Virus record (IMG/VR): IMGVR_UViG_2681813146_000002
DNA from: a virus
Lineage: Duplodnaviria; Heunggongvirae; Uroviricota; Caudoviricetes
Reading direction: 5' to 3' (one strand)
Length of the DNA stretch: 47,946 nt
Shown here: one piece after another, positions 1-47,946 of the stretch
Layout of the letters: the number at the start of each line of letters is the position of its first letter
How positions within the stretch are numbered: the stretch's first letter is position 1
Position numbers and translations under genes: made by a program
Notes under the pieces: generated by a model
What the model was told of the DNA's origin: nothing
The model's database searches: none
The model's input: the letters and a program-made list of their open reading frames with translations, nothing else

Positions 1-869
1 CCAATACAGGGCTTGAGTTACTGTCTGATGTGTATCCCCGCTTCAAGTTGGTTCCTGGACAAGTGATTGCGCCTGGATTTAGTTCTGATAGTGAAGTTGG
101 TCAGCTAATGGCGGCTAAAGCCGCGTTGATTAGTGAATTGTTCAAAGCAGAAGCCATAACTGATGCACCGACCGATAAATCTACTATCAGTGATTACTCG
201 GCTGTTCCTGAATGGAAACAGAACAATAATCACATGGCCGCTAACCAGACAGTGTGCTGGCCGATGGTGAAACTTGGTGACAATATTTACCATCACTCAA
301 CCCATTTAGCGGCCGCAACATGCTTGCTGGATAGTCAGTATGGTGATATTCCATCACGTTCTCCGTCAAATATAAAACTACAGATGGACGGTGCTGTACG
401 TAAAGATGGCAGTGAAGTATGGCTTAACATTAGCCAGGCAAACTACTTAAATGGTCAGGGGATTGTAACAAGCCTTAATTTTGATGGTTGGAAATCATGG
501 GGAAACCGTAATGCTATTTATCCAACATCTACAGACCCCAAAGACGCATTTCGTGTTTGCCGACGTATGTTTAACTGGGTGGGTAATACGTTAATTCTTT
601 CGCATTGGTCAAAAATAGACAATCCTGCAAACCGTCGATTAATTGAATCGATTGTTACAAGTGCGAATATTTGGCTTAACGGCCTCACAGGTAATCAGGA
701 TATTGCAGGTGGTGTTGTTACCTTTGATCAGTCTGAAAACACGATTACGTCATTGATGGACGGGATTGTTAAATTCCATGTAAAAATGACACCATTCTCA
801 CCTGCCAGAGATATAGAGTTCGTCATGGAATATAATCCTGATTATCTGCTGAACTTGTTTTCTGAATAA
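1..869 (+). CDS. Contractile tail sheath protein, C-terminal part; the gene crosses the window junction and its N-terminal part is 47257..47946
   Basis: ORF 30..869 is in frame with the ORF starting ATG 47257 once the 95-bp terminal duplication is collapsed. Sits directly upstream of the tube gene. P2 FI / Mu L-like by recollection. Confidence 0.7.
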   Translation, partial: NTGLELLSDVYPRFKLVPGQVIAPGFSSDSEVGQLMAAKAALISELFKAEAITDAPTDKSTISDYSAVPEWKQNNNHMAANQTVCWPMVKLGDNIYHHSTHLAAATCLLDSQYGDIPSRSPSNIKLQMDGAVRKDGSEVWLNISQANYLNGQGIVTSLNFDGWKSWGNRNAIYPTSTDPKDAFRVCRRMFNWVGNTLILSHWSKIDNPANRRLIESIVTSANIWLNGLTGNQDIAGGVVTFDQSENTITSLMDGIVKFHVKMTPFSPARDIEFVMEYNPDYLLNLFSE

Positions 870-885
870 ATAATAGGAGGTTGCT

Positions 886-1407
886 TTGAGCAATCAAATT
901 CCTGAGAGACTTATTAACTTTACAGTATACGGTGAGGGAAACCGTATTATCGGTGTTGCTGACGCAAAGCTGCCATCAATTGAGATGATGACAGAAACTG
1001 TTAGTGGTGCAGGTATCGCTGGAGAGCTTGAGAGCGGAACGCTGGGGCATTTCAAACCAATGACTGTCTCTCTTAAATGGCGAACTCTGACCTCTGCTGG
1101 TACAAAATTATTTCTATCCTCATCGCATCAGGTAGATTTTCGCGGTAGCCAGCAGGTTTATGATGCAGGAACAGGAAAATATAAAACGGTTCCTATTCGG
1201 GCTTCAATGAAGCTAAACCCTAAAAAACTGGATTTAGGTTCGCTACAGGTGGCAAAGGCTACTGATTCAGAGAATGAATTTGAAGTTCTCTATATCAAAT
1301 TATTTATTGATGGAAAAGAAGTCTTGGAAATTGATAAGTTGAACTTTATTTGTATCTTTGATGGTGAAGATATATTAAAAAGCGTTCGTGATGATTTAGG
1401 TTTATAA
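886..1407 (+). CDS. Tail tube protein (P2 FII-like)
   Basis: 173 aa directly after the sheath gene. TTG start 5 nt after AGGAGG. Confidence 0.65.
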   Translation: MSNQIPERLINFTVYGEGNRIIGVADAKLPSIEMMTETVSGAGIAGELESGTLGHFKPMTVSLKWRTLTSAGTKLFLSSSHQVDFRGSQQVYDAGTGKYKTVPIRASMKLNPKKLDLGSLQVAKATDSENEFEVLYIKLFIDGKEVLEIDKLNFICIFDGEDILKSVRDDLGL

Positions 1408-1416
1408 GGTGACAAA

Positions 1417-1698
1417 ATGGAAACCGTTAAATTAAGTAAAGAATATCGTTTTGAAGACTTTGAGCCGGTGACTGAACTCAACCTTGATTTAGACAACTTA
1501 AAAGGCAGTGATATTTTAGAGGTATCGGACTTACTGCAATCTCAAGGGCATGTTTCAGTTCAAACATCACTTGATAATAAAGTCCATGCAGCCTTGGCTG
1601 CTCGCTGTATTGGTCGTCCAATAGAGTATCTGAATGGATTACCAGCGAAAGACTTTGTTAAAGTTTGTCAAAAGGTGCAGAATTTTTTGCTCTCGTAG
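1417..1698 (+). CDS. Tail assembly chaperone (gpE/gpG-like)
   Basis: 93-aa acidic protein between tube and tape measure. Ends at a slippery heptamer. Confidence 0.6.
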   Translation: METVKLSKEYRFEDFEPVTELNLDLDNLKGSDILEVSDLLQSQGHVSVQTSLDNKVHAALAARCIGRPIEYLNGLPAKDFVKVCQKVQNFLLS

Positions 1699-1847
1699 GT
1701 TTTGATGAGCAAAAACCTATTGATAAGCAAATAATGAGGGCCGCGAGTTCTCTATCTCAATCATCTCAATCAACACCTATATCCTACTGGCTTTCGCTTC
1801 GGTTGAGGCGAATCGTCGCATGGATTGATGTGTTTAATGAGGATTAA
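1665..1847 (+). CDS. -1 frameshift extension of the tail assembly chaperone (GT / E+E'-like product)
   Basis: Overlapping ORF in the -1 frame relative to 1417..1698. The frame junction is at the T_TTT_TTG heptamer. Confidence 0.55.
   Translation: MSKGAEFFALVGFDEQKPIDKQIMRAASSLSQSSQSTPISYWLSLRLRRIVAWIDVFNED
1683..1689 (+). other. Candidate -1 programmed ribosomal frameshift slippery site T_TTT_TTG
   Basis: In the zero frame the codons are AAT TTT TTG. After a -1 slip the reading frame continues as F F A L V G F D E Q, matching the downstream ORF. Confidence 0.55.
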
Positions 1848-1852
1848 TACTA

Positions 1853-4645
1853 ATGGCCAGCAATAAGAACTTTAAGCTGGCTTTTGAAATTGGCGGCAAA
1901 GTTGCCGCCTCTCTCCCCAAAAGTTTTACTACAGCTAATCAGGCTGTTGCTAAATTAAATGCCGAGCTTGCTGGATTAACGAAAGAACATGGGGAAATTC
2001 AAAAGCTACAATCTGTAAAAGTAAAGGTTGGACAGACTGCCCTCGAATATCATAAAGCTGCCGCTCGCGTTGAAGAGTTACAGAAGCAAATAAAAAACAC
2101 GGCTAATCCAACCAGAGCGATGCTTCGTGACTTTGAGAAGGCAAAAACACATTCCTCGAATTTACGAGCATCACTACGTTCTCAGCGTGAAGAACTGGCC
2201 GCTTTAAAGTCTGCCTATCAGGGAGCTGATACATCTGCCAGAGCTTTGGCCTCAAGAGAGAAAGAGCTTAAAGCCAGCATTGATCGTAATCGTGAGGCTC
2301 AGGCCCGTAGCGTTGAGCAGGTTAACCGCTACAGAACGGCTTTGGCTTTAGCCAGAGCAAATGTTCAGCAAGTGAAAAAACAGCAGGAGGAACTTAACCG
2401 GGCATTAGAAAAACAACGTATTGATAAAATTAACAGCTATAAAAATGCGTTGGCTGAAGCACGGAAAAATGTTCTTGCAGTAAAACGTGCTCAGGAGGAG
2501 TTAAACCGCGCGTTGGAAAGGCAGCGTGAATTGAAGCGAGAGCATCTTGGTGAGGCAAAGAGTCAACTTGTAAGGTCAGGATTACAAACTGGTGCTGTAG
2601 CTGCTGGTGCATTTGCTGCTGCTAACAATGCAGCAAATTTCAATCGTGAAAACAAAATGATTGGTCTTACGGCAGATATGAAGCCGGAGGAAGTTCAGGC
2701 AATGGGGCAAGCGATGCTTGTTACCGGGGCGGCTACCAACCAGTTTGCATCTGATATTCAGGCCGCTCAGGGGTTTTTGGTTGCTGCGGGGCAGGATTAT
2801 AAAGAGGCTCAGGCGAATCTGCTGACTATTGGGCGAACGGCTACAGCTACTGGCTCTGATATCCTCGATGTCTCGAAAGCATCATTTACATTAAGTGACT
2901 CATTGAAGATTGATCCATCCCAAATGAAGTCTGCAATGGGGATTCTTGTTCAGGCAGGGAAAGAGGGGAACTTTGAATTTAAAGATATGGCCAAAAATCT
3001 TCCTGTGCTTGGTGCTCAGTTCCAGGCATTAAAAATGGGAGGTAAAGAAGCCGCCGCGACGATGGGGGCAGCTCTGCAGATTGCTCGCAAGGGTTCCGCA
3101 ACTTCGGATGAAGCTGCTAATAATATGAACAACTTTTTGGCGAAAATACTTTCCCCTGAAACCCTGAAAAAAGCAAAGAAGAATTTCGGTGTAGATTTAT
3201 ATAAAATTGTCACAACAGCGCAGAAAAAAGGGCAGAATCCTTTCGAAGCTGCAATGCAGTCTGTCATGAAAATGACTAAGAACGGAGATCAGAAGTTACT
3301 TGGTGAACTATTTGGCGATATGCAGGTTCAGAACTTTGTTCGTCCGATGATTCAAAACTGGAAGGAATACCAGAGAATCAAAGCAACATCTCTTGGTGCT
3401 GGAAGTGCTGTTATTGACCGCGATTTTGCCAATATAATGAAAGATAATGCGGAGCGATTGAAACAATTACGTATTCAGGCTAGCAATGCATCATTAAGTT
3501 TTGGTCAGGCCTTGCAACCTGCTTTAAATGCCGCGCTTAGTGTTTTGGTTCCACTGATTACAAAAATTAGTGAATTTGTAGCTAATAACCCCAATTTTGT
3601 TTCTCAGATTGTGATGACGGCAGGCGCGTTTCTAACCATGAAAAGTGTGGTTATAGCGTGTAGGGTAGCTATGCTGGCTTTATCTGTAGCGACAAAGCTA
3701 ACACCCTTCGGATGGATTCAGATGGCCATATCAGCCATTGTGGCGTTGGGTATATTGTTGTATCAGAACTGGGATAAAATAAAAGAATGTGCATCAAAAG
3801 TTTGGCCTGCTATTAAGGAGTACACAGTTAAGTCTTTTGAGGCTATAAAAAACTTTATCTTAAACTTTGATCTCAATGGATGGATTATATCCATGTTTGG
3901 TAAAGCATGGGGTTATCTTTCCAATATAAACTGGAGTTCGGCAGGAGTAAAAATTTACAGTACATTAATTAGTGCTTTTAAATGGATGTCTCCGCTTCCA
4001 TTATTAATTAAAGCGTTTAAATATATAACAAATTATCTTTCAGGCGTTAACTGGAGCGAAACAGGAAAGAAAATCATAGATACACTGGTATCTGTTTTTA
4101 TGCGTTTTTCACCTGTTGGACTCTTTATAAGAGCATTTCAATCTGTAACGACTTATTTATCTGGAATAAACTGGAGTGAGTCAGGTGCGAAAATAATTGA
4201 GACGTTAATCACAGGGATAAAATCAAAAGCAAATGCTTTGATTAATGAAGTGAAAGGTGTTTTTTCTTCTGTTCGTGAGTATTTGCCGTTTTCTGATGCG
4301 AAAAAAGGTCCATTCTCACAGCTAACAAAGTCAGGTGGTGCAATAATGACTACTCTGGCATCTGGTGTTAGCAGAAATAACAGCTTACAGAATGCAATCG
4401 CAACCAAGTTCGGGCAATCAAATTTATCACCTCGCGGGATCTCTGCTGCCGGGAGTTCTGGACCTCGCCAGAACGTTAACGCAGTGACTGGTGGGATAAC
4501 CTATTCACCTGTAATCAATCTTCCGGCTGGTTCACCAAAGGAAACTGAGGCGGCAGCTAAAAGAGCATTAGATGCGGGATATTCTGATTTTGAGAAGAAA
4601 TTGAGTGCTCATATGTTCCAACAACGGAGATTAAGTTTTGGATGA
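1853..4645 (+). CDS. Tail tape measure protein
   Basis: 930 aa with a coiled-coil-rich N-terminus and hydrophobic repeated C-terminal segments. Follows the frameshifted chaperone. Confidence 0.8.
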   Translation: MASNKNFKLAFEIGGKVAASLPKSFTTANQAVAKLNAELAGLTKEHGEIQKLQSVKVKVGQTALEYHKAAARVEELQKQIKNTANPTRAMLRDFEKAKTHSSNLRASLRSQREELAALKSAYQGADTSARALASREKELKASIDRNREAQARSVEQVNRYRTALALARANVQQVKKQQEELNRALEKQRIDKINSYKNALAEARKNVLAVKRAQEELNRALERQRELKREHLGEAKSQLVRSGLQTGAVAAGAFAAANNAANFNRENKMIGLTADMKPEEVQAMGQAMLVTGAATNQFASDIQAAQGFLVAAGQDYKEAQANLLTIGRTATATGSDILDVSKASFTLSDSLKIDPSQMKSAMGILVQAGKEGNFEFKDMAKNLPVLGAQFQALKMGGKEAAATMGAALQIARKGSATSDEAANNMNNFLAKILSPETLKKAKKNFGVDLYKIVTTAQKKGQNPFEAAMQSVMKMTKNGDQKLLGELFGDMQVQNFVRPMIQNWKEYQRIKATSLGAGSAVIDRDFANIMKDNAERLKQLRIQASNASLSFGQALQPALNAALSVLVPLITKISEFVANNPNFVSQIVMTAGAFLTMKSVVIACRVAMLALSVATKLTPFGWIQMAISAIVALGILLYQNWDKIKECASKVWPAIKEYTVKSFEAIKNFILNFDLNGWIISMFGKAWGYLSNINWSSAGVKIYSTLISAFKWMSPLPLLIKAFKYITNYLSGVNWSETGKKIIDTLVSVFMRFSPVGLFIRAFQSVTTYLSGINWSESGAKIIETLITGIKSKANALINEVKGVFSSVREYLPFSDAKKGPFSQLTKSGGAIMTTLASGVSRNNSLQNAIATKFGQSNLSPRGISAAGSSGPRQNVNAVTGGITYSPVINLPAGSPKETEAAAKRALDAGYSDFEKKLSAHMFQQRRLSFG

Positions 4646-4856
4646 TTACAGAACGGTTCAGGGGGATTCGTGGGATAGTATCGCGTTAAAGCTGTATGGT
4701 AATGAGTACCTGTCTTACCTTCTGATTGATGCTAATACAGAGCACCGTTTTACGGTGCTTTTTTCTGCGGGAATTATTCTTAAAGTTCCTGATGCTCCAG
4801 ATATGCCAACAGCAGTAAACAATTTGCCTCCGTGGAGACGCAATAGTGTTACGTAA
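4638..4856 (+). CDS. LysM-like tail protein (P2 gpX-like)
   Basis: 72 aa with a DSWDSIALKLYG LysM-like motif. Position is immediately after the tape measure gene. Confidence 0.5.
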   Translation: MDDYRTVQGDSWDSIALKLYGNEYLSYLLIDANTEHRFTVLFSAGIILKVPDAPDMPTAVNNLPPWRRNSVT

Positions 4857-5850
4857 AACGCTTTTTGATGTTATATATCAGAATGTAAATATTACCGCTC
4901 ATATGTCGCCTGATATTTTATCAATATCTTATACGGATAATGAAGATGGTCAGGTCGATGATATATCAATTACATTAAAAAATGATGATGGAAAATGGTC
5001 TGGAGACTGGACACCTAAAAAGGGTGATTTTATTGATTTGAGCTTTAAGCCTATAAATCAAATTGTCCTTGAGTGCGGGAAATTCCAGGTAGATGGCATA
5101 ACTTGCTCTGGGCCACCTTCTGTTGTTGAGGTGACTGCTGTTTCTGTTCCTGTTTCATCAGGAATCAGACGTAATTTAAAAAGTAATGCATGGGAAAAGA
5201 CAACACTCAAAGATATTGCTGCATCTATAGCTAAATTAGCTAATATTGAATTGTTGTTCCTTATTGATAAGGATAGTAATCCATATTATGCGCGTGAAGA
5301 TCAGACTGAGGAAAGCGACTTAAAATTTCTCCATCGGCTTTGCCAGGATGAAGGATTATCGTTAAAGGTTACTGATACCCAATTAGTGATATTTGCTCAA
5401 GAGATGTTTGAGCAAAGAGAGCCTATCGCCACGCTTACATTAGGCGTTGATGAGATAATAAGATATAGCTTTAGCACACAATCTACGGATTTGTATAAAA
5501 GTTGTACATGTAAATATCGTATTCCGAAGAAAAGAAAATCGCTTTCATATACTTGGGTAGATCCATCTGTAGAAGAAGGGTCGAATCTTAAAATAAGAAA
5601 AGTGGTAGCTAATTTAGATGAAGCAAAACGTAAGGCAAAAGCCGCTTTGCGGCTTAAAAATAGATATCAAAATACCGGGTCTTTAGTATTGGTTGGAGAC
5701 ACTAGGCTGGTAGCTGGTGTAACTATAAGCCTAGAAGGGTTTGGTTCATTTTCTGGAAAATATCTTATATCGAAAGCTGTACATTCAATTGGGGCCAGTA
5801 GTGGTTATACCACCTCGATTGATGTCCGAAGAGTAATTAGCGGGTATTAA
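4846..5850 (+). CDS. Tail/baseplate hub protein (P2 gpD / Mu gpP-like)
   Basis: 334 aa, in the tail module between the LysM protein and the spike gene. Confidence 0.5.
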   Translation: MLRKTLFDVIYQNVNITAHMSPDILSISYTDNEDGQVDDISITLKNDDGKWSGDWTPKKGDFIDLSFKPINQIVLECGKFQVDGITCSGPPSVVEVTAVSVPVSSGIRRNLKSNAWEKTTLKDIAASIAKLANIELLFLIDKDSNPYYAREDQTEESDLKFLHRLCQDEGLSLKVTDTQLVIFAQEMFEQREPIATLTLGVDEIIRYSFSTQSTDLYKSCTCKYRIPKKRKSLSYTWVDPSVEEGSNLKIRKVVANLDEAKRKAKAALRLKNRYQNTGSLVLVGDTRLVAGVTISLEGFGSFSGKYLISKAVHSIGASSGYTTSIDVRRVISGY

Positions 5851-5851
5851 T

Positions 5852-6472
5852 ATGAATGATTTAGAAACATTATTACGTCAGACTATAAGAGTTGGCGTTG
5901 TTTCTGATATTGATGATGGTGATGTTACAGCAAGAGTTACTTTCGATGATCAGGATAACGTCACTTCGGCAAAGTTATCAGTTATTGTGAAAAACACAGA
6001 TAAGAATGCTGATTACTGGATGCCAGATATTGGCGAGCAGGTTTTGTGTATCTTTCATCCCGCGGGGCCGCAACAAGGTTTTATTCTTGGTAGTTTTTAT
6101 GATGAAACACAGAAGCCGCCATCTAATACTGTTAATAAACGCGTCATTAGATTTAATAACGGAACTCGTATTGAGGTAGACAGAGAATCTAATTTACTCC
6201 TTGTTGATGCTGTCGGAGATGTAACCGTTAAGGCTACAGGAACCGTAACTATTGATGCTCCAGAAACCATCATTACCGGAAATGCTACAGTTGAAGGATT
6301 ACTAACCTTCAAAGGTGGAATGAAAGGATCTTCTGCTGGAGGTGTTGCAGCTACAATTTCTGGGGATGTTAAGGTTGTTGGTGGTGATATAGATGTTGAT
6401 GGGATTAAATCTAAAGGCCACCATCACACAGCTCAGGGGGAATACGCTCCGACAACGGAGGCTCAGGCATGA
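5852..6472 (+). CDS. Baseplate spike protein (gpV-like)
   Basis: 206 aa. N-terminal pattern resembles the Phage_base_V family; glycine-rich C-terminus. Confidence 0.6.
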   Translation: MNDLETLLRQTIRVGVVSDIDDGDVTARVTFDDQDNVTSAKLSVIVKNTDKNADYWMPDIGEQVLCIFHPAGPQQGFILGSFYDETQKPPSNTVNKRVIRFNNGTRIEVDRESNLLLVDAVGDVTVKATGTVTIDAPETIITGNATVEGLLTFKGGMKGSSAGGVAATISGDVKVVGGDIDVDGIKSKGHHHTAQGEYAPTTEAQA

Positions 6473-6936
6473 TTGTGGGTATGCTTGGTACAATGCCTTT
6501 TGTTGCCTCATCAATAGTGGTGAATACGTTCAACAATTTTAAAAGGACGTCAAAGCGTCGTGTAGCGCGCCATGATGTTATTGGGCTTAAACCTGTTCTG
6601 GAGGATATAGGTCCAGATCTGGATGAAGTTGGTTTTAATATGCGGCTGGATACAACACTTGGCATTGTTCCATTGGCTGCGCTTTCATTACTTAGGACAA
6701 TGCAATCAATTCAGGAAGTAAATCCTGTTGTAATTGGTATTCAGTATTTTGGTAATTTTATAATTACAGATATAGAGGAATCATGGACTTATTTCGGTCC
6801 AACTGGGAATCCACGAGTGATTATCGTCGGCATTAAATTACAGGAGGTCGGACAGACCTCTCTGAAAGAAGCATTAGTTGATATTGCTGGCAATATAGAG
6901 TCAAAAACTAGAAGTGCGTTAGGTAAATTATTATGA
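6469..6936 (+). CDS. Tail/baseplate protein, family uncertain
   Basis: 155 aa, translationally coupled between the gpV-like and gpW-like genes. Confidence 0.4.
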   Translation: MIVGMLGTMPFVASSIVVNTFNNFKRTSKRRVARHDVIGLKPVLEDIGPDLDEVGFNMRLDTTLGIVPLAALSLLRTMQSIQEVNPVVIGIQYFGNFIITDIEESWTYFGPTGNPRVIIVGIKLQEVGQTSLKEALVDIAGNIESKTRSALGKLL

Positions 6937-7253
6937 ATAATACGTTTACCATATCATCACCTTCTTACTCGATTGATTGGTCGCCCAAAACAGTTGTAGA
7001 AGAAGTTTTGCAAAATGTCTCTACTATTATTAACACTCAGATTGGCACTGTGCCATATGCCAGAAAATTAGGAATTAATTCAAGTCTTGTTGATATCCCC
7101 AGCCCAATTTTTATTGCTACAGCAACACGAGAAATAATTCAAAAAATTAGTGAGTTTGAGCCTAGAGCGATTATCCATTCTGTTACTTTTGAAAGAACGG
7201 ACGTTTCTGATGGTTTTATTAGGCCAAAACTTGTGATAGGAGTTAGAGAATGA
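6933..7253 (+). CDS. Baseplate wedge protein (gpW / gp25-like)
   Basis: 106 aa, size and position typical of GPW_gp25. Confidence 0.6.
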   Translation: MNNTFTISSPSYSIDWSPKTVVEEVLQNVSTIINTQIGTVPYARKLGINSSLVDIPSPIFIATATREIIQKISEFEPRAIIHSVTFERTDVSDGFIRPKLVIGVRE

Positions 7254-8374
7254 CGTTGCCGCGCGGTGGTTTGCCAGATATTACTTTCGCAGATTCTAAC
7301 CCGACTGATATAACAACTCGTTCAATCAGGGCTTTTGAGAGTATAACAGGTGAAACATTAGCACCTGCTGATCCACGTAGATTATTCATCTTGTCATTGT
7401 GTGAGATTATTATACAGCAAAGAAAAGCTATCGATTTTTCTGCAAAACAAAACCTTCTTACATATAGTGGAGGTGAATATCTCGACCATATAGGATATAT
7501 GACGGATACGCCCAGGCTGGAAGCTCAATCTGCCTTGACTACATTTGAGTTTAATCTGTCAACAAAATTATCGGGGATGTATACAATACCTGCTGGCACT
7601 CAAGTTTCAACTGGAAATGGTGTTATTTTCCAAACAGATGTTTTGTTGGAAATACCTGCTGGGAAAACAGTTGGTACAGTCTCAGGATATGCTGTTATAC
7701 CTGGTTTATCGGGGAATGGCTTTTTACCAGGGCAAATAAACGAATTGGTGACTCCGTTGCCGTATGTTTCCAGTGTAAGGAATCTAACAACATCTAATTC
7801 TGGTGCTGATACAGAGTCAGATGATAATTATGCTGAAAGAATAAAACTGTCTCCTGAAAAACTGTCTACAGCAGGGCCGGAGGATTCTTATAAATATTGG
7901 ACAAGAACAGCCAATCAGAATATAAAAGATGTGAATGTATATACACCATTGCCAGGAACGGTAGAAATCCGTTCTTTGCTAGAGAATGGAGATATACCAT
8001 CTGATGAATTATTAGAGCAGATAAATAGCGTCCTCTCTGCAACTAATATTCGACCATTCACAGATAAAGTTCTTGTTAAGAAACCAGATATCATTGAATA
8101 CGACATAATAATTAAATACTGGATTAACTCATCGGATAAAAACCGAACAGCATTAATTCAAAGTGAGGTTGAGAAAGCTATTGATGAGTATAAACAATGG
8201 CAACGTTCGGTTATGGGAAGAGATATAAATCCAGATGAAATTATTCAACGTTTGAAAAATGCCGGGGCTAAAAGATTAGAAATATCAAGTCCTGTATTTA
8301 CTGTAGTTGGAGAGACGCAGGTCGCCAGAGAGAGAAATATAAATTGCCAGTATGCGGGGTTAGAGGATGGCTGA
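7250..8374 (+). CDS. Baseplate protein (gpJ-like)
   Basis: 374 aa, follows the gpW-like gene in the canonical order. Confidence 0.65.
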   Translation: MTLPRGGLPDITFADSNPTDITTRSIRAFESITGETLAPADPRRLFILSLCEIIIQQRKAIDFSAKQNLLTYSGGEYLDHIGYMTDTPRLEAQSALTTFEFNLSTKLSGMYTIPAGTQVSTGNGVIFQTDVLLEIPAGKTVGTVSGYAVIPGLSGNGFLPGQINELVTPLPYVSSVRNLTTSNSGADTESDDNYAERIKLSPEKLSTAGPEDSYKYWTRTANQNIKDVNVYTPLPGTVEIRSLLENGDIPSDELLEQINSVLSATNIRPFTDKVLVKKPDIIEYDIIIKYWINSSDKNRTALIQSEVEKAIDEYKQWQRSVMGRDINPDEIIQRLKNAGAKRLEISSPVFTVVGETQVARERNINCQYAGLEDG

Positions 8375-8948
8375 TATCTTTAATGTTAGCTTGTTGGATG
8401 TTTTACCTCCTAACTTAGCTAGAGATCCCAACGTGATAGCTATGTCGAAAGCTATTGATGATGAACTACAAGCAATTAACAATTTAATATATAAGACAGA
8501 AATATATAGCGTTGTTGATAACCTGGACTCAGTTGTTCTCGATCATTTAGCTTGGCAATGGAATGCTGATACATGGAGGGATAGTTGGCCTGTATCGTTA
8601 AAGCGTTCTGTTTTTAAATCAATAATACGAACAAAGCGAATAAAGGGTACAAGGGCAGCGGTTGAAGATGTAGTAAATAGCTTGGGTGGAGAGGTAAGCA
8701 TAACAGAATGGTTTGAAACATCACCACCCGGAGAACCATATACAGCTTCAATTGTTGCTTCGATTAACTCTTTTGATGGCGCTGTCCCTTCGAAAGAGAT
8801 GTTGGAGGATACGTTAAGAAGTATCAAGAGTGCAAAGTCGGCAAGAACACTATTTACATTTTCGCAAGCAACCTATGTTTCAGGTGGTGTTGGTATTGTC
8901 GGTGCTTTCCAGCCTGTGTCTTATGTACGATTAATTGGTGAGTGCTAA
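8367..8948 (+). CDS. Baseplate/tail protein (gpI-like)
   Basis: 193 aa, follows the gpJ-like gene and precedes the tail fibre. Confidence 0.6.
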   Translation: MADIFNVSLLDVLPPNLARDPNVIAMSKAIDDELQAINNLIYKTEIYSVVDNLDSVVLDHLAWQWNADTWRDSWPVSLKRSVFKSIIRTKRIKGTRAAVEDVVNSLGGEVSITEWFETSPPGEPYTASIVASINSFDGAVPSKEMLEDTLRSIKSAKSARTLFTFSQATYVSGGVGIVGAFQPVSYVRLIGEC

Positions 8949-8978
8949 TTTGCGATTTGTTAATTCAAGGAATTAAGC

Positions 8979-11357
8979 GTGAGTAAATTATTATTTACGA
9001 TGACTGACGCCGGTCGTCAGGAACTGGTTAATGCCAACAAGACTGGAACAAATAAAGTTGAGATCGTTTCTGTTGGTTTAGGTAGTAGATATTATGTCAC
9101 ATCAACCACACAAACAAAAATAACAGATGAAATAAAGCGACTTACCACAATAGGAGGCAAAGTCGTTTCTCCTGATACCATTCATGTAACTGCGAAGGAT
9201 GATAGTAAAGATGAGTATGTTGTCCATACAATAGGTTTGTATACAAATAAAGGAACATTGTTTGCTGTATACTCGCAAGAACAAGTAATAATAAATAAAG
9301 CATCTTCTACTATTGCTTTAATATCAAGTGATATAGCAATTAAAAATCTTGATACTAAAAACATTACATTTGGTGATGTTGAGTTTATTAACCCTCCCGC
9401 AACCGAAACTGTTGTTGGAGTAGCAAGATTTGCTAATGAACAAGAAATTGATGCAGGTACAGATGATTCCCTGGCTGTTTCAGCAAAGCGACTTAAGCAA
9501 GCCATTGTAAAACATGAGCAATCACGTAATCATCCTGATGCAACTTTAACCTCAAAAGGCATTGTTCAACTCAGTAGTGACACTAACAGTACCTCTGAAA
9601 CGCGCGCTGCAACGCCAAAAGCCGTCAAAGAAGTGTTTGACCTAACGAAGCAAAAACAACCAGCAGATGATACGCTCACCGCTCTGGCAGGACTTGCGAC
9701 GGCTGCAAATAAATTGCCGTACTTTACCGGTAAAGACACAGTAGCCCTGGCTGATTTAACGTCAGTCGGCCGTAATATTCTGGCTAAAACAAGTGTCCTT
9801 GCTGTTATCCAGTACCTTGGTTTAAGAGAACTCGGCACAAGCGGTGAAAAGATCCCCCTGTTGAGCACGGCTAACACATGGAGTGAACGCCAGACTTTCA
9901 ACGGCGGACTCAACGGCGCACTGACGGGGAACGCCGACACCGCAACGAAATTAAAAACCGCACGGAAGATTAACAACGTTTCATTTGACGGTTCGTCAGA
10001 TATTACTTTAACAGCCTCGGATATCGAAGCATTGCCACTGGAGGATGCCCGGAAGATTATTCAACCGCTACCTGATGTGTGGATACCGTTTAACGATTCG
10101 CTGGATATGATTACGGGCTTTTCGCCATCATATAAAAAGATTGTTATTGGCGACGACGAAATAACAATGCCTGGCGACAAGGTTGTTAAGTTTAAACGCG
10201 CATCGAAAGCAACCTATATTAATAAATCTGGTGTGCTTACAGAGGCTGCCATTGACGAGCCACGATTTGAACGTGATGGCCTGCTTATTGAGGGACAAAG
10301 AACAAACTACATGCTCAATTCGGAAAACCCTGCCAGTTGGGAGCGATCGTCAAATATGGATGTTCCCGAAACCGGGACGGATAGTTTTGGTTTTACCTAT
10401 GGAAAGTTTGTCTGTAACGATTCTCTGATTGGGCAAACCTCAGCCATTAATATGGCATCAATTGCTGCAACAAAGTCAGTTGATGTCTCAGGCGATAATA
10501 AATACGTGACAACCTCATGTCGTTTTAAAACAGAACTGCAGGTAAGGTTGCGTATCCGGTTTGATAAATATGACGGTAGCGCAACAACTTTTCTTGGTGA
10601 TGCGTATATTGATACACAAACGCTTGAAATTAATATGACAGGTGGTGCTTCCGGTAGAATTACGGCACGAGTCAGGAAGGATGAAACTACAGGATGGATT
10701 TTTGCTGAGGCAACAATTCAGGCAATTGATGGGGAGTTAAAAATAGGTTCTCAGATACAGTATTCTCCTAAGCAGGGCGGGGCAACCGTATCTGGTGACT
10801 ATATTTATCTGGCCACCCCACAAGTAGAAAATGGGCCTTGTGTATCATCTTTTATTATATCAGGAACGACGGCGGCGACCCGCGCAAGCGATATAGTTAC
10901 AGTTCCCATTAAGAATAATCTTTATAATCTTCCTTTTACGGTTCTTTGTGAGGTACATAAGAACTGGTATAAAACGCCAAATGCAGCGCCGCGTGTTTTT
11001 GATACAGGCGGTCATCAAACCGGAGCGGCTATTATTCTTGGCTTCGGTTCTTCAGCAGATTACGACGGATTTCCTTATTGCGATATTGGAGGAGCTAACA
11101 GACGGGTAAACGAAAACGCATCGCTTGAAAAAATGGTTATGGGGATGCGTGTAAAATCAGATCAGTCTACGTGCTCAGTAAGTAACGGGCGCATATCCAG
11201 CGAAACAAAGACTACGTGGTCCTATATTCAGAACTCTGCAACCATCCGTATTGGAGGCCAGACTACAGCAGGGTTACGTCATTTATTTGGTCATATCAGG
11301 AATTTCAGAATATGGCATAAAGCATTAACAGACCAACAAATGGCTGAGGTTATTTAA
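8979..11357 (+). CDS. Tail fibre protein 1
   Basis: 792 aa. GTG start after an AAGG ribosome-binding site. Contains the conserved segment [22 protein letters not shown] shared with the second fibre. Confidence 0.7.
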   Translation: MSKLLFTMTDAGRQELVNANKTGTNKVEIVSVGLGSRYYVTSTTQTKITDEIKRLTTIGGKVVSPDTIHVTAKDDSKDEYVVHTIGLYTNKGTLFAVYSQEQVIINKASSTIALISSDIAIKNLDTKNITFGDVEFINPPATETVVGVARFANEQEIDAGTDDSLAVSAKRLKQAIVKHEQSRNHPDATLTSKGIVQLSSDTNSTSETRAATPKAVKEVFDLTKQKQPADDTLTALAGLATAANKLPYFTGKDTVALADLTSVGRNILAKTSVLAVIQYLGLRELGTSGEKIPLLSTANTWSERQTFNGGLNGALTGNADTATKLKTARKINNVSFDGSSDITLTASDIEALPLEDARKIIQPLPDVWIPFNDSLDMITGFSPSYKKIVIGDDEITMPGDKVVKFKRASKATYINKSGVLTEAAIDEPRFERDGLLIEGQRTNYMLNSENPASWERSSNMDVPETGTDSFGFTYGKFVCNDSLIGQTSAINMASIAATKSVDVSGDNKYVTTSCRFKTELQVRLRIRFDKYDGSATTFLGDAYIDTQTLEINMTGGASGRITARVRKDETTGWIFAEATIQAIDGELKIGSQIQYSPKQGGATVSGDYIYLATPQVENGPCVSSFIISGTTAATRASDIVTVPIKNNLYNLPFTVLCEVHKNWYKTPNAAPRVFDTGGHQTGAAIILGFGSSADYDGFPYCDIGGANRRVNENASLEKMVMGMRVKSDQSTCSVSNGRISSETKTTWSYIQNSATIRIGGQTTAGLRHLFGHIRNFRIWHKALTDQQMAEVI

Positions 11358-11635
11358 TGAAAGATATTACGTTGAAATTCAGAGACAGAGCAGAATACGA
11401 CTCTTTTTTAGAGAGTATATCCTGGCACGATAATGAAGAACTGCAAAACAACATCCTTCTTGATGTTGTAGGTATTACATATACCGAAATACCAAACGGC
11501 GAGAACGAAGAACCAACAGTGATTAAAAATGATGGCTTCTTTGTTAATGTTCGTATTTTAAACGACAGTTTGAAACAACAAATGTTTGATGGTTTTGAAG
11601 TTCAATTAGAACAACCGCTGCGGGAATGGGCGTAA
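11357..11635 (+). CDS. Hypothetical protein between the tail fibre genes
   Basis: 92-aa ORF, acidic. No recognisable motif. Confidence 0.35.
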   Translation: MKDITLKFRDRAEYDSFLESISWHDNEELQNNILLDVVGITYTEIPNGENEEPTVIKNDGFFVNVRILNDSLKQQMFDGFEVQLEQPLREWA

Positions 11636-11644
11636 GGAATTAAT

Positions 11645-12577
11645 ATGGCAACAGTGACAACGATACCAGCAGATATAACTAATCTGAAAAAAGAAATCGA
11701 CTCTATTAAGAGTGATGTTGCTAAAAAACTGGAAATTTCAGGCGGCACAATAACTGGTGATCTAACAGTTGTTGGTGGCATTTCTGGTGAGCTGTCCGGA
11801 AATGCCTCAACAGCCACAAAACTAAAAACCGCGCGAAAGATTAATTCCGTTTCGTTTGATGGTTCAAAAGACATTAACCTCACGCCTGAAAATGTTGGTG
11901 CATTGCCAATAACCGGAGGAGCTCTTACCGGCGGTTTAACGGCTGCTGGCGAGATTGTTTCCAAATCAGGAAACGGCTTCCGCATCGTACAGGGTAACTA
12001 TGGATTCTTTATCCGAAACGATGGTTCAAACACATACTTCATGTTGACCAATTCGGGCGACAGCCTGGGAACATGGAATAGTTTAAGGCCGCTTACCATT
12101 AACGATGCCAGTGGTGGAGTAACTATTGGGAACGGTTTAACGGTTAATGGTTCTCTTGGTCTGGGTACTAAAAATGCTCTTGGCGGTAACTCTATCGTTC
12201 TTGGCGATAATGATACTGGTTTTAAACAGAACGGTGACGGCCTGCTTGATGTTTATGCAAATAGCCATCATGTATTCCGCTTTCAGAATGGTACTTTGCA
12301 GAGTAACAACCCAGTTAATGTCGCAGGTCAGGTGACTCCATCAGATTACGGTAATTTTGATTCCAGATATGTGAAAGATGTTCGACTTGGTTCACAACAA
12401 TATTATGGAGTGAACAACTGGCAAACATGGAATTTCCAGTGCCCGTCAGGTCATGTATTGTCTGGTATTAATGTTCAGGATACAGGGTCCAACTCTGCCG
12501 ATAATATAGCGGGCGTTTATTACAGACCCGTTCAAAAGTATATAAATGGCACTTGGTATAATGTAGCGAGCGTTTAA
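11645..12577 (+). CDS. Tail fibre protein 2
   Basis: 310 aa. Shares the [23 protein letters not shown] module with fibre 1; glycine-rich repeats. Confidence 0.65.
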
Positions 12578-12578
12578 T

Positions 12579-13106
12579 ATGATGCACTTAAAGAACATAA
12601 AAGCGGGCAACGCTAAAACACTGGAACAGTATGAGTTAACAAAGAAACACGGAGTTATCTGGCTTTACTCTGAGGACGGAAAAAACTGGTATGAGGAAGT
12701 GAAAAACTTTCAGCCAGACACAATAAAGATTGTTTACGATGCAAATAATATTATTGTCGCCATCACTAAAGATGCCTCTACGCTTAACCCTGAAGGTTTT
12801 AGCGTTGTTGAGGTTCCTGATATTACCTCCAACCGACGTGCTGATGACTCAGGTAAATGGATGTTTAAGGATGGTGCCGTGATTAAGCGGATTTATACGG
12901 CAGGCGAACAGCAACAACAGGCCGAATCACAAAAGGCCACGTTACTTTCCGAAGCTGAATCAGTTATCCGGCCGCTGGAACGCGCTGTCAGGCTGAGCAT
13001 GGCAACAGATGAGGAGCGTAGCCGACTGGAAGCCTGGGAACGTTACAGTGTTCTTGTCAGTCGCGTGGACACAGCAAACCCCGAATGGCCAGACAAACCA
13101 GAATAA
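12579..13106 (+). CDS. Tail fibre assembly chaperone (Tfa-like)
   Basis: 175 aa immediately after the fibre gene. N-terminal pattern typical of Tfa proteins. Confidence 0.6.
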
Positions 13107-13261
13107 AGGAGTGTTGTTATGTTCATCATTGACTGGAGTTAGCCCAGTAGTATGATGCTCGCAAAACGAGATCCAATTTAGATCCTTTTACTGGTGGATT
13201 ATCGTTCGATCAGCGAGAGACTTCGTGCATGACCGAAAGTGTTGTGGTAGAGTTCTCTTAA

Positions 13262-13278
13262 AACCACGTAACGTGGTT
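13262..13278. promoter_or_regulatory. Operator-like palindrome AACCACGT-A-ACGTGGTT upstream of the repA control region
   Basis: Perfect 8-bp arms. Same AACCAC-N5-GTGGTT architecture as the palindromes flanking the CI-like gene. Confidence 0.5.
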
Positions 13279-13325
13279 ATGATTGTGGGTGTCTGGTTGG
13301 AAAATGACCAGATATGGAAACAAAA

Positions 13326-13349
13326 AGCCCGCAGATAAATCTGCGGGCT
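13326..13349. ncRNA. CopA-like stem-loop in the repA leader (candidate antisense RNA or target hairpin)
   Basis: Hairpin AGCCCGCAGATAAATCTGCGGGCT followed by a second long stem (arms 13360..13375 and 13416..13431) spanning the repA start region. Transcript strand not determined. Confidence 0.4.
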
Positions 13350-13446
13350 TCTTGCGACATCCACGGAAAACCAACAACCAATTAACCATGGGCGCCTCGA
13401 CAACTCCCATTATACGTTGGTTTTCCGTGGACGCAAGAGCGAACAT

Positions 13447-14295
13447 ATGGATAGACCAATGCCGTCTCTACGTTCCGCTTACGTTTGTAATTTGTCGCCG
13501 GAGTTCCAGCCTCCAAAGCACCATACGCACAAGCTGCCGCTGGTGTTATCTGATGCTTTACAGCGCATTAATGGGCGTGATCTTACGTGTGAGGTTGCGT
13601 TCTACGTTAATCAACCGTCAGAGCGGAAGCGTCGGATAAACGAGCATCGTCGTCGGGCGATTAATGCTGTGATTGCTGCGATTTTGCACCATGTAAACAT
13701 CATTTCTAAGCGGGTTCTGGCCAGTGCTGAGGCGTTGGCTGATTTTTGCGGCCTGTCTACCGTATCCGAAGCTGGGAACAAGTCTATAACACGCTGTACA
13801 AGGGCGTTGTCGCAACTGAAAGCGTTAGGTTTTATTGATTATGAACGTCGCTGGGATCGGGTGAATAAACAGTATTGGCCAGCGAAAATAGAGATTCGTG
13901 ATCAACTGCTGGAAACCGTTGGTATTACTGAACAAGCATGGAGACGTGCGGTTAGCCAGAAACTTAATTACTTCAATGCGAAGAATAGCGAACGGCTTAA
14001 AAAAGCGATAACGGAGGCTGATTATAAGCGTATTGTTATTCAGGAGCAGATGGAGAATGTATGGCGTCAGAGGAAGACGGCCAGAGAGATAAAGGCAAAA
14101 CAGAAAGCAGCGGAGAGAGCTGCGCGTCTTGTTCGGGAAAAGGGAGAGGCCGAACTTCGTCATCAAATCACTAGAGAGGTTAGCCAGGAATTTGCTGATG
14201 GCATGTATCCTGGAGCTGACCTTGCATATTTACGATCCCTCGTTGAGCAGCGTTATAACAGGTTAAGAAAGACCTGGAAATCACTCCAACATTAA
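13447..14295 (+). CDS. repA: Plasmid replication initiator, IncFII RepA1-like
   Basis: The segment SITRCTRALSQLKALGFIDYERRWD and the basic C-terminus resemble IncFII RepA1 as I recall it. Start is uncertain: TTG 13417, ATG 13447 or ATG 13459. Confidence 0.6.
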   Translation: MDRPMPSLRSAYVCNLSPEFQPPKHHTHKLPLVLSDALQRINGRDLTCEVAFYVNQPSERKRRINEHRRRAINAVIAAILHHVNIISKRVLASAEALADFCGLSTVSEAGNKSITRCTRALSQLKALGFIDYERRWDRVNKQYWPAKIEIRDQLLETVGITEQAWRRAVSQKLNYFNAKNSERLKKAITEADYKRIVIQEQMENVWRQRKTAREIKAKQKAAERAARLVREKGEAELRHQITREVSQEFADGMYPGADLAYLRSLVEQRYNRLRKTWKSLQH

Positions 14296-14436
14296 CCCAC
14301 CTGAATGATGAATCCGGTTTTACCGGAGGATTATCTACGTCGCAATAAAATATCTGTTCAAAAAACAATCTAAATTAGTTTTCTCTAAACCTGAACACAG
14401 CAAAAATATCGCCTTTACAGGCATCGGCTAATAAAG

Positions 14437-14445
14437 TTATCCACA
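14437..14445 (+). promoter_or_regulatory. DnaA box TTATCCACA in the candidate origin downstream of repA
   Basis: Exact consensus 9-mer about 140 bp after the repA stop, in an AT-rich noncoding stretch. Confidence 0.5.
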
Positions 14446-14545
14446 GTTTTGATATGTATATGCAAATGGTTTTTTATAATAGATGCACTAAACAAATAAA
14501 TGCAAAATCACTTTCTTTTATTAAAACTTTCTTTATTTAACTTAC

Positions 14546-14730
14546 GCAGGCTTTGCCTGTGAATATGTTCGCCCTTGCAGCGAGCTAAAGCTCGCGCCGG
14601 TTCGAGTCGCTACGCTCAAATATACCTCCTCCGGCACTTGCCGGAGGCATGGAGCAGCCTGATCATCCTTTTCGAAACGGCGCGTTTCGAACTATACAAA
14701 ATCAATTTATATAAGGCCGAAATAAGGCCT
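14546..14730. other. Cluster of at least five short GC-rich hairpins in the origin-proximal noncoding region
   Basis: Inverted repeats CAGGCTTTGCCTG, GCGAGCTAAAGCTCGC, CCTCCGGCACTTGCCGGAGG, TTCGAAACGGCGCGTTTCGAA and AGGCCGAAATAAGGCCT. Confidence 0.4.
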
Positions 14731-14938
14731 ACGGCCGGGCTTTGCAGGAGGAAGGGGCGAGCCTTATCAATAAACGTCGATAAATACGCACACAGTAGCC
14801 ATCAGAACGCGATAAAACGTAAGAAACATCATTTCCTATTAGACATAGAAAACTTGTCTTATACGCAATGTAGTAAATTTCTATTGCCACATAGGAAAAG
14901 ATTTCCTACCATCGTAGATATAATAAATGGAGATGGTT

Positions 14939-15226
14939 ATGGATAAAGATACTGTTTTAAAAATGTTGAATCCGGCTTGTTTAAAAAAAGCGGATGAATG
15001 GGAATCTCCTACATGTGGAGAAGTTCGGGCAGTCATTGGCCTGACCGGAATGAGTGGCTCGCAGTTGGCCAAAAAACTAGGCTTAAAAGATAGCCGCAAT
15101 GTTCGCAACTGGCAGATGTTAAAGGAGTCCACATCCAGATCCAGCATTCCGTATGCAGCCTGGGCGCTGCTGTGTTACTTCGCTGGGTTAGGGTTAATCT
15201 TCATTGATAACAAAACAGATGTTTGA
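14939..15226 (+). CDS. Putative DNA-binding protein with a C-terminal hydrophobic segment
   Basis: HTH-like segment MSGSQLAKKLGL and C-terminal AAWALLCYFAGLGLIFI. Start taken after GGAG; ATG 14927 is an alternative. Confidence 0.35.
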   Translation: MDKDTVLKMLNPACLKKADEWESPTCGEVRAVIGLTGMSGSQLAKKLGLKDSRNVRNWQMLKESTSRSSIPYAAWALLCYFAGLGLIFIDNKTDV

Positions 15227-15249
15227 AACATGCAAATATGAGGTTTGTT

Positions 15250-15513
15250 ATGGAACTTGTACGCAAAACACGCAAAGAGTTCTTGGACCTGTATCGCATG
15301 GGAGCTTTCACTTGTGTTGTGGCTACCCAGGACGAAGTGACAAAAAGCTGGCGGCTTTTTGCTCTCAATAAAAAAGGGATTGCCGTTTTTATTGAAAAAG
15401 CCCGTGGTGGTATCCGCGAATGGGCGGGATTGAATTATGTGGCTGATTTTTGCGCAGCTATGGGGATTCGTCGCTGGGAAGTCCATATGCCAGGAGTAAA
15501 GTCACAAAAATAG
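15250..15513 (+). CDS. Hypothetical protein
   Basis: ORF downstream of the preceding gene. Start chosen at MELVRK after a GAGG-like ribosome-binding site. Confidence 0.35.
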   Translation: MELVRKTRKEFLDLYRMGAFTCVVATQDEVTKSWRLFALNKKGIAVFIEKARGGIREWAGLNYVADFCAAMGIRRWEVHMPGVKSQK

Positions 15514-15757
15514 GGCTTTCGCGTCGAAAATGAGGCGAAACTGAAAACGAGATTTCATTAACAAATAAGCAACATAAAAAACGGTGGAAAACGCCCAGGA
15601 AAACATGATCTTTTGAGCGGATTTTTTAGATCCGACAATGAACGGTGATCCGGTGGTGCCGATAACGTCCATTATGTTAAATAGCCCCGTTTTTCTTGAA
15701 ATTATAACCTACGGGTTATATAGTCAGTGGTATAAACTACAGGTTATAGGATTGAGC

Positions 15758-16105
15758 ATGTGGACGGTACTTTTTAGCCAGCGATTTGACGACTGGCTAA
15801 ATGAGCAAGAAGACGCTCTTCAGGAAAAGGTTTTGGCTGATTTGAAAAATCTACAGGTTTACGGACCTGAGTTACCCAGGCCATATGCCGATACCGTAAA
15901 AGGTTCTCGGTACAAAAATATGAAAGAGCTTCGCGTTCAGTTTTCTGGCCGTCCGATAAGAGCCTTTTATGCGTTCGATCCGATTCGCCGGGCTATCGTT
16001 CTTTGTGCAGGAGACAAAAGTAACGATAAGCGGTTTTATAAAAAACTGGTGCGTATAGCTGAGGATGAGTTTGCAGCACATCTGAACACACTGGAGAGCA
16101 AGTAA
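15758..16105 (+). CDS. higB: Toxin of a type II toxin-antitoxin pair (RelE/ParE superfamily, HigB / Gp49-like)
   Basis: Motifs RAFYAFDPIRRAIVLCAGDKSNDKRFY typical of Gp49/HigB-like toxins. Start ATG 15758 after AGGA. Followed by an HTH partner with overlapping stop/start. Confidence 0.6.
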   Translation: MWTVLFSQRFDDWLNEQEDALQEKVLADLKNLQVYGPELPRPYADTVKGSRYKNMKELRVQFSGRPIRAFYAFDPIRRAIVLCAGDKSNDKRFYKKLVRIAEDEFAAHLNTLESK

Positions 16106-16404
16106 TGAGAACATTAGATGAGGTGATTGCCAGCCGTTCACCTGAAAGCCAGGCGCGAATTAAAGAAATGGCAGATGAGATGATTCTTGAGGTCGGCTTG
16201 CAGATGATGCGTGAAGAACTCCAGTTATCACAAAAACAGGTTGCTGAGGCGATGGGTATTAGTCAGCCAGCAGTAACAAAGCTGGAGCAGCGCGGAAATG
16301 ATTTAAAGCTGGCGACATTAAAGCGTTACGTTGAAGCTATGGGAGGCAAATTAAGCCTGGATGTTGAGCTTCCCACAGGAAAACGAATAGCGTTTAACAT
16401 CTGA
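16105..16404 (+). CDS. higA: Antitoxin, XRE-family HTH (HigA-like)
   Basis: 99 aa with HTH LSQKQVAEAMGISQPAVTKLE. Translationally coupled to the toxin gene. Confidence 0.6.
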   Translation: MRTLDEVIASRSPESQARIKEMADEMILEVGLQMMREELQLSQKQVAEAMGISQPAVTKLEQRGNDLKLATLKRYVEAMGGKLSLDVELPTGKRIAFNI

Positions 16405-16418
16405 TCAGAACGAATGAT

Positions 16419-16447
16419 AAGCCCCTGTTGCAAAGGGGCTTTTTTGT
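16419..16447 (+). terminator. Rho-independent terminator after the toxin-antitoxin pair
   Basis: GCCCCTGTTGCAAAGGGGC hairpin followed by a T-run. Confidence 0.6.
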
Positions 16448-16450
16448 GCT

Positions 16451-16568
16451 CATAGAATTATATAATTATAGATTTATATAAAAAAGCGCTTTACGGGTGG
16501 GAAAAAATTTCCTAAGGTTATACCCGAAACCGAGCGATACCCGCCCTGGTTAAACCGGAGATAACCCG
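16451..16568 (+). promoter_or_regulatory. Conserved promoter/operator/leader cassette, copy A
   Basis: AT-rich palindrome, then TTTACG-N17-TAAGGT, then leader CCGAAACCGAGCGATACCCGCCCTGGTTAAACCGGAGATAACCCG before the ATG. Near-identical to copies at 25843 and 33034. Confidence 0.55.
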
Positions 16569-16949
16569 ATGAGCATGATTAAAATCCGCAAAGACGCTTT
16601 CCTTAAAATTCAAACTATCCTGGCTGGTTCTGTTGGCGTGATTTGCCGTTCTTCTTCAAGCCGCATCGATGACGGCTACGATGATGAGTATCGTGTGTCC
16701 TCGTGCGACGAGGCTTTAACCTGGCTGAAGGAGAATCAGGAACGTGCCCAGGTATATCTGGAAACAGAGAACGGCAATCAGATGTTGCGTATTAGCGGTC
16801 GTTATGGATTTGAAACTACATTCATGGCCTATTTTAATCAGGCTTACTTTGACAAGGAGTTGGCCTGGTACACTGATCGCATGAGCAAAAGCGAGCCAGC
16901 CCCGATTACACCGCCGAACAATAAACCATTTTTATTCCTCGTTAAGTAA
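16569..16949 (+). CDS. Hypothetical protein, cassette-driven accessory gene
   Basis: 126-aa ORF immediately after cassette copy A. Confidence 0.45.
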   Translation: MSMIKIRKDAFLKIQTILAGSVGVICRSSSSRIDDGYDDEYRVSSCDEALTWLKENQERAQVYLETENGNQMLRISGRYGFETTFMAYFNQAYFDKELAWYTDRMSKSEPAPITPPNNKPFLFLVK

Positions 16950-17012
16950 ACACAATGCGCAAAGTGTCATTTTGACACTTTGCGAGTGTTAATATTGTGC
17001 GAGGAGGGTGCT

Positions 17013-17285
17013 ATGACGGGTTATGAATTGAAATTATGGCGTCGTGGGATGAACTGGACGCAGGAGCGAGCCGCCGAAGAATTTGGGATATCGTTGGCTA
17101 CATATAAGCGATATGAGAAGGGGGAGCCGCCGAGGGTCATTGAGATGGCCATTCGCGTTCTGTCGTTTGACGATATGGTTAAGGATCTTTCACACCTTGA
17201 TAAAGATGCGATTCTGTTAAGGCTGCAAACCCTTGTATGGGAAAAGGTTAAAGTGTCGTCAGAATTGGAACAAGGGATCAAATGA
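17013..17285 (+). CDS. XRE-family HTH protein
   Basis: HTH WTQERAAEEFGISLATYKRYE. Start ATG 17013 after GAGGAGG. Confidence 0.5.
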   Translation: MTGYELKLWRRGMNWTQERAAEEFGISLATYKRYEKGEPPRVIEMAIRVLSFDDMVKDLSHLDKDAILLRLQTLVWEKVKVSSELEQGIK

Positions 17286-17336
17286 TCCTTTACGGATCGT
17301 TTTATGGTGGTGTAATGTAAGCGCCAGAAAGACAAA

Positions 17337-17360
17337 AACCGCCTTGCCGGGCGGTTTTCA
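17337..17360 (+). terminator. Rho-independent terminator
   Basis: AACCGCCTTGCCGGGCGGTTTT hairpin with a T-run. Confidence 0.55.
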
Positions 17361-17920
17361 GTCTGAAATTTAAATCTTGCTTGGTAGGCTGGATTTAAAA
17401 AGACACCTCTTGATTGGGGCGGCTTTCTTGCGTCTAAAGATAATCAAATCTTTTTGCGCCTGCAACCCCTTTTTTACTGGTGCCTGTTTCAGACTCACGC
17501 TCGCGTCGTTGTCTTTGCCACTTCGTTGGGTTCGGTGTTTTTGGGCGAAGTGGCGCGCGGGTATGCGTACAAGGGGAAAGTGTGCTGACGCAAGCCAGGA
17601 ACAGCGATCTAAACTAAGTCGAGTCTGAGAAAGGCAGGAGTGCGACAACTCGCCTGTGCTCTATGAGCAGAAGAAGGTATATCAGACGACCAATGGCATG
17701 ATTGTGGGCCACAGGGCGCACACGGCGGCGAAGCATTGGAAACGATGTGGAGCTATCTGGTGGCATGAGTTCCGGTACTCGATCTCGAGCTTTTTTTGAT
17801 GCTTTTGAGAAGGGGCCGGAACTCCGGTAAAGGGCACCCTGTATGGGGGGAGGGGGGGTTGTGTCTTAAGGAAGATCTAATACGATATTGCTTTACCCTT
17901 ATATCTAAAAGGAGATTTCT

Positions 17921-18556
17921 ATGGGGATGCTGGTGGCGTTTATTATTAGCCTGATTTTGTGTTTCTTCGTAGTTCGTGGCGCATATCGGAAACAATGTGC
18001 CTCGTCTTCTGGTGGTAAGTTCAAAGCTGTTTTAGTGAGTGGCTTTCTCGGGATTGCAACTTTTGTAGTTGTTAATACTCTTGCGGCTGTGACCTTGATC
18101 CCAGAAGACTCCAACACTGCGGCTACTACCGGAGCTGCTTTTGATGGTGTGACCGTAGATAAGTTTAAGAGGTTATATAATGATGACCTTGAAGGCATCG
18201 CTACATCAGGAAAAGCCACCTCCCCTATAAGAATTAAGTCAGTTAAACAAGGTAACAACACCGTTGAATTTGCCATCAATTCATCTGTTAACGGTCGAGC
18301 TAGAGTTGATAAGGATGGGAAGATTTCAGAGTTATTATGGCGAGTATCTAAGCCTAGCTCTGATTCCTTGCTTTCTATGGCCGTAGCTGTTGAAGTCTTG
18401 GATGCATCAAGTGATAGAGACACAGTGATCGCGCAGTTAGAGCAGATTGTTAAATCTGATACGCAGAAAGCTGAGTTTAAGACTAAGAGAGGCGAGTATT
18501 ACGTTTCTCGTGACAAATCAGGGCACGTGTCGCTACTGATTACACCGAAATATTAA
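17921..18556 (+). CDS. Membrane-anchored protein, candidate superinfection-exclusion or moron product
   Basis: 211 aa with two N-terminal hydrophobic helices and a Ser/Thr-rich soluble domain. Flanked by terminators. Confidence 0.4.
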   Translation: MGMLVAFIISLILCFFVVRGAYRKQCASSSGGKFKAVLVSGFLGIATFVVVNTLAAVTLIPEDSNTAATTGAAFDGVTVDKFKRLYNDDLEGIATSGKATSPIRIKSVKQGNNTVEFAINSSVNGRARVDKDGKISELLWRVSKPSSDSLLSMAVAVEVLDASSDRDTVIAQLEQIVKSDTQKAEFKTKRGEYYVSRDKSGHVSLLITPKY

Positions 18557-18566
18557 GAATTGAAGA

Positions 18567-18594
18567 AGCGCCCAAATCGGGCGCTTTGTTTTAT
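18567..18594. terminator. Bidirectional terminator between convergent genes
   Basis: AGCGCCCAAATCGGGCGCT hairpin with flanking T/A runs. Confidence 0.55.
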
Positions 18595-19733
18595 GGTTTT
18601 GCACCTGCGGCCAGTTTATCCGCAGATATCTTTATCAGTTCCTGTAGTGTCCTGGCTGGTAGGTTTGCATCCAGTACGCTGAGTATGCTGTTGTGATCTG
18701 CCTGGTCGACTACTTTGCCTGTCGGTGGTAGTAGCTTGAGCTGAGGATTCAGGTTTTCGTCAAAGCTGATCAGTGCTCTGGCGTTTCTGAGCAGATCAAG
18801 AAGTAAGGCTGATATCACATTTTCCTGAGTCATTGCTGGCAGATTTAGCGCCGCTTTGGTTTTCCCTGTTGCCTTGTCAAACTCCTTGATTAGTTTCTTC
18901 CTGTAGTTCGGTTCCGTTAATAGCCGATTATGCTCTGTTGCCGCGCGGATAATCGTTTTTTCCTGGTACAGTCGTTTAGCCAGATCACGCTCGTACTGTG
19001 TTTTTAACACGCTGCTGATAGCGTTAAAGGCTTCAATGTAGGCCAGCTTGATATCTTTCACGCCTGGACCGTCGATACTCTCCATGAGCAAGGTAAATCC
19101 GTCTTTTGTCATGCGATAGATTGTTATTTCGCGGTCGCTTCCTTCCAACGGTCGTTGCTCTTTAAAGAAATGACGCGCCGCAGCTGTGCGAGGAATGCGT
19201 AACGCATCGATGGCCATAACGATGGAATTGTTTGTGGTGCTGAATGCTTGGGCAACATCGGCTGAGGTTGTGAGTGGCTCGTTATTGCACACCTTAATGT
19301 AAAACATCGGTTTGGCGTTGAGCGTATCGACAACCTCACGAGCATTGTTTGGCGAGACGGTTACGGTCGCGGCCGTTTGCGCGTTCTGGTTGAAGTAGCA
19401 GTCTTCCAGCCGTTCGAATACATCCCACGCCTGATCGGTTTCGAGCATTTTAGCGTGACGTGCAGCCCCGCGTTCGGTCCAGAGAATTAGGGAGCGGGCA
19501 TTTTTACCAACTAACCCGATTGTTTCGGGTCTGTTCTTGAACTCGCGTAATTCGTTTTTTTCAATTTTAAAGTAATGCTTTCCGGCTACGAATCGCGTCG
19601 TGTTGTTCAGAAAGTTATCAGAAATGTTTTTGATTTTTGTTCCGTATAACTGCGCCAGAAGTTCACTAGTGATAACGGGGATCTGGTTATGCAGGATAGG
19701 CTGTAGGGTGTTAACGGTCGGAAGCGTTTTCAT
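18591..19733 (-). CDS. Antirepressor, Rha-family N-terminal domain with KilAC-like C-terminal region
   Basis: 380 aa. N-terminal region resembles phage regulatory protein Rha by recollection. Confidence 0.55.
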   Translation of the reverse strand: MKTLPTVNTLQPILHNQIPVITSELLAQLYGTKIKNISDNFLNNTTRFVAGKHYFKIEKNELREFKNRPETIGLVGKNARSLILWTERGAARHAKMLETDQAWDVFERLEDCYFNQNAQTAATVTVSPNNAREVVDTLNAKPMFYIKVCNNEPLTTSADVAQAFSTTNNSIVMAIDALRIPRTAAARHFFKEQRPLEGSDREITIYRMTKDGFTLLMESIDGPGVKDIKLAYIEAFNAISSVLKTQYERDLAKRLYQEKTIIRAATEHNRLLTEPNYRKKLIKEFDKATGKTKAALNLPAMTQENVISALLLDLLRNARALISFDENLNPQLKLLPPTGKVVDQADHNSILSVLDANLPARTLQELIKISADKLAAGAKP

Positions 19734-19921
19734 TTTGCACCTCCCATAACTACTTTGGTTACGAGGGAGATTTTTGCGTCAGAAACAGCGTTATCGTTGC
19801 TGGCGATGCGCATAGCTTCGCGCTCGATGATTTCAGCCAGGCGGAATTTATCGGCGTATGAGGCTTTCTTGAGAAGGATCTTTACGAGGTTGACGTAATA
19901 GTCATGGGGTAGGTTTGTCAT
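19730..19921 (-). CDS. Small protein upstream of and coupled to the antirepressor
   Basis: Start taken at the internal ATG after GGAG; the longer ORF extends to 19957. Stop overlaps the antirepressor start. Confidence 0.35.
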   Translation of the reverse strand: MTNLPHDYYVNLVKILLKKASYADKFRLAEIIEREAMRIASNDNAVSDAKISLVTKVVMGGAK

Positions 19922-20215
19922 TGTGATATCTCCAGTATATGGAACTATCACCGCCATTCGAGGCTAATCAAATGGTGGTGAGCCGTACAGGGTTAGCCTT
20001 ACCGGACACAATGACGAACCGGCGCGGATTTCTCCGCCCCTGTACGACCCACCATAATTTGGGCGTAACAGTGCTCTACGCATAAAAAAACCGCTAACGC
20101 GGTATGCGCCATCGTGTTATTCAGGAGGCTAATCCCGGCCGTAGATTTTGCTACGGCTCGGAAAGTGTCCACCAATGGCGCATTTATGTCAATACGGCGG
20201 GATTTTAACAGAGAC

Positions 20216-20232
20216 AACCACATAGTGTGGGT
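20216..20232. promoter_or_regulatory. Operator-like site AACCAC-ATAGT-GTGGGT upstream of the antirepressor operon
   Basis: Matches the AACCAC-N5-GTGGTT family with one mismatch. Confidence 0.4.
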
Positions 20233-20674
20233 TTATTGGTAGGCAGAAACAAAAAAACCGCCCTATTGAGGACGGTTCTTTCGTGCTGATCGGATTCGCG
20301 GTCCTTTCAGCATTACGTTGTTGTATAAACAACCACGCAAGCACAAGCAGCAAGTTAATTTTACCCAAAAGGTAATAATAGTCCACTATTATGCTTCATA
20401 AAATTGTGGTTCTTGTTGTGCCTGCAAACTCACAGATTGTGGGTAGGTTACTGATTTTGTGAAAATAAACGAGTTTTTTCGTTTAATTTCTTTCCTATAA
20501 CTAATCTTAAAATAATCGTAAAATACCTGTGGACCTTCCCGCCGATTCGCACCCGGGCACCGACTTTAGGGGAGGATTCTCCGTTGCCGTACATGCAAGC
20601 ACAAGCAGCCGTGCTTGCTCTCGCGTTGTTTTCGTCGGTGGGGATGCCGTGAAACGGCCTGTAAGGGCCATACA

Positions 20675-20797
20675 ATGAAAAAATACTGTATGTGTATTTT
20701 TATCGTTGTTACTGGAGCTTTGTTTACGCCACATGGGGAGGGTTGGAAGATTACTGATAACGCTCTGAATGTGACGATAAACATTAGCAGCAAGTAG
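20675..20797 (+). CDS. Small hydrophobic peptide (40 aa), candidate membrane toxin or moron peptide
   Basis: MKKYCMCIFIVVTGALFTPHGEGWKITDNALNVTINISSK after an AAGGG ribosome-binding site, followed at once by a strong terminator. No Hok motif. Confidence 0.3.
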   Translation: MKKYCMCIFIVVTGALFTPHGEGWKITDNALNVTINISSK

Positions 20798-20802
20798 CGA
20801 TT

Positions 20803-20826
20803 AGGCCCCTTCGGGGGCCTTTTTTA
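20803..20826 (+). terminator. Rho-independent terminator
   Basis: AGGCCCCTTCGGGGGCCT hairpin followed by TTTTTT. Confidence 0.65.
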
Positions 20827-21047
20827 TGGTTGAATTTAAACGCTGGAGCGCATTAAACCTTTCAGAACTGCTTCACGTACCCATTCTGGCCTGGTAGATA
20901 GCAGGGCAAATAAGCAACCAGCTTGCAGCCGTTTGAGGTCGGTTAGACGAGTTTTCAGTAACCGTGTATATTGTTGCTCGGACATAACAAATTCCCCTTG
21001 TTGTGTCGCGACGGCCAACAGTTGGCGCTGGAGGCCGTCACCTTCTC

Positions 21048-21296
21048 TTACTTCTGGTTGTATTGAGCCTTGAGTAACTCAAAAGATTTTGTCAGCACTT
21101 CTTTCAATGACATATCCATTGAGCTGGCGAACGTTTTGTACTCGCGTTTAAATTCAGGGTCGACGTTAAACGCCATTTGTGCCCCACCTGATTTGGTTCT
21201 GGTCGGCGTTTCAGTCGGGTCGAAAACCTGCGGTTGTTCGATTGATGGCGGTACGCCTTTGCTGTTCTTTTTCGGTGGTTTTGATGGTGCGGCCAT
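21048..21296 (-). CDS. Centromere-binding partition protein, ParG-like (ribbon-helix-helix)
   Basis: 82 aa with a disordered basic N-terminus and a C-terminal RHH-like segment. Immediately downstream of the ParA-like gene. Confidence 0.5.
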   Translation of the reverse strand: MAAPSKPPKKNSKGVPPSIEQPQVFDPTETPTRTKSGGAQMAFNVDPEFKREYKTFASSMDMSLKEVLTKSFELLKAQYNQK

Positions 21297-21339
21297 GTGT
21301 ATCCCCTTTTATATAAATCTATAAAACTATAATTATATA

Positions 21340-21993
21340 TTACGCGGCAGTAGTCAGAGCCTCAAGCTGATTGATAATCCCCTGGATAACATCGTCTGCC
21401 TTTTTGCGTGGCGCAACGTATGAGCACTCAATAAGGCTTAAGCCCTTATCCTGAGCTTTGCTCAGAGCTGGCTTGTGGGGAATGTACTTATCGACAACAA
21501 AGTATGGCGTATTAGCCAGGTACTCTTGGGCTTCAATATAGTCAGCTTCGTTTTCAGCCGCGCCGGAAAACACCATGCAAATTTTCTTGATTGGTACACC
21601 CTTTTTAACGATGCCGTGAGCTGTGTTAACGGTGGTTTCCAGGTCATCGGTAGAGAATCTGGTTGGCAAAATAACCATATCCAGAAATTCAGAGAGCTTC
21701 GGTACTGATTCAGATGCGTAGGCACCGCCATCGACGATAACCAGGTCGTATACTTCTGATTCGATGATTTTCTGGACTTGTGATGGTGTGCCGCACGGCT
21801 GCGCCGCGATTGCTGGTTCGATATTGTTGGCCATTCTGCGTTGTACCCAACGCGTTACCGTTCCGTTAAGCACATCCATATCGATCAGGCATACATTCCA
21901 GCCAGCCTTTGCATAAGCAACTGCTAAAGCACGGGCAATTGTTGATTTGGTTACGCCGCCTTTTCCGTTGAAAATACCTACAGAGATAGTCAT
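21340..21993 (-). CDS. parA: Partition ATPase, ParA/ParF-like
   Basis: Deviant Walker A GKGGVTKST near the N-terminus. Start taken at MTISV; the longer ORF extends to 22008. Confidence 0.7.
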   Translation of the reverse strand: MTISVGIFNGKGGVTKSTIARALAVAYAKAGWNVCLIDMDVLNGTVTRWVQRRMANNIEPAIAAQPCGTPSQVQKIIESEVYDLVIVDGGAYASESVPKLSEFLDMVILPTRFSTDDLETTVNTAHGIVKKGVPIKKICMVFSGAAENEADYIEAQEYLANTPYFVVDKYIPHKPALSKAQDKGLSLIECSYVAPRKKADDVIQGIINQLEALTTAA

Positions 21994-22020
21994 TTGTCGA
22001 GACTCCATGTGTTTGGTTAT

Positions 22021-22118
22021 ATAATTCTATAAATCTATATTTATAGAACGAGGTAAGCATAACCAACTTTTTGGCGGATGAAAAGCGTTTTATATAATTA
22101 TATAAATCTATAATCATA
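22021..22118. repeat. AT-rich palindromic repeat units upstream of the ParA-like gene (candidate centromere/operator)
   Basis: Repeated TATAATTCTATAAATCTATATTTATAGA and TATATAATTATATAAATCTATAATCATATA units. A related unit lies at about 21303..21332 upstream of the ParG-like gene. Confidence 0.5.
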
Positions 22119-22143
22119 TAAGCGGGCGTTAGCCCGCTTGCAG

Positions 22144-22518
22144 TCAGAGGTCAGCTATCGTTGATATCAGTTGATTTGCTAGCTGTCGCTGTTTACGTGA
22201 GAGGGTTAGAGCTGCTTCTGAGCGGTCGCTAAGAGGGGTATTCTCATCGAGAATCATGAGGCATACAGAAATGATAGCTCTGTTATATGCCATCAATGAC
22301 TGGCACAGCTTTGATACAGAAGGCACATCGTATTGTAAGGCTGTTTTGAGGCAGGCTTTTTGCTCGTAAGCAAGATGAAGGGTAGATGATATCCAGTCGA
22401 TATCTTTCTCATTATCAATGATTTGGCATAACATACACTCAATCGCTATGTTCAACGCTTGGATTTCGATTCCAGCAGTGATCAGAGTTTCGTTTTTATT
22501 GGCTGTATGTAATTCCAT
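22144..22518 (-). CDS. Hypothetical protein between the repressor gene and the partition genes
   Basis: 124-aa ORF. No recognisable motif. Confidence 0.35.
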   Translation of the reverse strand: MELHTANKNETLITAGIEIQALNIAIECMLCQIIDNEKDIDWISSTLHLAYEQKACLKTALQYDVPSVSKLCQSLMAYNRAIISVCLMILDENTPLSDRSEAALTLSRKQRQLANQLISTIADL

Positions 22519-22610
22519 GCGTAGCCTCTTTTATACTTTCACATGTTGTCAAAACCACAAAATGTGGTTTTTTTGAGCGTAGAAATGCACGGCTTTCGCC
22601 GTGCTGTGTA

Positions 22611-23267
22611 TCATAACCAGTTGACAACACTAACTACGCGGCCCAGAACTTTATAACGCTTAAATTCCTCGTTATTCAGATGCTTAGTGTTCATTTCAGC
22701 ATCCCTTTCGGTTGACAGCATAACAGCATTGTCACCCGGTATGACTCTACAGTGCCTCAAAACAACCAGGCCATTTCTGTCTTCAAGGGCATAGATCCCC
22801 TCATGAATCTCTGTATCGTCTGTATCAATCAGGACTTGGGAGCCAGGGGATATTGTTGGTGACATTAACTCATCGTTGCTCTGGAGAACTGACAGAGACG
22901 ATGGGTTGATGTTCTTGCTTCGTAGAATCTCCTGTTCTATCGCCAGCACTGGCTTTTCTCCGGCGTGCGATGCTATGTCATTTTTTATAGCTACAAGCCC
23001 AGGAATAACAGGAGCGTTAGTATTCTGGGGTGGGAACGGGTTATCTGTTAAGCACGCGATATAAGGCGCTGATGCTTTCAGGGCGTGCGCGATTTTCTTG
23101 ATGGCAGGTATAGATGGTTGTCTTAATCCGGCCTCATAGTTCTGCAAGGTGCTTAAGCCTATTCCAGTGACTTGCTGGAGATCTCCGGCAGTCATGCCGG
23201 ATTGTTTCCGTAGAGTCTGAATGCGCAGACCTATTTCTTTCTTGATGTTCTCGTCGTTGCTTTTCAT
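22611..23267 (-). CDS. Prophage repressor, CI-like (XRE HTH plus S24 LexA-type C-terminal domain)
   Basis: N-terminal HTH IGLRIQTLRKQSGMTAGDLQQVTGIGLSTLQNYE. C-terminal S24-like region. Divergent from a Cro-like gene with palindromes in between. Confidence 0.65.
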   Translation of the reverse strand: MKSNDENIKKEIGLRIQTLRKQSGMTAGDLQQVTGIGLSTLQNYEAGLRQPSIPAIKKIAHALKASAPYIACLTDNPFPPQNTNAPVIPGLVAIKNDIASHAGEKPVLAIEQEILRSKNINPSSLSVLQSNDELMSPTISPGSQVLIDTDDTEIHEGIYALEDRNGLVVLRHCRVIPGDNAVMLSTERDAEMNTKHLNNEEFKRYKVLGRVVSVVNWL

Positions 23268-23299
23268 GTCTCATCAATCGTGAATGGTGGGTTATTTAT

Positions 23300-23425
23300 A
23301 CATTACCACATTTAGTGGTTTTCACATGGTAAGACGAGAGGTGGACCACAAATAGAAGGTTATTTTTTGTTTTGCCCATTGAAAAACTCACGATATGTGG
23401 TTTTAATACCACATATCGTGGTTTT
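23300..23425. promoter_or_regulatory. Divergent immunity promoter/operator region
   Basis: Operator-like sites 23304..23320 and 23407..23423, plus a perfect 12-bp inverted repeat CACGATATGTGG/CCACATATCGTG at 23389..23420. A further site lies at 22553..22569. Confidence 0.55.
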
Positions 23426-23441
23426 AACTGGAGTTCGTTAA

Positions 23442-23936
23442 ATGACCTTTCAGGAGTGGGTTGACGAAAATGGAGGCCAAATTGGTGTTGCCAGAAAGTT
23501 TGGCTTTACGTCATCACTGATTGGTGCCTGGTATCGCTTCGAGAGATTCCCTCGTGCGGATAACCTGACGCTGCTGGTGGCGTATTCGGAAGGCCGGATT
23601 AACGTCCAGCAATGGGCGGCAGATTTTGCCGAACGTCAGCGCCAGCGTAGCGATGGCACATCGGTTCGGCAGAACAAGATCAAAGGGAATCTCCCTGTTA
23701 ACTGCTTATCAAGGCTGAAAGCGGTTTTCTCTGAGTTGGGGATGCCTGCGGAGCGTTGCAATCTACGCGGTCCGCGATTCATTGCTCGCTGGAAACACTC
23801 ACACGTAACCGTTTCAGAGGTTCGTGATGCGATTACCGTGCTGGAGCTTAAGAATAAAGATTCCAGCGATATCGAGCTGATTCATAAGGAGATTAGCAAC
23901 GCCCGGCGTTCAGCACTTGGGAGGCTTGAGGAATGA
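23442..23936 (+). CDS. Cro-like regulator (YdaS / DUF1019-like HTH)
   Basis: N-terminus FQEWVDENGGQIGVARKFGFTSSLIGAWY resembles YdaS-type Cro proteins. Divergent from the repressor gene. Confidence 0.5.
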   Translation: MTFQEWVDENGGQIGVARKFGFTSSLIGAWYRFERFPRADNLTLLVAYSEGRINVQQWAADFAERQRQRSDGTSVRQNKIKGNLPVNCLSRLKAVFSELGMPAERCNLRGPRFIARWKHSHVTVSEVRDAITVLELKNKDSSDIELIHKEISNARRSALGRLEE

Positions 23937-24448
23937 TGATTCTGGCCTTCTTTGGTGATAATCACCAGATTCAATCGAAGGTGGTGCACTACCTTGATCA
24001 AACGATTAAAGGATTTGCTATCGATCATATTGATAACGATAGCAAACATCTATCTGTAGATCAGAAAATTGGACGTGTGCAGCGACTGGTTGCCAGCCGT
24101 AACAGACGTGACACCGTAACAGTAGTCACGGGGATAACGGAGGTCATGGAGTACCAGATGTTGCTGCATCGTGGAGCTGTTTTCTGCGTTCTTCCTGGCA
24201 TTCTGCCAGCAATTCTTGCTCGTGGTTTTGTCCCTATTGATGAGTCGTTTTTATATGTAACCCCAAGCCGTTCCCTTCTGGATACGGAGGCGAAGCGTCG
24301 CATTTATATGATGCCGGACGAGGCATTTTCTGAATGTTACCGCCGTGAAATGAGGTTGGGTAAACGAGAAGTGTCTGTTGTTCGTGATGGCAGGTTTTTA
24401 AGAAGCCGCACGGTGAAAAGCACCAGAAATGACGGGGGCCATCAATGA
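23933..24448 (+). CDS. Hypothetical protein
   Basis: 171-aa ORF coupled to the Cro-like gene. Confidence 0.35.
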   Translation: MMILAFFGDNHQIQSKVVHYLDQTIKGFAIDHIDNDSKHLSVDQKIGRVQRLVASRNRRDTVTVVTGITEVMEYQMLLHRGAVFCVLPGILPAILARGFVPIDESFLYVTPSRSLLDTEAKRRIYMMPDEAFSECYRREMRLGKREVSVVRDGRFLRSRTVKSTRNDGGHQ

Positions 24449-24678
24449 GTAGTTATGTTCGCGGTGCTGCGATGCATTGCCAGAATCCCCAATTCTGGCG
24501 CTTTCTGACCAGTAAAACAGGGAAGAACGTTTCAAACAGTTCTGAGGCCTCTGTGATTCTGCGTGAGTTTTGCGGGATCTCATCCCGTAAAGAGCTGGCA
24601 AAGAACTACGCGGCCAGAAGCATGTATGTCCAGTTAATCAACGAGTTCAACCTCTTTATCAATGGTAAGGGGCGCTGA
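24445..24678 (+). CDS. Hypothetical protein
   Basis: 77-aa coupled ORF. Confidence 0.3.
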   Translation: MSSYVRGAAMHCQNPQFWRFLTSKTGKNVSNSSEASVILREFCGISSRKELAKNYAARSMYVQLINEFNLFINGKGR

Positions 24679-25082
24679 TGAACGGACGTACACCAACGAA
24701 GAAAGAGAAACTTTATATACAAGCGGTGCTCACTCACGTGGGTTGCATAGCTTGCATTATTGATGGCCGTGAAATTGAGAATCCAGAGCTGTGGACGGAG
24801 CTACATCACGATCCTGATTACGGCAGCGTTGATGAGAATTGCCACTTCCATAGCTTTGGGTTGTGCGCACCACATCATCGCGGTGTTGTGCCTGGTGGTG
24901 GGCGCGTGCCTCCGCATATTGCCGTTCGTCACCCTCCCCTGAGTAATTGTGCTCGCTTTGTTGAGCGTTATGGCACCGATGAATTTTTGTGTGCGCAGAC
25001 GTGGGAGCTGTTGCCGCAGTCAGTTAAAGACGAAATTGGGTTTGATCTTAGTCTTGGTGAAGTACCAGGGGATACCAAATGA
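24678..25082 (+). CDS. Cys/His-rich protein, possible HNH/Ref-like nuclease
   Basis: Cys and His clusters (CIACIIDG, HH, CHFHSFGLCAPHH). Family assignment is tentative. Confidence 0.35.
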   Translation: MNGRTPTKKEKLYIQAVLTHVGCIACIIDGREIENPELWTELHHDPDYGSVDENCHFHSFGLCAPHHRGVVPGGGRVPPHIAVRHPPLSNCARFVERYGTDEFLCAQTWELLPQSVKDEIGFDLSLGEVPGDTK

Positions 25083-25411
25083 GATATACCGGCTTTCGCA
25101 AACCAGCGACCAGGAAAAGCAAATACGGCAATAAAAAAACTGTTGTCGATGATATCTCTTTTGATAGCAAAAAAGAGGCTGATTACTACTGCGAACTGAA
25201 GCTACTGAGAAAAGCTGGCCGCGTTGTGACGTTTCTTATGCAGGTGCCTTTTCATCTGCCAGGTGGTGTCGTTTATAAACTTGATTTCATGGTGTTTTAT
25301 GACGATGGGACGATTGATTGTGTCGACACTAAAGGTGTGCGAACAGACGTCTACATCATGAAGAAAAAGCAGGTAGAGGCGCTTTATCCCGTCACGATAC
25401 GGGAGATCTGA
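25079..25411 (+). CDS. DUF1064-like phage protein
   Basis: N-terminal KYGNKKT motif and length of about 110 aa match my recollection of DUF1064. Confidence 0.45.
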   Translation: MRYTGFRKPATRKSKYGNKKTVVDDISFDSKKEADYYCELKLLRKAGRVVTFLMQVPFHLPGGVVYKLDFMVFYDDGTIDCVDTKGVRTDVYIMKKKQVEALYPVTIREI

Positions 25412-25414
25412 ACA

Positions 25415-25792
25415 GTGAGACGCGATCTGGATAGCTTGTTTGAGCTATGGGCGCTGTGGGTGCGCAATGGCTGCAACGCCCGTAGCGGTTTCGCGTCGAT
25501 GTTAGAAATGATGATGGTTACGCGCTGCCAGTTTACCGGAGGGGGCGGCGCACCAAATGACTCACTGGAAACCAGTATCGAGGGAGCGGTGACGGCCCTC
25601 ACGGTAGTTGATGAGACTGCGGCGCTGGTTGTCCGAATTGAATACGGGGCGTGGGAGATTCGGGGCCTCGACATAAATGCACCGCATATTGATAAAGCCC
25701 ACGCCCTTTCTCTTAGTCTCAGACAGTATCGCCGGAAGCTGGCAAAAGCCAGGGCGTATGTTGTCGACTATTTGAAAAAGCGAAGAGAGTAA
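25415..25792 (+). CDS. Hypothetical protein, possibly an antiterminator-like regulator
   Basis: 125-aa ORF. Weak recollection-based resemblance only. Confidence 0.3.
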   Translation: MRRDLDSLFELWALWVRNGCNARSGFASMLEMMMVTRCQFTGGGGAPNDSLETSIEGAVTALTVVDETAALVVRIEYGAWEIRGLDINAPHIDKAHALSLSLRQYRRKLAKARAYVVDYLKKRRE

Positions 25793-25842
25793 AAGTGTCA
25801 TTTTGAGCTTTTTGATGGTGTGTAGACATCGGGAACATCGAA

Positions 25843-25960
25843 AATCTATAAATATATAATTATATATTTATATAAAAAGTGCTTTACAGGTGGGAAAAAA
25901 TTTCCTAAGGTTATACCCGAAACCGAGCGATACCCGCCCTGGTTAAACCGGAGAAATCTG
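25843..25960 (+). promoter_or_regulatory. Conserved promoter/operator/leader cassette, copy B
   Basis: Same AT-rich palindrome, TTTACA-N17-TAAGGT and leader as copy A, ending at the ATG of the next gene. Confidence 0.55.
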
Positions 25961-27028
25961 ATGAATAAACAAGTAATTATTTCTGACTGGATCAACAACC
26001 CTAACAGCCTGTTAAGCACTGATACTGGCTACCTATTACGCCATGTTAATGGTCGTATGGTCAAAAGCGATGAGCACGAAACCTTTTTCTTTGTTGAAGA
26101 CGATGGGCGCATCTATGAGGATGGTTACTCTTATGAAGCCCAAACTGGTTGTATCCCTGCGGAGCTGGTGGACGTAACAGAAGATCTGCGCAAAGCATGG
26201 CTTGAACAGCAGCAGCGCGGAGATGATTACGTAAACACCTATCAGGAACGCCAGAACGCGCGTCTTGCCCGATATATTGCTCGTGCAGAAAAAGCCAGAA
26301 AAGAAGGTGCGGTAGCGCATAAGCGAGCGCATGACCTGTTGGATGTGATCCCGTTAGGCCAGCCGATTTTAGTTGACCATTATAGCGCGAAAGGCCATCG
26401 CCGCCGTTTGTCTAAAGCTGATGCGTTATTCAGAAAAGCGTTTGTTGAATGCGAAAGTAAAGCATCACACTACGAGAGCAAAGCCGCAGGTGTTGGTCGT
26501 AATGGAATTTCGTCTGATGATCCTGATGCGCTATTTAAGTTGCTTCGTAAGCTGCAAGGCTGCATGAAGTCACACGTCAAAATGAAGGCCGCAAATAAGG
26601 CCATTCGCAAATACAAAAAAGACCATTTACAGCAGCTTTCTGCATTAATCGATCTCAGGTTTACAGAAAGCGAAGCCAAAGAGTTACTGGCCGGAGATTT
26701 CTGTGGGCGCATCGGATTCCCTTCATACGCACTGAGCAACAATAACGCCGAAATCAAACGACTACAGAGCCGTATTAAGGAGCTTGAATCGGTCAAGTCT
26801 GTAACAGGAGCACAGCGCGAAGAATACGACGGCTTTTCTATGGAGATAGATCCAGAGGATAACCGCATCCTGTTTTATTTCCCTGGCAAACCAGAGGCAA
26901 ACATTCGTTCGCTGCTTAAATCACGCGCCTTTAAGTGGAGTCCAACCCGTAATGCATGGGTTCGCAAGATTACTCCAAACGCTCTGGCTGATGCCCGATA
27001 TCTGAAAGAATCGCTATTGAAAGCCTGA
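25961..27028 (+). CDS. Hypothetical protein, possibly DUF3560-containing
   Basis: 355 aa with motif GQPILVDHYSAKGHRRR. Cassette-driven. Confidence 0.4.
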   Translation: MNKQVIISDWINNPNSLLSTDTGYLLRHVNGRMVKSDEHETFFFVEDDGRIYEDGYSYEAQTGCIPAELVDVTEDLRKAWLEQQQRGDDYVNTYQERQNARLARYIARAEKARKEGAVAHKRAHDLLDVIPLGQPILVDHYSAKGHRRRLSKADALFRKAFVECESKASHYESKAAGVGRNGISSDDPDALFKLLRKLQGCMKSHVKMKAANKAIRKYKKDHLQQLSALIDLRFTESEAKELLAGDFCGRIGFPSYALSNNNAEIKRLQSRIKELESVKSVTGAQREEYDGFSMEIDPEDNRILFYFPGKPEANIRSLLKSRAFKWSPTRNAWVRKITPNALADARYLKESLLKA

Positions 27029-27105
27029 CAGTAAGCCTACGGCGGGATGTCTCCTGCCGTATATAGAATTATATATTTATATAAATGTATAAGGACGCCT
27101 CGACA

Positions 27106-27387
27106 ATGAAACGCAAAATTATTAACCCCCAAGATGTGATTAATTTCCTGACCGATCACCCATGTTCAAAAGTGGACGTAATCGCGGAGCACATTGGTGT
27201 GTCGCAGAACTCTATGCGTTGCAGACTGAGAAGCATGGTTGCCGAAGGACAGATAACAACCAGGAAAATAAATGGTTGCCTGTACTACTCCGCTAAACCG
27301 GAATTGCCATTTGGCATGAATCCTAACTCCATGTTGTTTAACACCTTATTAGCCAAAGTTAAGCCGTTGAGAGGGGCTGTGGCATGA
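27106..27387 (+). CDS. Small winged-helix-like DNA-binding protein
   Basis: Start taken at MKRKIINPQ after AAGGA; the longer ORF starts 27085. Preceded by an AT-rich palindrome at about 27061..27090. Confidence 0.4.
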   Translation: MKRKIINPQDVINFLTDHPCSKVDVIAEHIGVSQNSMRCRLRSMVAEGQITTRKINGCLYYSAKPELPFGMNPNSMLFNTLLAKVKPLRGAVA

Positions 27388-27749
27388 GCATCAAAACCCA
27401 TACCGGAATAATCATCACCATTGATGGTGAGAAAAGAGTGAAGTTGCGCGAAACGCCGACAACCTGGTGTGTTGGTCCGAAAGAAACATATCGCAAGGAA
27501 GATGGCCGTCGTTGTGGGGCACCACTTTCCCGCCGTCGCCTCCTTTTGAGCACGATAAAACCTATCGGGCAGGTTGAGCAACCAACGACTCCGGTAACGA
27601 AGATTTCAGACAAGAGTCTGGCAAACCTGATCGCCGATGCGGACAAGGTGCTGGAGCGGAACACCCCCGTTGCAGATGAGGAATGGTGGCAGGATTTCCG
27701 AGCCGCAATGCTAGAGCTTCAGGAACGTCGTCGGGAGGAGTTGAAGTGA
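27384..27749 (+). CDS. Hypothetical protein
   Basis: 121-aa ORF. Confidence 0.35.
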   Translation: MSIKTHTGIIITIDGEKRVKLRETPTTWCVGPKETYRKEDGRRCGAPLSRRRLLLSTIKPIGQVEQPTTPVTKISDKSLANLIADADKVLERNTPVADEEWWQDFRAAMLELQERRREELK

Positions 27750-27937
27750 GCAAGAAAAATGCCGGATGGGTCAGGCCAATGAAGGCGAATAAACATCATT
27801 ATTTTAATGAAGGTGAAGTAACCAGCATTTGCGGCCGTTGGATGTATTTTGGTGATTACCGTGAGCCAGACACTTTTGAGAGTCCTGATGATTGCGTGTC
27901 TTGTCGCCGGAAATTGAACAAGGTGGCTTCTAAATGA
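27746..27937 (+). CDS. Small Cys-containing protein
   Basis: GTG start overlapping the upstream stop, after GGAGG. Cys pairs CGRW and CVSC. Confidence 0.3.
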   Translation: MSKKNAGWVRPMKANKHHYFNEGEVTSICGRWMYFGDYREPDTFESPDDCVSCRRKLNKVASK

Positions 27938-28551
27938 AAGAACGTGGTGTTGTTTTTAATGACGATATGGTTAGGGCCATCCTCGAAGGAAGGAAGACGC
28001 AGACTCGCCGACCTGTAAAAAATGTCAGGGCCGATAACTGCCTGGTTATCCGTAAACCGACAAAGAAACGCAATGGTGTCTATACCCACGTTATGGATGC
28101 ACCGGAACATGGTTTATGCCCGTTCGGTAACGTTGGTGATCGCATATGGGTCCGTGAAACATTCAACGCTTTTTGGCTGGATAACGATGTCATTCAGGAA
28201 ATCAAAGATGGTGTCTCTCTGGCTTCTGAACTGTGTGATTACAAGGCTGATTACTCAGATAGTAGCAAGCCAGCTGAGGGCTGGACCCCGTCGATTCACA
28301 TGCCACGTTGGGCCAGCCGCATTCTGTTGGAAATAACCGACGTGCGTGTGGAACGGCTGCATGACATGAGCGAGGCAGATGCTAAAGCTGAAGGCGCATC
28401 TCCGGCGACGTACAAAATTACACCGCCGGAAGCTGTTTATCGTGTTGGCTTTGGTGATATCTGGCGCGGTATTTACGGGCAAGAGAACTGGCTATCTAAC
28501 CCGTGGGTATGGGTAATTGAGTTTAAGCGTATTCAGGAGGGCAACCAGTGA
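27934..28551 (+). CDS. ASCH-domain-like protein
   Basis: N-terminal MVRAILEGRKTQTRR resembles the ASCH signature as I recall it from YqfB. Confidence 0.4.
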   Translation: MKERGVVFNDDMVRAILEGRKTQTRRPVKNVRADNCLVIRKPTKKRNGVYTHVMDAPEHGLCPFGNVGDRIWVRETFNAFWLDNDVIQEIKDGVSLASELCDYKADYSDSSKPAEGWTPSIHMPRWASRILLEITDVRVERLHDMSEADAKAEGASPATYKITPPEAVYRVGFGDIWRGIYGQENWLSNPWVWVIEFKRIQEGNQ

Positions 28552-29111
28552 GTAACCAATGGCGACCAGATATTTGCCCTATAACTGGACGTGCATTTTT
28601 CATGTGGATTGAGCATCCGGAATTGGGAAATGTACCGACGTACGGTGGCCCATTAGACAGTTACACCATTCCAACAAAGGACGGTGACGGTGAGTTTTCA
28701 TGTGAGCGTTACGATCATGATTTCGGCGGTTGGGTAGAAAGCGAATGTCTTGGGTTATATCTGATTGATGATAAAGAGCAATGCAGAGTCTACGAACTGG
28801 AGGAACGCGTTAAGGAGCTGGAAGCGCGGGAAATAAAACCAGCCAAAGGTGAAGTTCTTGTCGTTGTATCTGGTTTTACTGGTTGCGGAAAAAGCGCCAT
28901 TGCCGGGGAAATAGAAATTGCGATGAAGGCTATTGGTGTACCGGTTCAGTGGACTAATGGCGATGCAGAAAAGCGCATGACTGGTGCTGACTGGCTGACA
29001 GCAATTGAGATGTACAAACCAACTGTGCGCATCGTGGAAGTTAATGTGCCACGCGTCGCTGGCATTCGCATCAAAGGAGACGCAGGAGAGCAAAACGATG
29101 AAAAACCGTAA
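28548..29111 (+). CDS. Hypothetical protein
   Basis: 187-aa ORF. Confidence 0.35.
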   Translation: MSNQWRPDICPITGRAFFMWIEHPELGNVPTYGGPLDSYTIPTKDGDGEFSCERYDHDFGGWVESECLGLYLIDDKEQCRVYELEERVKELEAREIKPAKGEVLVVVSGFTGCGKSAIAGEIEIAMKAIGVPVQWTNGDAEKRMTGADWLTAIEMYKPTVRIVEVNVPRVAGIRIKGDAGEQNDEKP

Positions 29112-29286
29112 AGCAAAGATTCTGTTAGTTCGTAGAAACGCTCCTGGCGTCTGGCAGTGGGTGAGACTCAGCAACCGACGGATGGGGTTGATGAAATATT
29201 ACGGGATGATGGATTGTGGTTTTTGCAAAAAGCCCAGCGCGGCGCAAAACCGCTGGAAAAACCACTTGCGCACTAAAGGAGAGTGA
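29098..29286 (+). CDS. Small basic protein
   Basis: Start ATG 29098 after GGAGAG. Overlaps the upstream stop. Confidence 0.25.
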   Translation: MKNRKAKILLVRRNAPGVWQWVRLSNRRMGLMKYYGMMDCGFCKKPSAAQNRWKNHLRTKGE

Positions 29287-29497
29287 TATGTCTATTGCCG
29301 CAAGTTACACCATGCATCTCTATTGTGACTGCCGCCAGTGTACGGAAGGTGTATATCCAGTGCCAGACTTCGGTGAGTATATCGGTACGTCATGGTCTGG
29401 TTGTGCAAAAGAGGCCCGTAAAGACGGGTGGCGAATAAGCAAAGACAAAACACGTGCTTTTGCGCCCGGGCATAAAATTTTGAGGATTAACAAATGA
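29287..29497 (+). CDS. Small Cys-rich protein
   Basis: ATG 29287 after AAGGAGAG. Cys cluster CDCRQC. Confidence 0.3.
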
Positions 29498-29907
29498 CAA
29501 CTTTTACCGACGACGACAAAGGACTTATTAAAGAAATCAGAGAGCGAATCGGCAGCCTGGACGTGCGAGACAATATTGAGCGCCGGGCTTATGAAATAGC
29601 GTTAGCCTCGCTGGAAGCAGAACCGATAGCGTGGGAATGCGGCGAAAACATAATCCTGTTTAATCCTGACACAGTTGAAGCATACGCAAAACGTGCGGAG
29701 ATAACACCTAAACCTCTATTCGCCGCCCCGCCAGTGCCGGTAGTGCCGGATGATGGTCGCGAAAAGTTCGAAGCACTTGTCAGGTTTCATGCGGGTGATA
29801 AAAACCATGAAACATTATTGCTTCGTGCCAACGAAGGTATGAATTACCAGGACCCGAATGTTGATCTGGCGTGGATATTCTGGAAGTCCAGTCGTGAGCA
29901 TATATAA
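29494..29907 (+). CDS. Hypothetical protein
   Basis: 137-aa ORF. Confidence 0.35.
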   Translation: MTTFTDDDKGLIKEIRERIGSLDVRDNIERRAYEIALASLEAEPIAWECGENIILFNPDTVEAYAKRAEITPKPLFAAPPVPVVPDDGREKFEALVRFHAGDKNHETLLLRANEGMNYQDPNVDLAWIFWKSSREHI

Positions 29908-30291
29908 GCTGTAGTGAGAAGCCATGCGATTACGAGCAGTATTCAGATATTCAGAGCGGGTAATGAGGCACATACAACCGAAAACATGGCAGAAATTGGA
30001 TTCTGTGGGAGTTAAGTTGGAGAAGATTACTCAACTTAAGCAGTGGCATATCGGCGAATATTATGGAAGTCCTGGCCGGGATGTTCGTTTGGTAAAAAGT
30101 TGAGTATTGTTTTTTTATTGATCAATTAACCACGATTTGAAGGTTTTTTATGGGAAAACCTTGTTTTAGGTGGTAACTGGGTGTAGTGTTTCATTTAACG
30201 TAGTAAAACTGCGTTAAGCGATTACCGCGTAATTTGTTGCTTTATGAAGCCCTGCCTTTTTCGGCGGGGCTTTTTTTTAACGAGGATTTCA

Positions 30292-30687
30292 ATGTCAGCA
30301 GAACCAATTTCCGGTACGGCCGTTGCTGCTGGTGGCCTGATGGGTGCCAGCGTTTTTGGTATTGCAACTGGTATTGATTACGGCGTTGTATTCGGGGCAT
30401 TTGCTGGCGCTGTTTTCTATGTTGCTACAGCGGTGAATATTAGCCGTCTCAAGCTGATTGGCTATTTCTTTACATCGTTCATTGTTGGAGTGATTGGAGC
30501 GCCGTTAGTTGGCTCATTTCTTGCCAAATGGACCAGCTACAACGATCGTCCTCTGGATGCGCTTGGTGCGGTTATTGTGGCTGCATTGACAATTAAAATC
30601 CTCACGTTCGTAAACAGCCAGGATCTCGGTAGCATCTTTGGAATGCTTTCCCGCTTACGTGGAGGGGGTTCAAATGGTAAGCAGTGA
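30292..30687 (+). CDS. Holin-like membrane protein
   Basis: 132 aa with several hydrophobic helices. Start ATG 30292 after GAGGA. First gene of the lysis cassette, after a terminator-like hairpin. Confidence 0.5.
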   Translation: MSAEPISGTAVAAGGLMGASVFGIATGIDYGVVFGAFAGAVFYVATAVNISRLKLIGYFFTSFIVGVIGAPLVGSFLAKWTSYNDRPLDALGAVIVAALTIKILTFVNSQDLGSIFGMLSRLRGGGSNGKQ

Positions 30688-30970
30688 CCCGTCAGCACTG
30701 ATTAATGCGGTGCTTTGCACAGTAATAGTAATGGCGCTGATGTTTTATCGACGGAAAGACTCAAGGCATCGTCCATTTGTTTCCTTTCTGGCTTATATCT
30801 ACGTCATTGTATACGCCAATGTTCCCTTCCGTTATGTGTTTGGTCTTTATCAAGAATCCCATTGGCTGGTGGTTATTGGAAATCTGATTATCTGCATCGT
30901 TGTTCTGTATTTCAGGGGCAATCTGGCGCGGATAGTTGACGCATTAGGATTTAATCATGACCAAAGATGA
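30674..30970 (+). CDS. Second lysis-cassette membrane protein (holin/antiholin-like)
   Basis: 98 aa, hydrophobic. Start ATG 30674 after GGAGGGGG. Confidence 0.45.
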   Translation: MVSSDPSALINAVLCTVIVMALMFYRRKDSRHRPFVSFLAYIYVIVYANVPFRYVFGLYQESHWLVVIGNLIICIVVLYFRGNLARIVDALGFNHDQR

Positions 30971-31499
30971 GATTTTTAACAGCATTCTTGGAAAAGAGGG
31001 CGGCTATGTGGATCACCCTGACGACAAGGGAGGCCCAACAAAGTGGGGCATTACTCAGAACACTGCCCGTGCTCATGGATACCGTGGCGATATGCGAGAT
31101 TTAACCCGCGAACAGGCACTGGAAATCCTTGAGGCTGATTACTGGTACGGACCACGCTTTGATCAGGTGGCCGCATTATCCTCTGATATTGCCGCAGAGC
31201 TGTGTGACACGGGGGTGAACATGGGGCCAACAGTGGCGTCAAAAATGCTTCAACGCTGGCTGAATGTGTTCAACCTGCGCGGGAAGCTGTATCCCGATTT
31301 GGATGCAGACGGACGAATCGGTCCACGTACCATTAATGCGCTGCGTGCTTATCTTGGGAATCGGGGAAAAGACGGCGAACGTGTGATGCTGACGTCGCTG
31401 AACTGTACGCAGGGCGAACGCTATCTGGAGTTGGCGGAGAAGCGCGAGGCTAATGAGTCGTTTGTCTACGGCTGGATGAAAGAGCGAGTGGTGGTATGA
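30957..31499 (+). CDS. Endolysin, glycoside hydrolase family 108-like with C-terminal peptidoglycan-binding region
   Basis: N-terminal EGGYVDHPDDKGGPTKWGIT is GH108-like by recollection. Confidence 0.65.
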   Translation: MTKDEIFNSILGKEGGYVDHPDDKGGPTKWGITQNTARAHGYRGDMRDLTREQALEILEADYWYGPRFDQVAALSSDIAAELCDTGVNMGPTVASKMLQRWLNVFNLRGKLYPDLDADGRIGPRTINALRAYLGNRGKDGERVMLTSLNCTQGERYLELAEKREANESFVYGWMKERVVV

Positions 31500-31774
31500 C
31501 TGGTTTGAAGGCCGTTTTGTCATTTATTGGCACAATTGTATTGGTTGCATTTGGCGCGTTTGGTTTTGGTCGTATGAAGGGGCGAGAAAAGGCCGAAGAT
31601 GAAGCTGAAAAGCAGCGCATTAATGAGAATGCAGCCGCCGTAAAAGCCACTGCGGAGCGGCGTATAGAAGTGACAAAAGAGGTGGGGAATGTACAGCAGA
31701 GTGTTAACCATATGGCTGATGACGATGTTGATCGCGAGCTGCGGGAGTCGTGGAAGCGTCCCGGTGGTGGTTGA
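31496..31774 (+). CDS. Inner-membrane spanin (Rz-like)
   Basis: N-terminal transmembrane helix then a charged coiled-coil region. Follows the endolysin. Confidence 0.55.
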   Translation: MTGLKAVLSFIGTIVLVAFGAFGFGRMKGREKAEDEAEKQRINENAAAVKATAERRIEVTKEVGNVQQSVNHMADDDVDRELRESWKRPGGG

Positions 31775-31898
31775 TACCGCCTGTGATTGGGTAAAGCCCA
31801 TCTACCTGACTGATCACGACATCGATGTTATGGACCGCCAGACAAAGAAAGATATTCTGGCTCATAACATGGCATGGGAAATCAACTGCCGAAAGTAA
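31719..31898 (+). CDS. Outer-membrane lipoprotein spanin (Rz1-like)
   Basis: Lipobox LIASC in MTMLIASCGS. Overlaps the Rz-like gene out of frame. Confidence 0.5.
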   Translation: MTMLIASCGSRGSVPVVVDTACDWVKPIYLTDHDIDVMDRQTKKDILAHNMAWEINCRK

Positions 31899-32067
31899 TA
31901 TATATTTCTATAATTATATAAATATATAGTTACAACATTCTATGCGCTTTTCTCATGGGCGCACGCATCAACCATGTTTGTCTGATATGCCGCCGCGCCC
32001 AAAAATCCTGAATTTATTGGCTGGGATTTTCGTGCGCGGCGCCACACCAGACAAACAAATCAAATAT

Positions 32068-32143
32068 GGCCCCTTAGCTCAGTGGTTAGAGCAGGCGACT
32101 CATAATCGCACGGTCATCGGTTCAAATCCGGTAGGGGCCACCA
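32068..32143 (+). tRNA. tRNA with anticodon CAT (Met, or Ile2 if lysidine-modified), CCA encoded
   Basis: Manual cloverleaf: acceptor GGCCCCT/AGGGGCC, D-arm GCTC..GAGC, anticodon loop CTCATAA, T-arm with TTCAAAT loop, discriminator A plus CCA. Confidence 0.8.
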
Positions 32144-32450
32144 ATTCACTCTCACACATAAAGATAAGCGCGGTGGAGTTACTTCTTCGTGCTCATCTTT
32201 ATGCGTGCCTGGTGCGCATTTCGGGCGAACGTGGGGCTAAGTTACAGGCAGGGCCTGTTATCCGCAAAGGGGTAAAAGCTGGAGCGGCACGGAACTGTAG
32301 CCGTGTTACCAAAACAGCGTTGTCGGGCGATATCCGGCACACAACAGGCAAGGGCATTAATCAGTCTGGTTAGTGCCCTTTTCGTTGTGTTTGCTGTAGA
32401 GCTGGCCAGCGTTATGACTGCCGGAGATAAGCGCCGGAGACACAACTAAC

Positions 32451-33038
32451 ATGGAGGCAATTGCATTGTTTAATCTGATTTATGCAGATCCCCCCTGGGA
32501 ATACAAAGACAAGTGTAAGGATGGGAATCGTGGCGCTGGTTTTAAGTATCCAACGATGAAAGCTGAGGATATTGCTCGTATTCCTGTCTGGCAGCTTGCT
32601 AATCCTGAATCGTGTTTGTTGGCCATGTGGTGGGTTCCGACTCAGCCAGAAGAAGCGTTGCTGGTGGTGAAAGCATGGGGATTCAGGCTGATGACCATGA
32701 AGGGCTTCACATGGAACAAATGTGGTAGCCGACAACCAGATAAGCTGGTGATGGGGATGGGGCATATGACTCGTGCAAACAGTGAAGATTGCTTGTTTGC
32801 GGTAAAAGGCAAACTGCCGACCCGCCTTGATGCGGGGATCATTCAGTCGTTTACATCGCCTCGTCTGGAGCATTCTCGGAAGCCTGATGTGGTTCGTGAC
32901 AAGCTGGTAAGGCTGTTAGGTGATGTTCCCCGTATTGAGCTGTTTGCTCGCGGTGATTTACCTGATGGCTGGCATGGCTGGGGCAACCAGTGCAATGGAG
33001 GTATCCAGTTGCATGATGCTCTCTGGCAAGTGGCATAG
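32451..33038 (+). CDS. MT-A70-family N6-adenine DNA methyltransferase
   Basis: DPPW catalytic motif in LIYADPPWEY. Size 195 aa. Confidence 0.65.
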   Translation: MEAIALFNLIYADPPWEYKDKCKDGNRGAGFKYPTMKAEDIARIPVWQLANPESCLLAMWWVPTQPEEALLVVKAWGFRLMTMKGFTWNKCGSRQPDKLVMGMGHMTRANSEDCLFAVKGKLPTRLDAGIIQSFTSPRLEHSRKPDVVRDKLVRLLGDVPRIELFARGDLPDGWHGWGNQCNGGIQLHDALWQVA

Positions 33039-33150
33039 AATTATATAATTATATATTTATATAAAAAGCGCTTTACAGGTGGGAAAAAATTTCCTATGGT
33101 TATACCCGAAACCGAGCGATACCCGCCCTGGTTAAACCGGAGATAACCCG
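33034..33150 (+). promoter_or_regulatory. Conserved promoter/operator/leader cassette, copy C
   Basis: Near-identical to copies A and B (TATGGT in place of TAAGGT). Begins at the methyltransferase stop codon. Confidence 0.55.
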
Positions 33151-33420
33151 ATGAAAGTACAAGACCGTGAAGTAGTAAAAAACCTCCTGCAATACCTGAC
33201 CTCAAAAAACCTGACGGGCAGCGTTGAGTTCCGTGAAGCGTTAAAACATTTCAACGTCACTACGGTTTATCGTTGGGAAAACCAACATTCTGAAAGACCG
33301 TATGTGGTGGATGTTTTTGCGCCTGATATTGAGTGCGGTTTTGAGCGCCATTCATTCAAAAAGAAACATTCCGCTGATGTTTTTTGTGAGGTTGTATGTG
33401 CGGCAGGAGATGATGAGTGA
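33151..33420 (+). CDS. Hypothetical protein, cassette-driven
   Basis: 89-aa ORF immediately after cassette copy C. Confidence 0.4.
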   Translation: MKVQDREVVKNLLQYLTSKNLTGSVEFREALKHFNVTTVYRWENQHSERPYVVDVFAPDIECGFERHSFKKKHSADVFCEVVCAAGDDE

Positions 33421-33617
33421 TGCGTATTTCCTTCAAACGTGCGACTGAGCAGCAACGCAAAGAGTTCCTGGCTGATGATGTAGCGGCCGTTTATGACCTC
33501 ATGAAAGAGGTTGTGGAATCAGGGAACTACACGGCGGCAAAGATGCTTAAACTGCAATTCTTGCTGGGCGACCTGAAATACAAATCCGAAGTTGTCGCCG
33601 GACGACGCGAGCATTAA
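33417..33617 (+). CDS. Hypothetical protein
   Basis: 66-aa coupled ORF, followed by terminator 33641..33667. Confidence 0.3.
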   Translation: MMRISFKRATEQQRKEFLADDVAAVYDLMKEVVESGNYTAAKMLKLQFLLGDLKYKSEVVAGRREH

Positions 33618-33691
33618 ACCGTAACGATAACGAACAACGAGCCTCGGCAATTGCCGGGGCTTTTTTACATCCAGACAAAGGAGAACATGGG

Positions 33692-34147
33692 ATGCCTTCG
33701 ACAAGCACCAAAAAAGAAATGGCGGTTAGTGATGTGCTTTATGCGCTTTCGACTATATGTGACGGAGCAATGATGAGGATGAAAGTCCTCCATGAAGCAT
33801 ACGGAAAAAGTCACGATGAGGCAGCTAAAGAGTGCCTGAATGAGATTGTGGACTTCATTGATAGCCATCGGTCGCTGATCGCTCTCGATAACCAGCCGCA
33901 AGCCGAAGAATGCCAGAAGCGCGAGTATAAAACGATATATGGGAATAAGTTCTTCTGTCTAAGCGAGTTGGCTGCAAAGGTGGCCGACATTCTGGAGAAC
34001 AACGGCGGTCGAATGCGTCAGGTTAGCTATCAGTCTGAATATGAATCTCTAATCATGTTAGTTGATCATTTAGTTGATACAGGAGCTTTACAGCTCAACT
34101 GCCTAAGGCTATCTGGTCACCCGATAAAAATGAATGGAAGGATATAA
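33692..34147 (+). CDS. Hypothetical protein
   Basis: 151-aa ORF. Confidence 0.35.
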   Translation: MPSTSTKKEMAVSDVLYALSTICDGAMMRMKVLHEAYGKSHDEAAKECLNEIVDFIDSHRSLIALDNQPQAEECQKREYKTIYGNKFFCLSELAAKVADILENNGGRMRQVSYQSEYESLIMLVDHLVDTGALQLNCLRLSGHPIKMNGRI

Positions 34148-34149
34148 CC

Positions 34150-34356
34150 GTGGACTTGCCGAGTGATTTGTTCTGGTTTCCGCTTCCAATAAGAGATTTG
34201 TTGGTATTTCTGGCTGGCGCTTACGTCTGGAGAAAAGCGAAAGACACCTCGTTATCTTTGAGGTTTGTTTTAGCTATATCGGTAGGAACCGCGCTGGGTA
34301 CGGCGTATCTCTTGACATTACTGGAGATATTCATTGAAGAATGGATAGTTTCATGA
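34150..34356 (+). CDS. Small two-helix membrane protein
   Basis: 68 aa with two hydrophobic segments. GTG start. Confidence 0.3.
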   Translation: MDLPSDLFWFPLPIRDLLVFLAGAYVWRKAKDTSLSLRFVLAISVGTALGTAYLLTLLEIFIEEWIVS

Positions 34357-34505
34357 ATGGTCTTGGCATTTTTCTGGTGATTATGGCCGTGTGGTTTTGT
34401 TTCTCGCTGGTGGTTATTGCTGGTGTCCTGTGGCGCATCTTAGTGGCGCAGAGAGCTTTTCGGCGTAAGCGAGAGCAAATGCACCTTGATTTATATCGAA
34501 AGTAA
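34353..34505 (+). CDS. Small single-pass membrane peptide with basic C-terminus (50 aa); not in the ORF track
   Basis: Manual translation MNGLGIFLVIMAVWFCFSLVVIAGVLWRILVAQRAFRRKREQMHLDLYRK. ATG overlaps the upstream stop (ATGA). Terminator hairpin at 34504..34530. Confidence 0.3.
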   Translation: MNGLGIFLVIMAVWFCFSLVVIAGVLWRILVAQRAFRRKREQMHLDLYRK

Positions 34506-34554
34506 CTCTTACAGCCTCGCGGTGTCGCGGGGCTTTTTATTTTCAGGTGATGTT

Positions 34555-34872
34555 ATGGAAAAGAAAGAAGATAAACCGATTGCCATTGGTGCAGAGTCTG
34601 TTCCGTTTAAGTTTGAATTATCCCAACTGGTAACAATGCGTATCAGTGAAGAGTGGGGAGAAGTTCAAGCCCGTGCTCAGTATGCAAATGGCGAAAACCA
34701 GTATCTGATTCACTATCAGGCGGCTGATGGTCGTGCTACCACAGAGTGGTTCGGTGAGTCGATGCTGATTGCGATGGAAGATGATCGTTATCCAGGCTGC
34801 CCTGTTTTTGCCTGTGTTGATTTGCCAGAAGGCGCGGTACTTGAAGACGACGAAACGGCCGCCTCCGTTTGA
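34555..34872 (+). CDS. Hypothetical protein
   Basis: Start taken at MEKKEDK after the terminator; the track ORF starts 34486. Confidence 0.35.
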   Translation: MEKKEDKPIAIGAESVPFKFELSQLVTMRISEEWGEVQARAQYANGENQYLIHYQAADGRATTEWFGESMLIAMEDDRYPGCPVFACVDLPEGAVLEDDETAASV

Positions 34873-35117
34873 TCCCTGCGTAACGCATTACAGCAGCTCT
34901 TGTGCTTATCAGGGGCTGCAATAATGCGCAAACCAAAGTCACCTCATTAACTCCAGCTCGCTGTGGAGTTAATGCTGGTGGCTTTTTTATTACTGGAAGG
35001 TGGGCGACCGCCGTCAGTTGCGACCTGACGACAGTCATTCATACCCACACGGTGCCGTGGATACAAACCGAGGCCCACTTGCTTGCACAAGCGAGGGGAT
35101 TTTAGCGGATAAACGGC

Positions 35118-35741
35118 ATGACAAAACATCTTAATGTGGTTTCTTTACCACTTTCTGTGTTGATTGGTTATGAAAAGAACGCTCGCACACACTCCGTGGA
35201 GCAGGTAGATCAGATTGTTGCCAGCATACAGGAGTACGGATGGACTAATCCGATCCTGATAGACGAGAACAACGTTGTAATTGCTGGTCATGGTCGAATT
35301 GCTGCGGCCACTCAGTTGGGGATGGATGATGTTCCCTGCATTGTTCTGGAAGGGCTAACGGAGAATCAGAAGAAGGCATATCGTCTGGCCGACAACCGTA
35401 TTCCGCTGAATGCTGGTTGGGATGAAGAGTTGTTAAGCGCGGAGCTTGCAGATCTTGCGGCCGATGATTTTGCTCTGGACTCAATTGGTTTTACTCAGCG
35501 CGAGCTGGATAACTTATTGAGTGCGGCGGTCTACGATGACACAGAGGGTATGGATATCCCATTTGAGAAGGATGAGGCCAAATCAGGCGTAAAAGTTCAG
35601 TACCTGTCATTTGGAGGTCATAAAATCCCGGCAACGGATGAGGAAGCAGATCGTTTTGACTGCGCGGTATCTCGTTATGTTGATGATAATGGCAGCTATA
35701 TCGGATTTGTATCCGCATTGCTGGCTGGGGAGGTGTGCTGA
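35118..35741 (+). CDS. ParB-N-domain (ParB/Srx-fold) protein, copy 1
   Basis: Motif VVIAGHGRIAAATQLG. Paralogous to 38408..38998. Confidence 0.55.
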   Translation: MTKHLNVVSLPLSVLIGYEKNARTHSVEQVDQIVASIQEYGWTNPILIDENNVVIAGHGRIAAATQLGMDDVPCIVLEGLTENQKKAYRLADNRIPLNAGWDEELLSAELADLAADDFALDSIGFTQRELDNLLSAAVYDDTEGMDIPFEKDEAKSGVKVQYLSFGGHKIPATDEEADRFDCAVSRYVDDNGSYIGFVSALLAGEVC

Positions 35742-37114
35742 TGCTTCATCTCAATTACGACATAACGCACCTACGCGGCGCGGAATATAACCCGCGTTTT
35801 ATTGGTGAGGATGATCTTGCGAGGCTGGCGGAAAGCGTCAGGGAGCTGGGGCTTGTGAAGCCATTGATAGTGCGCGGCGATTTGCTGGTGGCGGGACACC
35901 AAAGGACGAAGGCGCTACGTAAGTTGGGAATAACGCGTGCTGCGGTGTATGTGTTGCCCTGTGAAACGACGGTATACGACGAAGTACGGTTTAACCAACT
36001 GCATAACGGAACGGATTTTGATAGCGGAGATGAGCGTTGCAGGGTGTCCGGTCTGGAAGATAAGCATGGTTTTGTTCAGGTATCGGCAAGCCAGATCTCA
36101 GGCAATATGCGCGCGAAAATGGCATATGTTCGAAAGAACATAGCGGAACTGGTTATCAAGTATGGTCCGTGGGGTGGTTGTGTTGCTACTCAGTCTGGTG
36201 AGGTTATTCACTGTGCTCAGTATGCATTAGCAGCGAAGATGACGCGCACACCGCTAACGGTGTTTGTGATCCCTGATGTTGAGAAGGAAAAATACCAAAG
36301 TTATCTGAATAAAACTTATGGTGTATTTGAGTATTCTCATCTGGAGAAAACAACATACATCCAGACGTATGCGCAGCTTATGCGGTTGCGTAATGGTGGC
36401 AGCCTGAAATCAAACCTGTATGAGTCGTTGATCCTCCCGATCATTGCCAAGACGCCAAGAGGAATTGATTTTGGTTCGGGTCAGGGAGACTACGCGCGAA
36501 TGCTCAGGGCAAAGGGATATAACCTGCATGATCTCGAGCTTTTCCGCCGTAAGGGCGCTGGAAACACTCTGGATAGGACCGCAACAAACCGGATGATTGA
36601 TACGCTGGTGGACGACTTAAAAACGCGAGGGCGTTACGACTACGTGATTTGCGATAGCGTTTTGAACTCGGTCGATAGTGTCGAGGCTGAATGGTCCGTT
36701 CTGACGGTTCTGAAAGGCTTGTGTAAAGCTGGTGGGTCAATATTCTTTTCTGGCCGTAGCCGTGGAGAGCTGGAAACAGTCCTGAAGCAAACACAAGCTG
36801 CGAGTTCCAAAAGCCGGCTTTATTTTATCGATCATAACGGTTTTACCGCGTTGTACCGGAAGGGGCACTGGTTTTACCAGAAGTTTCACTCTGATGAGGA
36901 AGTGAAGCAGTTGTGTCGTGTACATGGTTTCAGGATTAAGCGGTCAATATTCAACTGTAAGAGCTGGTATTTGCACGTCATTAACGATGATTCCCTTAGT
37001 TGGGCGAGTCTGGAGAAAGCTGTTCGTTTTGAGTTTGAGTTGCCGTTGCCTGGTGGTTCAACAATCGGACGATCTGATGATGTGCTGGCGGCTTTCCGGC
37101 CGTTGATTAAGTAG
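35735..37114 (+). CDS. Fusion protein: ParB-N-like domain plus class I SAM-dependent methyltransferase domain
   Basis: N-terminal LLVAGHQRTKALRKLG. C-terminal glycine-rich motif I IDFGSGQGDYA. No DPPY-type motif seen, so the substrate is unknown. Confidence 0.5.
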   Translation: MLMLHLNYDITHLRGAEYNPRFIGEDDLARLAESVRELGLVKPLIVRGDLLVAGHQRTKALRKLGITRAAVYVLPCETTVYDEVRFNQLHNGTDFDSGDERCRVSGLEDKHGFVQVSASQISGNMRAKMAYVRKNIAELVIKYGPWGGCVATQSGEVIHCAQYALAAKMTRTPLTVFVIPDVEKEKYQSYLNKTYGVFEYSHLEKTTYIQTYAQLMRLRNGGSLKSNLYESLILPIIAKTPRGIDFGSGQGDYARMLRAKGYNLHDLELFRRKGAGNTLDRTATNRMIDTLVDDLKTRGRYDYVICDSVLNSVDSVEAEWSVLTVLKGLCKAGGSIFFSGRSRGELETVLKQTQAASSKSRLYFIDHNGFTALYRKGHWFYQKFHSDEEVKQLCRVHGFRIKRSIFNCKSWYLHVINDDSLSWASLEKAVRFEFELPLPGGSTIGRSDDVLAAFRPLIK

Positions 37115-37130
37115 TGTGTAGGAGGCGCTG

Positions 37131-37850
37131 GTGGCTGACAGAATTGAGATAAAGATGGATTTTTCTTCTCAGGATATTCAACGACAACTCCAGCGCCTTG
37201 AAGAGCGCGAATTGCCGTTCGCAATGGCGCTTGCGGCAACCAGAACGGCAAAGGCTTCTCAGGCTGCGATTAAGAATGAAATTAATCGAGTATTTGACAG
37301 GCCCACGCCGTGGATTCAGAACTCTACTTACGTTTTGGCCGCAAAGAAGAGTGATCCTACAGCCATTGTGTATGCTCGTGAATGGGGTGGAACGCCAGCC
37401 CCTGTAACGTTGACTCCGCAAATCGAAGGCGGTCAACGACAGTACAAGCGCTCAGAAGGGGCACTAAGGGCTGGTGGATATTTGCCTAACGGCTGGCAGC
37501 TTGCTCCTGGTCCCGGCGCAAAGCTGGACAAATACGGGAATATTTCGCGGGGGCAATTACAGCAGGTCTTATCTGGTCTAAGAGTTCAGCGAGATGCGCA
37601 TCAAAATCGCCGTCAGGGCAAGCCTACGGAGTTTTTTGTTGTTCGACCTGGTACAAGTAACCCGCTTCAACCAGGCGTCTGGCAGCGCGTTGGGCGGCGT
37701 CCTACGTTGATCCTTACGTTTATCCAGCAACCTAACTATTCGCAGCGTCTTGATTGGCATGGCGTGGCGCTGCGTGCTGGTGAGGATGCGTTTGCTGATG
37801 AAGTCACAAAGGCTATTGATGACATCCTTTCTAAGACGTTCTCTCGTTAA
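37131..37850 (+). CDS. Hypothetical protein
   Basis: 239-aa ORF. GTG start after GGAGG. Confidence 0.35.
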   Translation: MADRIEIKMDFSSQDIQRQLQRLEERELPFAMALAATRTAKASQAAIKNEINRVFDRPTPWIQNSTYVLAAKKSDPTAIVYAREWGGTPAPVTLTPQIEGGQRQYKRSEGALRAGGYLPNGWQLAPGPGAKLDKYGNISRGQLQQVLSGLRVQRDAHQNRRQGKPTEFFVVRPGTSNPLQPGVWQRVGRRPTLILTFIQQPNYSQRLDWHGVALRAGEDAFADEVTKAIDDILSKTFSR

Positions 37851-38151
37851 TCATCGTGTGGTTGATGGTGTTGTTATGCAGGGTGTATTCACTGTGTTCT
37901 GTAGCGTCGCTCGCAGGCTGTCTGTGGGTGGGCACGAGCATCGTTTCATCGTCCGGCAGAATTGGGTCCTTCTGGCCAAAAGCGTTGGATGCGGGTCATT
38001 CGAACCCCGATGTTCGGCTAGCTAAACGTGAAAAAAGTTAGGTTAAAAGTTGCGGTAAAAGAAATTTACTCATCTCATTGAAAAATATCGGGAAAACGTG
38101 ATTTTTTGCTGTATTTGTGCTGGTAAAAAGAAAGTAGAAAATTTTCTTTTA

Positions 38152-38336
38152 GATCATCAAGATACGCGCAGATCTTTAACCAATGTGATGTTGTTCTGAT
38201 AAAAATCGTTATAAATCATGCAAATACATCCAATCTTTTAACCAAAACACCATCTCAAGATCCTTTTTACTTATAAAAACTTAATAAAATCAGATGATTA
38301 TGCTGGTTTGTGTGATTTTTTATGAGTAAAAAGATC
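38152..38336. promoter_or_regulatory. AT-rich intergenic region with four AGATC (GATC) sites upstream of the packaging genes; candidate pac or regulatory region
   Basis: GATC at 38152, 38171, 38259 and 38333, each preceded by A, within a ~550-bp noncoding stretch (37851..38407). Confidence 0.3.
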
Positions 38337-38407
38337 GTCATTTTTCTCTTTTAGTATCAATAAGTTAAACAGTTTTCTTTAACCTGTTGTGTTATGGCGG
38401 TTAAAAA

Positions 38408-38998
38408 ATGGCTCTAAAAATCGAATATTTACCAGTCGGTAAGCTGCTCAGATACGCCAAAAATTCACGGACTCATTCAGATGAGCAAGTTGAACAGTTG
38501 GTGAACAGTATCCGTGAGTTCGGTTTCACTAATCCTGTGCTGATCGATGAAAAGAATGAACTGATTGCGGGGCATGGGCGGCTTGCAGCAGCCGAAATTC
38601 TGGAAATGGATAAAGTTCCAGCGATTCGGTTGAGTAACCTTTCTGAAAAACAGAAGAAGGCTTACAGGATTGCAGATAACAAGCTGGCCTTAAATGCTGG
38701 CTGGGATATGCAGCTTCTGGCCGAAGAAGTCAAAGCGTTAATGGATGATGATTTTGATATTGATCTGCTTGGGTTTAATGATGCAGAGCTTGACGAAATG
38801 TTAAGCGATGAACAGCCGCAGGAAGAAGACGATAATTCTTCCCCTGTTGTTCAAATTAAGTACCTGGCTATTGATAAAGAACGTATTCCCGCGACGGATA
38901 TGGAAATTGCATTGTTGCTGGATGTTTATCGTCAGTACCACGACGCGCATGAAACGCATGAGGGATTTGTTCAGTATCTTGCTAATGGTTGCAAGTAA
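38408..38998 (+). CDS. ParB-N-domain protein, copy 2
   Basis: Motif ELIAGHGRLAAAEILE. Roughly half identical to 35118..35741 by eye. Directly upstream of the terminase small subunit. Confidence 0.55.
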   Translation: MALKIEYLPVGKLLRYAKNSRTHSDEQVEQLVNSIREFGFTNPVLIDEKNELIAGHGRLAAAEILEMDKVPAIRLSNLSEKQKKAYRIADNKLALNAGWDMQLLAEEVKALMDDDFDIDLLGFNDAELDEMLSDEQPQEEDDNSSPVVQIKYLAIDKERIPATDMEIALLLDVYRQYHDAHETHEGFVQYLANGCK

Positions 38999-39549
38999 TG
39001 GCCATCGTCAGTAAGTCAGAGTTTGCCCGCCGAAAAGGTATTTCTCCGGCAATGGTTACGAAGCTCTGTCGTTCCGGTCGCATTCCAGTGCTGAAAAGCG
39101 GCAAGCTGGATTTTGATAAAGCCAGTGCGGCTTATGAAGCGAGCCGACAGGTTGGTCGTGAGGTATCTGCTGAAAATGGAAAAAGAGGGCATGGGATATC
39201 TTCGGAACAACCAGAGTTACCCGCTGATGATGCCGGATTAGCTGGTGGTACTTCCGGTGTTGCGGTGCAATTCAACAAGGCTAAGACCGCAGAAAAAATT
39301 TATCAGGCAAAGCTGAAACGCCTTGAATTTGAAGAAAAGGAAGGCTCTCTCATCGCTAAAGATGCGGTCAGGGATGATGCATTTCTGGCAGCTAATGAAT
39401 TGCGTAGCCGCTTATTTAGTATTGCTCCAAGAGCAGCTCCCCGTTGTGAAGGCAAAACAGCCAGGGAGATCGAACGCATTATTGAAGACGAGATTAATTT
39501 TGCGCTTCAGGCGCTCCAGGAATCCCGATTTATTAAGCAGGAAGAATAA
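38998..39549 (+). CDS. Terminase small subunit (Nu1-like)
   Basis: N-terminal HTH-like pattern resembling lambda Nu1. Position before the large subunit. Start is ATG 38998 or TTG 38989. Confidence 0.55.
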   Translation: MAIVSKSEFARRKGISPAMVTKLCRSGRIPVLKSGKLDFDKASAAYEASRQVGREVSAENGKRGHGISSEQPELPADDAGLAGGTSGVAVQFNKAKTAEKIYQAKLKRLEFEEKEGSLIAKDAVRDDAFLAANELRSRLFSIAPRAAPRCEGKTAREIERIIEDEINFALQALQESRFIKQEE

Positions 39550-39554
39550 ACCTC

Positions 39555-41411
39555 ATGGGCGAAACAGTATGGAGCACCGCTTTTTTCCGTGCGCTTCGCC
39601 CTAAATCACGGCTAACTGTTTCCGAATGGGCTGATAAGTATCGTCATGTAGCGCCGGGAACGTCTCCAGAGCCAGGGCCGTGGCGTACAAGCCGAGTGCC
39701 ATATTTGCGTGAACCAATGGATGTTATTGGTGACGCTGATACAGAAACAGTAGTGATGCAATGTAGCTCGCAAATTGGTAAATCCGAATTACAGCTAAAT
39801 GTTATGGGTTACTTTGCAGATCAGGAGCCATCTCCTCAGTTGATGATTTATCCAACGGTAGAGGCGGCTGAGGCTTTTTCAAAAGAGCGTATTGATCCGA
39901 CGTTCAAATATTCCCCTGGTTTGAAACACAAGCTGCATGAAGGGAAAGAGGGGCGCGGTGCAGCCAAAAAGTCCAGCACGACTATACGTATGAAGCATTA
40001 CGCTGGTGGATATATAGCACTTGTTGGTGCTAATTCCCCAGCAGGTCTTGCATCCAGGCCAATTCGAATACTGTTAGCTGATGAGATTGATCGTTACGGT
40101 GTGACGCAGGAGGGCGACCCACTAAAACTAGGTATTCAGCGTACTACCAACTTTCATAATCGTAAGAAAGTTTTTGTTTCTACTCCTGTTTTGGAGGAAA
40201 CGAGCAAAATCCACAAGTGGTTTAAGCTCTCCGATCAGCGTTACTACCATGTTCCTTGCCCATGTTGTGGCACCATGCAGGTGATGAAATGGTCGCAAGT
40301 CAGATGGGATAAGAGCGATTCAGGTGAGGCGTTACCGGAAACGGCCAGATATGAGTGCTGTGAGTGCGGCGGGATTATGCGCGGATCTGGTAAACCAGAC
40401 GTTGATTGGTTGGCGAAGGGGGTATGGATAGCTGAACATACTGGAGTTAAAGGTATTGTTGGTTTTCATATTAACAGTCTTTACTCCCCGTGGGTTGCAT
40501 TGTCAGAGCTGGTTGAAGAATTTACGGAAGCAACCAGAAACCGCGATAAAAATGGATTAATGGAGTTTATTAACCTTAAGCTGGGTGAGCCATGGAAAGA
40601 GGATGCTAAAGACGATATCGATCCTGAATACTTGTTGCAACGCAGAATAAGGTTTGAAGAGTTTTTACCAGATGATGTTTTATTGTTAAGTGCTGGTGTT
40701 GACGTACAGGACACGTATTTAGTTTGTGAATTGGTCGGTTGGGGAAAAGGTAAGGAGTCATGGGGGATAGAATATAAAATATTCCCAGGTGATCCCGCAC
40801 AAGATGTTGTCTGGAAACAACTTGATGAATACTTACTCCGTAGCTGGTCATTCCGTGACGGTCGAAAATTACAGATTTCTTCCGTTTGTATTGACTCTGG
40901 TGGGCATTTTACGACAGAGGTATATCGCTTTACTAAGCCGAGAGAATCAAGGCGAATATACTCTATCAGGGGGCGTGGTGGGGTAGGTTTACCATTTATA
41001 GGAAAGCCAAGTAATAATAACCGTGTGGGTGCTATGTTGTTTAATTTGGGGGTTGATGATGGTAAAGGGACCATCATGGCAAGAATTAAACTACATGATC
41101 CTGGTCCTGGTTATATGCATTTCCCATTAGATTCTGACAGAGGATATGATACCGAATACTTTAAAGGATTATTATCAGAGAAGAAAATATTTGAATATAA
41201 AAATGGGCAGACAAAAGAAAAGTGGGTGAAAGTCTACGAGCGTAACGAGCCTCTTGATTGCCGTAACTATGCAACTGCCGCGATGGAAATTCTGAACCCT
41301 AATTTTAACTGGCTTGCCGAACAGGAAATGCGAGGTAATGTGTATGTGCAGAACTCGTCAGGTATACGTAGAAGACGCCGTAGAGTTATAAGTAAAGGCG
41401 TAACCATATAG
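39555..41411 (+). CDS. Terminase large subunit (lambda gpA-like)
   Basis: 618 aa with a Walker A-like segment near QCSSQIGKSE. Sits between TerS and the portal. Confidence 0.75.
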   Translation: MGETVWSTAFFRALRPKSRLTVSEWADKYRHVAPGTSPEPGPWRTSRVPYLREPMDVIGDADTETVVMQCSSQIGKSELQLNVMGYFADQEPSPQLMIYPTVEAAEAFSKERIDPTFKYSPGLKHKLHEGKEGRGAAKKSSTTIRMKHYAGGYIALVGANSPAGLASRPIRILLADEIDRYGVTQEGDPLKLGIQRTTNFHNRKKVFVSTPVLEETSKIHKWFKLSDQRYYHVPCPCCGTMQVMKWSQVRWDKSDSGEALPETARYECCECGGIMRGSGKPDVDWLAKGVWIAEHTGVKGIVGFHINSLYSPWVALSELVEEFTEATRNRDKNGLMEFINLKLGEPWKEDAKDDIDPEYLLQRRIRFEEFLPDDVLLLSAGVDVQDTYLVCELVGWGKGKESWGIEYKIFPGDPAQDVVWKQLDEYLLRSWSFRDGRKLQISSVCIDSGGHFTTEVYRFTKPRESRRIYSIRGRGGVGLPFIGKPSNNNRVGAMLFNLGVDDGKGTIMARIKLHDPGPGYMHFPLDSDRGYDTEYFKGLLSEKKIFEYKNGQTKEKWVKVYERNEPLDCRNYATAAMEILNPNFNWLAEQEMRGNVYVQNSSGIRRRRRRVISKGVTI

Positions 41412-41422
41412 AGGAAATATAA

Positions 41423-41662
41423 ATGAACAATGAAGCATTTTCTCTGACTGAAGCCAGAGAGATGTTATCTGTCTGGCGGGAAGCATATCGCGCTATTGCT
41501 ATTGGCGGTCAGTCATATAAATTTGGTACGCGGCAGTTAACTCGTGCGGATTTATCAGAAGTCAGAAAAGAGATGGATTACTGGCGTAATGAAGTAGAAA
41601 GATTATCAGCAGGTATACGCCGAGGCCCACGAATTAAACGAGTGGTGATAAGAGATTTATGA
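41423..41662 (+). CDS. Head-tail joining protein (gpW-like)
   Basis: 79 aa between the terminase and portal, as in the lambda order. Confidence 0.45.
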   Translation: MNNEAFSLTEAREMLSVWREAYRAIAIGGQSYKFGTRQLTRADLSEVRKEMDYWRNEVERLSAGIRRGPRIKRVVIRDL

Positions 41663-43233
41663 ATATTCTTGATCGAGTTATTGCGCCGTTTTCACCTCAG
41701 AGGGCATTAAATCGAGCTTTGGCAAGAAAACGGTTAGAAGCACTTGAAGGTATTAATAACCTTGGATATTCACGTCATGGTGCAAGCACTCATAAAAAAT
41801 CATTAAGGGGTTGGTTTAGTAAAGCTGGTTCTCCTGATGATGATATTGTTAAAAATATAGATAAATTGCGTGAGCGTTCTCGTGATCTCTTCATGGGAAA
41901 CCCGCTATCGGTTGGCGCAATAAAAACTATCAGGACAAACGTTGTTGGTTCCGGTTTAAAACTAAATGCGAACATTGATGCCGATTTCTTGGGGATGACG
42001 CAGGAAGAAGCGCGAGCATGGGAAAAGCATGTTGAGCGTGAGTTTAGATTATGGGCTGATTCTCCAAATTGTGATGCATCAAGAATGTGTACTTTTGGAC
42101 AATTGCAATCATTGGTCCAAATATCTGCGTTAACATCTGGCGATATATTTGCTGCGCTACCAGTTATTAAGCGTAAGGGTGTTATATATGATTTGTGCGT
42201 CTATTTAATTGAAGGTGATCGTGTTTGCAATCCAGAGGATCGTTTTATACCAAATCTTTACGGTGGCGTAGAGGTTGGTGAATTTAGCGAGCCTGTGGCG
42301 TACTGGGTTGCAAAACATCACCCAGCCGGGACTTCTGGTTTTGTAACCCGCAAGTGGGAACGTATTCCCGCATATGGGAGTAAAACAGGAAGAAGAAATA
42401 TTCTGCATGTCATGCAGGATTTTGAAAGGCCTGGGCAACGCCGTGGCGTTCCTGTACTTGCTCCTGTTATTGAAGCATTGAAGCAGTTAGGACGATACAC
42501 CGATGCTGAATTGGTTGCTGCGGTTGTGTCAGGGATGTTTACTGTCTTTATTAAAACAGACGCTCCTGATGGACCAGTCGGTGAATCGGGTATCCCTCAG
42601 TACGAGCAGATCGATAACCATGATGATAACACCCAAGAAATGGGGAATGGCTCCATAGTAAGTTTGGGTGAAGGTGAGTCGATAGATACAGCAAATCCCG
42701 GGCGACCAAATACGGCATTTGATGGTTTTGTTGTCGCCATATGCCGTCAAATTGGGGCTGCTTTAGAACTCCCTTACGAACTCTTGGTAAAGCATTTTAC
42801 AGCAAGTTATAGCGCTAGCAGGGCCGCATTACTTGAAGCCTGGAAAATGTTCCGTATGCGACGTGACTGGATGGTTCAGTCATTTTGCCAACCGATCTAT
42901 GAGGAATGGTTGGCCGAAGCCGTTGCTAAAGGTCGTGTTATTGCCCCTGGTTTTTTTTATGGGCCTGAATATCGCGCTGCATGGAGTGGCGCTCAATGGT
43001 ATGGCCCATCACAAGGCCAATTAGATCCCCTTAAAGAAGTCAAAGCTGCAAAACTGCGTGTTGAGGAAACATTCTCTACCCGTGAAAAGGAAGCGGCTGA
43101 AATGTCAGGTCTTAACTGGGAAGAAACCGCACAAATTTGTGGCAGAGAAGAGAATGCTCGCCGTGAGTTGGGGCTGATTACGCCTCCTGTTTCTGAGGTA
43201 AATGAACAAAATATGGAGACAGATGATGCCTAA
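41659..43233 (+). CDS. Portal protein (lambda gpB-like)
   Basis: 524 aa, position after TerL and the W-like gene. Confidence 0.7.
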   Translation: MNILDRVIAPFSPQRALNRALARKRLEALEGINNLGYSRHGASTHKKSLRGWFSKAGSPDDDIVKNIDKLRERSRDLFMGNPLSVGAIKTIRTNVVGSGLKLNANIDADFLGMTQEEARAWEKHVEREFRLWADSPNCDASRMCTFGQLQSLVQISALTSGDIFAALPVIKRKGVIYDLCVYLIEGDRVCNPEDRFIPNLYGGVEVGEFSEPVAYWVAKHHPAGTSGFVTRKWERIPAYGSKTGRRNILHVMQDFERPGQRRGVPVLAPVIEALKQLGRYTDAELVAAVVSGMFTVFIKTDAPDGPVGESGIPQYEQIDNHDDNTQEMGNGSIVSLGEGESIDTANPGRPNTAFDGFVVAICRQIGAALELPYELLVKHFTASYSASRAALLEAWKMFRMRRDWMVQSFCQPIYEEWLAEAVAKGRVIAPGFFYGPEYRAAWSGAQWYGPSQGQLDPLKEVKAAKLRVEETFSTREKEAAEMSGLNWEETAQICGREENARRELGLITPPVSEVNEQNMETDDA

Positions 43234-44290
43234 TTGGTGGGAAATAAAAAATAGCACGGGTGAAGATGACTCTCCGGCTGAACTTTTAATCTACGGATAT
43301 ATTGGCGAATTTGATGAGGTTTCTTCTTCTGACATAGTTAATAAATTAAAGGATATATCATCAAATGCTATCAACGTAAAAATTAATAGTTATGGTGGTT
43401 CTGTTTTTACTGCTCAAGCTATTCTTTCTTCATTAAAACGTCATAAGGCTAATATTACTGTTTATATTGATGGTATTGCTGCATCGGCTGCAACCATTAT
43501 TGCAATGGCAGGTGATAAAGTTGTTATCCCATCTAATGCTATGATGATGATCCATAATCCGTGGACATTTGCTGCTGGTGATGCGGATGAACTACGTGAT
43601 ATTGCTGAGATGATGGATAAGATACGAGATAGTATTTTATCTGCATATAAGGAGAAAACAGGGCTTTCTGAGGATAAATTAATTGAACTAATGGATCAGG
43701 AAACATGGCTAAATGCAGAAGAGGCTGTAGAGCTTGGATTTGCTGACGAAGTTGAAAAACCAATGCGCTTATCCGCTTCTATAAAGGAAGGGATGCTTTC
43801 GCTCAATGGAATAACTTTTGAAGCATCAAGGTTTTCAAAATTACCTGATTCGCTCGCAAAGTTGCCACAAAATAAAAATGAATTATCTACTGAATTAAAT
43901 GAACAAAATGAGGACGATGTTGTGACTCTTGATGAATTAAAAAATAAACATCCAGAATTATACAATCAGGTTTTTAATGCTGGTAAAGACGAGGGCGTTA
44001 AATCAGAACGCGAGCGCATTGAAACAATCGAGAATAGCGTAATTCCAGGTCATGACGACCTGGTTAAGAATGCAAAATTCAAAACGGGAATTTCTGCGGC
44101 TGAACTTGCTTTGGAAATTATGAATGCAGAGCGAGCGCGTAACAAAAACTTTCTTAATCAACGGCAAGAAGACGCAAATGAGGTGAATGATTCAGTTGAT
44201 GTTAATCAACCAGAAAACAACGGCGATAAACAAGCTGAAGTAGTAAAAAATGTTATTGGGTCAGTATTCAAAAACCGCGATAAAAATTAA
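43226..44290 (+). CDS. Prohead protease (S49/ClpP-like, gpC-like) with C-terminal scaffold-like region
   Basis: S49-like core plus an acidic, coiled C-terminal region. Start taken at ATG 43226 after GGAGA; the track ORF starts 43202. Confidence 0.65.
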   Translation: MPNWWEIKNSTGEDDSPAELLIYGYIGEFDEVSSSDIVNKLKDISSNAINVKINSYGGSVFTAQAILSSLKRHKANITVYIDGIAASAATIIAMAGDKVVIPSNAMMMIHNPWTFAAGDADELRDIAEMMDKIRDSILSAYKEKTGLSEDKLIELMDQETWLNAEEAVELGFADEVEKPMRLSASIKEGMLSLNGITFEASRFSKLPDSLAKLPQNKNELSTELNEQNEDDVVTLDELKNKHPELYNQVFNAGKDEGVKSERERIETIENSVIPGHDDLVKNAKFKTGISAAELALEIMNAERARNKNFLNQRQEDANEVNDSVDVNQPENNGDKQAEVVKNVIGSVFKNRDKN

Positions 44291-44299
44291 GGTGAGTTT

Positions 44300-44683
44300 A
44301 TGCGAGAGTCTTTTTCATTTGAACCAGATAATCTGATTATTTCTGGTGGTATGCCAGCAATTACAACAAGTATTAAACTTGCCAGCGGTAAAGTAAATCG
44401 AGGTGAGTTGCTTGCTTTTGTCAGTATTGATCAGACAACAAATGTTGTCACTGTGGCACCAATAAATCTCTCTGGTGAGGGGGTGGCAAAAGAACCGTAT
44501 TGTATCGCTCAACATAGTATTGATGCGACTGATTCAGCGCAAGTTGGAACAGCATGGCTGACCGGAATGTTCAATGCACATGCGGTTATCCTTCCTGAAT
44601 CAGCAAAGATTGCCGATGTATATCTGGCTTGCCGGAAGGTTGGGATATTCCTTAATACCGCACAACAAAATCCATCTGCATAA
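44300..44683 (+). CDS. Head decoration protein (gpD-like)
   Basis: 127 aa immediately before the major capsid gene. Confidence 0.45.
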   Translation: MRESFSFEPDNLIISGGMPAITTSIKLASGKVNRGELLAFVSIDQTTNVVTVAPINLSGEGVAKEPYCIAQHSIDATDSAQVGTAWLTGMFNAHAVILPESAKIADVYLACRKVGIFLNTAQQNPSA

Positions 44684-44703
44684 TATAAAGAGGTCGTATT
44701 TTT

Positions 44704-45747
44704 ATGCCGAATATTGATATTTTTGAACGACGTACAATGCTTGAGCCTGTTATTCAGAATTTCAAGGCTCGTCGTTTTCTTCTTCGTACCTTTTTTCCTG
44801 GTGTTCAGACCTTTAATACAAAGAAAGTTGATCTGGATTTTGTTCGCGGTGGCCGTACTATGGCTCCGTTTGTTGGTAAAGGTTTTGGCTCAAAAACCGT
44901 TGAGCGACGCGGCTTTGTAACGAGAACTCTGGAGCCACCACTTGTTGCACCTGATTTGGTAACAACAGCCGAGCTGCTTTTAAACAGGCTTCCGGGTGAG
45001 AATATTTACAACGCAAAATCGCCAGCAGAACGAGCCGCCGCGCAATTAGGTAAAGATTTGCTTGAGCTTGATGAAATGGTTAACCGCCGTGAAGAATGGA
45101 TGTGTGCACAAGTCTTGTTTACGGGGCAGGTTGATATTGTTGGTGAAGGAGTGGATGACACAGTTTATTTTTGGCCTGAAGAGGAAGGAGATAAACCATA
45201 TCTTGAACTGACAGGTGATGATTTATGGAGCGCAGCAAAATCAGATCCGTTGGTCAATGTTCGCAACTGGAAACGTCGGGTATCACTAACTTCAGGTTTT
45301 ACACCTCGTGTTGCCGTAATGGGCGCAAAAGTTGTTGATGCCTTCGTTAAAAATGAAGCAGTAACTAAATATCTTGATAATCGCCGAAAAGAGCTTGGGT
45401 ATATTGAGCCTAAGGAGTTAGAAGAAGGCGTAACTCATTATGGCAATCTTGAAGGTGTCGATTTTTATGGTTACGACGAACTTATTCGCAATGATAAAAC
45501 AGGAAAACCAGAACCATTAGTACCGGAAGATAAGATCCTCTTTGGCTCTCCTGGTCGAGGAACGATGCTGTATGGTGCTGTAGAGCTTGTAGATGACGCC
45601 GAAAAGACTCTGACGATTGTTGAGTCGCCACGAGTTCCAGACACCTGGGTAACTCGTAAGCCGGCTGGCCGTTATGTTGCCATGAAGTCATCTCCACTGC
45701 CTAATCCTGGTGTGGCTGATGCCTATCTGGTGGCTAAGGTGGTTTAA
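44704..45747 (+). CDS. Major capsid protein (lambda gpE-like)
   Basis: 347 aa. N-terminal pattern FLLRTFFPGVQTFNTKKVDLDF resembles lambda E. Confidence 0.7.
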   Translation: MPNIDIFERRTMLEPVIQNFKARRFLLRTFFPGVQTFNTKKVDLDFVRGGRTMAPFVGKGFGSKTVERRGFVTRTLEPPLVAPDLVTTAELLLNRLPGENIYNAKSPAERAAAQLGKDLLELDEMVNRREEWMCAQVLFTGQVDIVGEGVDDTVYFWPEEEGDKPYLELTGDDLWSAAKSDPLVNVRNWKRRVSLTSGFTPRVAVMGAKVVDAFVKNEAVTKYLDNRRKELGYIEPKELEEGVTHYGNLEGVDFYGYDELIRNDKTGKPEPLVPEDKILFGSPGRGTMLYGAVELVDDAEKTLTIVESPRVPDTWVTRKPAGRYVAMKSSPLPNPGVADAYLVAKVV

Positions 45748-46140
45748 ATGGCCAGACTGATTAAAAACATTGATACGATAAGCCACGGCTCGCTAAAAGC
45801 GGGCCGTTTGCTTAATGGGCTAATGGATAACTCCAGAATTGCCGAACTGATTGCGTCAGGACATGCTATTGCCACCGAAGAGGATGGTGATTTGGCATCG
45901 GCTGGGGGCTATGATGCTGCTAAGTTAGCTTTTGAGCATGGATACGCATCTGCTGTTAATGATGCTGTGGACGCGGGGTTGATTACGCGAACGGAGGCGG
46001 GTAGCTGTGTATTCGAGGTTGAGTTTGAGGATGATGACGGCAATGAGGAAATGGTTGCTGATGATTCATCTGAATCTGTAGCTACTTCTGATACCAGTAA
46101 TGCGAAAAAATCAACGCAAAAAAAAGGTAATAAGAAGTAA
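45748..46140 (+). CDS. Hypothetical head-associated protein with acidic C-terminus
   Basis: 130-aa ORF after the capsid gene. Confidence 0.35.
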   Translation: MARLIKNIDTISHGSLKAGRLLNGLMDNSRIAELIASGHAIATEEDGDLASAGGYDAAKLAFEHGYASAVNDAVDAGLITRTEAGSCVFEVEFEDDDGNEEMVADDSSESVATSDTSNAKKSTQKKGNKK

Positions 46141-46484
46141 TGAACTCCTTCAAAGAGGTTATAGCGCAAGATATTTCTGCAATATTCCTCAATGAAAAAG
46201 AGTTTGCCGATACATATAACATAGACGGCAAGGATATCCTTGCCGTTATTGATACAGACCTTATTCATGAGCGTAATAAACGCTCATATGCTGAGTTTGC
46301 AGAGGGAATAAATCAGGGGCAAATAATATTATTTGTTTCAAGAAAAGATTTTCCTGTTCTCCCTGTCAAAGACCAGTCAATGAAAATCAACGGTAAAAAT
46401 TATATTGTTGATGAAGTATCAGATAATGTTGGTGTATTGGAAATAACTCTCACTGTTAATACTAACAGAGGAATGCCGATTTGA
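46140..46484 (+). CDS. Head-tail connector/completion protein, family uncertain
   Basis: 114-aa ORF between head and tail modules. Confidence 0.35.
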   Translation: MNSFKEVIAQDISAIFLNEKEFADTYNIDGKDILAVIDTDLIHERNKRSYAEFAEGINQGQIILFVSRKDFPVLPVKDQSMKINGKNYIVDEVSDNVGVLEITLTVNTNRGMPI

Positions 46485-46966
46485 TTAATCTTTTGATAGA
46501 TGCAATAAAAAATCGGTTGGAACATGAGGTTTTCCATGATTTATTAGTGCAGGGGCCTCCTTATGATGAAACAGACAGCGATATTAAATTGTTTGTTCCA
46601 ACAATATTTAAAGGGTACTTGCCTCCTAAATCACAACCATCTCCAGATAAACCGCCAGAATTTCCTCATGTGATTATCAGACCCACGGAAGGAGGAATGC
46701 AGCCTGAAACGGATGAAGTTAAGGTTAAGTTTCTTCTAGGTGGTTTTTGTGAGGACCATACTGGATATGAATGGGTAATGGCTCTTCTTGAAAGGATGAT
46801 GTTTCATTTTCAGGAGAAGCCTTTACTTGAAGAGAAATTTCTCTTTCAGGGTGATATCAGATGGCGAATGTTTGATGATCAACCATATCCATATTGGATA
46901 ACGGAAGCAACTGGAACGTGGCTAGTATTAAAGCCTCAGAATATTCAGTCTCAGGAGTTTATCTAA
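46481..46966 (+). CDS. Head-tail connector/completion protein, family uncertain
   Basis: 161-aa coupled ORF. Confidence 0.35.
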   Translation: MINLLIDAIKNRLEHEVFHDLLVQGPPYDETDSDIKLFVPTIFKGYLPPKSQPSPDKPPEFPHVIIRPTEGGMQPETDEVKVKFLLGGFCEDHTGYEWVMALLERMMFHFQEKPLLEEKFLFQGDIRWRMFDDQPYPYWITEATGTWLVLKPQNIQSQEFI

Positions 46967-47257
46967 ATGGCTATTAAGAAAAGTAGTAAAGAAGATATAG
47001 AAAAGAAGGAAGATGTTGCTCAAACATTTGTATATATAGGACCAACAATCCCTCAACTCTCAATTTTGAAGCATAAACTATTTAAGAATGGCTTATCTCC
47101 AGAGTGTAAAAAATTAATATCACATATTCCTGGTGCAAAGTGTTTGTTTGTGGCAACCAGTGATTTTGCAGATGCAGAAAAAAGACTTTCTGATAAAACC
47201 AGTGTCGAGTATGTAATGTACTCTAGAGTTTCTTCTTCTATCATGGAGATTAAATAA
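46967..47257 (+). CDS. Hypothetical protein preceding the sheath gene
   Basis: 96-aa ORF; its stop overlaps the sheath start (TAATG). Confidence 0.35.
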   Translation: MAIKKSSKEDIEKKEDVAQTFVYIGPTIPQLSILKHKLFKNGLSPECKKLISHIPGAKCLFVATSDFADAEKRLSDKTSVEYVMYSRVSSSIMEIK

Positions 47258-47946
47258 TGGGATATCGCCACGGTATTTATATATCTGAGCTGGCTACATC
47301 TATAACTCCTCCAGTACAAGTTAGTGCTGGGTTGATTGTCGCATTTGGTACAGCTCCTGTTAATCAGTTAGAAGATCCAGCCTCAGCAGTAAATAAACCT
47401 ATCATTGCTTATACATACGCAGAGGCCGTATCTAAAATAGGATATAGCACAAACTTCGAGAAATATACTTTAAGCGAAGTAATTAAAGTCGCATTTGGAA
47501 TATATGGTGTTGCGCCAGTTGTATTTATCAATGTGCTTGATCCAGCAAAGCATAAGAAAGACGTAACTGATGAGGTAGTAAAACTTTCTGGCGGGAAAGG
47601 TACGCTCTCTAACGATGGTGTCTTATATAAATCTGTTGTTGTGAAAAAAGCAGATGGTGATTCGCCAGGGTTAACGGTTGATACCGATTATGTGCTGGCG
47701 CTGGATGATAATGGCTATACGGTCATTACCGCTATTAGCGGAGGAAAAATTACCGAAAAAGACGCTACTCTTAAGGTTAGTTATACGCATCTTGATCCCG
47801 GTGCCGTAACTAAAAATGACATTATCGGTGGTGTGGATTCCAACACTAAAGCCAATACAGGGCTTGAGTTACTGTCTGATGTGTATCCCCGCTTCAAGTT
47901 GGTTCCTGGACAAGTGATTGCGCCTGGATTTAGTTCTGATAGTGAA
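47257..47946 (+). CDS. Contractile tail sheath protein, N-terminal part; continues into 1..869
   Basis: ATG 47257 overlaps the upstream stop. The frame is open to the window end and matches the frame of ORF 30..869 through the terminal duplication. Confidence 0.7.
   Translation, partial: MGYRHGIYISELATSITPPVQVSAGLIVAFGTAPVNQLEDPASAVNKPIIAYTYAEAVSKIGYSTNFEKYTLSEVIKVAFGIYGVAPVVFINVLDPAKHKKDVTDEVVKLSGGKGTLSNDGVLYKSVVVKKADGDSPGLTVDTDYVLALDDNGYTVITAISGGKITEKDATLKVSYTHLDPGAVTKNDIIGGVDSNTKANTGLELLSDVYPRFKLVPGQVIAPGFSSDSE
47852..47946. repeat. 95-bp terminal duplication of positions 1..95
   Basis: Exact sequence identity between the window's start and end, lying inside the sheath coding sequence. 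Confidence 0.9.

Follow-up and report, generated by a model that had tools for sequence, protein, structure and literature searches.

A temperate myovirus very probably maintained in Escherichia coli as a circular phage-plasmid

The 47,946-nucleotide stretch of viral DNA analysed here, referred to as the window, combines virion and plasmid genes and raises the question of how such an element persists in its host. It is very probably a temperate myovirus that Escherichia coli carries as a low-copy circular plasmid, that is, a phage-plasmid. This reading is based on the combination of a circle, virion, lysis and CI-like repressor genes, RepA, ParA and toxin-antitoxin genes and the lack of a site-specific recombinase, whilst the extrachromosomal lifestyle follows from close relatives that occur as separate replicons and from three that were isolated as plaque-forming phages. 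For the window's own copy, physical state, inducibility and infectivity are extrapolations, and the features described below as antisense RNA, origin, centromere, Xer site and cos end are predictions. The element is already known rather than new, with near-identical copies in public databases.

Searches with Pfam and PHROGs indicated complete virion, lysis and immunity modules and a lambda-like head on a P2-like contractile tail, as the first-pass annotation had proposed. The packaging and head block (38408..47257, plus strand, as are all genes in this paragraph) opens with a ParB_N protein (38408-38998) and continues with the small terminase (38989-39549; PHROG 57, 2.5e-41), a lambda gpA-type large terminase (39555-41411; GpA_ATPase 1.5e-75, GpA_nuclease 2e-84), a DUF6148 protein (41423-41662), a lambda-family portal (41659-43233; Phage_portal_2 3e-100), a ClpP-type protease (43202-44290; CLP_protease 3e-31), a gpD-like decoration protein (44300-44683; HDPD 0.002), the gpE major capsid protein (44704-45747; Phage_cap_E 6e-54) and head-tail connector genes (45748-47257). 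Beyond the sheath gene, the P2-type tail and baseplate (886..8948) comprise the FII-type tail tube (886-1407; Phage_tube 6e-43), tail chaperones (1417-1847), tape measure (1853-4645; PhageMin_Tail 4e-21), gpD-like hub (4846-5850; Phage_GPD), gpV spike (5852-6472; Phage_base_V), GpU (6469-6936; Phage_P2_GpU 2e-20), gpW/gp25 (6933-7253; Pfam search), gpJ (7250-8374; Baseplate_J 1.5e-53) and gpI (8367-8948; Tail_P2_I 3e-26). A lysis cassette (30244..31774) encodes two holins (30244-30687 and about 30674-30970; Phage_holin_8 6e-36, Phage_holin_3_7 1e-15), a GH108 endolysin (30957-31499; Glyco_hydro_108 5e-26, PG_binding_3 1e-25) and an Rz-like spanin (31496-31774; PHROG 1026, 2e-30). Unlike lambda and P2, the window has no int/xis or attP and carries this combination of modules on a plasmid backbone.

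The packaging genes are preceded by a cos region with a probable 12-nt cohesive end, GGTCATTCGAAC, at 37994..38005 (plus strand). Its position is suggested by the lambda gpA-type terminase together with the starts of three deposited phage genomes: the vB_YpM_39 record begins at window position 37994, base 1 of vB_YpM_41 aligns to the same position and the vB_YpM_44 record begins at 38006, each of the records examined terminating just before its own start. These phages (OR545053-55) are "Yersinia phages" isolated as plaques on Y. pestis EV76. They share 81-84% of the first half of the window at about 96.5-97.0% identity and the head module at 99.0-99.4% identity, cover 41-42% of its other half and encode a RepA 99.6% identical to that of the window. 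Together with the 48,488-bp plasmid of ATCC 25922 (CP009073), pDETEC34 and NZ_CP069971 they form an E. coli plasmid family of approximately 48 kb, with which the window shares gene order around the whole circle, 96-99% identity over 85-98% of length, a RepA 99.6-100% identical and an identical dif-like site. Differences from this family include a few small accessory cassettes and the tail-fibre module (8979..13106, plus strand; Phage_fiber_2, Gp34_trimer 5e-30, Caudo_TAP 4e-35), which encodes a 792-aa fibre, a 92-aa ORF, a 310-aa second fibre protein and a fibre assembly protein. Positions 10062-11326, at the fibre tip, match lateral fibre genes from unrelated E. coli phages at 95% identity, and sections of the module align with P1 S/U at 85-89% nucleotide identity. 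No invertible segment or invertase was present in the module, and the Hin of relatives was not found in the window by tblastn.

The isolated phages have an invertible fibre segment and an invertase that are missing from the window; this difference, the rearranged fibre module and a unique repA leader allele could indicate that the window's copy is a defective, plasmid-borne phage remnant replicating without infectious particles. This is improbable, although it is the alternative that survives best: the structural, packaging and lysis genes are all intact ORFs matching their families end to end, the window covers 87-88% of each isolated phage genome with gaps only in the fibre and small accessory cassettes, and one sequenced plasmid relative has the same invertase-less fibre layout.

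Maintenance as a plasmid, the preferred reading, is consistent with a replication region resembling those of the IncFII replicons R1 and R100. The repA gene (13447..14295, plus strand; IncFII_repA 8e-43) encodes a 282-aa initiator from an ATG at 13447; the IncFII_repA profile begins 8 codons past this ATG, and in an alignment of 22 sequences indels upstream of it break the frame in relatives. The earlier description of this protein as IncFII-like holds at the superfamily level (Pfam PF02387; 232 bits on NCBIfam NF040977, cut-off 70), but the protein scores 79 bits on the incFII equivalog model, below its cut-off of 446.9, and is 31-40% identical to canonical IncFII RepA over 29-45% of the protein. 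A 23-codon leader ORF (13314..13385, plus strand), defined by translation and alignment, precedes repA. In most relatives the leader ORF runs on into repA and the annotation includes it in that gene, whereas in the window a one-base insertion relative to most relatives is present and the leader stops 61 nt ahead of the repA ATG; it thus differs from R1 and R100 in having no overlap. The frame is likewise broken in three other alleles.

As in R1 and R100, a two-hairpin countertranscript with a terminator is predicted over the leader (13318..13435, minus strand), on the basis of folding and a terminator-like match. This CopA-like RNA would form a long hairpin with a hypervariable apical patch followed by a terminator hairpin and U run, with a minimum free energy of -68 kcal/mol (z = -8.8). 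Ten loop alleles were observed among the 22 sequences, and that of the window is shared by none of the 21 others. The Rfam CopA model gave no match at the predicted RNA, the predicted antisense promoter is weak by consensus (8/12) and, in a further difference from R1 and R100, no CopB-like gene was seen in the window. Just downstream of repA, again as in R1 and R100, the only perfect DnaA box in the window (14437-14445) is followed by an AT-rich repeat tract, and this region (14437..14540, plus strand) is the probable replication origin, a function assigned from IncFII oriR architecture. RepA would fire this origin, whilst an antisense RNA of about 115 nt would pair with the repA leader and keep copy number low, its exposed loop, variable among relatives, probably setting incompatibility type.

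The partition locus (21048..22121, minus strand) contains parA (21340-22008; Pfam CbiA/ParA/MipZ), whose product shows a weak ParF match (4dzz, E = 3e-4), a gene for an 82-aa protein downstream of it (21048-21296) and AT-rich direct and inverted repeats upstream of it (22017-22121; repeat search). Of the ParA/ParG-like pair named in the first-pass annotation, ParA was upheld by Pfam, but the partner is ParG-like in gene position and predicted shape only: an AF2 model has a floppy N-terminal half and two C-terminal helices, and Pfam, NCBIfam, PDB sequence and Foldseek searches returned no ParG match. ParA and its small partner may segregate copies via the upstream repeats. A type II toxin-antitoxin pair (15758..16404, plus strand), also reported previously, consists by Pfam of a Gp49/HigB-like toxin (15758-16105; Gp49 2e-21), named a RelE/ParE family toxin in RefSeq, and an HTH antitoxin (16105-16404; HTH_3 1e-8). 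This HigB/HigA pair would kill plasmid-free segregants.

A pattern match identified a dif-like XerC/XerD site, GGTGCCGATAA-CGTCCA-TTATGTTAAAT, at 15655..15682 (plus strand), whose XerD arm is perfect and whose spacer is 6 bp long. This is the one match in the window, against 0.01 expected by chance, and is identical in all 15 related loci that cover it. These features, and a single chromosomal location of the head module, would also fit integrase-free, CTX-phi-like integration by host XerCD at the chromosomal dif site. Such integration is very unlikely: the complete-genome copies are plasmid-sized records, and in an element equipped with a complete replicon and partition apparatus the site is read instead as a plasmid dimer-resolution device. 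Xer sites usually serve plasmids in this way, as established for ColE1 cer and pSC101 psi. Host XerCD would accordingly be expected to resolve dimers here, giving the site an inferred role in multimer resolution.

A slightly less likely alternative still is an ordinary integrating prophage, seen as an excised circle or concatemer, with the plasmid genes as passengers. Circularity of an assembly does not by itself distinguish a plasmid from phage DNA that has been excised or is replicating, and passages of PMC7969092 report phage P88, which has plasmid-like genes, as integrated, so that mixed lifestyles occur. However, Pfam, PHROGs and tblastn searches of the window found no integrase, excisionase or other recombinase, nor any transposase, invertase or protelomerase. 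The initial reading by eye had likewise seen no integrase, excisionase, transposase or protelomerase. Relatives also retain the replicon, partition, toxin-antitoxin and Xer features. The maintenance module was present at at least 80% coverage in 57 of 5,426 complete E. coli genomes, including strain ATCC 25922 in several independent assemblies, and all 57 copies are separate records of 39-94 kb, which bears out the extrachromosomal prophage lifestyle first suggested. Plasmid pDETEC34 (CP116126), listed under 'phage-plasmid' in PMC10100714 (Table S10), covers 100% of the module at 98.0% identity. Of the 87 places in which the head module occurs, 86 are on plasmid records. Observations that count against a plasmid lifestyle are the remaining place, on a record typed as a chromosome, the repA-leader insertion and two metagenomic contigs, viewed in part, that contain the element and exceed one unit in length (68.5 and 81 kb).

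Circularity itself is indicated by the ends of the window. Bases 1-95 (1..95, unstranded) are identical to bases 47852-47946, the longest exact prefix equal to a suffix, and a 95-base exact match excludes chance as an explanation. Joining the two copies gives a circle of 47,851 bp and, as previously noted, repairs a split sheath gene: reading across the join (47257..47946 then 96..869, plus strand) yields an uninterrupted 487-aa ORF matching PHROG 23 'tail sheath' (E = 2.9e-96), the counterpart of which in NZ_CP069971 is a 1,464-nt 'phage tail sheath family protein' gene. Window blocks 34854-47851 and 1-12151, on either side of the junction, adjoin in that record at 27268/27267, complete circular E. 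coli records are collinear with the joined circle through the junction, one IMG/VR contig crosses it without a break, and two related records taken together cover 98.5% of the circle. The window is one complete copy of this circle. The repeat falls within a structural gene, roughly 10 kb away from the probable cos site, and the simplest reading is an overlap left by the assembler on a circular molecule. Phage genomes often carry direct terminal repeats, which serve as a sign of completeness, but a linear virion genome with this repeat as its true ends is the least probable alternative considered, given the location of the repeat within the sheath gene, a terminase of the type that cuts at cos, deposited phage genomes that begin at 37994/38006 and circular records and a long contig that cross the join directly. 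The term 'circularly permuted' was apt for the arbitrary assembly start but not for the virion DNA, which probably has fixed ends, and defined termini, formerly proposed as a refutation of the phage-plasmid reading, are not valid as such for a cos phage that re-circularises. In the virion the DNA would be linear, the lambda-type terminase having cut near 37994-38005 to leave 12-nt cohesive ends, and it would close again after injection.

Lysogeny would be held by a CI-like repressor (22611-23267, minus strand; HTH_3 2e-10; PHROG 4 repressor, 4e-27), with operator repeats D3, D15 and I3 in the divergent intergenic region (23304-23428). An immI-like module (18591..20157, minus strand) comprises an IsrK-like RNA (20084-20157; Rfam isrK 68 bits, cut-off 50), a C4 antisense RNA (19971-20059; Rfam C4 70.8 bits, cut-off 45), a 75-aa ORF (19730-19957) and an antirepressor with ORF6N and Rha domains (18591-19733; ORF6N 9e-20, Phage_pRha 9e-12; PHROG anti-repressor families). 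Lysogeny would probably be lifted via this antirepressor, its translation gated by the P1-type C4 RNA encoded upstream. Two observations make the route of induction less certain: the Peptidase_S24 domain of the repressor scored only 17.6 bits, under the Pfam threshold, and no LexA box was found near the antirepressor operon.

Phage P1 is the archetypal circular phage-plasmid, of 94 kb, with headful packaging from pac, an iteron-type RepA, ParA/ParB with parS and Cre-lox dimer resolution. The window resembles it as a plasmid prophage with a contractile tail and addiction module, in the C4 RNA upstream of an antirepressor, in a Ref-type nuclease and partly in its S/U-type fibre genes, whereas it has apparently cos-type packaging, an IncFII-superfamily RepA with a predicted antisense RNA, a small ParA and no recombinase of its own. 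The curated phage-plasmid groups (P1, N15, SSU5/pHCM2, pSLy3, pKpn, pMT1 and AB) share its lifestyle class; passages of PMC7969092 and 10.1101/2025.08.29.673033 describe approximately 100 kb siphoviruses, linear N15-types and P1-types, and by those descriptions none matches a 48-kb element with a lambda head and P2 tail.

Few functions could be assigned by Pfam and PHROGs in the early rightward operon (23442..30103, plus strand), which encodes the Ref-like nuclease (24678-25082), DUF1064 (25079-25411) and DUF3560 (25961-27028) proteins and matches to Holliday junction resolvase and partial primase PHROGs. Also on the plus strand are a ryfA-like RNA (20529..20825; Rfam RF00126 142 bits, cut-off 80) enclosing a 40-aa hydrophobic ORF (20675-20797; ORF list), a tRNA-Met (CAT) gene (32068..32143; ARAGORN; Rfam tRNA 67 bits) and a set of DNA-modification genes with small ORFs in between (32451..37114; Pfam, PHROGs), comprising an MT-A70 methyltransferase (32451-33038; MT-A70 7e-22), a ParB_N protein (35118-35741) and a fusion of ParB_N to a SAM-methyltransferase (35735-37114; ParB_N, Methyltransf_23).

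Gene calls across the window, which rest on Pfam except where PHROGs or another basis is named, yielded a complete set of virion, packaging and lysis genes (Pfam, PHROGs). Head genes encode a lambda-family portal, a ClpP-type protease, a gpD-like decoration protein and a gpE-type capsid; the large terminase is of the lambda gpA type (GpA_ATPase, 1.5e-75; GpA_nuclease, 2e-84) and is joined by a small terminase (PHROG 57, 2.5e-41). The tail is of P2 type, with tube, chaperone, tape measure, GpU, gpD, V, W, J and I proteins, fibres and a fibre assembly protein, and lysis genes comprise two holins, a GH108 endolysin (Pfam) and an Rz-like spanin (PHROGs). Plasmid and immunity functions are represented by an IncFII_repA replication initiator (13447-14295; Pfam, 8e-43), a Gp49/HigB toxin with an HTH antitoxin (15758-16404), an antirepressor with ORF6N and Rha domains (18591-19733, minus strand; Pfam, PHROGs), a ParA of the ParA/CbiA family (21340-22008, minus strand) and a CI-like HTH repressor with a weak S24 domain (22611-23267, minus strand). 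A Ref-like nuclease, DUF1064 and DUF3560 proteins and a single tRNA-Met (ARAGORN and Rfam) were also found. Upstream of the terminase genes, the interval 32451-38998 holds genes for an MT-A70 methyltransferase and for three proteins with a ParB_N domain, of which one is a fusion to a SAM methyltransferase; they appear to serve DNA modification or anti-restriction and not partition. A PADLOC search of ten accessory genes for defence systems returned only weak toxin and HTH matches. The first-pass annotation had described full virion, lysis and immunity modules, a lambda-like head joined to a P2/Mu-like contractile tail and a toxin-antitoxin pair, all of which are borne out by these Pfam and PHROG families.

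No family match to an integrase, excisionase, transposase, serine recombinase, invertase or protelomerase was obtained when all called genes and all long ORFs were searched against Pfam, and PHROGs gave no recombinase among the non-structural genes, the head-tail connector genes and the sheath. The sole match in these searches was an insignificant Cox-like HTH on the small terminase, and tblastn of the Hin invertase, TnpA and TnpB of relatives against the window was also negative. The earlier claim that integrase, excisionase, transposase and protelomerase are absent therefore stands. A Hin-type invertase and an invertible fibre segment occur in relatives, and IS elements (IS26, IS21, IS3 and IS200/IS605) are present in some of them. 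The 10.3-kb maintenance module, from repA to the repressor region (13100-23400), was present at a coverage of at least 80% in 57 of the 5,426 complete genomes of E. coli searched. All 57 copies lie on records of 39-94 kb, several of which come from separate assemblies of ATCC 25922 (48,488 bp). Chromosomal matches to this module were short pieces of the antirepressor gene common to lambdoid prophages. The head module (38400-47851) was found in 72 genomes, with 86 of 87 places on plasmid records. The one remaining place is on a record typed as a chromosome, outside the 70 matches listed, and possibly reflects a rare integration, a cointegrate or a misassembly. The extrachromosomal prophage lifestyle proposed from the sequence is thus what is seen in the relatives, which exist as separate replicons in lysogens, and the window, as read from its genes, shows the phage-plasmid combination of a virion set, plasmid RepA and ParA and no integration module.

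Several circular plasmid records from E. coli, approximately 48 kb in size, match the first half of the window at 97% identity over 95-98% of that half, and 27 plasmid records cover at least 80% of it. For the second half, similar plasmid records reach 98-99% identity over 90-95%. The window differs from its relatives only in the tail-fibre region and in a few small cassettes. The phages vB_YpM_39, 41 and 44, which were isolated on Yersinia pestis EV76 and deposited as phages, match 81-84% of the first half with 96.5-97.0% identity and the head module with 99.0-99.4% identity; among 50,697 phage records, only these three encode the RepA of the window. Plasmid pDETEC34 (CP116126) covers 100% of the maintenance module at 98.0% identity and is listed under "phage-plasmid" in Table S10 of PMC10100714. 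The window is therefore an already-known element, real and complete and correctly recognized, and belongs to a well-known kind: its family has been deposited many times, isolated as phage and labelled phage-plasmid in print. The features described below (antisense RNA, origin, Xer site, immunity RNAs and cos) are predictions and do not make the window novel.

RepA read from the ATG at 13447 is 282 aa long, close to the 285 aa of R100 RepA, and the Pfam profile begins eight codons past this ATG. The protein passes the NCBIfam model NF040977 (232 bits, cut-off 70) but fails the incFII_RepA equivalog TIGR03474 (79 bits, cut-off 446.9), and shares 31-40% identity with canonical IncFII RepA along less than half of its length. 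The label "IncFII-like RepA" thus holds at the level of the superfamily shared with R1/R100 replicons (PF02387, NF040977) but not at that of orthologs. RefSeq RepA proteins of relatives have 325 or 326 aa and are started from an upstream ATG (13314 in the window), where the window has a 23-codon leader ORF (13314-13385) whose stop lies 61 nt before ATG 13447 and does not overlap it; in IncFII plasmids, the tap leader peptide is translationally coupled to repA. An alignment of the repA leader combined the window with four annotated records, six contigs from IMG/VR and eleven from metagenomes (22 sequences in total). Almost all variation falls within one patch of approximately 13 nt (13372-13387 in the window) with 10 alleles among the 22 sequences; that of the window is absent from the other 21. 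Leader segments are 43, 45, 46 or 47 nt long, and the leader ORF is in frame with repA in 18 sequences and out of frame in four, which carry four of the ten alleles. Because leader indels break the frame in these four, the upstream extension is, on this alignment, not a conserved part of RepA and the repA copy of the window is probably intact. The RefSeq proteins of 325/326 aa have probably been started too early.

The minus strand from 13435 to 13318 is predicted to fold into a 20-bp hairpin with the variable patch unpaired near its tip (-68 kcal/mol, z=-8.8), followed by a GC-rich terminator hairpin and a U run. This two-hairpin layout resembles that of the CopA-type countertranscript of IncFII plasmids. 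The Rfam CopA model gave no match in the window even at E values up to 5, and the candidate promoter of the predicted RNA is weak. The window has a single perfect DnaA box, TTATCCACA, at 14437-14445, 142 bp past the repA stop and adjoining an AT-rich repeat tract, an arrangement shared with IncFII origins, in which a DnaA box is found just downstream of repA.

The ParA protein is a small Walker-type ATPase of 222 aa lacking an N-terminal DNA-binding domain, as is typical of type Ib partition systems such as ParF/ParG of TP228. It matches TP228 ParF (4dzz) weakly (E=3e-4) and scores 78.5 bits against NF041546, under the cut-off of 180. AT-rich direct and inverted repeats are located just upstream of parA (22017-22121). 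Its 82-aa downstream partner had no match in Pfam, NCBIfam, a PDB sequence search or a Foldseek search made with a single-sequence AlphaFold (AF2) model. That model (pLDDT 74) has floppy residues 1-45 and two C-terminal helices, a predicted shape compatible with, though not proof of, a ribbon-helix-helix protein of the ParG kind. Of the "ParA/ParG-like pair" in the first-pass annotation, ParA is therefore confirmed by its Pfam family, and the ParG label has no family match behind it but a compatible predicted shape.

A dif-like XerC/XerD site is present at 15655-15682 (GGTGCCGATAA-CGTCCA-TTATGTTAAAT); its XerD arm is perfect and its spacer is 6 bp long. The site is the sole match to a degenerate dif pattern, with 0.01 expected by chance, and is identical in all 15 related loci that cover it; a search for a cer-type Xer site with an 8-bp spacer found none. 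Such a site could in principle serve for integration of the element at dif, but this has a low probability. The simplest and likely role of the site, in an element that encodes no recombinase itself, is dimer resolution by the host.

On a tentative reading, an antisense RNA of the IncFII style would govern copy number in this family. Its exposed loop has many forms (10 alleles among the 22 sequences aligned), the loop alleles could act as incompatibility types such that related phage-plasmids coexist or exclude one another, and dimer resolution would be handed to host XerCD. That the family forms a distinct and undissected phage-plasmid group outside curated schemes, with copy number controlled through the antisense RNA and dimers resolved through XerCD, is a reading to which we give less than an even chance. 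The pSLy3 group was considered for the window and rejected, pSLy3 being an SSU5-type element. As the curated groups P1, N15, SSU5/pHCM2, pSLy3, pKpn, pMT1 and AB are described in the available text, the family falls outside them; the supplementary files of two later Pfeifer papers do not list accessions of the family, and no paper dissecting it was found. A 2026 preprint on phage-plasmid-mediated heteroresistance (10.64898/2026.08.19.745698) cites the ATCC 25922 record CP032086 and mentions RepA 41 times and copy number 20 times, and it may cover part of this replication-control reading.

With regard to the ends of the window, bases 1-95 are exactly the last 95 bases, the longest prefix identical to a suffix, and removal of one copy leaves 47,851 bp. 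An ORF rebuilt over the join (47257-47946 then 96-869) is uninterrupted at 487 aa, matches the PHROG tail sheath family (E=2.9e-96) and is the counterpart of the annotated sheath gene (1,464 nt) of a related plasmid. Two related records combined in one file (the sequenced plasmid L001 and the record L002) jointly account for 98.5% of the circle. In the complete circular record NZ_CP069971, the two alignment blocks on either side of the join are adjacent, and a long IMG/VR contig is continuous across the join. A terminal repeat of the virion was rejected as an explanation, relatives and contig running straight through the join inside the sheath ORF. Given the rebuilt ORF, the collinearity of NZ_CP069971 and the contig through the join, the 95-bp repeat is an assembly overlap on a circular, or circularly assembling, molecule. 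In the first-pass annotation, the terminal duplication was said to split the sheath gene and to imply a circle of ~47,851 bp.

Candidate virion ends lie elsewhere. The vB_YpM_39 record starts at window position 37994, where vB_YpM_41 aligns from its base 1, and the vB_YpM_44 record starts at 38006, exactly 12 nt away. Record ends were read for vB_YpM_39 and vB_YpM_44, and each ends just before its own start. Both start points are intergenic and upstream of the packaging genes with the lambda gpA-type terminase, and the window has the gpA-family large terminase and the small terminase of lambda-type cos packaging. Two starts 12 nt apart in this position suggest that 37994-38005 is a 12-nt cohesive end, GGTCATTCGAAC, as deduced from the linearisation of these genomes by their depositors. 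Three copies of a TCTTTAACC-like motif are found between this candidate end and the packaging genes. Reads with defined genomic termini had been named as evidence against a circular phage-plasmid; if the cohesive end is right, virions would have fixed ends, and defined termini would therefore not refute the plasmid model.

The tail-fibre module (8979-13106) is mosaic. In the window and in NZ_CP069971 two fibre genes stand in tandem in place of the Hin invertase and invertible segment, which most relatives have and the window is missing. Over 10062-11326, the first fibre gene shares 95% identity with lateral fibre genes of the unrelated E. coli phages Tritos, 2G7b and HannyBb, and other parts of the fibre genes match P1 S/U.

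The repressor gene and the rightward operon are divergent, and the intergenic region contains repeated ACCACATATCGTGGT-type sites. A C4 antisense RNA (19971-20059, minus strand; Rfam RF01695, 70.8 bits, cut-off 45) and an IsrK-like RNA (Rfam, 68 bits, cut-off 50) together occupy 19971-20157 on the minus strand; a 75-aa ORF and then the antirepressor (18591-19957) follow immediately downstream in the same orientation. The 75-aa ORF (19730-19957), whose sole match is PHROG 7886, a family of unknown function, lies between c4 and the antirepressor, where P1 has icd. The order of C4 and then antirepressor is that of P1 immI (c4-icd-ant). By this arrangement, C4 and the antirepressor are a predicted second, RNA-gated immunity layer beside the CI-like repressor. 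No LexA box was found near the antirepressor or repressor, the only match being inside a head-tail gene, and the S24 match of the repressor is below the Pfam threshold. A ryfA-family RNA was detected at 20529-20825 (plus strand; Rfam, 142 bits, cut-off 80), within which there is a 40-aa hydrophobic ORF (20675-20797), and blastn at its sensitivity found this RNA in no sequence outside the family. In Salmonella, ryfA encodes the small toxin TimP, and the locus may therefore be a second addiction or stress module with a TimP-like small toxin. Tandem repeats suspected at 20.4-20.8 kb from three ORFs of equal length were not found, the region being the ryfA-like RNA.

Little turns on the window sequence by itself, which is 97-99% identical to many deposited elements. 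The family occurs in approximately 1% of complete E. coli genomes, including the reference and quality-control strain ATCC 25922, and is routinely annotated as "plasmid unnamed", or with all genes hypothetical in phage records. Resistance genes are known to be carried by phage-plasmids. Annotation and typing would gain from a clear anatomy that covers replicon control, Xer site, immunity RNAs and cos.

Other records were noted in passing. The next-closest RepA, 36% identical over 94% of the protein, is encoded by NZ_CP117753.1 from Enterobacter hormaechei (49,518 bp), which, on this protein comparison, may represent a sister phage-plasmid group in Enterobacter. Two metagenomic contigs exceed one unit length, IMGVR_UViG_3300029841_000009 (68.5 kb; loci L008, L024, L032 and L037 among the related sequences) and OFCH01000023.1 (81 kb; locus L015); in both, the stretches examined keep the order of the window, with a single occurrence of each test pattern. 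The other approximately 19 kb of the 68.5-kb contig could be cargo, a cointegrate or host flank. The record NZ_CP032086.1 from E. coli ATCC 25922 (94,204 bp) has two places each for the maintenance and head modules, which suggests that the 48.5-kb element is a dimer there or was assembled twice.

Follow-up and report, generated by a model that had tools for sequence, protein, structure and literature searches.

The replication region occupies positions 13107-14760 of the 47,946-nt stretch of DNA analysed here (the 'window'). Its central gene, repA (13447..14295, plus strand), encodes 282 amino acids from an AUG at 13447, preceded by the Shine-Dalgarno (SD) motif AAGAG at 13435-39; a second in-frame AUG follows at 13459, and the TTG at 13417 is the start of the longest open reading frame (ORF) only. 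An initial annotation had proposed an IncFII-style replication control region, and the protein bears out the assignment to the IncFII superfamily. RepA matches PF02387 (IncFII_repA; E 8e-44, 150 bits) and NF040977 (RepA_IncFII_LM; 232 bits, cut-off 70), and it falls below the strict incFII_RepA equivalog TIGR03474 (79 bits, compared to a cut-off of 446.9). It is 34% identical over 166 amino acids to an IncFIC RepA, the Met1 of which aligns with Met5 here. The features named in the initial annotation are all present, at most 1 to 2 nt from where it had placed them. Judged by its sequence, this stretch makes up a complete theta replicon within the IncFII/R1 superfamily, with a predicted function.

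The comparison set consisted of five lineages designated 'group A', a 'group B' with 60% identity in RepA, L015 as the nearest outgroup replicon (63% identity in RepA), and an IncFIC replicon used as a control (L069). The sequence features reported below, their conservation and covariation, and the homologies were observed directly. The features listed rise above chance because they are conserved in relatives, and not by virtue of single-motif statistics.

The phage-plasmid carrying the replicon

The genes that flank the replicon are of both phage and plasmid kinds (a tail-fibre assembly protein, ParA, a CI-like repressor and Rha), and structural and lysogeny genes are found together with replication and partition genes on one extrachromosomal element. 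About 60 plasmids with sizes of 47-52 kb carry near-identical DNA, as do the Yersinia phages vB_YpM_39/41/44, and relatives that are 98-99% identical have been deposited as phages. Among 5,426 complete E. coli genomes, 71 (about 1.3%) carried the replicon; the 82 matches were all on plasmids, with none on a chromosome. The replicon serves as the plasmid-mode module of an E. coli phage-plasmid of about 48 kb, temperate and of the myovirus type. The reference strain ATCC 25922 carries it on plasmid NZ_CP009073, and ECONIH1 is another carrier.

In the PLSDB records examined for the replicon, no replicon type was assigned, and a literature search returned no account of the replicon or of phages vB_YpM_39/41/44. 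A RepA search of representative genomes gave no match. A motif scan of representative genomes gave two, in unrelated metagenome-assembled genomes, which were attributed to chance; about a dozen metagenomic matches to an 18-nt motif were excluded on the same ground. Plasmid pSLy3 was rejected as a relative, being an unrelated, SSU5-type element.

The repA leader and a predicted antisense RNA

Upstream of repA lies a candidate promoter (TTGACT-16-TATGAT, 13129..13156, plus strand) that agrees with the consensus at 10 of 12 positions. Both hexamers are kept in seven of eight aligned sequences, L011 being without the -35, and group B has a counterpart, TTGACG-17-TAGAAT. Directly downstream of the promoter is a pair of GATC (Dam) sites 11 bp apart (GATCCAATTTAGATC, 13170..13184), which recurs at the same place and with the same spacing in L004, L011, L022 and group B, and with slightly shorter spacing in L015; this pair may have a SeqA/Dam role. 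For the computed fold of the sense leader, z was -7.2. The leader hairpin H1 (AACCACG-loop-CGTGGTT, 13262..13278, plus strand) has a variable loop and a stem paired in every cell of an alignment of eight sequences. A second hairpin, H2, is predicted at 13289..13315 (plus strand), with a variable loop at 13298-13302; its stem is maintained through differing sequences in L004, L011, L022 and L019, and it is a second hot-spot of variability, with five alleles.

The coding content of the leader was then considered. The 19-codon ORF pointed out initially does exist (ATG 13279, stop 13336-38), ending 109 nt upstream of repA, but it is neither conserved nor tap-like, and it was rejected as a leader peptide because it is missing or reframed in L011, L022 and L019. 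An ORF from ATG 13388 (MGASTTPIIRW...) was judged to be spurious: it has no SD, is absent from group B and varies in the position of its stop, and its conservation follows solely from the invariance of the underlying nucleotides. A copB (repA2) gene upstream of repA is absent: no plus-strand ORF of more than 37 codons is fully contained between 13107 and the start of repA. At the copB position, the control replicon carries a gene for 86 aa. A 48-aa ORF (13009..13155) merely runs in from the tail-fibre assembly gene, and an ORF from TTG 13283 to 13639 continues into repA. As for the start region, no tap leader ORF overlapping the repA start was found in the window, where the first AUG preceded by an SD (13447) is in frame with repA. 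In L004, L011 and L022, the first AUG opens an out-of-frame ORF of 13-20 codons that overlaps the repA AUG, and group B has a leader ORF of 33-162 codons, with an ATGA overlap at its end.

On the minus strand, an antisense RNA of about 85 nt is predicted (13318..13402), made up of a 5' tail, stem-loop I (13356-13396), a terminator (13348-13327) and a U-run. The terminator corresponds to the GC hairpin reported initially, in which 13327-13335 pairs with 13340-13348 and which extends to 16-nt arms (13321-36/13339-54, 94% complementary). A good U-run follows on the minus strand only, where the tail reads GCGGGCTTTTTGTTT, and the stem has undergone a compensatory A-U to G-C change. The hairpin is best read as the terminator of an antisense RNA on that strand. 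The consensus fold of this RNA has 27 pairs, with compensatory changes at three; in stem-loop I, three G.U pairs, which would be A.C on the sense strand, are invariant, and one G-C pair has changed to A-U in a compensatory manner. Folds of single sequences gave z values of -6.3 to -6.7. RNA folding, proposed initially as a check, gave -68 kcal/mol for the minus strand of 13315-13440 (z = -8.95), a value equalled by none of 200 shuffles.

The predicted antisense promoter (13409..13436, minus strand) consists of a -35 hexamer, TTGCGT (13436-13431), a 16-nt spacer and a -10 hexamer, TATAAT (13414-13409). The -35 agrees with the consensus at three of six positions and was missed by a consensus scan. 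The block 13388-13446 is invariant in 18 close relatives and almost unchanged in the five lineages of group A, and TATAAT with the next 13 nt (GGAGTTGTCGAGG) is invariant across two groups with RepA proteins only 60% identical. The group B promoter is TTGCAT-18-TATAAT. We conclude that antisense control of repA is very likely.

The apical loop of antisense stem-loop I is formed by a hypervariable, (AAC)n-like segment (13367..13388). Eight different 15-mers were counted there among 18 close relatives, more than anywhere else in the 1.8-kb replicon; a higher score was reached at the left homology junction (13105) alone. AACAACAACAAT is another allele of this loop, as compared with the window allele. 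The segment is 11-16 nt long and occurs in all three frames, on which ground we rejected the 326-aa RepA that RefSeq gives from ATG 13314 for most relatives: this form is an artefact, because the length of the untranslated loop happens to be in frame. A practical consequence is that the RepA annotation of most relatives is artefactual.

The initial annotation had taken the leader to work as in CopA/CopT. In that classical arrangement, the antisense promoter would lie inside the 5' end of repA, the RNA would span the 16-bp hairpin described below and the GC terminator, and binding would sterically block the ribosome-binding site (RBS) of a leader peptide or of repA. The great stability of the minus-strand hairpin and terminator would fit this, as would the superfamily membership of RepA and the end of the 16-bp stem just 3 nt from the SD. 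However, an Rfam scan of 12500-15500 (threshold E<=1) found no CopA (RF00042), which scores 99 bits on the control replicon; sub-threshold matches to Thr_leader and CsrC in the same scan were set aside, as they reflect a hairpin-plus-terminator shape and not homology. Moreover, 13440-13500 offers no promoter-like site on the minus strand and is poorly conserved, with indels, the invariant TATAAT being located in the loop of the stem instead. A copB gene is missing, and the window has no conserved leader ORF that overlaps repA. We therefore regard the classical arrangement as quite unlikely here, and the control region is a distinct antisense-RNA switch, so far predicted only, and not the textbook CopA/CopT.

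A long-range helix and a possible translational switch

A long stem spanning the initiation region had been described initially. Its two arms are indeed present (13360-13375 and 13416-13431, 16 nt, 100% complementary, with 40 nt between them), but they do not span the initiation codon: the stem ends 3 nt before the SD and 15 nt before AUG 13447. Together with a base helix (13350-56/13432-38), this 16-bp stem ('P1') forms a sense long-range helix at 13350..13438 on the plus strand. Within group A, where covariation could draw on five lineages only, P1 is 95.7% paired with 3 of its 16 pairs changing on both sides, and the base helix shows 100% pairing, a single U-A pair in it having become U.G. 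By these alignments, the 16-bp stem is a sense-only long-range helix and not an antisense target hairpin.

It may be asked whether such inverted repeats act at the DNA level, with no role in copy control, whether as a terminator of the upstream tail-fibre operon, as an operator bound by RepA or by the phage repressor, or as cruciforms. They are perfect in DNA, and the region directly follows the late tail-fibre genes; yet a conserved promoter separates the tail genes from the hairpins, and in group B the same architecture follows unrelated upstream genes. Furthermore, the arms change in sequence and stay complementary across the 40-nt spacer, and the invariant G.U pairs are strand-specific. 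A pure DNA-level role thus appears very improbable.

The right arm has a predicted alternative partner. In an 'OFF' hairpin (13415..13461, plus strand), it would pair with the start region and sequester both AUG 13447 and AUG 13459. This was the minimum-energy fold with the left arm unavailable in all four lineages computed (the window, L004, L022 and L019). The cost of opening the segment from the SD to AUG+3 was higher in the blocked state in 10 of 10 computations made with 12-20 nt of downstream sequence, by about 0.5-8 kcal/mol. In group B, an analogous pairing covers the SD of the leader ORF, and in 8 of 8 cases the blocked state cost more to open (0.8 to 7.6 kcal/mol more). When 45 nt of mRNA downstream were included, the costs of opening the RBS in the free and blocked states of group A were similar and did not separate ON from OFF; for the window, the blocked state was then slightly cheaper (9.8 compared to 11.7 kcal/mol). 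The ON state would be leaky at best, because in the free state the 7-bp base helix takes up the SD.

These elements suggest the following mechanism. A constitutive promoter (13129-56) would transcribe repA behind a leader of about 280 nt, and the minus-strand promoter inside the leader (13436-13409) would yield the antisense RNA of about 85 nt, which would stop at the GC hairpin and U-run (13348-13318) and act as the sensor of copy number. In the free repA mRNA, the left arm (13360-75) would pair with the right arm (13416-31) and hold it away from the start region, leaving the AUG open for RepA synthesis at a low rate. The antisense RNA would pair with 13318-13402 and strip off the left arm, nucleation probably involving its 5' tail on the invariant apical loop together with the hypervariable stem-loop I. 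The freed right arm would then fold onto 13445-13461 and bury both start codons, and translation would stop. Such a switch would operate without CopB or a separate tap peptide, the regulated first AUG being, in the window, fused in frame to repA.

Control could instead be transcriptional, with the GC hairpin (13327-48) partly terminating the sense RNA, or with convergent transcription, started at the internal minus-strand promoter, interfering with the repA promoter; the long helix would then be incidental, or an element of mRNA stability such as an RNase III substrate. The weak thermodynamic discrimination between ON and OFF in a long downstream context speaks for this, and P1 with the base helix makes a duplex of about 23 bp that is a plausible RNase III site. 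The hairpin can also be read by both strands, with UUCUUG as the plus-strand tail, but this is a poor U-tract, and antisense binding cannot induce termination, since its target is located downstream of the terminator. P1 covaries, and the pairing of the start signals recurs in two sequence-unrelated versions, as a translational switch predicts. Transcriptional control is consequently rather unlikely in our view, and the translational switch is preferred.

A bolder version of the switch is put forward tentatively: a three-helix switch whose antisense RNA arises from the loop of the activating helix, in which the (AAC)n loop would be a fast-evolving incompatibility determinant and Dam/SeqA might impose a refractory period at the repA promoter. 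If this doubtful extension holds, a three-helix switch of this kind would be one not described before. Closely related phage-plasmids could then co-reside or exclude one another by means of their loop alleles. The likely incompatibility determinant indicated by the analysis is this small hypervariable loop.

Downstream origin and comparison with known replicons

The origin, located downstream of repA, is homologous to R1 oriR, with the DnaA box at a conserved distance. Directly after the repA stop is a hairpin, TCCGG-N5-CCGGA followed by GG (14313..14329, plus strand), which occupies the same position in group A, in L015 and in the IncFIC control; group B has the variant CCAG-N-CTGGAGG. The exact DnaA box reported initially (TTATCCACA, 14437..14445, plus strand) has no second exact copy in the window. 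In 12 sequences, a box that is exact or has one mismatch follows the repA stop at a distance of 123-142 nt; in the control, the distance is 176 nt. Next comes an AT-rich block (14446..14545, 21% GC) with three ATGCA motifs and TTTCTTT(T)A repeats at 14510-24 and 14526-40, presumed to be the RepA-binding and unwinding region. The control has TCTTTTAAA and TCCTTTAAA at this position, and the order of DnaA box and AT-rich region is colinear in the two replicons.

A cluster of at least five hairpins had been noted beyond this block, and all five are present: a (14546-62), b (14581-98), c (14628-47), d (14671-91) and e (14726-36). Over 14540-14775, each of the two DNA strands gave a better fold than its shuffled versions (z = -2.9 and -3.4). 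Hairpins a and b (14546..14598) flank a conserved core, GAATATG..CGCCCTTGCAGCG..CGCGCCGGTTCG, and they covary, with 3 of 7 and 3 of 6 pairs changing on both sides and 96-98% of cells paired in 11 sequences. The GAATATG core recurs in about 160 other enterobacterial plasmids. Hairpins c, d and e (14628..14736) do not vary within group A; in group B they are replaced by versions particular to that group. A blastn search of the cluster against phages returned the same phage-plasmids only.

The initial guess of a single-strand initiation site was a good one, for the cluster ends in a predicted G4-type primase start, or G-site (14738..14756, plus strand), with the 5' end of the primer at A14746, directed rightward. 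Its template is the minus strand, with 5'-CTG-3' at 14747-14745. The G-site, GGCTTTGCAGGAGGAAGGG, was compared directly with G4 (GGCTTTGC|AGTAGGGACGG), whose primer is annotated in NC_001420: 16 of 19 positions are identical, the template CTG included, and 0 of 100 shuffles matched. CAGG is invariant in 11 of 11 relatives and present in the control too. GC-rich hairpins adjoin the start, as in G4, but the arrangement differs: in G4, the three stem-loops are on the 5' side of the template CTG and the primer copies stem-loop I, whereas the hairpins at 14546-14736 are on its 3' side. Because of this, the assignment depends on position and on the match over 19 nt. If it holds, primase alone would be expected to prime SSB-coated single-stranded DNA at this site.

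RepA would act on this origin directly downstream of its gene, through the DnaA box, the AT-rich block with its TTTCTTT repeats and the hairpins. After unwinding, DnaG primase would start the leading strand at 14738-56, and synthesis would proceed rightward, away from repA. We infer the antisense transcription, the ON/OFF assignment and the priming from the features described. To the four-part model as a whole (promoter, antisense RNA, leader switch and downstream origin with G4-like priming) we give a probability of roughly two in three. The result is a concrete map that can be tested element by element, from the promoter and the antisense gene through the switch helices to the origin and the start site for primase.

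In Enterobacteriaceae, gene flow is more and more attributed to phage-plasmids. To our knowledge, how they set their copy number and how relatives exclude one another is understood mainly for P1 and N15. Other phage-plasmids (P1, N15, SSU5) likewise have a plasmid-type replicon within a temperate phage genome, with partition and toxin-antitoxin genes adjoining it. The P1 phage-plasmid uses an IncY RepA with iterons; a repeat scan noted no tandem iteron array here. Compared with those of other phage-plasmids, the present replicon is of the R1 type, with predicted antisense-RNA control.

The basic replicon of R1/R100 has the order copB-copA/CopT-tap-repA-CIS-oriR-G site, and the G-sites of R1, F and R100 belong to the same class as G4 primase-only priming. 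The distance of the R1 G-site is reportedly given by Masai and Arai in 1989. The oriR of R1 is 188 bp long, with RepA binding adjacent to a DnaA box, and replication is of the theta type and unidirectional (PMC5883639). The replicon described here shares with R1/R100 the initiator superfamily, an origin downstream of repA and a countertranscript, here predicted, in the leader. It also shares, in order, the TCCGG..CCGGAGG hairpin, the DnaA box, AT-rich TCNTTTAA-like repeats, GC hairpins and the GCAGG..GGGG primase start. Unlike R1/R100, it lacks a CopA homologue, copB and a separate tap. Its origin is compressed, the G-site lying about 120 nt past the end of the oriR equivalent, compared to about 365 nt in the control. 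The 5' end of the antisense RNA is predicted at about 45 nt from the AUG, as against 18 nt in the control replicon; this greater distance argues for inhibition by refolding and not by steric block.

In IncB, IncI-alpha and IncL/M plasmids, where control involves RNAI and a repY/repB leader, a long-range activating pseudoknot competes with antisense binding. The logic predicted here resembles that of IncB/IncI-alpha/IncL/M, in that a long-range interaction between the target and the RBS side would be needed for translation and the antisense RNA would compete with it. The outgroup L015 carries a bona fide PK-repBA element (RF01089, 49 bits), which had no match in the window. An IncB-like pseudoknot was rejected, since the one complementary stretch downstream (13489-13502) is permuted and has not been kept in L004. 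In contrast to the IncB/IncI-alpha/IncL/M systems, the interaction is a helix of 16+7 bp rather than a pseudoknot of a few base pairs, the window has no leader peptide, and the antisense promoter is in the loop of the activating helix. A single RepA clade carries control regions of the pseudoknot, CopA and predicted helix-switch types, which shows that these regions are exchanged as modules.

RepA and its initiation site

For the region at 13107-14760, the initial annotation had proposed a replicon of IncFII type, controlled by an antisense RNA, with a DnaA box in its origin and a site for single-strand initiation. This overall reading was upheld, and all the features listed were found in the sequence. 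The product of repA (13447-14295, plus strand) matched the Pfam family IncFII_repA (E 8e-44) and the NCBIfam model RepA_IncFII_LM (232 bits); the strict incFII_RepA model was not reached (79 bits, cut-off 447). It was 34% identical to RepA of the IncFIC control replicon (L069), whose Met1 lies opposite Met5 of the window protein. The analogy with CopA/CopT was not supported: with E relaxed to <= 1, the Rfam CopA model still had no match in the window, compared to 99 bits in the control, and no copB-sized ORF was found in the control region.

Relatives were collected as a graded series of RepA identity (100, 81-85, 62-63 and 58-60%), and their loci were fetched. The window and its close lineages (L004, L011, L022 and L019) were designated group A, and replicons with RepA about 60% identical, group B. 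The Shine-Dalgarno sequence (SD) and the first AUG were kept in all lineages. In the window and L019 this AUG shares the reading frame of repA; it opens an out-of-frame ORF of 13-20 codons overlapping the repA AUG in L004, L011 and L022, and in group B opens an ORF of 33-162 codons ending in an ATGA overlap with repA. Conservation of the SD and first AUG despite differing ORFs argues that the regulated initiation site is constant. Judging from the reading frames, a tap-like function would be fused to repA in the window. In group B, the ORF of 158-162 aa that lies directly upstream of full-length repA and overlaps its start (2516-3004 in both L016 and L017, where the overlap is ATGA; 112-588 in L020) is similar to RepA in its N-terminal half (NF040977, 43 bits, under the cut-off); in L018 just 33 codons of it remain. 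The ORF could stem from a duplication, having decayed and taken on the role of leader ORF, or could encode a truncated regulator.

For most relatives, RefSeq/PGAP annotates a RepA of 326 aa (cluster P0001, 525 member sequences), which we rejected as an annotation artefact. Its start, the equivalent of ATG 13314 (13314-14295 in the window, 4208-5188 in the related locus L002), lies inside the leader, and its frame stays open across the terminator and long hairpin only where the length of a variable loop happens to be in frame. This loop measures 11, 13, 14, 15 or 16 nt among relatives, which argues that the leader stretch within this frame is not coding; in the window, one extra base in the loop breaks the frame.

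Leader structures and a predicted antisense RNA

Leader conservation was assessed on five aligned lineages, plus 27 further sequences. The candidate repA promoter TTGACT-16-TAT(G/C)AT was conserved, as were a GATC-N7-GATC pair just downstream, hairpins H1 (13262-13278) and H2 (13289-13315), and the terminator hairpin, which showed an A-U to G-C compensatory change. The location of the GATC pair by the promoter suggests Dam/SeqA-dependent shut-off after replication. The two sites, 11 bp apart at 13170-13184, are kept in most relatives; group B has three sites, and a second, similar GATCCTTT..GATC pair is found at 17284-98.

The GC hairpin (13327-35/13340-48) was confirmed and extends to 16-nt arms at 13321-36/13339-54. 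The long stem was recovered mechanically as a perfect 16-nt inverted repeat (13360-75/13416-31); it had been proposed to span the initiation region but does not reach the start codon, stopping 3 nt short of the SD AAGAG (13435-39) and 15 nt short of AUG 13447. The sequence of its two arms changes while complementarity is kept (both sides changed at 3 of 16 pairs, 95.7% of cells paired). A 19-codon ORF does exist in the leader; the suggestion that it encodes a leader peptide was not borne out, the ORF being reframed or absent in L004, L011, L022 and L019.

The predicted folding energy of 13315-13440 on the minus strand is -68 kcal/mol (z = -8.95), and the sense leader has z = -7.2. Block 13388-13446, invariant in 18 close relatives and nearly so over the five lineages, reads on the minus strand TTGCGT-16-TATAAT, then GGGAGTTGTCGAGG. 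Group B, despite arms unrelated in sequence, shares the TATAAT and the 13 nt that follow it (TTGCAT-18-TATAAT). The tail of the GC hairpin is TTTTTGTTT on the minus strand, and merely TTCTTG on the plus strand. From this promoter block and hairpin tail, an antisense RNA of about 85 nt is predicted, running from ~13402 to ~13318, with a consensus fold comprising a 5' tail, stem-loop I and a terminator stem-loop. Three G.U pairs in stem-loop I are invariant and correspond to A.C mismatches on the sense strand; the stem-loop also shows a compensatory change from G-C to A-U. An (AAC)n-like segment (13367-88) forms the apical loop of stem-loop I; its 8 alleles among 18 otherwise near-identical relatives are the maximum of variability inside the 1.8-kb replicon, exceeded by the left homology junction alone. 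In an antisense RNA, a variable recognition loop classically marks an incompatibility determinant. A second variability hot-spot, the H2 loop (13292-13302; 5 alleles among 18 close relatives), lies outside the predicted RNA.

The minimum-energy fold of the free leader contains the 16-bp helix, extended by a 7-bp base helix (13350-56/13432-38). When the antisense-complementary stretch was made unavailable to folding, the right arm paired with 13445-61 in the window, L004, L022 and L019, a predicted fold that buries AUG 13447 and AUG 13459; in group B, the equivalent arm is predicted to pair with the SD of the leader ORF. With 12-20 nt of downstream context, opening the region from the SD to AUG+3 cost 5.6-9.5 kcal/mol in the free state and 7.4-14.4 in the blocked state, the latter being higher in 10 of 10 computations, by 0.5-8 kcal/mol (group B: 3.6-7.8 free, 6.9-14.5 blocked). 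In the proposed switch, the free leader would form the long helix and its base helix, and in the leader blocked by the antisense RNA the right arm would lie over both start codons. We infer which state is ON and which is OFF at slightly under even odds, since 45 nt of downstream sequence mostly removes the difference in group A, slightly reversing it in the window, and the SD itself is paired in the free state.

Origin and candidate primase start

The 630 nt past repA are colinear in all lineages and the IncFIC control. They contain in order a TCCGG-N-CCGGAGG hairpin; an A-run motif; 123-142 nt past the stop codon (176 nt in L069), a DnaA box that has at most one mismatch; a stretch with a GC content of 21%, containing ATGCA three times and the repeat TTTCTTT(T)A twice, at the place of which the control has TCTTTTAAA and TCCTTTAAA; hairpins a and b; hairpins c, d and e; and a GCAGG..GGGG motif. 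The DnaA box at 14437-45 is exact, as the initial annotation had stated, and is the sole exact copy within the window; five hairpins lie between 14546 and 14736. Covariation was strong for hairpins a and b, with both sides changed at 3/7 and 3/6 pairs and 96-98% of cells paired, against about 33% in slid controls. A 13-nt long-range inverted repeat (14593-14605/14672-14684, 92% complementary), partly conserved in L004, encloses hairpin c and would allow the single-stranded origin to fold in another way.

About 160 other enterobacterial plasmids share the core around hairpin b, which may be the sign of an origin element spread very widely in the IncFII_LM superfamily. This core (14557-14629), GAATATG..CGCCCTTGCAGCG-hairpin-CGCGCCGGTTCG, is 80-90% identical across these plasmids of Klebsiella, Enterobacter, Serratia, Citrobacter and Yersinia, and often lies ~1.17 kb from the record start.

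At 14738-56, GGCTTTGCAGGAGGAAGGG is identical at 16 of 19 positions to the phage G4 complementary-strand origin (0/100 shuffles), and the match coincides precisely with the primer start annotated there (GGCTTTGC|AGTAGGGACGG). The CAGG of this motif is invariant in 11 of 11 relatives, and the motif recurs in L069, ~365 nt beyond the 188-bp oriR; Masai and Arai (1989) reportedly mapped the R1 G-site near the matching position. The predicted primer would start at A14746 and be extended rightward, consistent with the unidirectional replication of R1-type plasmids (PMC5883639). The hairpins of G4 and those of the window are found on different sides of the CTG, so the fine mechanism of priming may differ.

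Phage-plasmid setting and known control systems

The window is essentially an entire phage-plasmid. Tail-fibre and tail-fibre-assembly genes lie upstream of the replicon, and a lysogeny/partition cluster (18591-23267, minus strand) encodes a Rha/ORF6N regulator (18591-19733), a ParA-type ATPase (21340-22008) and a CI-like HTH/S24 repressor (22611-23267). Directly past the origin are two small ORFs without Pfam match (14927-15226 and 15223-15513), then a Gp49/HigB-like toxin gene (15638-16105), followed in relatives by an HTH antitoxin gene; by gene content, the pair is likely an addiction module adjoining the replicon. At the left boundary of the replicon module (13107-13124), a DNA invertase (hin-like recombinase) gene ends in most relatives; in its place, the window and six plasmids have the tail-fibre assembly gene bordering the replicon. 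This points to a recombination junction beside an invertible tail-fibre segment.

Yersinia phages vB_YpM_39/41/44 are 98-99% identical to the 1.65-kb replicon region, and about 60 non-mobilizable plasmids (~32-94 kb, mostly 47-52 kb) from E. coli, E. albertii, E. fergusonii and Klebsiella are equally close; the PLSDB records fetched for relatives carried no replicon type. Among 5,426 complete E. coli genomes, 71 had the replicon; its 82 copies were without exception plasmid-borne, none being chromosomal.

The combination of a predicted helix switch, a promoter-in-loop layout and a hypervariable specificity loop in a widespread phage-plasmid is apparently undescribed in the literature. The logic of the IncB/IncI-alpha pseudoknot resembles that of the predicted leader switch. 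The nearest outgroup, L015 (RepA 63% identical), matches Rfam PK-repBA at 49 bits (L015 2869-2989); its replicon sits in a conjugative-plasmid context (TrbC). That L015 has a bona fide IncB-type pseudoknot element argues that control modules have been exchanged within one RepA clade.

Follow-up and report, generated by a model that had tools for sequence, protein, structure and literature searches.

A single operator family lies at the immunity switch, upstream of the antirepressor operon and at the putative repA promoter of a ~48-kb E. coli phage-plasmid; replication of the plasmid is therefore probably under the control of the prophage repressor as well. The element combines myovirus structural genes with a RepA of the IncFII type and a ParA. 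We assign a probability of about 0.7 to a CI-type regulon that includes repA, taken together with the proposed mechanism as a whole. So far, N15, an unrelated phage, is the only one in which a prophage repressor has been shown to couple immunity to replication. The window is the entire stretch of DNA analyzed (47,946 nucleotides); our explanation takes the element as circular, and the records of its relatives are circular. These relatives, from Salmonella, Citrobacter, Klebsiella and Yokenella, encode repressors with 61-67% identity to the one studied here. The family is widespread (E. coli ATCC 25922 included), and a literature search for papers on it found none. The initial annotation had tied immunity, the antirepressor operon and repA to one operator family, and at the level of sequence this link holds. 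Its half-site family is not supported, the antirepressor site is lineage-specific, and the Cro-like label could not be verified. The sites are:

13262..13278: O_rep, upstream of repA, perfect AACCAC-GTAAC-GTGGTT (exact match)
20216..20232: O_ant, upstream of the isrK-C4-antirepressor operon, AACCAC-ATAGT-GTGGGT (one mismatch)
20428..20444: weak candidate site, ACTCAC-AGATT-GTGGGT (14.0 bits)
22553..22569: operator at the O_L position, perfect AACCAC-AAAAT-GTGGTT (exact match)
23304..23320: operator adjoining the cI start (one mismatch)
23386..23402: first of two operators over the rightward promoter, ACTCACGATATGTGGTT (2 mismatches)
23407..23423: second of two operators over the rightward promoter (one mismatch)

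All five palindromes reported initially are present at their reported coordinates, two as exact matches (0 expected from 100 shuffles) and three with one mismatch; 23386-23402, overlooked at that time, is a sixth site. Seven matches with at most two mismatches occur in the whole window (1.6 expected). The seventh, at 35125, lies within coding sequence and scores as noise; all six other sites are intergenic. Among the perfect 5-N5-5 palindromes of the window, ACCAC-N5-GTGGT has the most recurrent arm, and its four copies were equaled by any such arm in only 7 of 300 shuffles. When only the cI/early-operon sites from six lineages were used to train a position weight matrix, it ranked 13262 and 22553 first and second (24.8 bits each), both outside the training region, and 20216 sixth (18.3 bits). 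Six sites reached at least 18 bits, compared with 0.02 expected in random sequences of window length, and the weak site at 20428-20444 has a null expectation of 0.08 per window. The palindromes thus exceed chance expectation by far.

The arms are also strongly conserved. Over five sites and six to seven lineages, 4 of 60 arm columns vary, compared with 144 of 225 spacer and flank columns (p=8e-17): the 6-bp arms are constant across the Salmonella, Citrobacter, Klebsiella and Yokenella relatives while the 5-bp spacer and flanks change, and polymorphism within lineages is confined to operator spacers. Every lineage examined, from E. coli to Yokenella, has perfect O_rep and O_L sites. For O_L, the arms are invariant although 5/5 spacer and 29/40 flank columns vary (7 lineages). 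Short palindromes are common in this DNA (78 perfect 5-N5-5 palindromes vs. about 51 in shuffles) and O_ant is missing in some lineages, as might be expected if the palindromes near repA and the antirepressor were chance matches or functionless fossils. We consider this highly improbable, as the O_rep arms are perfect at 12/12 positions in every lineage although 4/5 spacer (GTAAC/GTTGT/GATGT) and 17/40 flank columns vary, and as the sites lie between genes, against promoter elements, at scores where almost none are expected. For O_rep and O_L, the matrix scores, their null and the arm conservation effectively refute a chance origin.

The control region of repA contains the following features, where promoters here and below are assigned by consensus reading:

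13129..13156, plus strand: upstream promoter-like site TTGACT-16-TATGAT (consensus scan 10/12)
13245..13253, plus strand: candidate repA promoter, extended -10 TGGTAGAGT (TGnTAGAGT)
13319..13433, minus strand: CopA-like countertranscript, antisense to the repA leader, with a long stem-loop and a terminator hairpin with U-run
13447..14295, plus strand: repA, IncFII-type replication initiator (PF02387 IncFII_repA, 150 bits)
14437..14445, plus strand: perfect DnaA box, the only one in the window, within the AT-rich gap that follows repA

O_rep is followed by the CopA-like antisense hairpin and then by an IncFII-type repA without copB; no copB-sized ORF was found upstream of O_rep, and no minus-strand gene to its left. 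The TG-n-TAGAGT element is present in all lineages, and O_rep begins about 8 bp past it. If 13245..13253 is the promoter, as we infer, repA transcription would start at ~13260, putting O_rep at about +2 to +19. At the sequence level, this placement against a conserved promoter element, together with the invariant arms, supports repA as a member of the regulon. An alternative -10, TATGAT at 13278-13283, is not conserved. The -35 and -10 of the site at 13129-13156 are kept in Salmonella relatives, and it is possibly a constitutive read-through promoter; if it reads through O_rep, 100 bp downstream, the repressor could act on it as a roadblock only. The countertranscript folds stably (-68 kcal/mol, z = -8.8), and its Rfam matches are sub-threshold and of terminator type, with none to CopA. 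The repA ORF is open from TTG 13417, and its counterparts in relatives are annotated RepA. The AT-rich gap with the DnaA box is probably oriR. A Pfam search for a second replication initiator in the element detected none; a lytic replication module may be hidden among the many early ORFs without a known function. The nearest RepA plasmid outside the family has no O_rep-like site.

The immunity switch consists of the following features:

22611..23267, minus strand: CI-like repressor, 218 aa (Pfam HTH_3 and S24-like C-terminal domain)
23300-23295, minus strand: -10 TATAAA of a putative leftward promoter, with spacer/-35 overlapped by operator 23304..23320
TTGAAA(23379-84)-17-TTTAAT(23402-07), plus strand: rightward promoter under the two operators 21 bp apart
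23442..23936, plus strand: gene for a 164-aa protein (phrog_7452), the first in the rightward early operon

Three operators, spaced 82 and 21 bp apart, lie over promoter-like hexamers in the region that separates cI from the divergent early operon. The O_L operator is flanked by the terminator hairpin of cI (22588-22605) and by the ribosome site of orf124 (22144..22518), and no convincing promoter was found there. From O_rep, it is 9.3 kb to cI and 10 kb to the switch. One protein could bind all of these sites with O_rep and O_L serving mainly to sharpen the early switch, by looping or as sinks for the repressor, and with little direct effect on repA. Both are single, perfect sites, as expected of high-affinity anchors, O_L has no recognizable promoter, lambda OL-OR looping is a precedent, and oligomerization and possible long-range cooperation have been discussed for phiKO2 CB (PMC4997575). 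Nevertheless, such a mainly architectural role is unlikely: a single dimer site would work inefficiently over 10 kb, O_rep sits precisely on a conserved -10-like element of the repA leader in all lineages, and the equivalent N15 and phiKO2 sites do repress repA.

Conservation by itself does not identify the binding protein, and the searches found no lineage with altered operator specificity in which repressor and distal sites might be seen to co-vary. The HTH domain of CI, however, is far better conserved across lineages (79-86% identity in the N-terminal domain) than its C-terminal domain (50-59%), matching the unchanged arms. The main binder might instead be another protein of the element, either a Cro-type regulator (the 164-aa product) or one of the small HTH proteins encoded at 16980-17628, with repA switched or turned off in lytic growth rather than in lysogeny. 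Cro-type proteins commonly share the operators of CI, and an N-terminal helical segment of the 164-aa protein (GGQxGVAR..G..SS.IG.W) looks HTH-like by eye. We hold this to be quite unlikely, and it complements the main model more than it competes with it. The 164-aa protein, Cro-like by position only, has no Pfam or PDB match and no confident structural HTH (AlphaFold2 pLDDT 56), the conserved CI HTH domain tracks the conserved arms, and the Cro proteins of phiKO2 and PY54 bind one operator only, not the repA sites (PMC4997575).

The antirepressor operon reads leftward:

20202..20210, minus strand: Pa, upstream promoter, extended -10 TGTTAAAAT, read from sequence
20164..20192, minus strand: Pb, downstream promoter, TTGACA-17-GACACT
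20157-20084, minus strand: isrK (Rfam RF01394, 68 bits, above gathering score)
20059-19971, minus strand: C4 antisense RNA (Rfam RF01695, 70.8 bits, above gathering score)
19730..19957, minus strand: small ORF between C4 and the antirepressor
18591..19733, minus strand: ORF6N/Rha antirepressor (PF10543 and PF09669; PHROG anti-repressor families)

O_ant would span roughly -37 to -21 of Pa, that is, its -35 region. Pb, whose predicted start (20157) is the isrK 5' end, has no operator and is retained in Salmonella and Citrobacter. O_ant occurs in every E. coli-lineage locus and in C. amalonaticus L015, which has TGGTAGATT at the Pa position, with a constant spacing of 23 nt to the TTGACA -35. The Salmonella and C. 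freundii lineages lack it, and the examined part of the K. aerogenes contig has no ant module. The operator proposed here is thus present but lineage-specific, on the upstream promoter rather than the main isrK promoter, and the link is not essential. Sequences of relatives diverge exactly at the outer edge of O_ant, suggesting that it travels with the ant module.

A related half-site, GATTGTGGGT, had also been proposed at 6471, 13281, 17701 and 20438. Exact copies occur at 6471, 13281 and 20435 (not 20438), and the copy at 17700 is mismatched. We reject this family, since 10-mers present at least three times are common in the window (199 vs. a mean of 44 in shuffles) and the 13281 copy is not kept in relatives (GAATGCGGGA). 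With one mismatch allowed, its recurrence is at chance level (equaled in 11 of 100 shuffles), and the 6471 copy coincides with a tail gene start. The only meaningful copy is 20435, the right arm of the weak full site 20428-20444, which overlaps a minus-strand promoter-like TTCACA-16-CACAAT and precedes a structured ~190-nt transcript ending at terminator 20245-20275 (fold z = -5.4).

For each role in the mechanism we propose, the evidence is the presence, placement and conservation of sites. The 218-aa repressor would bind as a dimer to 17-bp operators, through arms (A/T)ACCAC and GTGG(T/G)T around a non-contacted 5-bp center. The two operators 21 bp apart would shut off the lytic genes, the one over the leftward promoter would mediate cI autoregulation, and the perfect operator past the cI terminator, at the position of lambda O_L, may repress orf124 or serve as a looping partner. 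Repressor at O_rep, right after the extended -10, would keep repA transcription basal, with the CopA-like RNA fine-tuning translation, so that CI fills the place of CopB in classical IncFII replicons. Where O_ant is present (E. coli and C. amalonaticus lineages), the repressor may act on Pa through this site, and a constitutive Pb would keep up the supply of C4 RNA in lysogens, in the manner of P1 immI. As the S24-like domain has no Ser/Lys dyad (alignment with LexA and lambda CI), induction is expected via the antirepressor, not self-cleavage. Loss of repressor would then de-repress the early genes and repA together, increasing replication from the element's only recognizable initiator.

These arrangements resemble several known systems. 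Lambda also has 17-bp operators with a partly similar half-site (OL1 is TACCAC-TGGCG-GTGATA; here, TACCAC-N5-GTGGTT), three sites between the divergently transcribed repressor and early genes, and another one past the distal end of the repressor gene. It differs in its site spacing and in a regulon without repA and ant, and the O_L position here has a single site; unlike lambda CI, our repressor is unlikely to undergo RecA-mediated cleavage, as it has no Ser/Lys dyad. IncFII plasmids R1/R100 share the type of RepA (~31-40% identity, over part of its length only), a structured countertranscript with terminator in the repA leader, a repressible promoter immediately ahead of the antisense target with a read-through candidate farther upstream, and a DnaA box and AT-rich region after repA. 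In contrast, they have CopB where this element has a phage-repressor operator, and the antisense element here does not match Rfam CopA.

In P1 immI, the primary repressor C1 and C4 RNA jointly keep Ant off (PMC8198154). The P1/P7 order of operator, promoter(s), C4 RNA, small ORF and antirepressor is the same here, as are the tandem promoters with only the upstream one under an operator; the differences are isrK before C4, an ORF6N+Rha fusion antirepressor and a lambda-type HTH_3 repressor, the P1 C1 family not being among the Pfam matches. To our knowledge, P1 C1 does not control repA of the P1 plasmid replicon.

Finally, the N15 precedent named in the initial annotation is borne out: in N15/phiKO2, CB binds OR1-3 and two OL operators on the repA promoter, lowering copy number and coupling it to immunity (PMC4997575). 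The residues that are conserved among self-cleaving repressors are absent from CB and, it appears, from CI here as well. N15 is induced via an antirepressor, and its RepA, a large multidomain primase/helicase-type protein, serves plasmid and lytic replication alike. That RepA belongs to a different family from the IncFII_repA with CopA-like antisense RNA found here, and N15 is not among the 40 of 106 phage matches listed for CI (E<=1e-5). N15 operators are 16 bp (T-A-N10-T-A) rather than 17 bp, with two OL sites directly between cB and repA instead of a single distant repA site and a separate O_L-position site. Given the IncFII-type RepA with antisense RNA, the 9.3 kb between the repA site and cI, and relatives with circular records where N15/phiKO2 are telomere phage-plasmids, the likeness to CB control of repA is analogous, not homologous.

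Scanned over the whole window, the 17-bp palindrome AACCAC-N5-GTGGTT, the predicted binding site of the CI repressor, occurs above chance. Two exact copies lie at 13262 and 22553, with none expected from shuffles, and allowing up to two mismatches yields seven matches in the window where 1.6 are expected. The seven comprise the five palindromes that the initial annotation had reported at the immunity region, at the antirepressor operon and upstream of repA, all of which are confirmed, a sixth one within the switch (23386-23402), and a match at 35125-35141. We discarded the last as noise, as it lies inside a ParB-like nuclease coding sequence and scores 10.8 bits in the matrix scan below. The motif also emerges when it is not assumed: ACCAC is the commonest arm of perfect 5-N5-5 palindromes in the window (four copies), and four copies of any such arm were reached in only 7 of 300 shuffles. 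As a side observation, the plus strand carries 28 copies of GTGGTT but only 7 of its complement AACCAC, a bias that has no link with the operators and is probably due to the composition of the coding strand.

To avoid circularity, a position matrix was trained on the three cI/early-operon intergenic sites alone, in the versions found in six lineages, and the whole window was scanned with it. The top two scores lie outside the training region, at 13262 and 22553 (24.8 bits each). The site at 20216 comes sixth in the window at 18.3 bits and a weak one at 20428-20444 comes seventh at 14.0 bits; the remaining positions score 11 bits or less. Random Markov sequences of the same length contain 0.02 sites at 18 bits or above and 0.08 sites at 14 bits or above; a motif scan of the whole element, which the initial annotation had proposed as a check, therefore places the sites above chance.

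A related half-site, GATTGTGGGT, which the initial annotation had added to the family, has to be withdrawn as a chance repeat that is not conserved. In this window, 199 different 10-mers reach at least three copies (mean of 44 in shuffles), so three copies of GATTGTGGGT are ordinary, and its count at one mismatch was equalled by 11 of 100 shuffles. The copy at 13281 reads GAATGCGGGA or GTATGCGGGG in relatives, and the copy at 6471 is the start of a tail gene. The copy at 20435 alone has meaning, because it forms the right half of a full, if weak, site (20428-20444).

We found CI homologues with 61-67% identity on ~46-49-kb contigs of Citrobacter freundii, C. amalonaticus, Klebsiella aerogenes, Yokenella and Salmonella. 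The three switch sites are present in every lineage, as is a perfect site just past the end of cI, and a perfect site lies upstream of repA in every lineage for which the fetched DNA extends to repA. Counted over five sites in six or seven lineages, 4 of 60 arm columns vary, compared with 144 of 225 columns in the 5-bp spacers and 20-bp flanks (Fisher p = 8e-17). At the repA site, all 12 arm columns are invariant, with 4 of 5 spacer columns and 17 of 40 flank columns variable; at the cI-distal site, 5 of 5 spacer columns and 29 of 40 flank columns vary. The few within-site polymorphisms among the near-identical E. coli copies are located in the spacer. A dimeric HTH protein that makes its contacts through the arms leaves this signature of fixed arms amid varying spacers and flanks. 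Within CI, the N-terminal HTH domain is 79-86% identical between lineages (50-59% for the rest of the protein), which fits the unchanged arms. No lineage with a changed operator specificity was found among the phage records listed, in a 5.8-billion-protein search, in IMG/VR, in GTDB or in metagenomes, using CI as the query for phage records and proteins, RepA for IMG/VR, a RepA alignment for GTDB (where nothing was found) and a CI alignment for metagenomes. The same operator arms were shared by all family members found, and more distant CI homologues (41% identity or less) lay on short unrelated contigs.

The immunity switch contains the following features.

22611..23267, - strand: cI, encoding a 218-aa HTH_3 and S24-like repressor (CI)
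23304-23320: cI-proximal operator, overlapping the spacer/-35 of a predicted leftward promoter (TATAAA 23300-23295) ahead of cI
23379-23407: predicted rightward early promoter (TTGAAA 23379-84, 17-bp spacer, TTTAAT 23402-07), leading into the first early gene (23442)
23386-23402 and 23407-23423: two operators over the rightward promoter, 21 bp centre to centre

Operators thus lie between divergent cI and the early operon, over promoter-like hexamers, as in a switch of the lambda/N15 type. The sites at 23386 and 23407 span the spacer and the -10/+1 region of the predicted rightward promoter; the promoter assignments in the switch are our reading of the sequence. The 164-aa product of the first early gene (+ strand) is known from this phage-plasmid family only. 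It had no Pfam match even at E ≤ 5 and no PDB profile match, a BLASTP comparison with lambda Cro gave nothing usable, and its AlphaFold2 model was poor (pLDDT 56). Because of the missing Pfam and PDB matches and the poor model, 'Cro-like' is a positional label only.

CI itself matches PF01381 (HTH_3, 43 bits, above the cutoff) and PHROG 4, a transcriptional repressor family (1.8e-27), and residues 113-212 match PF00717 (Peptidase_S24) at 20.0 bits, under the cutoff of 23.3. The Ser/Lys dyad for RecA-stimulated self-cleavage marks the lambda/LexA subtype of repressors and not the N15 subtype. When CI was aligned with LexA and lambda CI, DELM stood at the nucleophile motif G(M/N)SM, and the LRHCRV segment offered no candidate for the general-base Lys; DELM[SA]PT and LRHCRV are both conserved in the family. 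CI therefore appears to be without the S24 dyad, an assignment that is moderately secure, coming from one MAFFT alignment, and is probably not RecA-cleavable, like N15 CB. A self-cleaving CI, or SOS control of the element, was considered and set aside on the apparent lack of the dyad and the lack of a LexA box near the antirepressor operon. The sole CTGT-N8-ACAG in the window is within a late gene and at chance level.

Beyond the other end of cI are a further operator and parA.

22553-22569: perfect operator, cI-distal
21340..22008: ParA gene

Read along the cI strand, the order is the cI stop, a GC hairpin running into a T-run (which makes a good terminator in lineages other than E. coli), the perfect operator, ~20 nt, and the Shine-Dalgarno sequence and ATG of orf124 (phrog_7632), followed by parA and an 82-aa gene. 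The operator occupies the same position as lambda O_L. We saw no convincing sigma-70 hexamers conserved across lineages at this site, which may repress a weak orf124 promoter or serve as a looping partner. Separately, an AT-rich array of TATAA/TATAG-like units is found in nine intergenic copies (32-nt units; 16450, 21309, 22017, 22090, 25844, 27061, 31898, 31906 and 33033). Three of them flank parA, two on its orf124 side and one on the side of the 82-aa gene. These arrays could be a centromere, or global-regulator sites, for the small ParB/ParG-like protein.

The replicon and its control region are arranged as follows.

13129-13156: conserved promoter-like TTGACT-16-TATGAT
13245-13253: extended -10 TGGTAGAGT, TGnTAGAGT in all lineages
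13262-13278: O_rep, the repA operator, at about +2 to +19 of the extended -10 promoter (predicted overlap)
13433-13319, - strand: candidate CopA-type countertranscript, a long stem-loop and a terminator with a U-run
13417/13447..14295, + strand: repA, IncFII-type (PF02387, 150 bits), start at 13447
14437: the sole perfect DnaA box in the window, in AT-rich DNA 140 bp past repA

The Pfam match and the DnaA box after the gene identify an IncFII RepA with its probable origin downstream. In plasmid R1, a classical IncFII replicon, CopB represses the repA promoter and CopA blocks translation. The minus-strand element at 13433-13319 folds at -68 kcal/mol (z = -8.8) and has the shape of a CopA-type countertranscript; Rfam gave no CopA match for it, just sub-threshold terminator-like ones. 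In contrast to R1/R100, where an operator for CopB would stand, the position is held here by a phage-type operator, and there is no copB upstream: no plus-strand ORF of at least 50 aa lies between 13107 and 13283. Nor is there a minus-strand gene to the left of O_rep for the site to serve. As in N15, then, an operator of the OR family is placed at the repA promoter, which by its coordinates it would overlap. The nearest RepA outside the family (36% identity) is encoded on a conjugative KPC plasmid without the operator motif, so the operator is a peculiarity of the phage-plasmid family; this plasmid served as a negative control only. By Pfam, no second replication initiator, helicase or primase was found among the early genes, many of which have no assigned function.

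Two further reading frames adjoin these elements. A tiny conserved ORF just before O_rep (13229-13261) reads MTESVVVEFS* here and MESVMIEFF* in Salmonella, and the loop of the repA-leader hairpin (13388-13450) holds a conserved ATG-initiated frame (ATGGGCGCCTCGACAAC...) that continues into repA; the two are possible tap-type leader peptides. To the left of the control region, 12579-13125 is mosaic among relatives. The window carries a tail-fibre assembly gene there, reaching ~13106, and most relatives carry a hin-type invertase gene with invertible tail-fibre segments; homology resumes at ~13125, just ahead of the promoter-like site at 13129-13156.

The antirepressor operon is on the minus strand.

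20232-20216: O_ant, the operator of the antirepressor operon
20210-20202, - strand: predicted upstream promoter (Pa), extended -10 TGTTAAAAT
20192-20164, - strand: predicted downstream promoter (Pb), TTGACA 20192-87, 17-bp spacer, GACACT 20169-64, predicted start 20157
20157-20084, - strand: isrK (RF01394, 68 bits, above threshold)
20059-19971, - strand: C4 antisense RNA (RF01695, 70.8 bits; gathering score 45)
18591..19733, - strand: ORF6N/Rha antirepressor gene

The isrK and C4 RNAs, which also occur in relatives, precede a small ORF and then the antirepressor gene, whose product has ORF6N and Rha domains and matches PHROG anti-repressor families down to 1e-66. The predicted start of Pb coincides exactly with the isrK 5' end, and every lineage with the antirepressor module conserves Pb. 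O_ant (18.3 bits) is 23 nt upstream of the Pb -35 and spans the -35 region of Pa. This was also true of the spacing in C. amalonaticus, where the operator AACCACAATGCGTGATT is 23 nt from the -35 with TGGTAGATT between. Lineages with O_ant are those of E. coli and C. amalonaticus; the Salmonella and C. freundii lineages lack it and have the downstream promoter only. Judged by its position, the window would have a primary-repressor operator at the operon promoter, as in P1 immI, and this arrangement is not universal in the family. In E. coli-lineage relatives, sequence divergence begins exactly at the outer edge of O_ant, which argues that the site travels with the antirepressor module.

Between this operon and the par genes lies, as cargo, a full-length ryfA RNA match (20529-20825, + strand, 142 bits), which we take to be a timP-like small-toxin locus. 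Divergent from it, 20236-20432 (- strand) is a strongly structured region of ~190 nt (z = -5.4) with a terminator at its end, and its promoter-like site overlaps the weak operator-like sequence at 20428-20444. The listed E. coli records with the exact ryfA/~190-nt segment have no genes annotated there.

The window is a phage-plasmid of 47.9 kb, complete or nearly so, and its gene content includes myovirus tail and head genes. Across the region of interest, it is 97% identical to Yersinia phages vB_YpM_39/41/44 (circular 49-kb records), and ~60 non-mobilizable ~48-kb E. coli plasmids, that of ATCC 25922 among them, are 96-98% identical to it; Salmonella relatives are more diverged (~76% identity in the repA leader). 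The family amounts to about 62 PLSDB plasmids, 72 of 5426 complete E. coli genomes and three Yersinia pestis phages, with further members in Salmonella, Citrobacter, Klebsiella and Yokenella. Searches by phage name, accession or phage-plasmid group name found no literature specific to it; pSLy3 is a different element of 114 kb. E. coli ATCC 25922 is a widely used laboratory and quality-control strain, and its plasmid (NZ_CP009073.1) has all six operators, at 13017, 19476, 22601, 23359, 23440 and 23461, so the regulatory prediction is readily testable, partly from RNA-seq or coverage data that already exist.

Two further features of the element were noted. A tRNA gene (32068-32140, + strand, 67 bits), which the ATCC 25922 plasmid record lists as tRNA-Ile, lies among lysis/late-region genes. 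A ~120-bp cassette occurs three times (16440-16575, 25833-25968 and 33022-33157; ~91-100% identity), and each copy combines a block of AT-rich TATAATTATATATTTATATAA with promoter-like TTTACA...TATAC, a common leader, GGAG and ATG. The cassette precedes three different operons, those of a 126-aa ORF, of the DUF3560 gene and of an 89-aa ORF, and so has the look of a second regulon, separate from the CI operators.

From the existence of the sites, their positions and their conservation, we infer the following mechanism. CI would turn off the early operon and autoregulate cI. It would also keep a repressible repA promoter low, with the antisense RNA giving fine control, and in some lineages only it would block Pa, the stronger promoter of the antirepressor operon. 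Loss of the repressor would then de-repress repA and the lytic genes together. Induction is likely to go through the antirepressor, because CI seems to have no Ser/Lys dyad and the antirepressor operon has no LexA box. A further-reaching reading is that a prophage repressor replaced CopB on an antisense-RNA-controlled IncFII-type replicon, the sole replication system of the element; that the single repA operator is a switch between low-copy maintenance and run-away lytic replication; that induction is by a C4-RNA-gated antirepressor and not by repressor cleavage; and that the N15 solution was re-invented here, independently and non-homologously, on a circular IncFII backbone. We hold this reading tentatively, giving it about one chance in three.

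Phage-plasmids have two lifestyles to reconcile, and to our knowledge the wiring of immunity to copy number has been established experimentally in hardly any of them besides N15 and phiKO2. The principle is already known, and the family described here is common and apparently unstudied. If the arrangement is confirmed, repressor-controlled replication has evolved convergently on a replicon of an unrelated type, and cI and O_rep would give a simple handle on copy number in a family of plasmids from clinical isolates.

The initial annotation had proposed that CI, if it binds all the sites, would tie immunity to replication as CB does in N15. This regulon and the analogy have good sequence and comparative support, less the half-sites and with O_ant restricted to some lineages. 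N15/phiKO2 is the closest functional parallel: there the targets of CB are OR1-3 plus two OL operators on the repA promoter, and CB represses repA, lowers copy number and has no self-cleavage residues (PMC4997575). In contrast to N15, with its multidomain RepA and linear plasmid with telomeres, the RepA here is IncFII-type and the related records are circular; the operators are 17 bp (AACCAC-N5-GTGGTT) instead of 16 bp (T-A-N10-T-A), 9.3 kb separate the repA site from cI, and the O_L position is held by a separate site. The resemblance is thus an analogy and not family membership. The antirepressor module, with its operator, C4 RNA, small ORF and antirepressor, mirrors P1 immI, where C1 represses c4-icd-ant transcription and C4 RNA is needed besides, so that the promoter region cannot be wholly silent in the lysogen (PMC8198154). 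Finally, the replicon resembles IncFII minus copB. The element unites these three known regulatory modules under a single lambda-type repressor.

Follow-up and report, generated by a model that had tools for sequence, protein, structure and literature searches.

A Gp49/HigB-like toxin and XRE antitoxin cassette with two predicted operators on an Escherichia coli phage-plasmid

Introduction

Cassettes that pair a Gp49/HigB-like RNase toxin with a helix-turn-helix antitoxin are already well known, and the one described here is an ordinary member of this kind, which leaves the general understanding of toxin-antitoxin systems unchanged. For the HigBA pair of IncC plasmids (tad-ata), experiments have shown that the toxin is harmful and cleaves mRNA in a ribosome-dependent manner, that its antitoxin rescues cells from it and that the pair stabilises plasmids, and the toxin is inactivated by the substitution G64V (PMC8265657). 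It has also been shown that the toxin of HigBA2 from Acinetobacter baumannii is an RNase, and that HigA represses the promoter with HigB acting as co-repressor (PMC5906591). A Gp49-domain toxin and an XRE antitoxin likewise make up Tad-Ata of Paracoccus pAMI2, phage N15 and SXT, as summarised in a later study (Dziewit et al. 2007, cited in PMC5906591). In Mycobacterium tuberculosis, HigA3 has been crystallised on operator DNA; according to the figure legend of the gel shift performed with MtHigA3, only a 20-mer with one TATAACC half-site was shifted, so that the experimental tie from HigA3 to the full palindrome is indirect (PMC7340258). M. tuberculosis HigB2 and HigB3 were non-toxic in M. smegmatis (PMC9098466); their antitoxins are the closest solved relatives of the antitoxin considered here, and family membership is no guarantee of toxicity. 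Finally, HigB of Proteus vulgaris Rts1 is a ribosome-dependent mRNase with a RelE fold (PMC12266136).

The present cassette resides on a 48-kb E. coli phage-plasmid, and "the window" denotes the whole stretch of DNA that was analysed (47,946 nt). It is located within the plasmid-maintenance and lysogeny region of this element, with repA about 1.5 kb upstream of the operon and ParA and a CI-like repressor encoded in the same region. Positions 15696-16447 very probably constitute a type II toxin-antitoxin operon that is autonomous and regulates itself and belongs to the Gp49(HigB-like)/XRE-HigA type, alias Tad-Ata, for which plasmid maintenance is the likeliest payoff.

Organisation of the operon

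The features of the operon are as follows.

15696-15724, plus strand: sigma-70-type promoter, with -35 box TTGAAA (15696-15701), a 17-nt spacer and -10 box TATAGT (15719-15724)
15703-15720, no strand: predicted operator O1, perfect palindrome TATAACC-TACG-GGTTATA, TATAACCTACGGGTTATA
15731-15748, no strand: predicted operator O2, TATAAAC-TACA-GGTTATA, TATAAACTACAGGTTATA, with one arm mismatch
15748-15751, plus strand: Shine-Dalgarno sequence AGGA of the toxin gene, 6 nt upstream of the ATG, read directly from the sequence
15758-16105, plus strand: toxin gene, 115 aa, Gp49/HigB-like, RelE/ParE superfamily (from Pfam, phrog, model and homology)
16093-16098, plus strand: Shine-Dalgarno sequence GGAGAG of the antitoxin gene, within the 3' end of the toxin gene, read directly
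16105-16404, plus strand: antitoxin gene, 99 aa, XRE/Cro-C1 helix-turn-helix, HigA-like (from Pfam and solved relatives)
16419-16447, plus strand: intrinsic terminator, with the stem at 16419-16441 (8-bp GC-rich, 7-nt loop) and a T-run to 16447

The promoter is the sole promoter-like site found by a simple scan of 15400-16700, where it matches the consensus at 10 of 12 positions, and transcription is predicted to start at about 15730-15732. Toxin and antitoxin genes follow each other in the order typical of HigBA-type (reverse) organisation, between one promoter and one terminator, and the toxin stop codon TAA (16103-16105) overlaps the antitoxin ATG (16105-16107) in a TAATG arrangement of translational coupling. 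An antitoxin-size ORF (mostly 99-105 aa) begins at -29 to +7 nt from the toxin stop in 76 of 78 homologous loci. The sequence-only reading had given 15758 as the likely real toxin start and had described a coupled XRE-HTH partner followed by a terminator, and both statements are borne out, the first by the AGGA sequence, by the position of the promoter inside a longer ORF and by the lengths of homologues, and the second by a Pfam HTH_3 match of the partner, the TAATG overlap and the stem with its T-run.

The longer ORF just mentioned (15638-16105, 155 aa) contains the in-frame ATG at 15758, and its candidacy as the toxin gene was rejected because the promoter and both operators sit within it and because the extension is missing in homologues, about 1,200 of which measure around 116 aa and begin with MW. 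With the true toxin-gene start thus fixed, and with the promoter, the two predicted operators and the terminator delimited, the annotation of the operon gains in precision. The tripartite TAC arrangement was not found, a SecB-like chaperone gene being absent as a third gene of the operon: the terminator follows the antitoxin gene, and the next ORF downstream (16569-16949), which yielded no Pfam match, has its own upstream region. BLAST tables list two places per record, owing to an unrelated AT-rich repeat at 16451-16500 and not to the toxin-antitoxin operon. In public annotations, the 155-aa ORF is used in some gene calls, and the pair is already labelled a toxin-antitoxin system by NCBI PGAP.

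Comparison with described systems

Two features marked locus L083 as the one with the IncC pair, namely gene lengths of 351 bp and 303 bp and the presence upstream of the string GATTGCACCTATATTAAGTA, which PMC8265657 quotes. Over their full lengths, its toxin and antitoxin are 54% and 46% identical to those of the window (116 and 100 aa, versus 115 and 99 aa here), and the toxin gene comes first in both. The two toxins share G64 and the motifs KELRVQ, R68, K87, K91 and FY, a TTGA -35 box is followed in both loci by two TATA-rich 7-4-7 palindromes, and both are carried on low-copy plasmids. On the other hand, the IncC half-sites read TATAGGT/TATAGAT, whereas TATAACC is found here; the IncC operators overlap, with starts 16 nt apart instead of 28 nt; the IncC genes are separated by 4 nt, in contrast to the 1-nt overlap in the window; and the host replicon is a conjugative plasmid for IncC but a phage-plasmid here. 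The authors of the IncC study took part of the apparent O2 for a weak SOS box (PMC8265657).

M. tuberculosis HigBA3 (Rv3182/Rv3183; 6LTY, 6LTZ) provides the best solved-structure match of the antitoxin, namely HigA3, and it too has a Gp49-type toxin encoded first. Both recognition helices contain (S/T)-K-L-E, although identity is only about 30% and HigBA3 is chromosomal, in an actinobacterial host. For higBA3 a single palindrome has been reported, at the -10 box, whereas two sites are present here. HigBA2 of A. baumannii, borne on plasmid pAB120, consists of a Gp49-domain toxin followed by an XRE antitoxin, as in the window, but an additional internal higA promoter has been reported for it (PMC5906591), whereas the simple scan revealed no such promoter here. 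This system and Tad-Ata of pAMI2, N15 and SXT likewise reside on plasmids or prophages but are more distant in sequence from the window's pair. [quoted passage not shown]

The toxin and its conserved residues

The toxin matches Pfam Gp49 (PF05973) with 81 bits, against a curated gathering score of 23.9 bits that served as the criterion, at E 6.7e-23 and over profile positions 1-89 of 90. It also matches phrog_3445, annotated "toxin", at E 2e-33, and 3,310 cluster representatives match at E <= 0.001. The canonical HigB Pfam families (HigB PF09907 and HigB-like PF05015) were not matched, Gp49 being the only family found at E <= 0.01, and thus "HigB" applies in a loose naming sense only and the toxin is a member of the Gp49/Tad family. 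The proposal of a HigB/HigA-like pair, made from the sequence beforehand, therefore holds as regards a toxin-antitoxin pair, given the Gp49 score, a modelled RelE/HigB fold and a HigA-like partner, while its "HigB" survives as a loose name. Phage N15 is a phage-plasmid, and its gp49 is the source of the Pfam family name; N15 was absent from the tblastn matches among phage records at E <= 1e-5.

The AlphaFold2 model of the toxin (pLDDT 89.9) predicts a RelE-type fold, in which helices in the N-terminal part and a long one at the C-terminus accompany an antiparallel sheet of four strands (elements E3-6, H8-15, H19-38, E44-46, E55-62, E65-73, E78-86 and H91-114). Foldseek relates this model to RelE 2khe (E 8e-5), Streptococcus pneumoniae HigB 6af4 (TM 0.74) and Vibrio cholerae HigB2 5jaa, and a long C-terminal helix is typical of Gp49-like toxins (PMC9098466). 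When solved structures were searched by sequence, using the toxin alone, a close-family profile (A1) and a diverse profile (A2), no significant match emerged, so that the link of the toxin to solved toxins is via its predicted fold only.

In an alignment of diverse toxins, K56, E57, L58, R59, R68, K87 and Y94 are nearly invariant, and among closer relatives G64, the residue at which IncC HigB is inactivated, and K91 are invariant as well. The spacing of E57-x-R59, R68 and K87-xxx-K91 is like that of E66/R68, R77 and K95/K99 in M. tuberculosis HigB-TAC, where replacement by alanine abolishes toxicity (PMC9098466), making the residues of the window's toxin candidates for catalysis, in a mapping by spacing and conservation rather than by computed alignment because the toxin has no sequence match to solved toxins. 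A direct mapping onto K52/K54/R61/R81/Y87 of RelE was abandoned, since hhalign of the toxin family profile against E. coli RelE found nothing.

The antitoxin

The antitoxin matches Pfam HTH_3 at E 3.9e-10, and among solved structures it comes closest to M. tuberculosis HigA3 6lty (E 4.6e-5), HigA2 7ewc and S. pneumoniae HigA 6af3. The match to HigA3 covers residues 20-88, with K69 of HigA3 aligned to K59 of the antitoxin.

Distribution and probable role

Essentially every member of the phage-plasmid family has the cassette, and it occurs in about 90 complete E. coli genomes. Public plasmid records include 62 with the same repA and 62 non-Yersinia ones with the operon, and hence the operon looks like a backbone gene. 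The Yersinia pestis plasmid pPCP1 carries the same operon with 95% nucleotide identity, as seen in 52 Yersinia plasmid records, and phages of the family have been isolated on Y. pestis EV76-CN, so that both cassettes can meet in one cell. The cassette of these E. coli genomes and of pPCP1 is tied to experimentally validated homologues. A literature search by Yersinia phage names and by RefSeq protein and plasmid accessions returned nothing relevant; the "HigB2" label in Yersinia phage records is an automatic transfer.

Judging by its homologues, the toxin would be an endoribonuclease of RelE fold, most likely one that cleaves mRNA at the ribosome. The promoter at 15696-15724 would give rise to one bicistronic mRNA, toxin first and antitoxin second, with coupled translation; the antitoxin would neutralise the toxin through direct binding, and an antitoxin dimer would bind O1 and O2 by means of its helix-turn-helix, shutting the operon's own promoter. 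Following loss of the element, or when synthesis is halted, a more labile antitoxin would decay and the freed toxin would arrest or kill the cell. Context and homologues point to post-segregational stabilisation of the low-copy plasmid-prophage as the role for which the cassette was most likely selected, a view that we hold with moderate confidence.

The same toxin-antitoxin mechanism may alternatively have been selected for anti-phage defence or superinfection exclusion by abortive infection, which we consider possible though unlikely. Under such a scenario, if an infecting phage shut down transcription in its host or destroyed the antitoxin, the RNase would be released and that infection would fail, sparing the clonal population of carriers. 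Toxins of the RelE/ParE superfamily are increasingly tied to defence, and Gp49 domains are found in proteins with such a function (PMC11980606); a preprint reports defence mediated by Gp49-type toxin-antitoxin-chaperone systems (bioRxiv 10.1101/2024.02.24.581848); and defence cargo is frequent on temperate elements. The toxin itself matches the C-terminal domain of PADLOC NsnC (E 5e-7), but this partial, domain-level match and generic helix-turn-helix models were the only ones, and no complete PADLOC defence-system model set was matched by the cassette. Furthermore, the cassette adjoins replication and partition genes rather than a defence hotspot, its carriage is general in the phage-plasmid family, and the closest tested homologue, IncC HigBA, stabilises plasmids (PMC8265657). 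Defence and maintenance roles can, moreover, coexist.

It is distinctly doubtful that the cassette serves beyond addiction, be it in a cross-talk network with Y. pestis pPCP1 or, alternatively, in abortive-infection defence against unrelated phages. If such cross-talk were true, the resident antitoxin of one replicon could neutralise the toxin of the other and repress its promoter, and post-segregational killing could be cancelled (anti-addiction) or establishment of the phage-plasmid altered.

A pair that is attenuated or domesticated is improbable in our view. Such a toxin would have little or no toxicity, and the pair would act mainly as a transcriptional regulator and co-repressor, or else as an anti-addiction module that neutralises the cassette which other replicons, pPCP1 for instance, carry at 95% identity. 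The non-toxic HigB2 and HigB3 of M. tuberculosis (PMC9098466) are consistent with loss of activity, as is a Y. pestis toxin variant (P0010) with a scrambled core strand, and the near-identical cassette on pPCP1, met in one cell by way of the family's phages, would suit an anti-addiction module. Nevertheless, strict conservation of all candidate catalytic residues, and of G64, in the window's toxin and throughout the family implies that activity is under purifying selection; a live toxin would be expected to come with tight autorepression and coupled translation; and the IncC homologue is strongly toxic (PMC8265657).

Promoter palindromes as predicted operators

O1 occupies the spacer of the promoter and runs into the -10 box, and O2 spans predicted positions +1 to +18 and abuts the toxin-gene Shine-Dalgarno sequence. 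Each measures 18 nt, with a 4-nt spacer between arms of 7 nt, and their starts are 28 nt apart; a search with the operator motif at up to two mismatches identified only these two sites in the 47.9-kb window, where 0.17 would be expected. A third, partial operator core within the toxin gene (15848-15859) was taken as chance because 6 of its 18 positions differ from O2 and it failed this search.

Across homologous loci the layout recurs. At least one 7-4-7 palindrome is located within 100 nt upstream in 69 of 78 diverged loci, whereas control DNA from related loci has 0.21 such palindromes per 100 nt at up to one mismatch. The palindromes upstream of the toxin genes cluster about 55 and 28 nt before the start codon, equivalent to O1 (which has a counterpart in most of the 78 loci) and O2, with a spacing of 16 to 29 nt between the two sites among homologues, and the TTGA box (-35) is conserved in the alignment of upstream regions. 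Half-site changes are symmetric, and residue 59 of the antitoxin varies with the half-site, K accompanying TATAACC, Q accompanying TATAAGC, and A accompanying TATAAAC and TATAGAT. The palindrome AGATATAACCTAGAGGTTATACTG (TATAACC-TAGA-GGTTATA), around the -10 box of M. tuberculosis higBA3, equals O1 in its half-sites and spacer length (PMC7340258).

From the letters of the window, it had been suggested that two upstream palindromes could be the antitoxin operator. Both palindromes exist as O1 and O2, with the correction that one of them as first written, GGTATAAACTACAGGTTATAGG, includes two unpaired flanking bases on each side, and the suggested function is supported by the recurrent layout, by the symmetric co-variation and by the M. 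tuberculosis half-sites. The two promoter palindromes are accordingly well supported, from sequence comparison, as predicted repressor-binding sites conserved in the family. That they are 5'-leader RNA hairpins, or sites for another repressor of the phage-plasmid, is highly improbable: O2 does form part of the predicted transcript, a folding energy of -9.9 kcal/mol (z-score -2.05) was computed for the leader (15729-15775), and the element encodes other helix-turn-helix proteins (16980-17285 and the CI-like repressor), but O1 cannot act as RNA because the predicted transcript begins downstream of it, the leader folds barely better than its shuffled versions (10 of 200 fold equally well) and its minimum-energy form does not use the O2 arms as a stem, the motif occurs nowhere else in the window, and the palindromes co-vary with the antitoxin recognition helix and accompany toxin-antitoxin genes in chromosomes and plasmids of many genera without the phage-plasmid.

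Read as operators, the palindromes make residue 59 together with half-site bases 5-7 a candidate specificity determinant for HigA antitoxins of the Gp49 branch, and TATAACC-N4-GGTTATA is common to E. coli phage-plasmids and M. tuberculosis higBA3.

Organization of the toxin-antitoxin operon

Two co-directional ORFs were read in the region, preceded by a promoter with two 18-bp palindromes (O1 and O2) and followed by a terminator:

15696-15724, + strand: sigma-70-like promoter (TTGAAA, 17 nt, TATAGT), the sole one found in 15400-16700
15703-15720: O1, TATAACC-TACG-GGTTATA, perfect palindrome
15731-15748: O2, TATAAAC-TACA-GGTTATA, one mismatch
15748-15751, + strand: toxin Shine-Dalgarno AGGA
15758 (ATG) to 16103-16105 (TAA), + strand: toxin gene, its reading frame already open from 15638
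16105-16404, + strand: antitoxin gene, 99 aa, with its own GGAGAG 8 nt upstream
16419-16447, + strand: terminator, a GC-rich hairpin and T-run closing the transcription unit

The biologically sensible start of the toxin gene is ATG 15758, because AGGA precedes it, because the promoter at 15696-15724 falls within the longer frame opened at 15638, and because homologues are short, virtually all of ~1,200 being 115-120 aa long with the N-terminus MW(T/K)V. A 155-aa protein starting at ATG 15638 (P0001) exists in at least one public gene call; this start is rejected as over-extended, since the extension 15638-15757 carries the promoter and both proposed operators and is missing from homologues. 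The two genes are coupled, the last A of the toxin TAA being the first A of the antitoxin ATG (position 16105). Thus the start at 15758, the coupled XRE-HTH partner and the terminator, all proposed in the sequence-only reading, hold.

Relationship to known HigBA and Tad-Ata systems

The only Pfam family matched by the toxin is Gp49 (PF05973; 81 bits, cut-off 23.9), and it also matches phrog_3445, a phage protein family labelled 'toxin'. This family is large and widespread, and a profile of close relatives retrieved 3,310 representatives of 50%-identity clusters at E <= 0.001. Sequence-based searches of solved structures with the toxin gave no detectable match. Its AlphaFold2 model (pLDDT 89.9) predicts a RelE fold and a long C-terminal helix, the latter typical of Gp49-like toxins (PMC9098466), and this model matches Thermus thermophilus RelE, Streptococcus pneumoniae HigB (TM 0.74) and Vibrio cholerae HigB2. 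Residues K56, E57, L58, R59, R68, K87 and Y94 are nearly invariant in a diverse family alignment; closer relatives also share G64 and K91 without exception. To judge from spacing, the arrangement E57-x-R59, 8 residues, R68, 18 residues, K87-xxx-K91 parallels E66/R68, R77 and K95/K99 of Mycobacterium tuberculosis HigB-TAC, whose alanine mutants at these five positions are non-toxic (PMC9098466). A Pfam search identified the antitoxin as an XRE helix-turn-helix protein. Among solved structures it matches M. tuberculosis HigA3 (6lty, E 4.6e-5) and HigA2 (7ewc) and S. pneumoniae HigA (6af3) best, over residues 18-89.

A search by tblastn revealed toxin and antitoxin genes of 351 and 303 bp, respectively, on Salmonella genomic island AB571791.1 (L083), with GATTGCACCTATATTAAGTA upstream; since the gene sizes and GATTGCACCTATATTAAGTA agree with PMC8265657, this pair corresponds to the higBA (tad-ata) module of IncC plasmids. 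The toxin and antitoxin of the window are 54% and 46% identical to it, respectively, over their full lengths. For the IncC system it has been demonstrated that toxin induction causes growth arrest from which the antitoxin rescues, that A-rich mRNAs are cleaved in a ribosome-dependent manner, that the module stabilises an unstable vector, and that G64V abolishes toxin activity (PMC8265657); G64 is conserved in the window toxin. Acinetobacter baumannii HigBA2, a Gp49-type pair, behaves like the IncC system (PMC5906591; PMC11980606 family table), as do the Gp49-type Tad-Ata systems of pAMI2, N15 and SXT. The evidence supports the cassette as an uncharacterised Gp49/HigB-like toxin and XRE HigA antitoxin (Tad-Ata) system of a well-known kind, in agreement with the HigB/HigA-like pair suggested earlier and with public records, where NCBI PGAP labels the genes 'type II toxin-antitoxin system RelE/ParE family toxin' and 'helix-turn-helix domain-containing protein'.

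Conservation and predicted specificity of the proposed operators

Both palindromes reported upstream of the toxin gene are present, share a design of 7-nt arms around a 4-nt spacer (7-4-7) and, with <=2 mismatches allowed, have no further counterpart in the 47.9-kb window. O1 fills the stretch between the -35 and -10 boxes and reaches into the latter; O2 spans the predicted start of transcription and extends to the Shine-Dalgarno. An action at the RNA level is unlikely, as O1 lies outside the predicted transcript and the predicted fold of the leader does not use the O2 arms as its stem.

Their earlier interpretation as antitoxin operator was pursued in 80 homologous loci from species-representative genomes, inspecting the 100 nt that precede the toxin start for 7-4-7 palindromes with <=1 mismatch. 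Among the 78 loci with a full-length toxin, 69 contain at least one palindrome and 35 contain two or more, against a background rate in the same loci of 0.21 per 100 nt. Their positions concentrate ~55 and ~28 nt upstream of the start codon, matching the window, and an alignment of seven upstream regions displays an invariant order of TTGA, O1 overlapping the -10 box, O2, Shine-Dalgarno and start codon. Half-sites vary by clade, both arms altering jointly:

TATAAGC: most Enterobacterales
TATAACC: window and pPCP1
TATAAAC: Buttiauxella, Dryocola
TATAGAT: Acinetobacter
TATAGC(C/T): Rosenbergiella, Kluyvera
CATAGC: Kosakonia

Within the antitoxin recognition helix (SQPAVT-K59-LEQ), residue 59 covaries with the half-site (K for ACC, Q for AGC, A for either AAC or GAT), a correlation confounded by phylogeny. 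It reappears in a very distant lineage: at the -10 box of M. tuberculosis higBA3 the promoter contains AGATATAACCTAGAGGTTATACTG (PMC7340258), a TATAACC-N4-GGTTATA site as in the window, and K69 of M. tuberculosis HigA3 aligns with residue 59. In the crystal of HigA3 on operator DNA, helix alpha-3 sits in the major groove (PMC7340258). The counts, the joint changes of the arms, the covariation and the M. tuberculosis site together support O1/O2-type palindromes as the predicted operator of this family, and this family-wide architecture with its specificity co-variation is modestly new.

Two analogous palindromes lie in the IncC promoter (L083 2950-2967 and 2966-2983), where a weak SOS box, …GATTGCACCTATATTAAGTA, has been proposed (PMC8265657). 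In this promoter region (L083 2945-2983) the box overlaps the 7-4-7 palindrome TATAGGATTGCACCTATA, with a second one, TATAGGTTTGAATCTATA, just upstream, and both read more simply as HigA operators.

Distribution and proposed role

The window shares >98% identity with ~48-kb circular E. coli plasmids and with three 49-kb myoviruses obtained on the host Yersinia pestis EV76-CN. In the best match, RefSeq annotates RepA, ParA, Rha and a CI-like XRE repressor besides head and contractile-tail (sheath, tube, baseplate) genes, which makes the element a phage-plasmid. The operon lies ~1.5 kb downstream of repA and occurs at >=80% coverage in 91 of 5,426 complete E. coli genomes. Because public plasmid records contain this repA and (outside Yersinia) the operon in equal number, 62 each, it behaves as part of the family backbone and not as sporadic cargo.

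A near-identical copy, also modestly new, resides on the 9.6-kb Y. pestis CO92 virulence plasmid pPCP1 (NC_003132.1 7790-8430, L084), adjoining pla and present in 52 Yersinia plasmid records. It comprises promoter, toxin and antitoxin and matches window 15691-16394 at 95.2% nucleotide identity, with a degenerate O2 (GGTAAGCTACAGGTTATA). As the homology ends ~10 nt short of the antitoxin stop, the cassette moved as a unit, and since Y. pestis EV76-CN served as isolation host for phages of this family, both cassettes can share one cell. In a Y. pestis toxin variant (P0010), FESDSSGYRSCAGDKS replaces the family FDPIRRAIVLCAGDKS at toxin residues 74-83, which looks like a compensated frameshift scrambling a core beta-strand and may inactivate the toxin in that strain. 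The cassette also occurs on a 9,631-bp scaffold of a Firmicute assembly ('Amphibacillus jilinensis Y1 Scaffold15', NZ_JH976447.1, L003), almost exactly the size of pPCP1 and with an upstream region identical to that of Y. pestis locus L004; this looks like assembly contamination by a pPCP1-like plasmid.

What the evidence supports best is an ordinary autoregulated type II module, in which the active promoter would yield a single mRNA encoding both proteins, the antitoxin would sequester the toxin while its dimers at O1 and O2 occlude RNA polymerase, and replicon loss or a block of synthesis would release the RNase toxin. Post-segregational maintenance of the plasmid-prophage is, on balance, the probable role, because the cassette lies beside repA/par, is family-wide in these phage-plasmids and has an IncC homologue that stabilises plasmids. 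Abortive-infection defence, which is compatible with maintenance, is a less probable but credible alternative. Still less probable is an attenuated or anti-addiction cassette, for which the non-toxic M. tuberculosis HigB2 and HigB3 offer a precedent (PMC9098466), but the candidate catalytic residues are strictly conserved in this toxin, which speaks against it.

Among the neighbours, small flanking ORFs (99, 96 and 126 aa; within 14927-15513 and 16569-17285) gave no Pfam match, and a 101-aa ORF (16980-17285) encodes a further XRE helix-turn-helix protein. An AT-rich dispersed repeat with core ATAGAWTTATATAA, frequently in overlapping inverted copies, gives 31 matches at <=2 mismatches versus 1.1 expected, grouped at about seven intergenic spots (16451-16500, directly 3' of the toxin-antitoxin terminator, and about 21309-21322, 22017-22111, 25852-25875, 27063-27090, 31898-31927 and 33035-33064), with single sites at 3191, 14701 and 47623. 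The copy at 16451-16500 also explains why BLAST tables list '2 places per record'. This repeat may constitute the operator/promoter set of the phage-plasmid master repressor, much as C1 operators are dispersed in phage P1.

Follow-up and report, generated by a model that had tools for sequence, protein, structure and literature searches.

Three paralogous control regions of 117 bp, cassettes A, B and C, probably govern three fixed, conserved operons by a common logic, in which two plasmid-encoded proteins, a ParG-like partition protein and an Aca-like HTH protein, would both act as repressors. The window (the whole stretch of DNA analysed, 47,946 nucleotides) is a complete phage-plasmid of 47,851 bp with a P2-like tail. 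Each cassette is built of an array of four 8-bp AT boxes, a good sigma70 promoter that contains a palindrome, and a leader of ~43 nt that would follow the predicted transcription start site. The cassettes are laid out as follows.

16450-16568, + strand: cassette A, with AT-box array (16450-16481), -35 TTTACG (16490-16495), 17-bp palindrome (16498-16514), -10 TAAGGT (16513-16518) and leader core (16526-16561, including the SD GGAG at 16557-16560); ATG at 16569
25844-25960, + strand: cassette B, with AT-box array (25844-25875), -35 TTTACA (25883-25888), palindrome (25891-25907), -10 TAAGGT (25906-25911) and leader core (25919-25954); ATG at 25961
33033-33150, + strand: cassette C, with AT-box array (33033-33064), -35 TTTACA (33072-33077), palindrome (33080-33096), -10 TATGGT (33095-33100) and leader core (33108-33143); ATG at 33151

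The copies lie within 1-2 nt of the positions given in the original prediction, and the near-identity claimed there was borne out by global pairwise alignment over ~121 nt (A/B 90.2%, A/C 96.7%, B/C 91.8%). Over the 81 nt of promoter and leader, from just 5' of the -35 element to GGAGA, every pair is 97.5% identical. The likeness is bounded by the 5' edge of the AT-rich array and by the ATG. It is not confined to AT-rich DNA, since a GC-rich leader segment of 19 nt, CGCCCTGGTTAAACCGGAG, occurs exactly three times, with an expectation of 0 in shuffled sequence even when three mismatches are allowed. The SD-ATG spacer is AAATCTG in cassette B versus ATAACCCG in the other copies. The sigma70-like promoter type stands, but the hexamers first assigned to all copies, TTTACA and TAAGGT, do not hold for the -35 of A (TTTACG) and the -10 of C (TATGGT); what had been described as an AT-rich palindrome is in fact the four tandem 8-bp boxes. 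In cassette C, box 1 overlaps the stop codon of an MT-A70 methyltransferase gene.

The genes behind the cassettes and the features that delimit them are these.

16569-17285, + strand: operon A, encoding a 126-aa protein (16569-16949) and a 90-aa XRE-type HTH protein (17013-17285)
16958-16984: palindrome with 12-bp arms, between the 126-aa and XRE-type HTH genes
25961-27028, + strand: first gene of operon B, encoding a 355-aa DUF3560 protein
30246-30273, + strand: strong intrinsic terminator bounding operon B, ~20 nt 5' of the holin start, its position kept in Salmonella
33151-33617, + strand: operon C, encoding 89-aa and 66-aa proteins and ending at the terminator at 33639-33662
33639-33662, + strand: intrinsic terminator ~540 nt 3' of cassette C, with a Salmonella counterpart at 46187-46206 of L002

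Intrinsic terminators are at 18565, 30246, 33639 and 34513, with positions conserved in Salmonella. The proteins directly downstream of the cassettes are unrelated, as had been noted: they belong to different PHROGs (8090, 6744 and 6143) and have no Pfam domain in common. A search of solved structures, Acr entries included, returned no homologue of the 126-aa, 89-aa, 87-aa or DUF3560 protein. The C-terminal region of the DUF3560 protein matches a primase-annotated PHROG; the literature on DUF3560 was uninformative.

The phage-plasmid family is present in 72 of 5,426 complete E. coli genomes (1.3%), including the reference strain ATCC 25922, and has members in Salmonella, Klebsiella and Citrobacter and among phages isolated on Yersinia. 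A literature search found no paper on this family; pSLy3 was ruled out as its name, as pSLy3 is a member of the SSU5 supergroup. A search of other genomes for the leader gave 65 copies at about 50 loci, and all 65 precede the same three orthologous gene families. These families belong to the core genes and keep their synteny across the E. coli, Salmonella, Klebsiella and Citrobacter members. The cargo is thus fixed, which contradicts the earlier notion of a portable expression cassette with accessory genes and upholds its alternative of a co-regulated, dispersed regulon. Near-identical 117-bp direct repeats on one replicon could also bring to mind a mobile promoter cassette that shuffles or captures cargo genes, like the promoter-early stem-loop repeats of T4-type phages, and an unrelated plasmid does indeed carry part of cassette A on a fragment captured by IS26. 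Given only three families behind 65 copies, downstream genes that are core and not variable, and breakpoints of mosaicism between family genomes that do not coincide with the cassettes, we consider such mobility scarcely credible. Nor did the 32-kb plasmid pCREC-544_3 arise by inter-cassette recombination, its deletion lying elsewhere. Plasmids of 27-28 kb with partial matches carry an IS26-captured higBA fragment and are not informative.

The three copies evolve in concert. Within one genome they are 95-100% identical, and the Salmonella copies are 100% identical to one another in all three comparisons. The polymorphisms TAAGGT/TATGGT and GCGC/GTGC segregate at all three loci, and locus C of ATCC 25922 has a B-type 3' end, with the B-type SD-ATG spacer. 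This pattern indicates that the cassette sequence alone moves, by gene conversion among three fixed loci. Comparison of the E. coli and Salmonella types gives 87-90% identity for the 81-nt cassette, more than for the adjacent coding DNA (56-74%), and the terminator upstream of the cassette is non-homologous and has been replaced. As judged from these alignments, the cassette appears to be under purifying selection. The family thus offers a clean natural case of regulatory DNA evolving in concert.

The AT box is an 8-bp palindrome, TTATATAA. The window contains eight arrays of it, versus 0.02 expected, in a strict 8-bp register, spread over 17 kb and all within the maintenance and early region. 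Outside the cassettes, the arrays and the genes of the partition locus are as follows.

21048-21296, - strand: ParG-like small protein of 82 aa, downstream of ParA; candidate array binder
21309-21340: AT-box array between parA and the ParG-like gene
21340-21993, - strand: small Walker-type ParA ATPase of 217 aa, with CbiA/ParA/MipZ hits
22017-22121: two AT-box arrays (22017-22048 and 22090-22121) bracketing the predicted parA promoter
between these two arrays, - strand: predicted parA promoter, TTTTCA-N17-TATGCT
27061-27092: AT-box array between the DUF3560 gene and a gene for a MarR-like 93-aa protein
31898-31945: AT-box array of 5-6 boxes, 5' of a tRNA gene

The array at 27061-27092 abuts the SD of the MarR-like gene. 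We propose that the 82-aa protein, the gene of which begins 44 nt downstream of parA, binds the arrays cooperatively, including those that bracket the parA promoter. In TP228, the centromere and the operator alike contain tetramer boxes at a regular 8-bp period, to which ParG binds (PMC3413123). The ParG-like assignment draws on gene position, predicted secondary structure and co-variation. In the AF2 monomer, a disordered N-terminus (residues 1-40) is followed by helices at 47-59 and 62-81, the helices being preceded by QMAFNV; the model is compatible with a ribbon-helix-helix fold, to which Pfam, PDB and Foldseek, where no ParG match was found, lend no support. BLASTP against an approximate ParG sequence likewise gave no match. 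The 82-aa protein is 91% identical where the boxes are the same and 33-42% identical where they differ, whereas box identity does not track the 124-aa protein (50%) or CI (64%). Of the two regulators suggested at the outset, the ParG-like protein is therefore supported by its co-variation with the box type; the CI-like repressor is not, its operators being ACCAC-N6-GTGGT, which is absent from all cassettes. Against the assignment of the arrays to the ParG-like protein, ParA also co-varies with box type, and a MarR-like protein is encoded beside one array.

Generic UP elements or sites for H-NS, IHF or Fis, as opposed to operators of a plasmid-encoded protein, would likewise be AT-rich and could lie immediately 5' of the -35 element, as the arrays do in four promoters. 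Such sites would hardly be expected to show a palindromic box in a strict 8-bp register or to number exactly eight, all in the maintenance and early region. Some arrays abut a ribosome-binding site with no promoter between, and lineages differ in box sequence but not in layout: distant relatives retain both the array-promoter-array arrangement at parA and dispersed arrays, with different boxes. We thus regard generic sites as very unlikely and favor binding by the ParG-like protein, by which a partition protein would double as a global regulator and the arrays might double as centromeres. An array upstream of the -35 element could activate, or act as an UP element, instead of repressing.

The second layer is a 17-bp palindrome, TAGGAAA-N3-TTTCCTA, placed over the -10 element of the cassettes with its center ~40 bp from that of the array. 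It occurs in four perfect copies in the window, three in the cassettes and one at a fourth promoter.

14884-14912, + strand: fourth promoter, TTGCCA-N17-TACCAT, with the palindrome in the same register as in the cassettes
14939-15226, + strand: Aca-like HTH protein of 95 aa, driven by the fourth promoter; candidate palindrome binder

At this promoter, GGAAAAGATTTCC lies at 14894-14906 and TAGGAAAAGATTTCCTA, at 14892-14908, abuts and overlaps the -10 TACCAT. Neither an AT-box array nor the common leader is found there; the palindrome is kept in Salmonella L002 and Citrobacter L029. Searched against the PDB with phmmer, the 95-aa protein matches the HTH domain of AcrIF24 (E 1.4e-5 to 2.5e-5 over 64-66 residues) and Aca3 (E 0.016); it also matches the repressor family phrog_7950 (E 3e-4), and Pfam gave no hit. 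Its gene is restricted to the clade that has the palindrome, and a search of IMG/VR for relatives returned the same family only. Aca proteins bind inverted repeats over the -35/-10 region, and near-identical repeats place two promoters under the control of Aca11 (PMC12658196). These data suggest that a dimer of the 95-aa protein binds the palindrome both in front of its own gene and in the three cassettes. Another candidate for this role is the XRE-type HTH protein of operon A, which is likewise specific to the clade.

A different role for the same DNA would be to load a Q-type antiterminator. The candidate is the 125-aa protein, whose gene lies immediately 5' of cassette B; it would bind between -35 and -10, engage RNA polymerase during a pause in the conserved initial transcribed stretch, and make it read through downstream terminators. 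Such loading would account for the joint conservation of promoter and early leader as a single unit; the protein shows a Q-like fold of the 21Q type, albeit with weak Foldseek E-values of 0.4-1, and intrinsic terminators are present downstream of the promoters. However, the half-sites are inverted rather than direct, and the same palindrome lies at a maintenance-region promoter. A -10-like pause element, nAnnnT, is missing from the E. coli-type leader, and the sole candidate, GATAnn, varies at its critical last positions (GATAGT in the Salmonella type, GT being the variable pair). Moreover, distant relatives without cassette and palindrome keep the 125-aa protein with its invariant helix residues, and a conserved 140-nt leader and terminator abutting the holin gene make a better candidate target. 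We therefore judge antitermination at the cassettes quite unlikely.

With both repressors in place, the three promoters would be kept low in the plasmid-prophage state. In a newly entered naive cell, where the repressors have yet to build up, or upon their titration, all three would fire together, with equal strength and an identical translation start region; terminators would confine each transcript to a short or medium operon, and gene conversion keeps the three copies alike. A partition protein and an Aca-like repressor thus appear to co-govern three operons, which makes these prime candidates for anti-defence or establishment genes.

The two-repressor model leaves the near-invariance of the leader unexplained. 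Its core of 36 nt, GAAACCGAGCGATA-NN-CGCCCTGGTTAAACCGGAGA, varies in about 60 copies at two adjacent nucleotides between lineages and by one singleton change, and a metagenome scan anchored on the promoter revealed no new variants. Folding of the leader, suggested as a check in the original prediction, gave a weak predicted structure (z -1.2 to -2.4); its stems never vary. Rfam 15 gave nothing at the gathering threshold, only chance-level hits with E above 3. The replicon contains no complementary k-mer of at least 12 nt that could mark an antisense partner, duplexes with C4, isrK, ryfA or tRNA were not outstanding, E. coli chromosomes gave no match, and leader halves do not recur in the window beyond chance.

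The weak fold, together with the lack of an Rfam match, a complementary RNA in the replicon or a chromosomal match, would fit an ordinary 5'UTR with a good Shine-Dalgarno sequence and no function of its own, carried along by conversion tracts, which do extend through the leader. Conversion, however, accounts for identity within a genome, not between lineages, where the core differs at two positions only although the adjacent coding DNA is down to 56-74% identity and the flanking terminator has been replaced; variation is seen on either side of the core, in the SD-ATG spacer immediately 3' and in the 6-8 nt immediately 5'. A functionless leader thus seems unlikely. We tentatively put forward, as a possibility that may well prove wrong, that the core is a new cis-acting element of post-initiation control, an RNA operator read by the Aca-like HTH protein, in the manner of Aca2 with its 5'UTR, or by another factor, which may be of phage-plasmid or host origin. 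Variation would then be tolerated only at the two nucleotides of the predicted hairpin loop, and a match to one trans-acting reader would require the three copies to remain identical. If so, the RNA operator would add a layer of translational or mRNA-stability control to an anti-defence or establishment regulon. The 36-nt core is in any case a defined target for possibly new post-transcriptional control.

Near-identical leader elements behind different promoters of one phage are also found in lambda nutL/nutR, HK022 putL/putR and lambdoid PR'-Q units, and a 21Q-like protein and downstream terminators are present here as well. Unlike in those systems, the leader has no boxA/boxB, no Rfam hit, no -10-like pause element and only a weak fold. 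In phage P1, the C1 repressor has operators dispersed over the genome at many scattered promoters. P1 resembles the element as a phage-plasmid with a C4 antisense RNA and antirepressor module alongside, but the CI-like repressor here has its own operators near cI, and the dispersed sites belong to other proteins. The ribbon-helix-helix centromere-binding proteins TP228 ParG and pSM19035 omega, which also repress, share with the 82-aa protein a position after a small Walker ParA and arrays of short boxes with an 8-bp period as operator and centromere, although these roles are only proposed for the arrays here; omega binds arrays at three dispersed promoters. In contrast, the boxes here are palindromic, their eight arrays extend over 17 kb, and no sequence or fold match to ParG was detected.

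Among Aca repressors, to which the 95-aa protein is homologous (AcrIF24 HTH, Aca3), the inverted repeat likewise overlaps the protein's own core promoter, and Aca11 controls more than one promoter in this way. Here, however, three of four targets are remote from the aca-like gene, and the regulated genes include no identified anti-CRISPR or anti-defence gene. Aca2 also binds 5'UTR RNA (PMC12658196; PMC9638941), whereas the palindrome here is not transcribed, so that an RNA copy of the DNA site is absent. In RK2, the palindromic KorA operator is present at seven promoters; five of these also have a KorB site, and at four of the five the two operators are 32-36 bp apart center to center (PMC2665229), compared with ~40 bp at three promoters in the phage-plasmid. 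RK2 is a conjugative plasmid whose promoters lack an identical promoter and leader in common; there is no sequence homology, and KorB is a ParB-type CTPase, in contrast to the type Ib system here, in which an 82-aa protein would bind arrays of 8-bp boxes. What the RK2/RP4 kor regulon and the phage-plasmid would have in common is a partition DNA-binding protein and a small HTH dimer, with operators at many dispersed promoters.

The three copies of the cassette lie where the original prediction had placed them, and their near-identity holds up in global pairwise alignments of about 121 nt (A/B 90.2%, A/C 96.7%, B/C 91.8%). Across the 81 nt that run from slightly 5′ of the −35 element to GGAGA, all pairs are 97.5% identical; in a MAFFT alignment, the likeness starts with the AT-rich block and ends at the ATG, and copy B has a different SD–ATG spacer from the other copies. 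Low-complexity AT sequence does not account for this similarity: the GC-rich 19-mer CGCCCTGGTTAAACCGGAG is present exactly three times, with none expected even when three mismatches are allowed. The repeated cassette is thereby confirmed, with small corrections. The sigma70-like promoter stands, but its predicted sequence TTTACA-N17-TAAGGT becomes TTTAC(A/G)-N17-TA(A/T)GGT, as copy A has TTTACG at the −35 and copy C has TATGGT at the −10. What had been called an AT-rich palindrome is actually a tandem run of four 8-bp boxes whose consensus, TTATATAA, is self-complementary. Scanning the window in a register-aware manner gives exactly eight arrays of such boxes, where 0.02 would be expected:

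16450–16568, plus strand: cassette A, array starting at 16450; operon A behind it comprises the genes for the 126-aa protein and an XRE HTH protein, possibly reaching 18.6 kb
21309: start of array between parA and the 82-aa gene
22017 and 22090: starts of arrays either side of the predicted parA promoter
25844–25960, plus strand: cassette B, array starting at 25844; operon B runs from the DUF3560 protein gene through ead/Ea22-like accessory genes and ends at 30.25 kb
27061: start of array adjoining the ribosome-binding site of a MarR-like gene
31898: start of array upstream of a tRNA
33033–33150, plus strand: cassette C, array starting at 33033; operon C encodes the 89-aa and 66-aa proteins and ends at 33.64 kb

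The copies precede the same three genes, encoding a 126-aa protein, a 355-aa DUF3560 protein and a protein of about 89 aa, in E. coli, Salmonella, Klebsiella and Citrobacter members. The cassette had been interpreted either as a portable expression unit for accessory cargo or as the mark of a dispersed regulon, and this was partly right. In genomes, IMG/VR and metagenomes, the leader precedes only these three orthologous families (65 copies at about 50 loci), as expected of a dispersed regulon. A portable cassette with variable cargo is ruled out by these three fixed families and by the homology breakpoints between family genomes, which fall at about 17.9, 18.6, 20.2, 27.8–29.9 and 33.9–34.9 kb and never at the cassettes. 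Within operon A, the 126-aa and XRE HTH genes are separated by a perfect inverted repeat whose arms are 12 bp long (16958–16984; CGCAAAGTGTCA TTT TGACACTTTGCG), a possible attenuator or operator.

Between the E. coli and Salmonella types, the 81-nt cassette is 87–90% identical, the first 264–378 nt of the adjacent genes are 56–74% identical, and the terminators upstream of copy A are non-homologous. The 5′UTR is about 43 nt long, with its start inferred about 7 nt past the −10, and contains a 36-nt core, GAAACCGAGCGATA-NN-CGCCCTGGTTAAACCGGAGA, which across all lineages varies almost solely at NN (CC, GT, GC, AC or CT). Within the core, an A-to-G change also occurs as a singleton, and two further singleton variants lie just 5′ of it; the bases immediately before the core and the SD–ATG spacer are variable. 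Inside one genome the copies are 95–100% alike, the three Salmonella copies being identical. The polymorphisms TAAGGT/TATGGT, GCGC/GTGC and TATAG/TATAT are found, variously combined, at each of the three loci, and locus C of ATCC 25922 has a B-type SD–ATG spacer. The simplest account of these patterns is gene conversion among three fixed loci together with purifying selection.

Bases 1–95 recur at 47852–47946, and these identical 95-bp ends mark the window as a circular replicon, complete at 47,851 bp. Its gene content comes from the annotation of a RefSeq plasmid with 98% identity, supplemented with Pfam and Rfam scans: an IncFII-type RepA, a HigB/HigA-like toxin–antitoxin pair, a small Walker ParA with the 82-aa protein after it, a CI-like XRE/S24 repressor, an ORF6N/Rha antirepressor preceded by C4 and isrK RNAs, a ryfA-like RNA, lysis genes, a tRNA, and P2-like head and tail genes. 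The molecule is therefore a phage-plasmid. Its cassette is found in three Yersinia phage records, 65 PLSDB plasmids and 72 of 5,426 complete E. coli genomes, ATCC 25922 among them (median three copies each, about 215 copies in all); a literature search found no paper describing this family. The Rfam matches (19971–20157, minus strand; 20529–20825, plus strand) comprise C4 antisense, isrK-like and full-length ryfA-like RNAs; C4 and isrK-like RNAs upstream of antirepressor genes constitute a P1/P22-type immunity-I module, and the ryfA-like RNA is possibly a type I toxin–antitoxin locus. An unrelated conjugative cfr plasmid (L026, NZ_CP037908.1, 1444–2623) has captured an IS26-flanked piece with higBA and the operator/−35 part of cassette A.

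A reader of the AT boxes is suggested by distant relatives (L049, L051 and L052), retrieved via the 125-aa Q-like protein, which is 57–58% identical in them. They share the layout of RepA, toxin–antitoxin, par, cI and early operon, and 8-bp AT-box arrays again flank the parA promoter and are scattered among early genes. The box sequences differ by lineage (GATATA-type in L051, TTAATTAA-type in L052), and box type tracks the small protein beside ParA. In the Klebsiella-type member L027, which has the same boxes as the window, the ParG-like protein is 91% identical to that of the window, a 124-aa protein 50% and CI 64%; in the distant relatives, with different boxes, the values are 33–42%, 19–23% and 28–30%. 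The presumed ribbon-strand residues of the ParG-like proteins differ as well (QMAFNV, QLLFRL, PLNFNV, PLHFSV). Pfam, PDB and fold searches with the 82-aa protein gave no match confirming a ribbon-helix-helix fold; its AF2 model, with 40 disordered N-terminal residues and two C-terminal helices, fits a ribbon-helix-helix monomer. ParG of TP228 binds tetramer boxes with 4-bp AT-rich spacers in centromere and operator alike (PMC3413123). Box tracking, the compatible model and this precedent make the 82-aa protein the probable reader of the arrays.

Another possible binder is the 93-aa winged-helix MarR-like protein beside the 27061 array (27061–27387; phrog_1687, E 3e-31). The longest array (five to six boxes, in the region 31898–32140) lies about 120 nt upstream of the tRNA gene, which may therefore be a member of the cassettes' regulon. 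In L052 and L049, arrays overlap promoter elements and are followed by 5′UTR hairpins or terminators.

A second putative operator lies in the promoter itself, the spacer of which contains GGAAA-N3-TTTCC. In the Salmonella, Klebsiella and Citrobacter types, this repeat extends to a 17-bp palindrome, TAGGAAA-N3-TTTCCTA, which shares its final two bases with the start of the −10. The repeat recurs in perfect form a fourth time, at 14894–14906, in the same register of the promoter TTGCCA-N17-TACCAT; this copy is kept in Salmonella and Citrobacter members and precedes the gene for a 95-aa protein (14939–15226) with matches to the AcrIF24 HTH domain (E 1.4e-5 to 2.5e-5) and to Aca3 (E 0.016). The E. 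coli, Salmonella and Citrobacter types have both the protein and the palindrome; the distant relatives have neither, and another gene takes that position. In AcrIF24, the HTH acts through an inverted repeat to repress the protein's own acr promoter (PMC9638941), and Aca repressors typically bind repeats over the −35/−10, with near-identical repeats in two promoters in the case of Aca11 (PMC12658196). On balance, we slightly favor the 95-aa protein as the palindrome's reader; the XRE HTH of operon A (17013–17285) is the alternative candidate. The CI-like repressor is rejected as regulator of the cassettes, because its operators, ACCAC-N6-GTGGT, surround cI and are absent from them. In the ATCC 25922 plasmid pATCC25922_4 (L053, about 3030–3110), the palindrome and −10 of copy A are mutated (GGGACAATATTTCCTAGTGT). 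No known relatives of the regulated proteins were found, and the one feature to suggest a role for them, hypothetically in anti-defence or establishment, is the Aca-like regulator.

The cassettes might instead be loading sites for a Q-type antiterminator, the 125-aa protein encoded immediately upstream of cassette B. Several points argue against this: a −10-like pause hexamer is missing from the E. coli-type leader, the cassette half-sites are inverted whereas those of the 21Q binding element are direct (PMC6606751), and the Q-like protein is conserved in relatives without the cassette. A better target for it is a 140-nt noncoding block plus terminator at 30104–30273, kept in Salmonella. More plausibly, then, the terminators mark where three cassette-driven operons end. 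The region 30104–30294 (42290–42515 in the Salmonella member L002) holds this highly conserved block of about 140 nt, with the CI-operator-like ACCACGATTTG inside; the strong terminator after it stops about 20 nt short of the holin start, too close for a promoter to fit between, so the lysis genes seem to rely on terminator read-through.

The nearly invariant leader is the regulon's one unexplained feature and is worth experiment. It has no match in Rfam and no antisense partner in the replicon or E. coli chromosomes. Its minimum-free-energy fold is weak (z −1.2 to −2.4), with predicted pairing of AACCG with UGGUU and GCG with CGC that places the variable NN in the loop. Aca2 also binds RNA of its own 5′UTR (PMC12658196). 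In L051, a 1.9-kb GC-rich gene-free region (12100–13970) without an Rfam match holds AAACCGAGCG, 21 nt and CGCCCTGGT, the cassette leader halves with a longer insert.

In our working model, the three operons would form one regulon under dual repressor control, expressed at a low level in the plasmid-prophage state and in a synchronous burst upon entry into a naive cell; we infer this direction of regulation. The two-operator architecture resembles that of KorB/KorA of RK2, a partition protein and a small HTH protein with operators at several promoters (PMC2665229), albeit with a spacing of about 40 bp here versus 32–36 bp in RK2. It likewise recalls the action of an Aca repressor at more than one promoter. 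The three-operon regulon is a new variation on plasmid and phage global regulation of known kinds.
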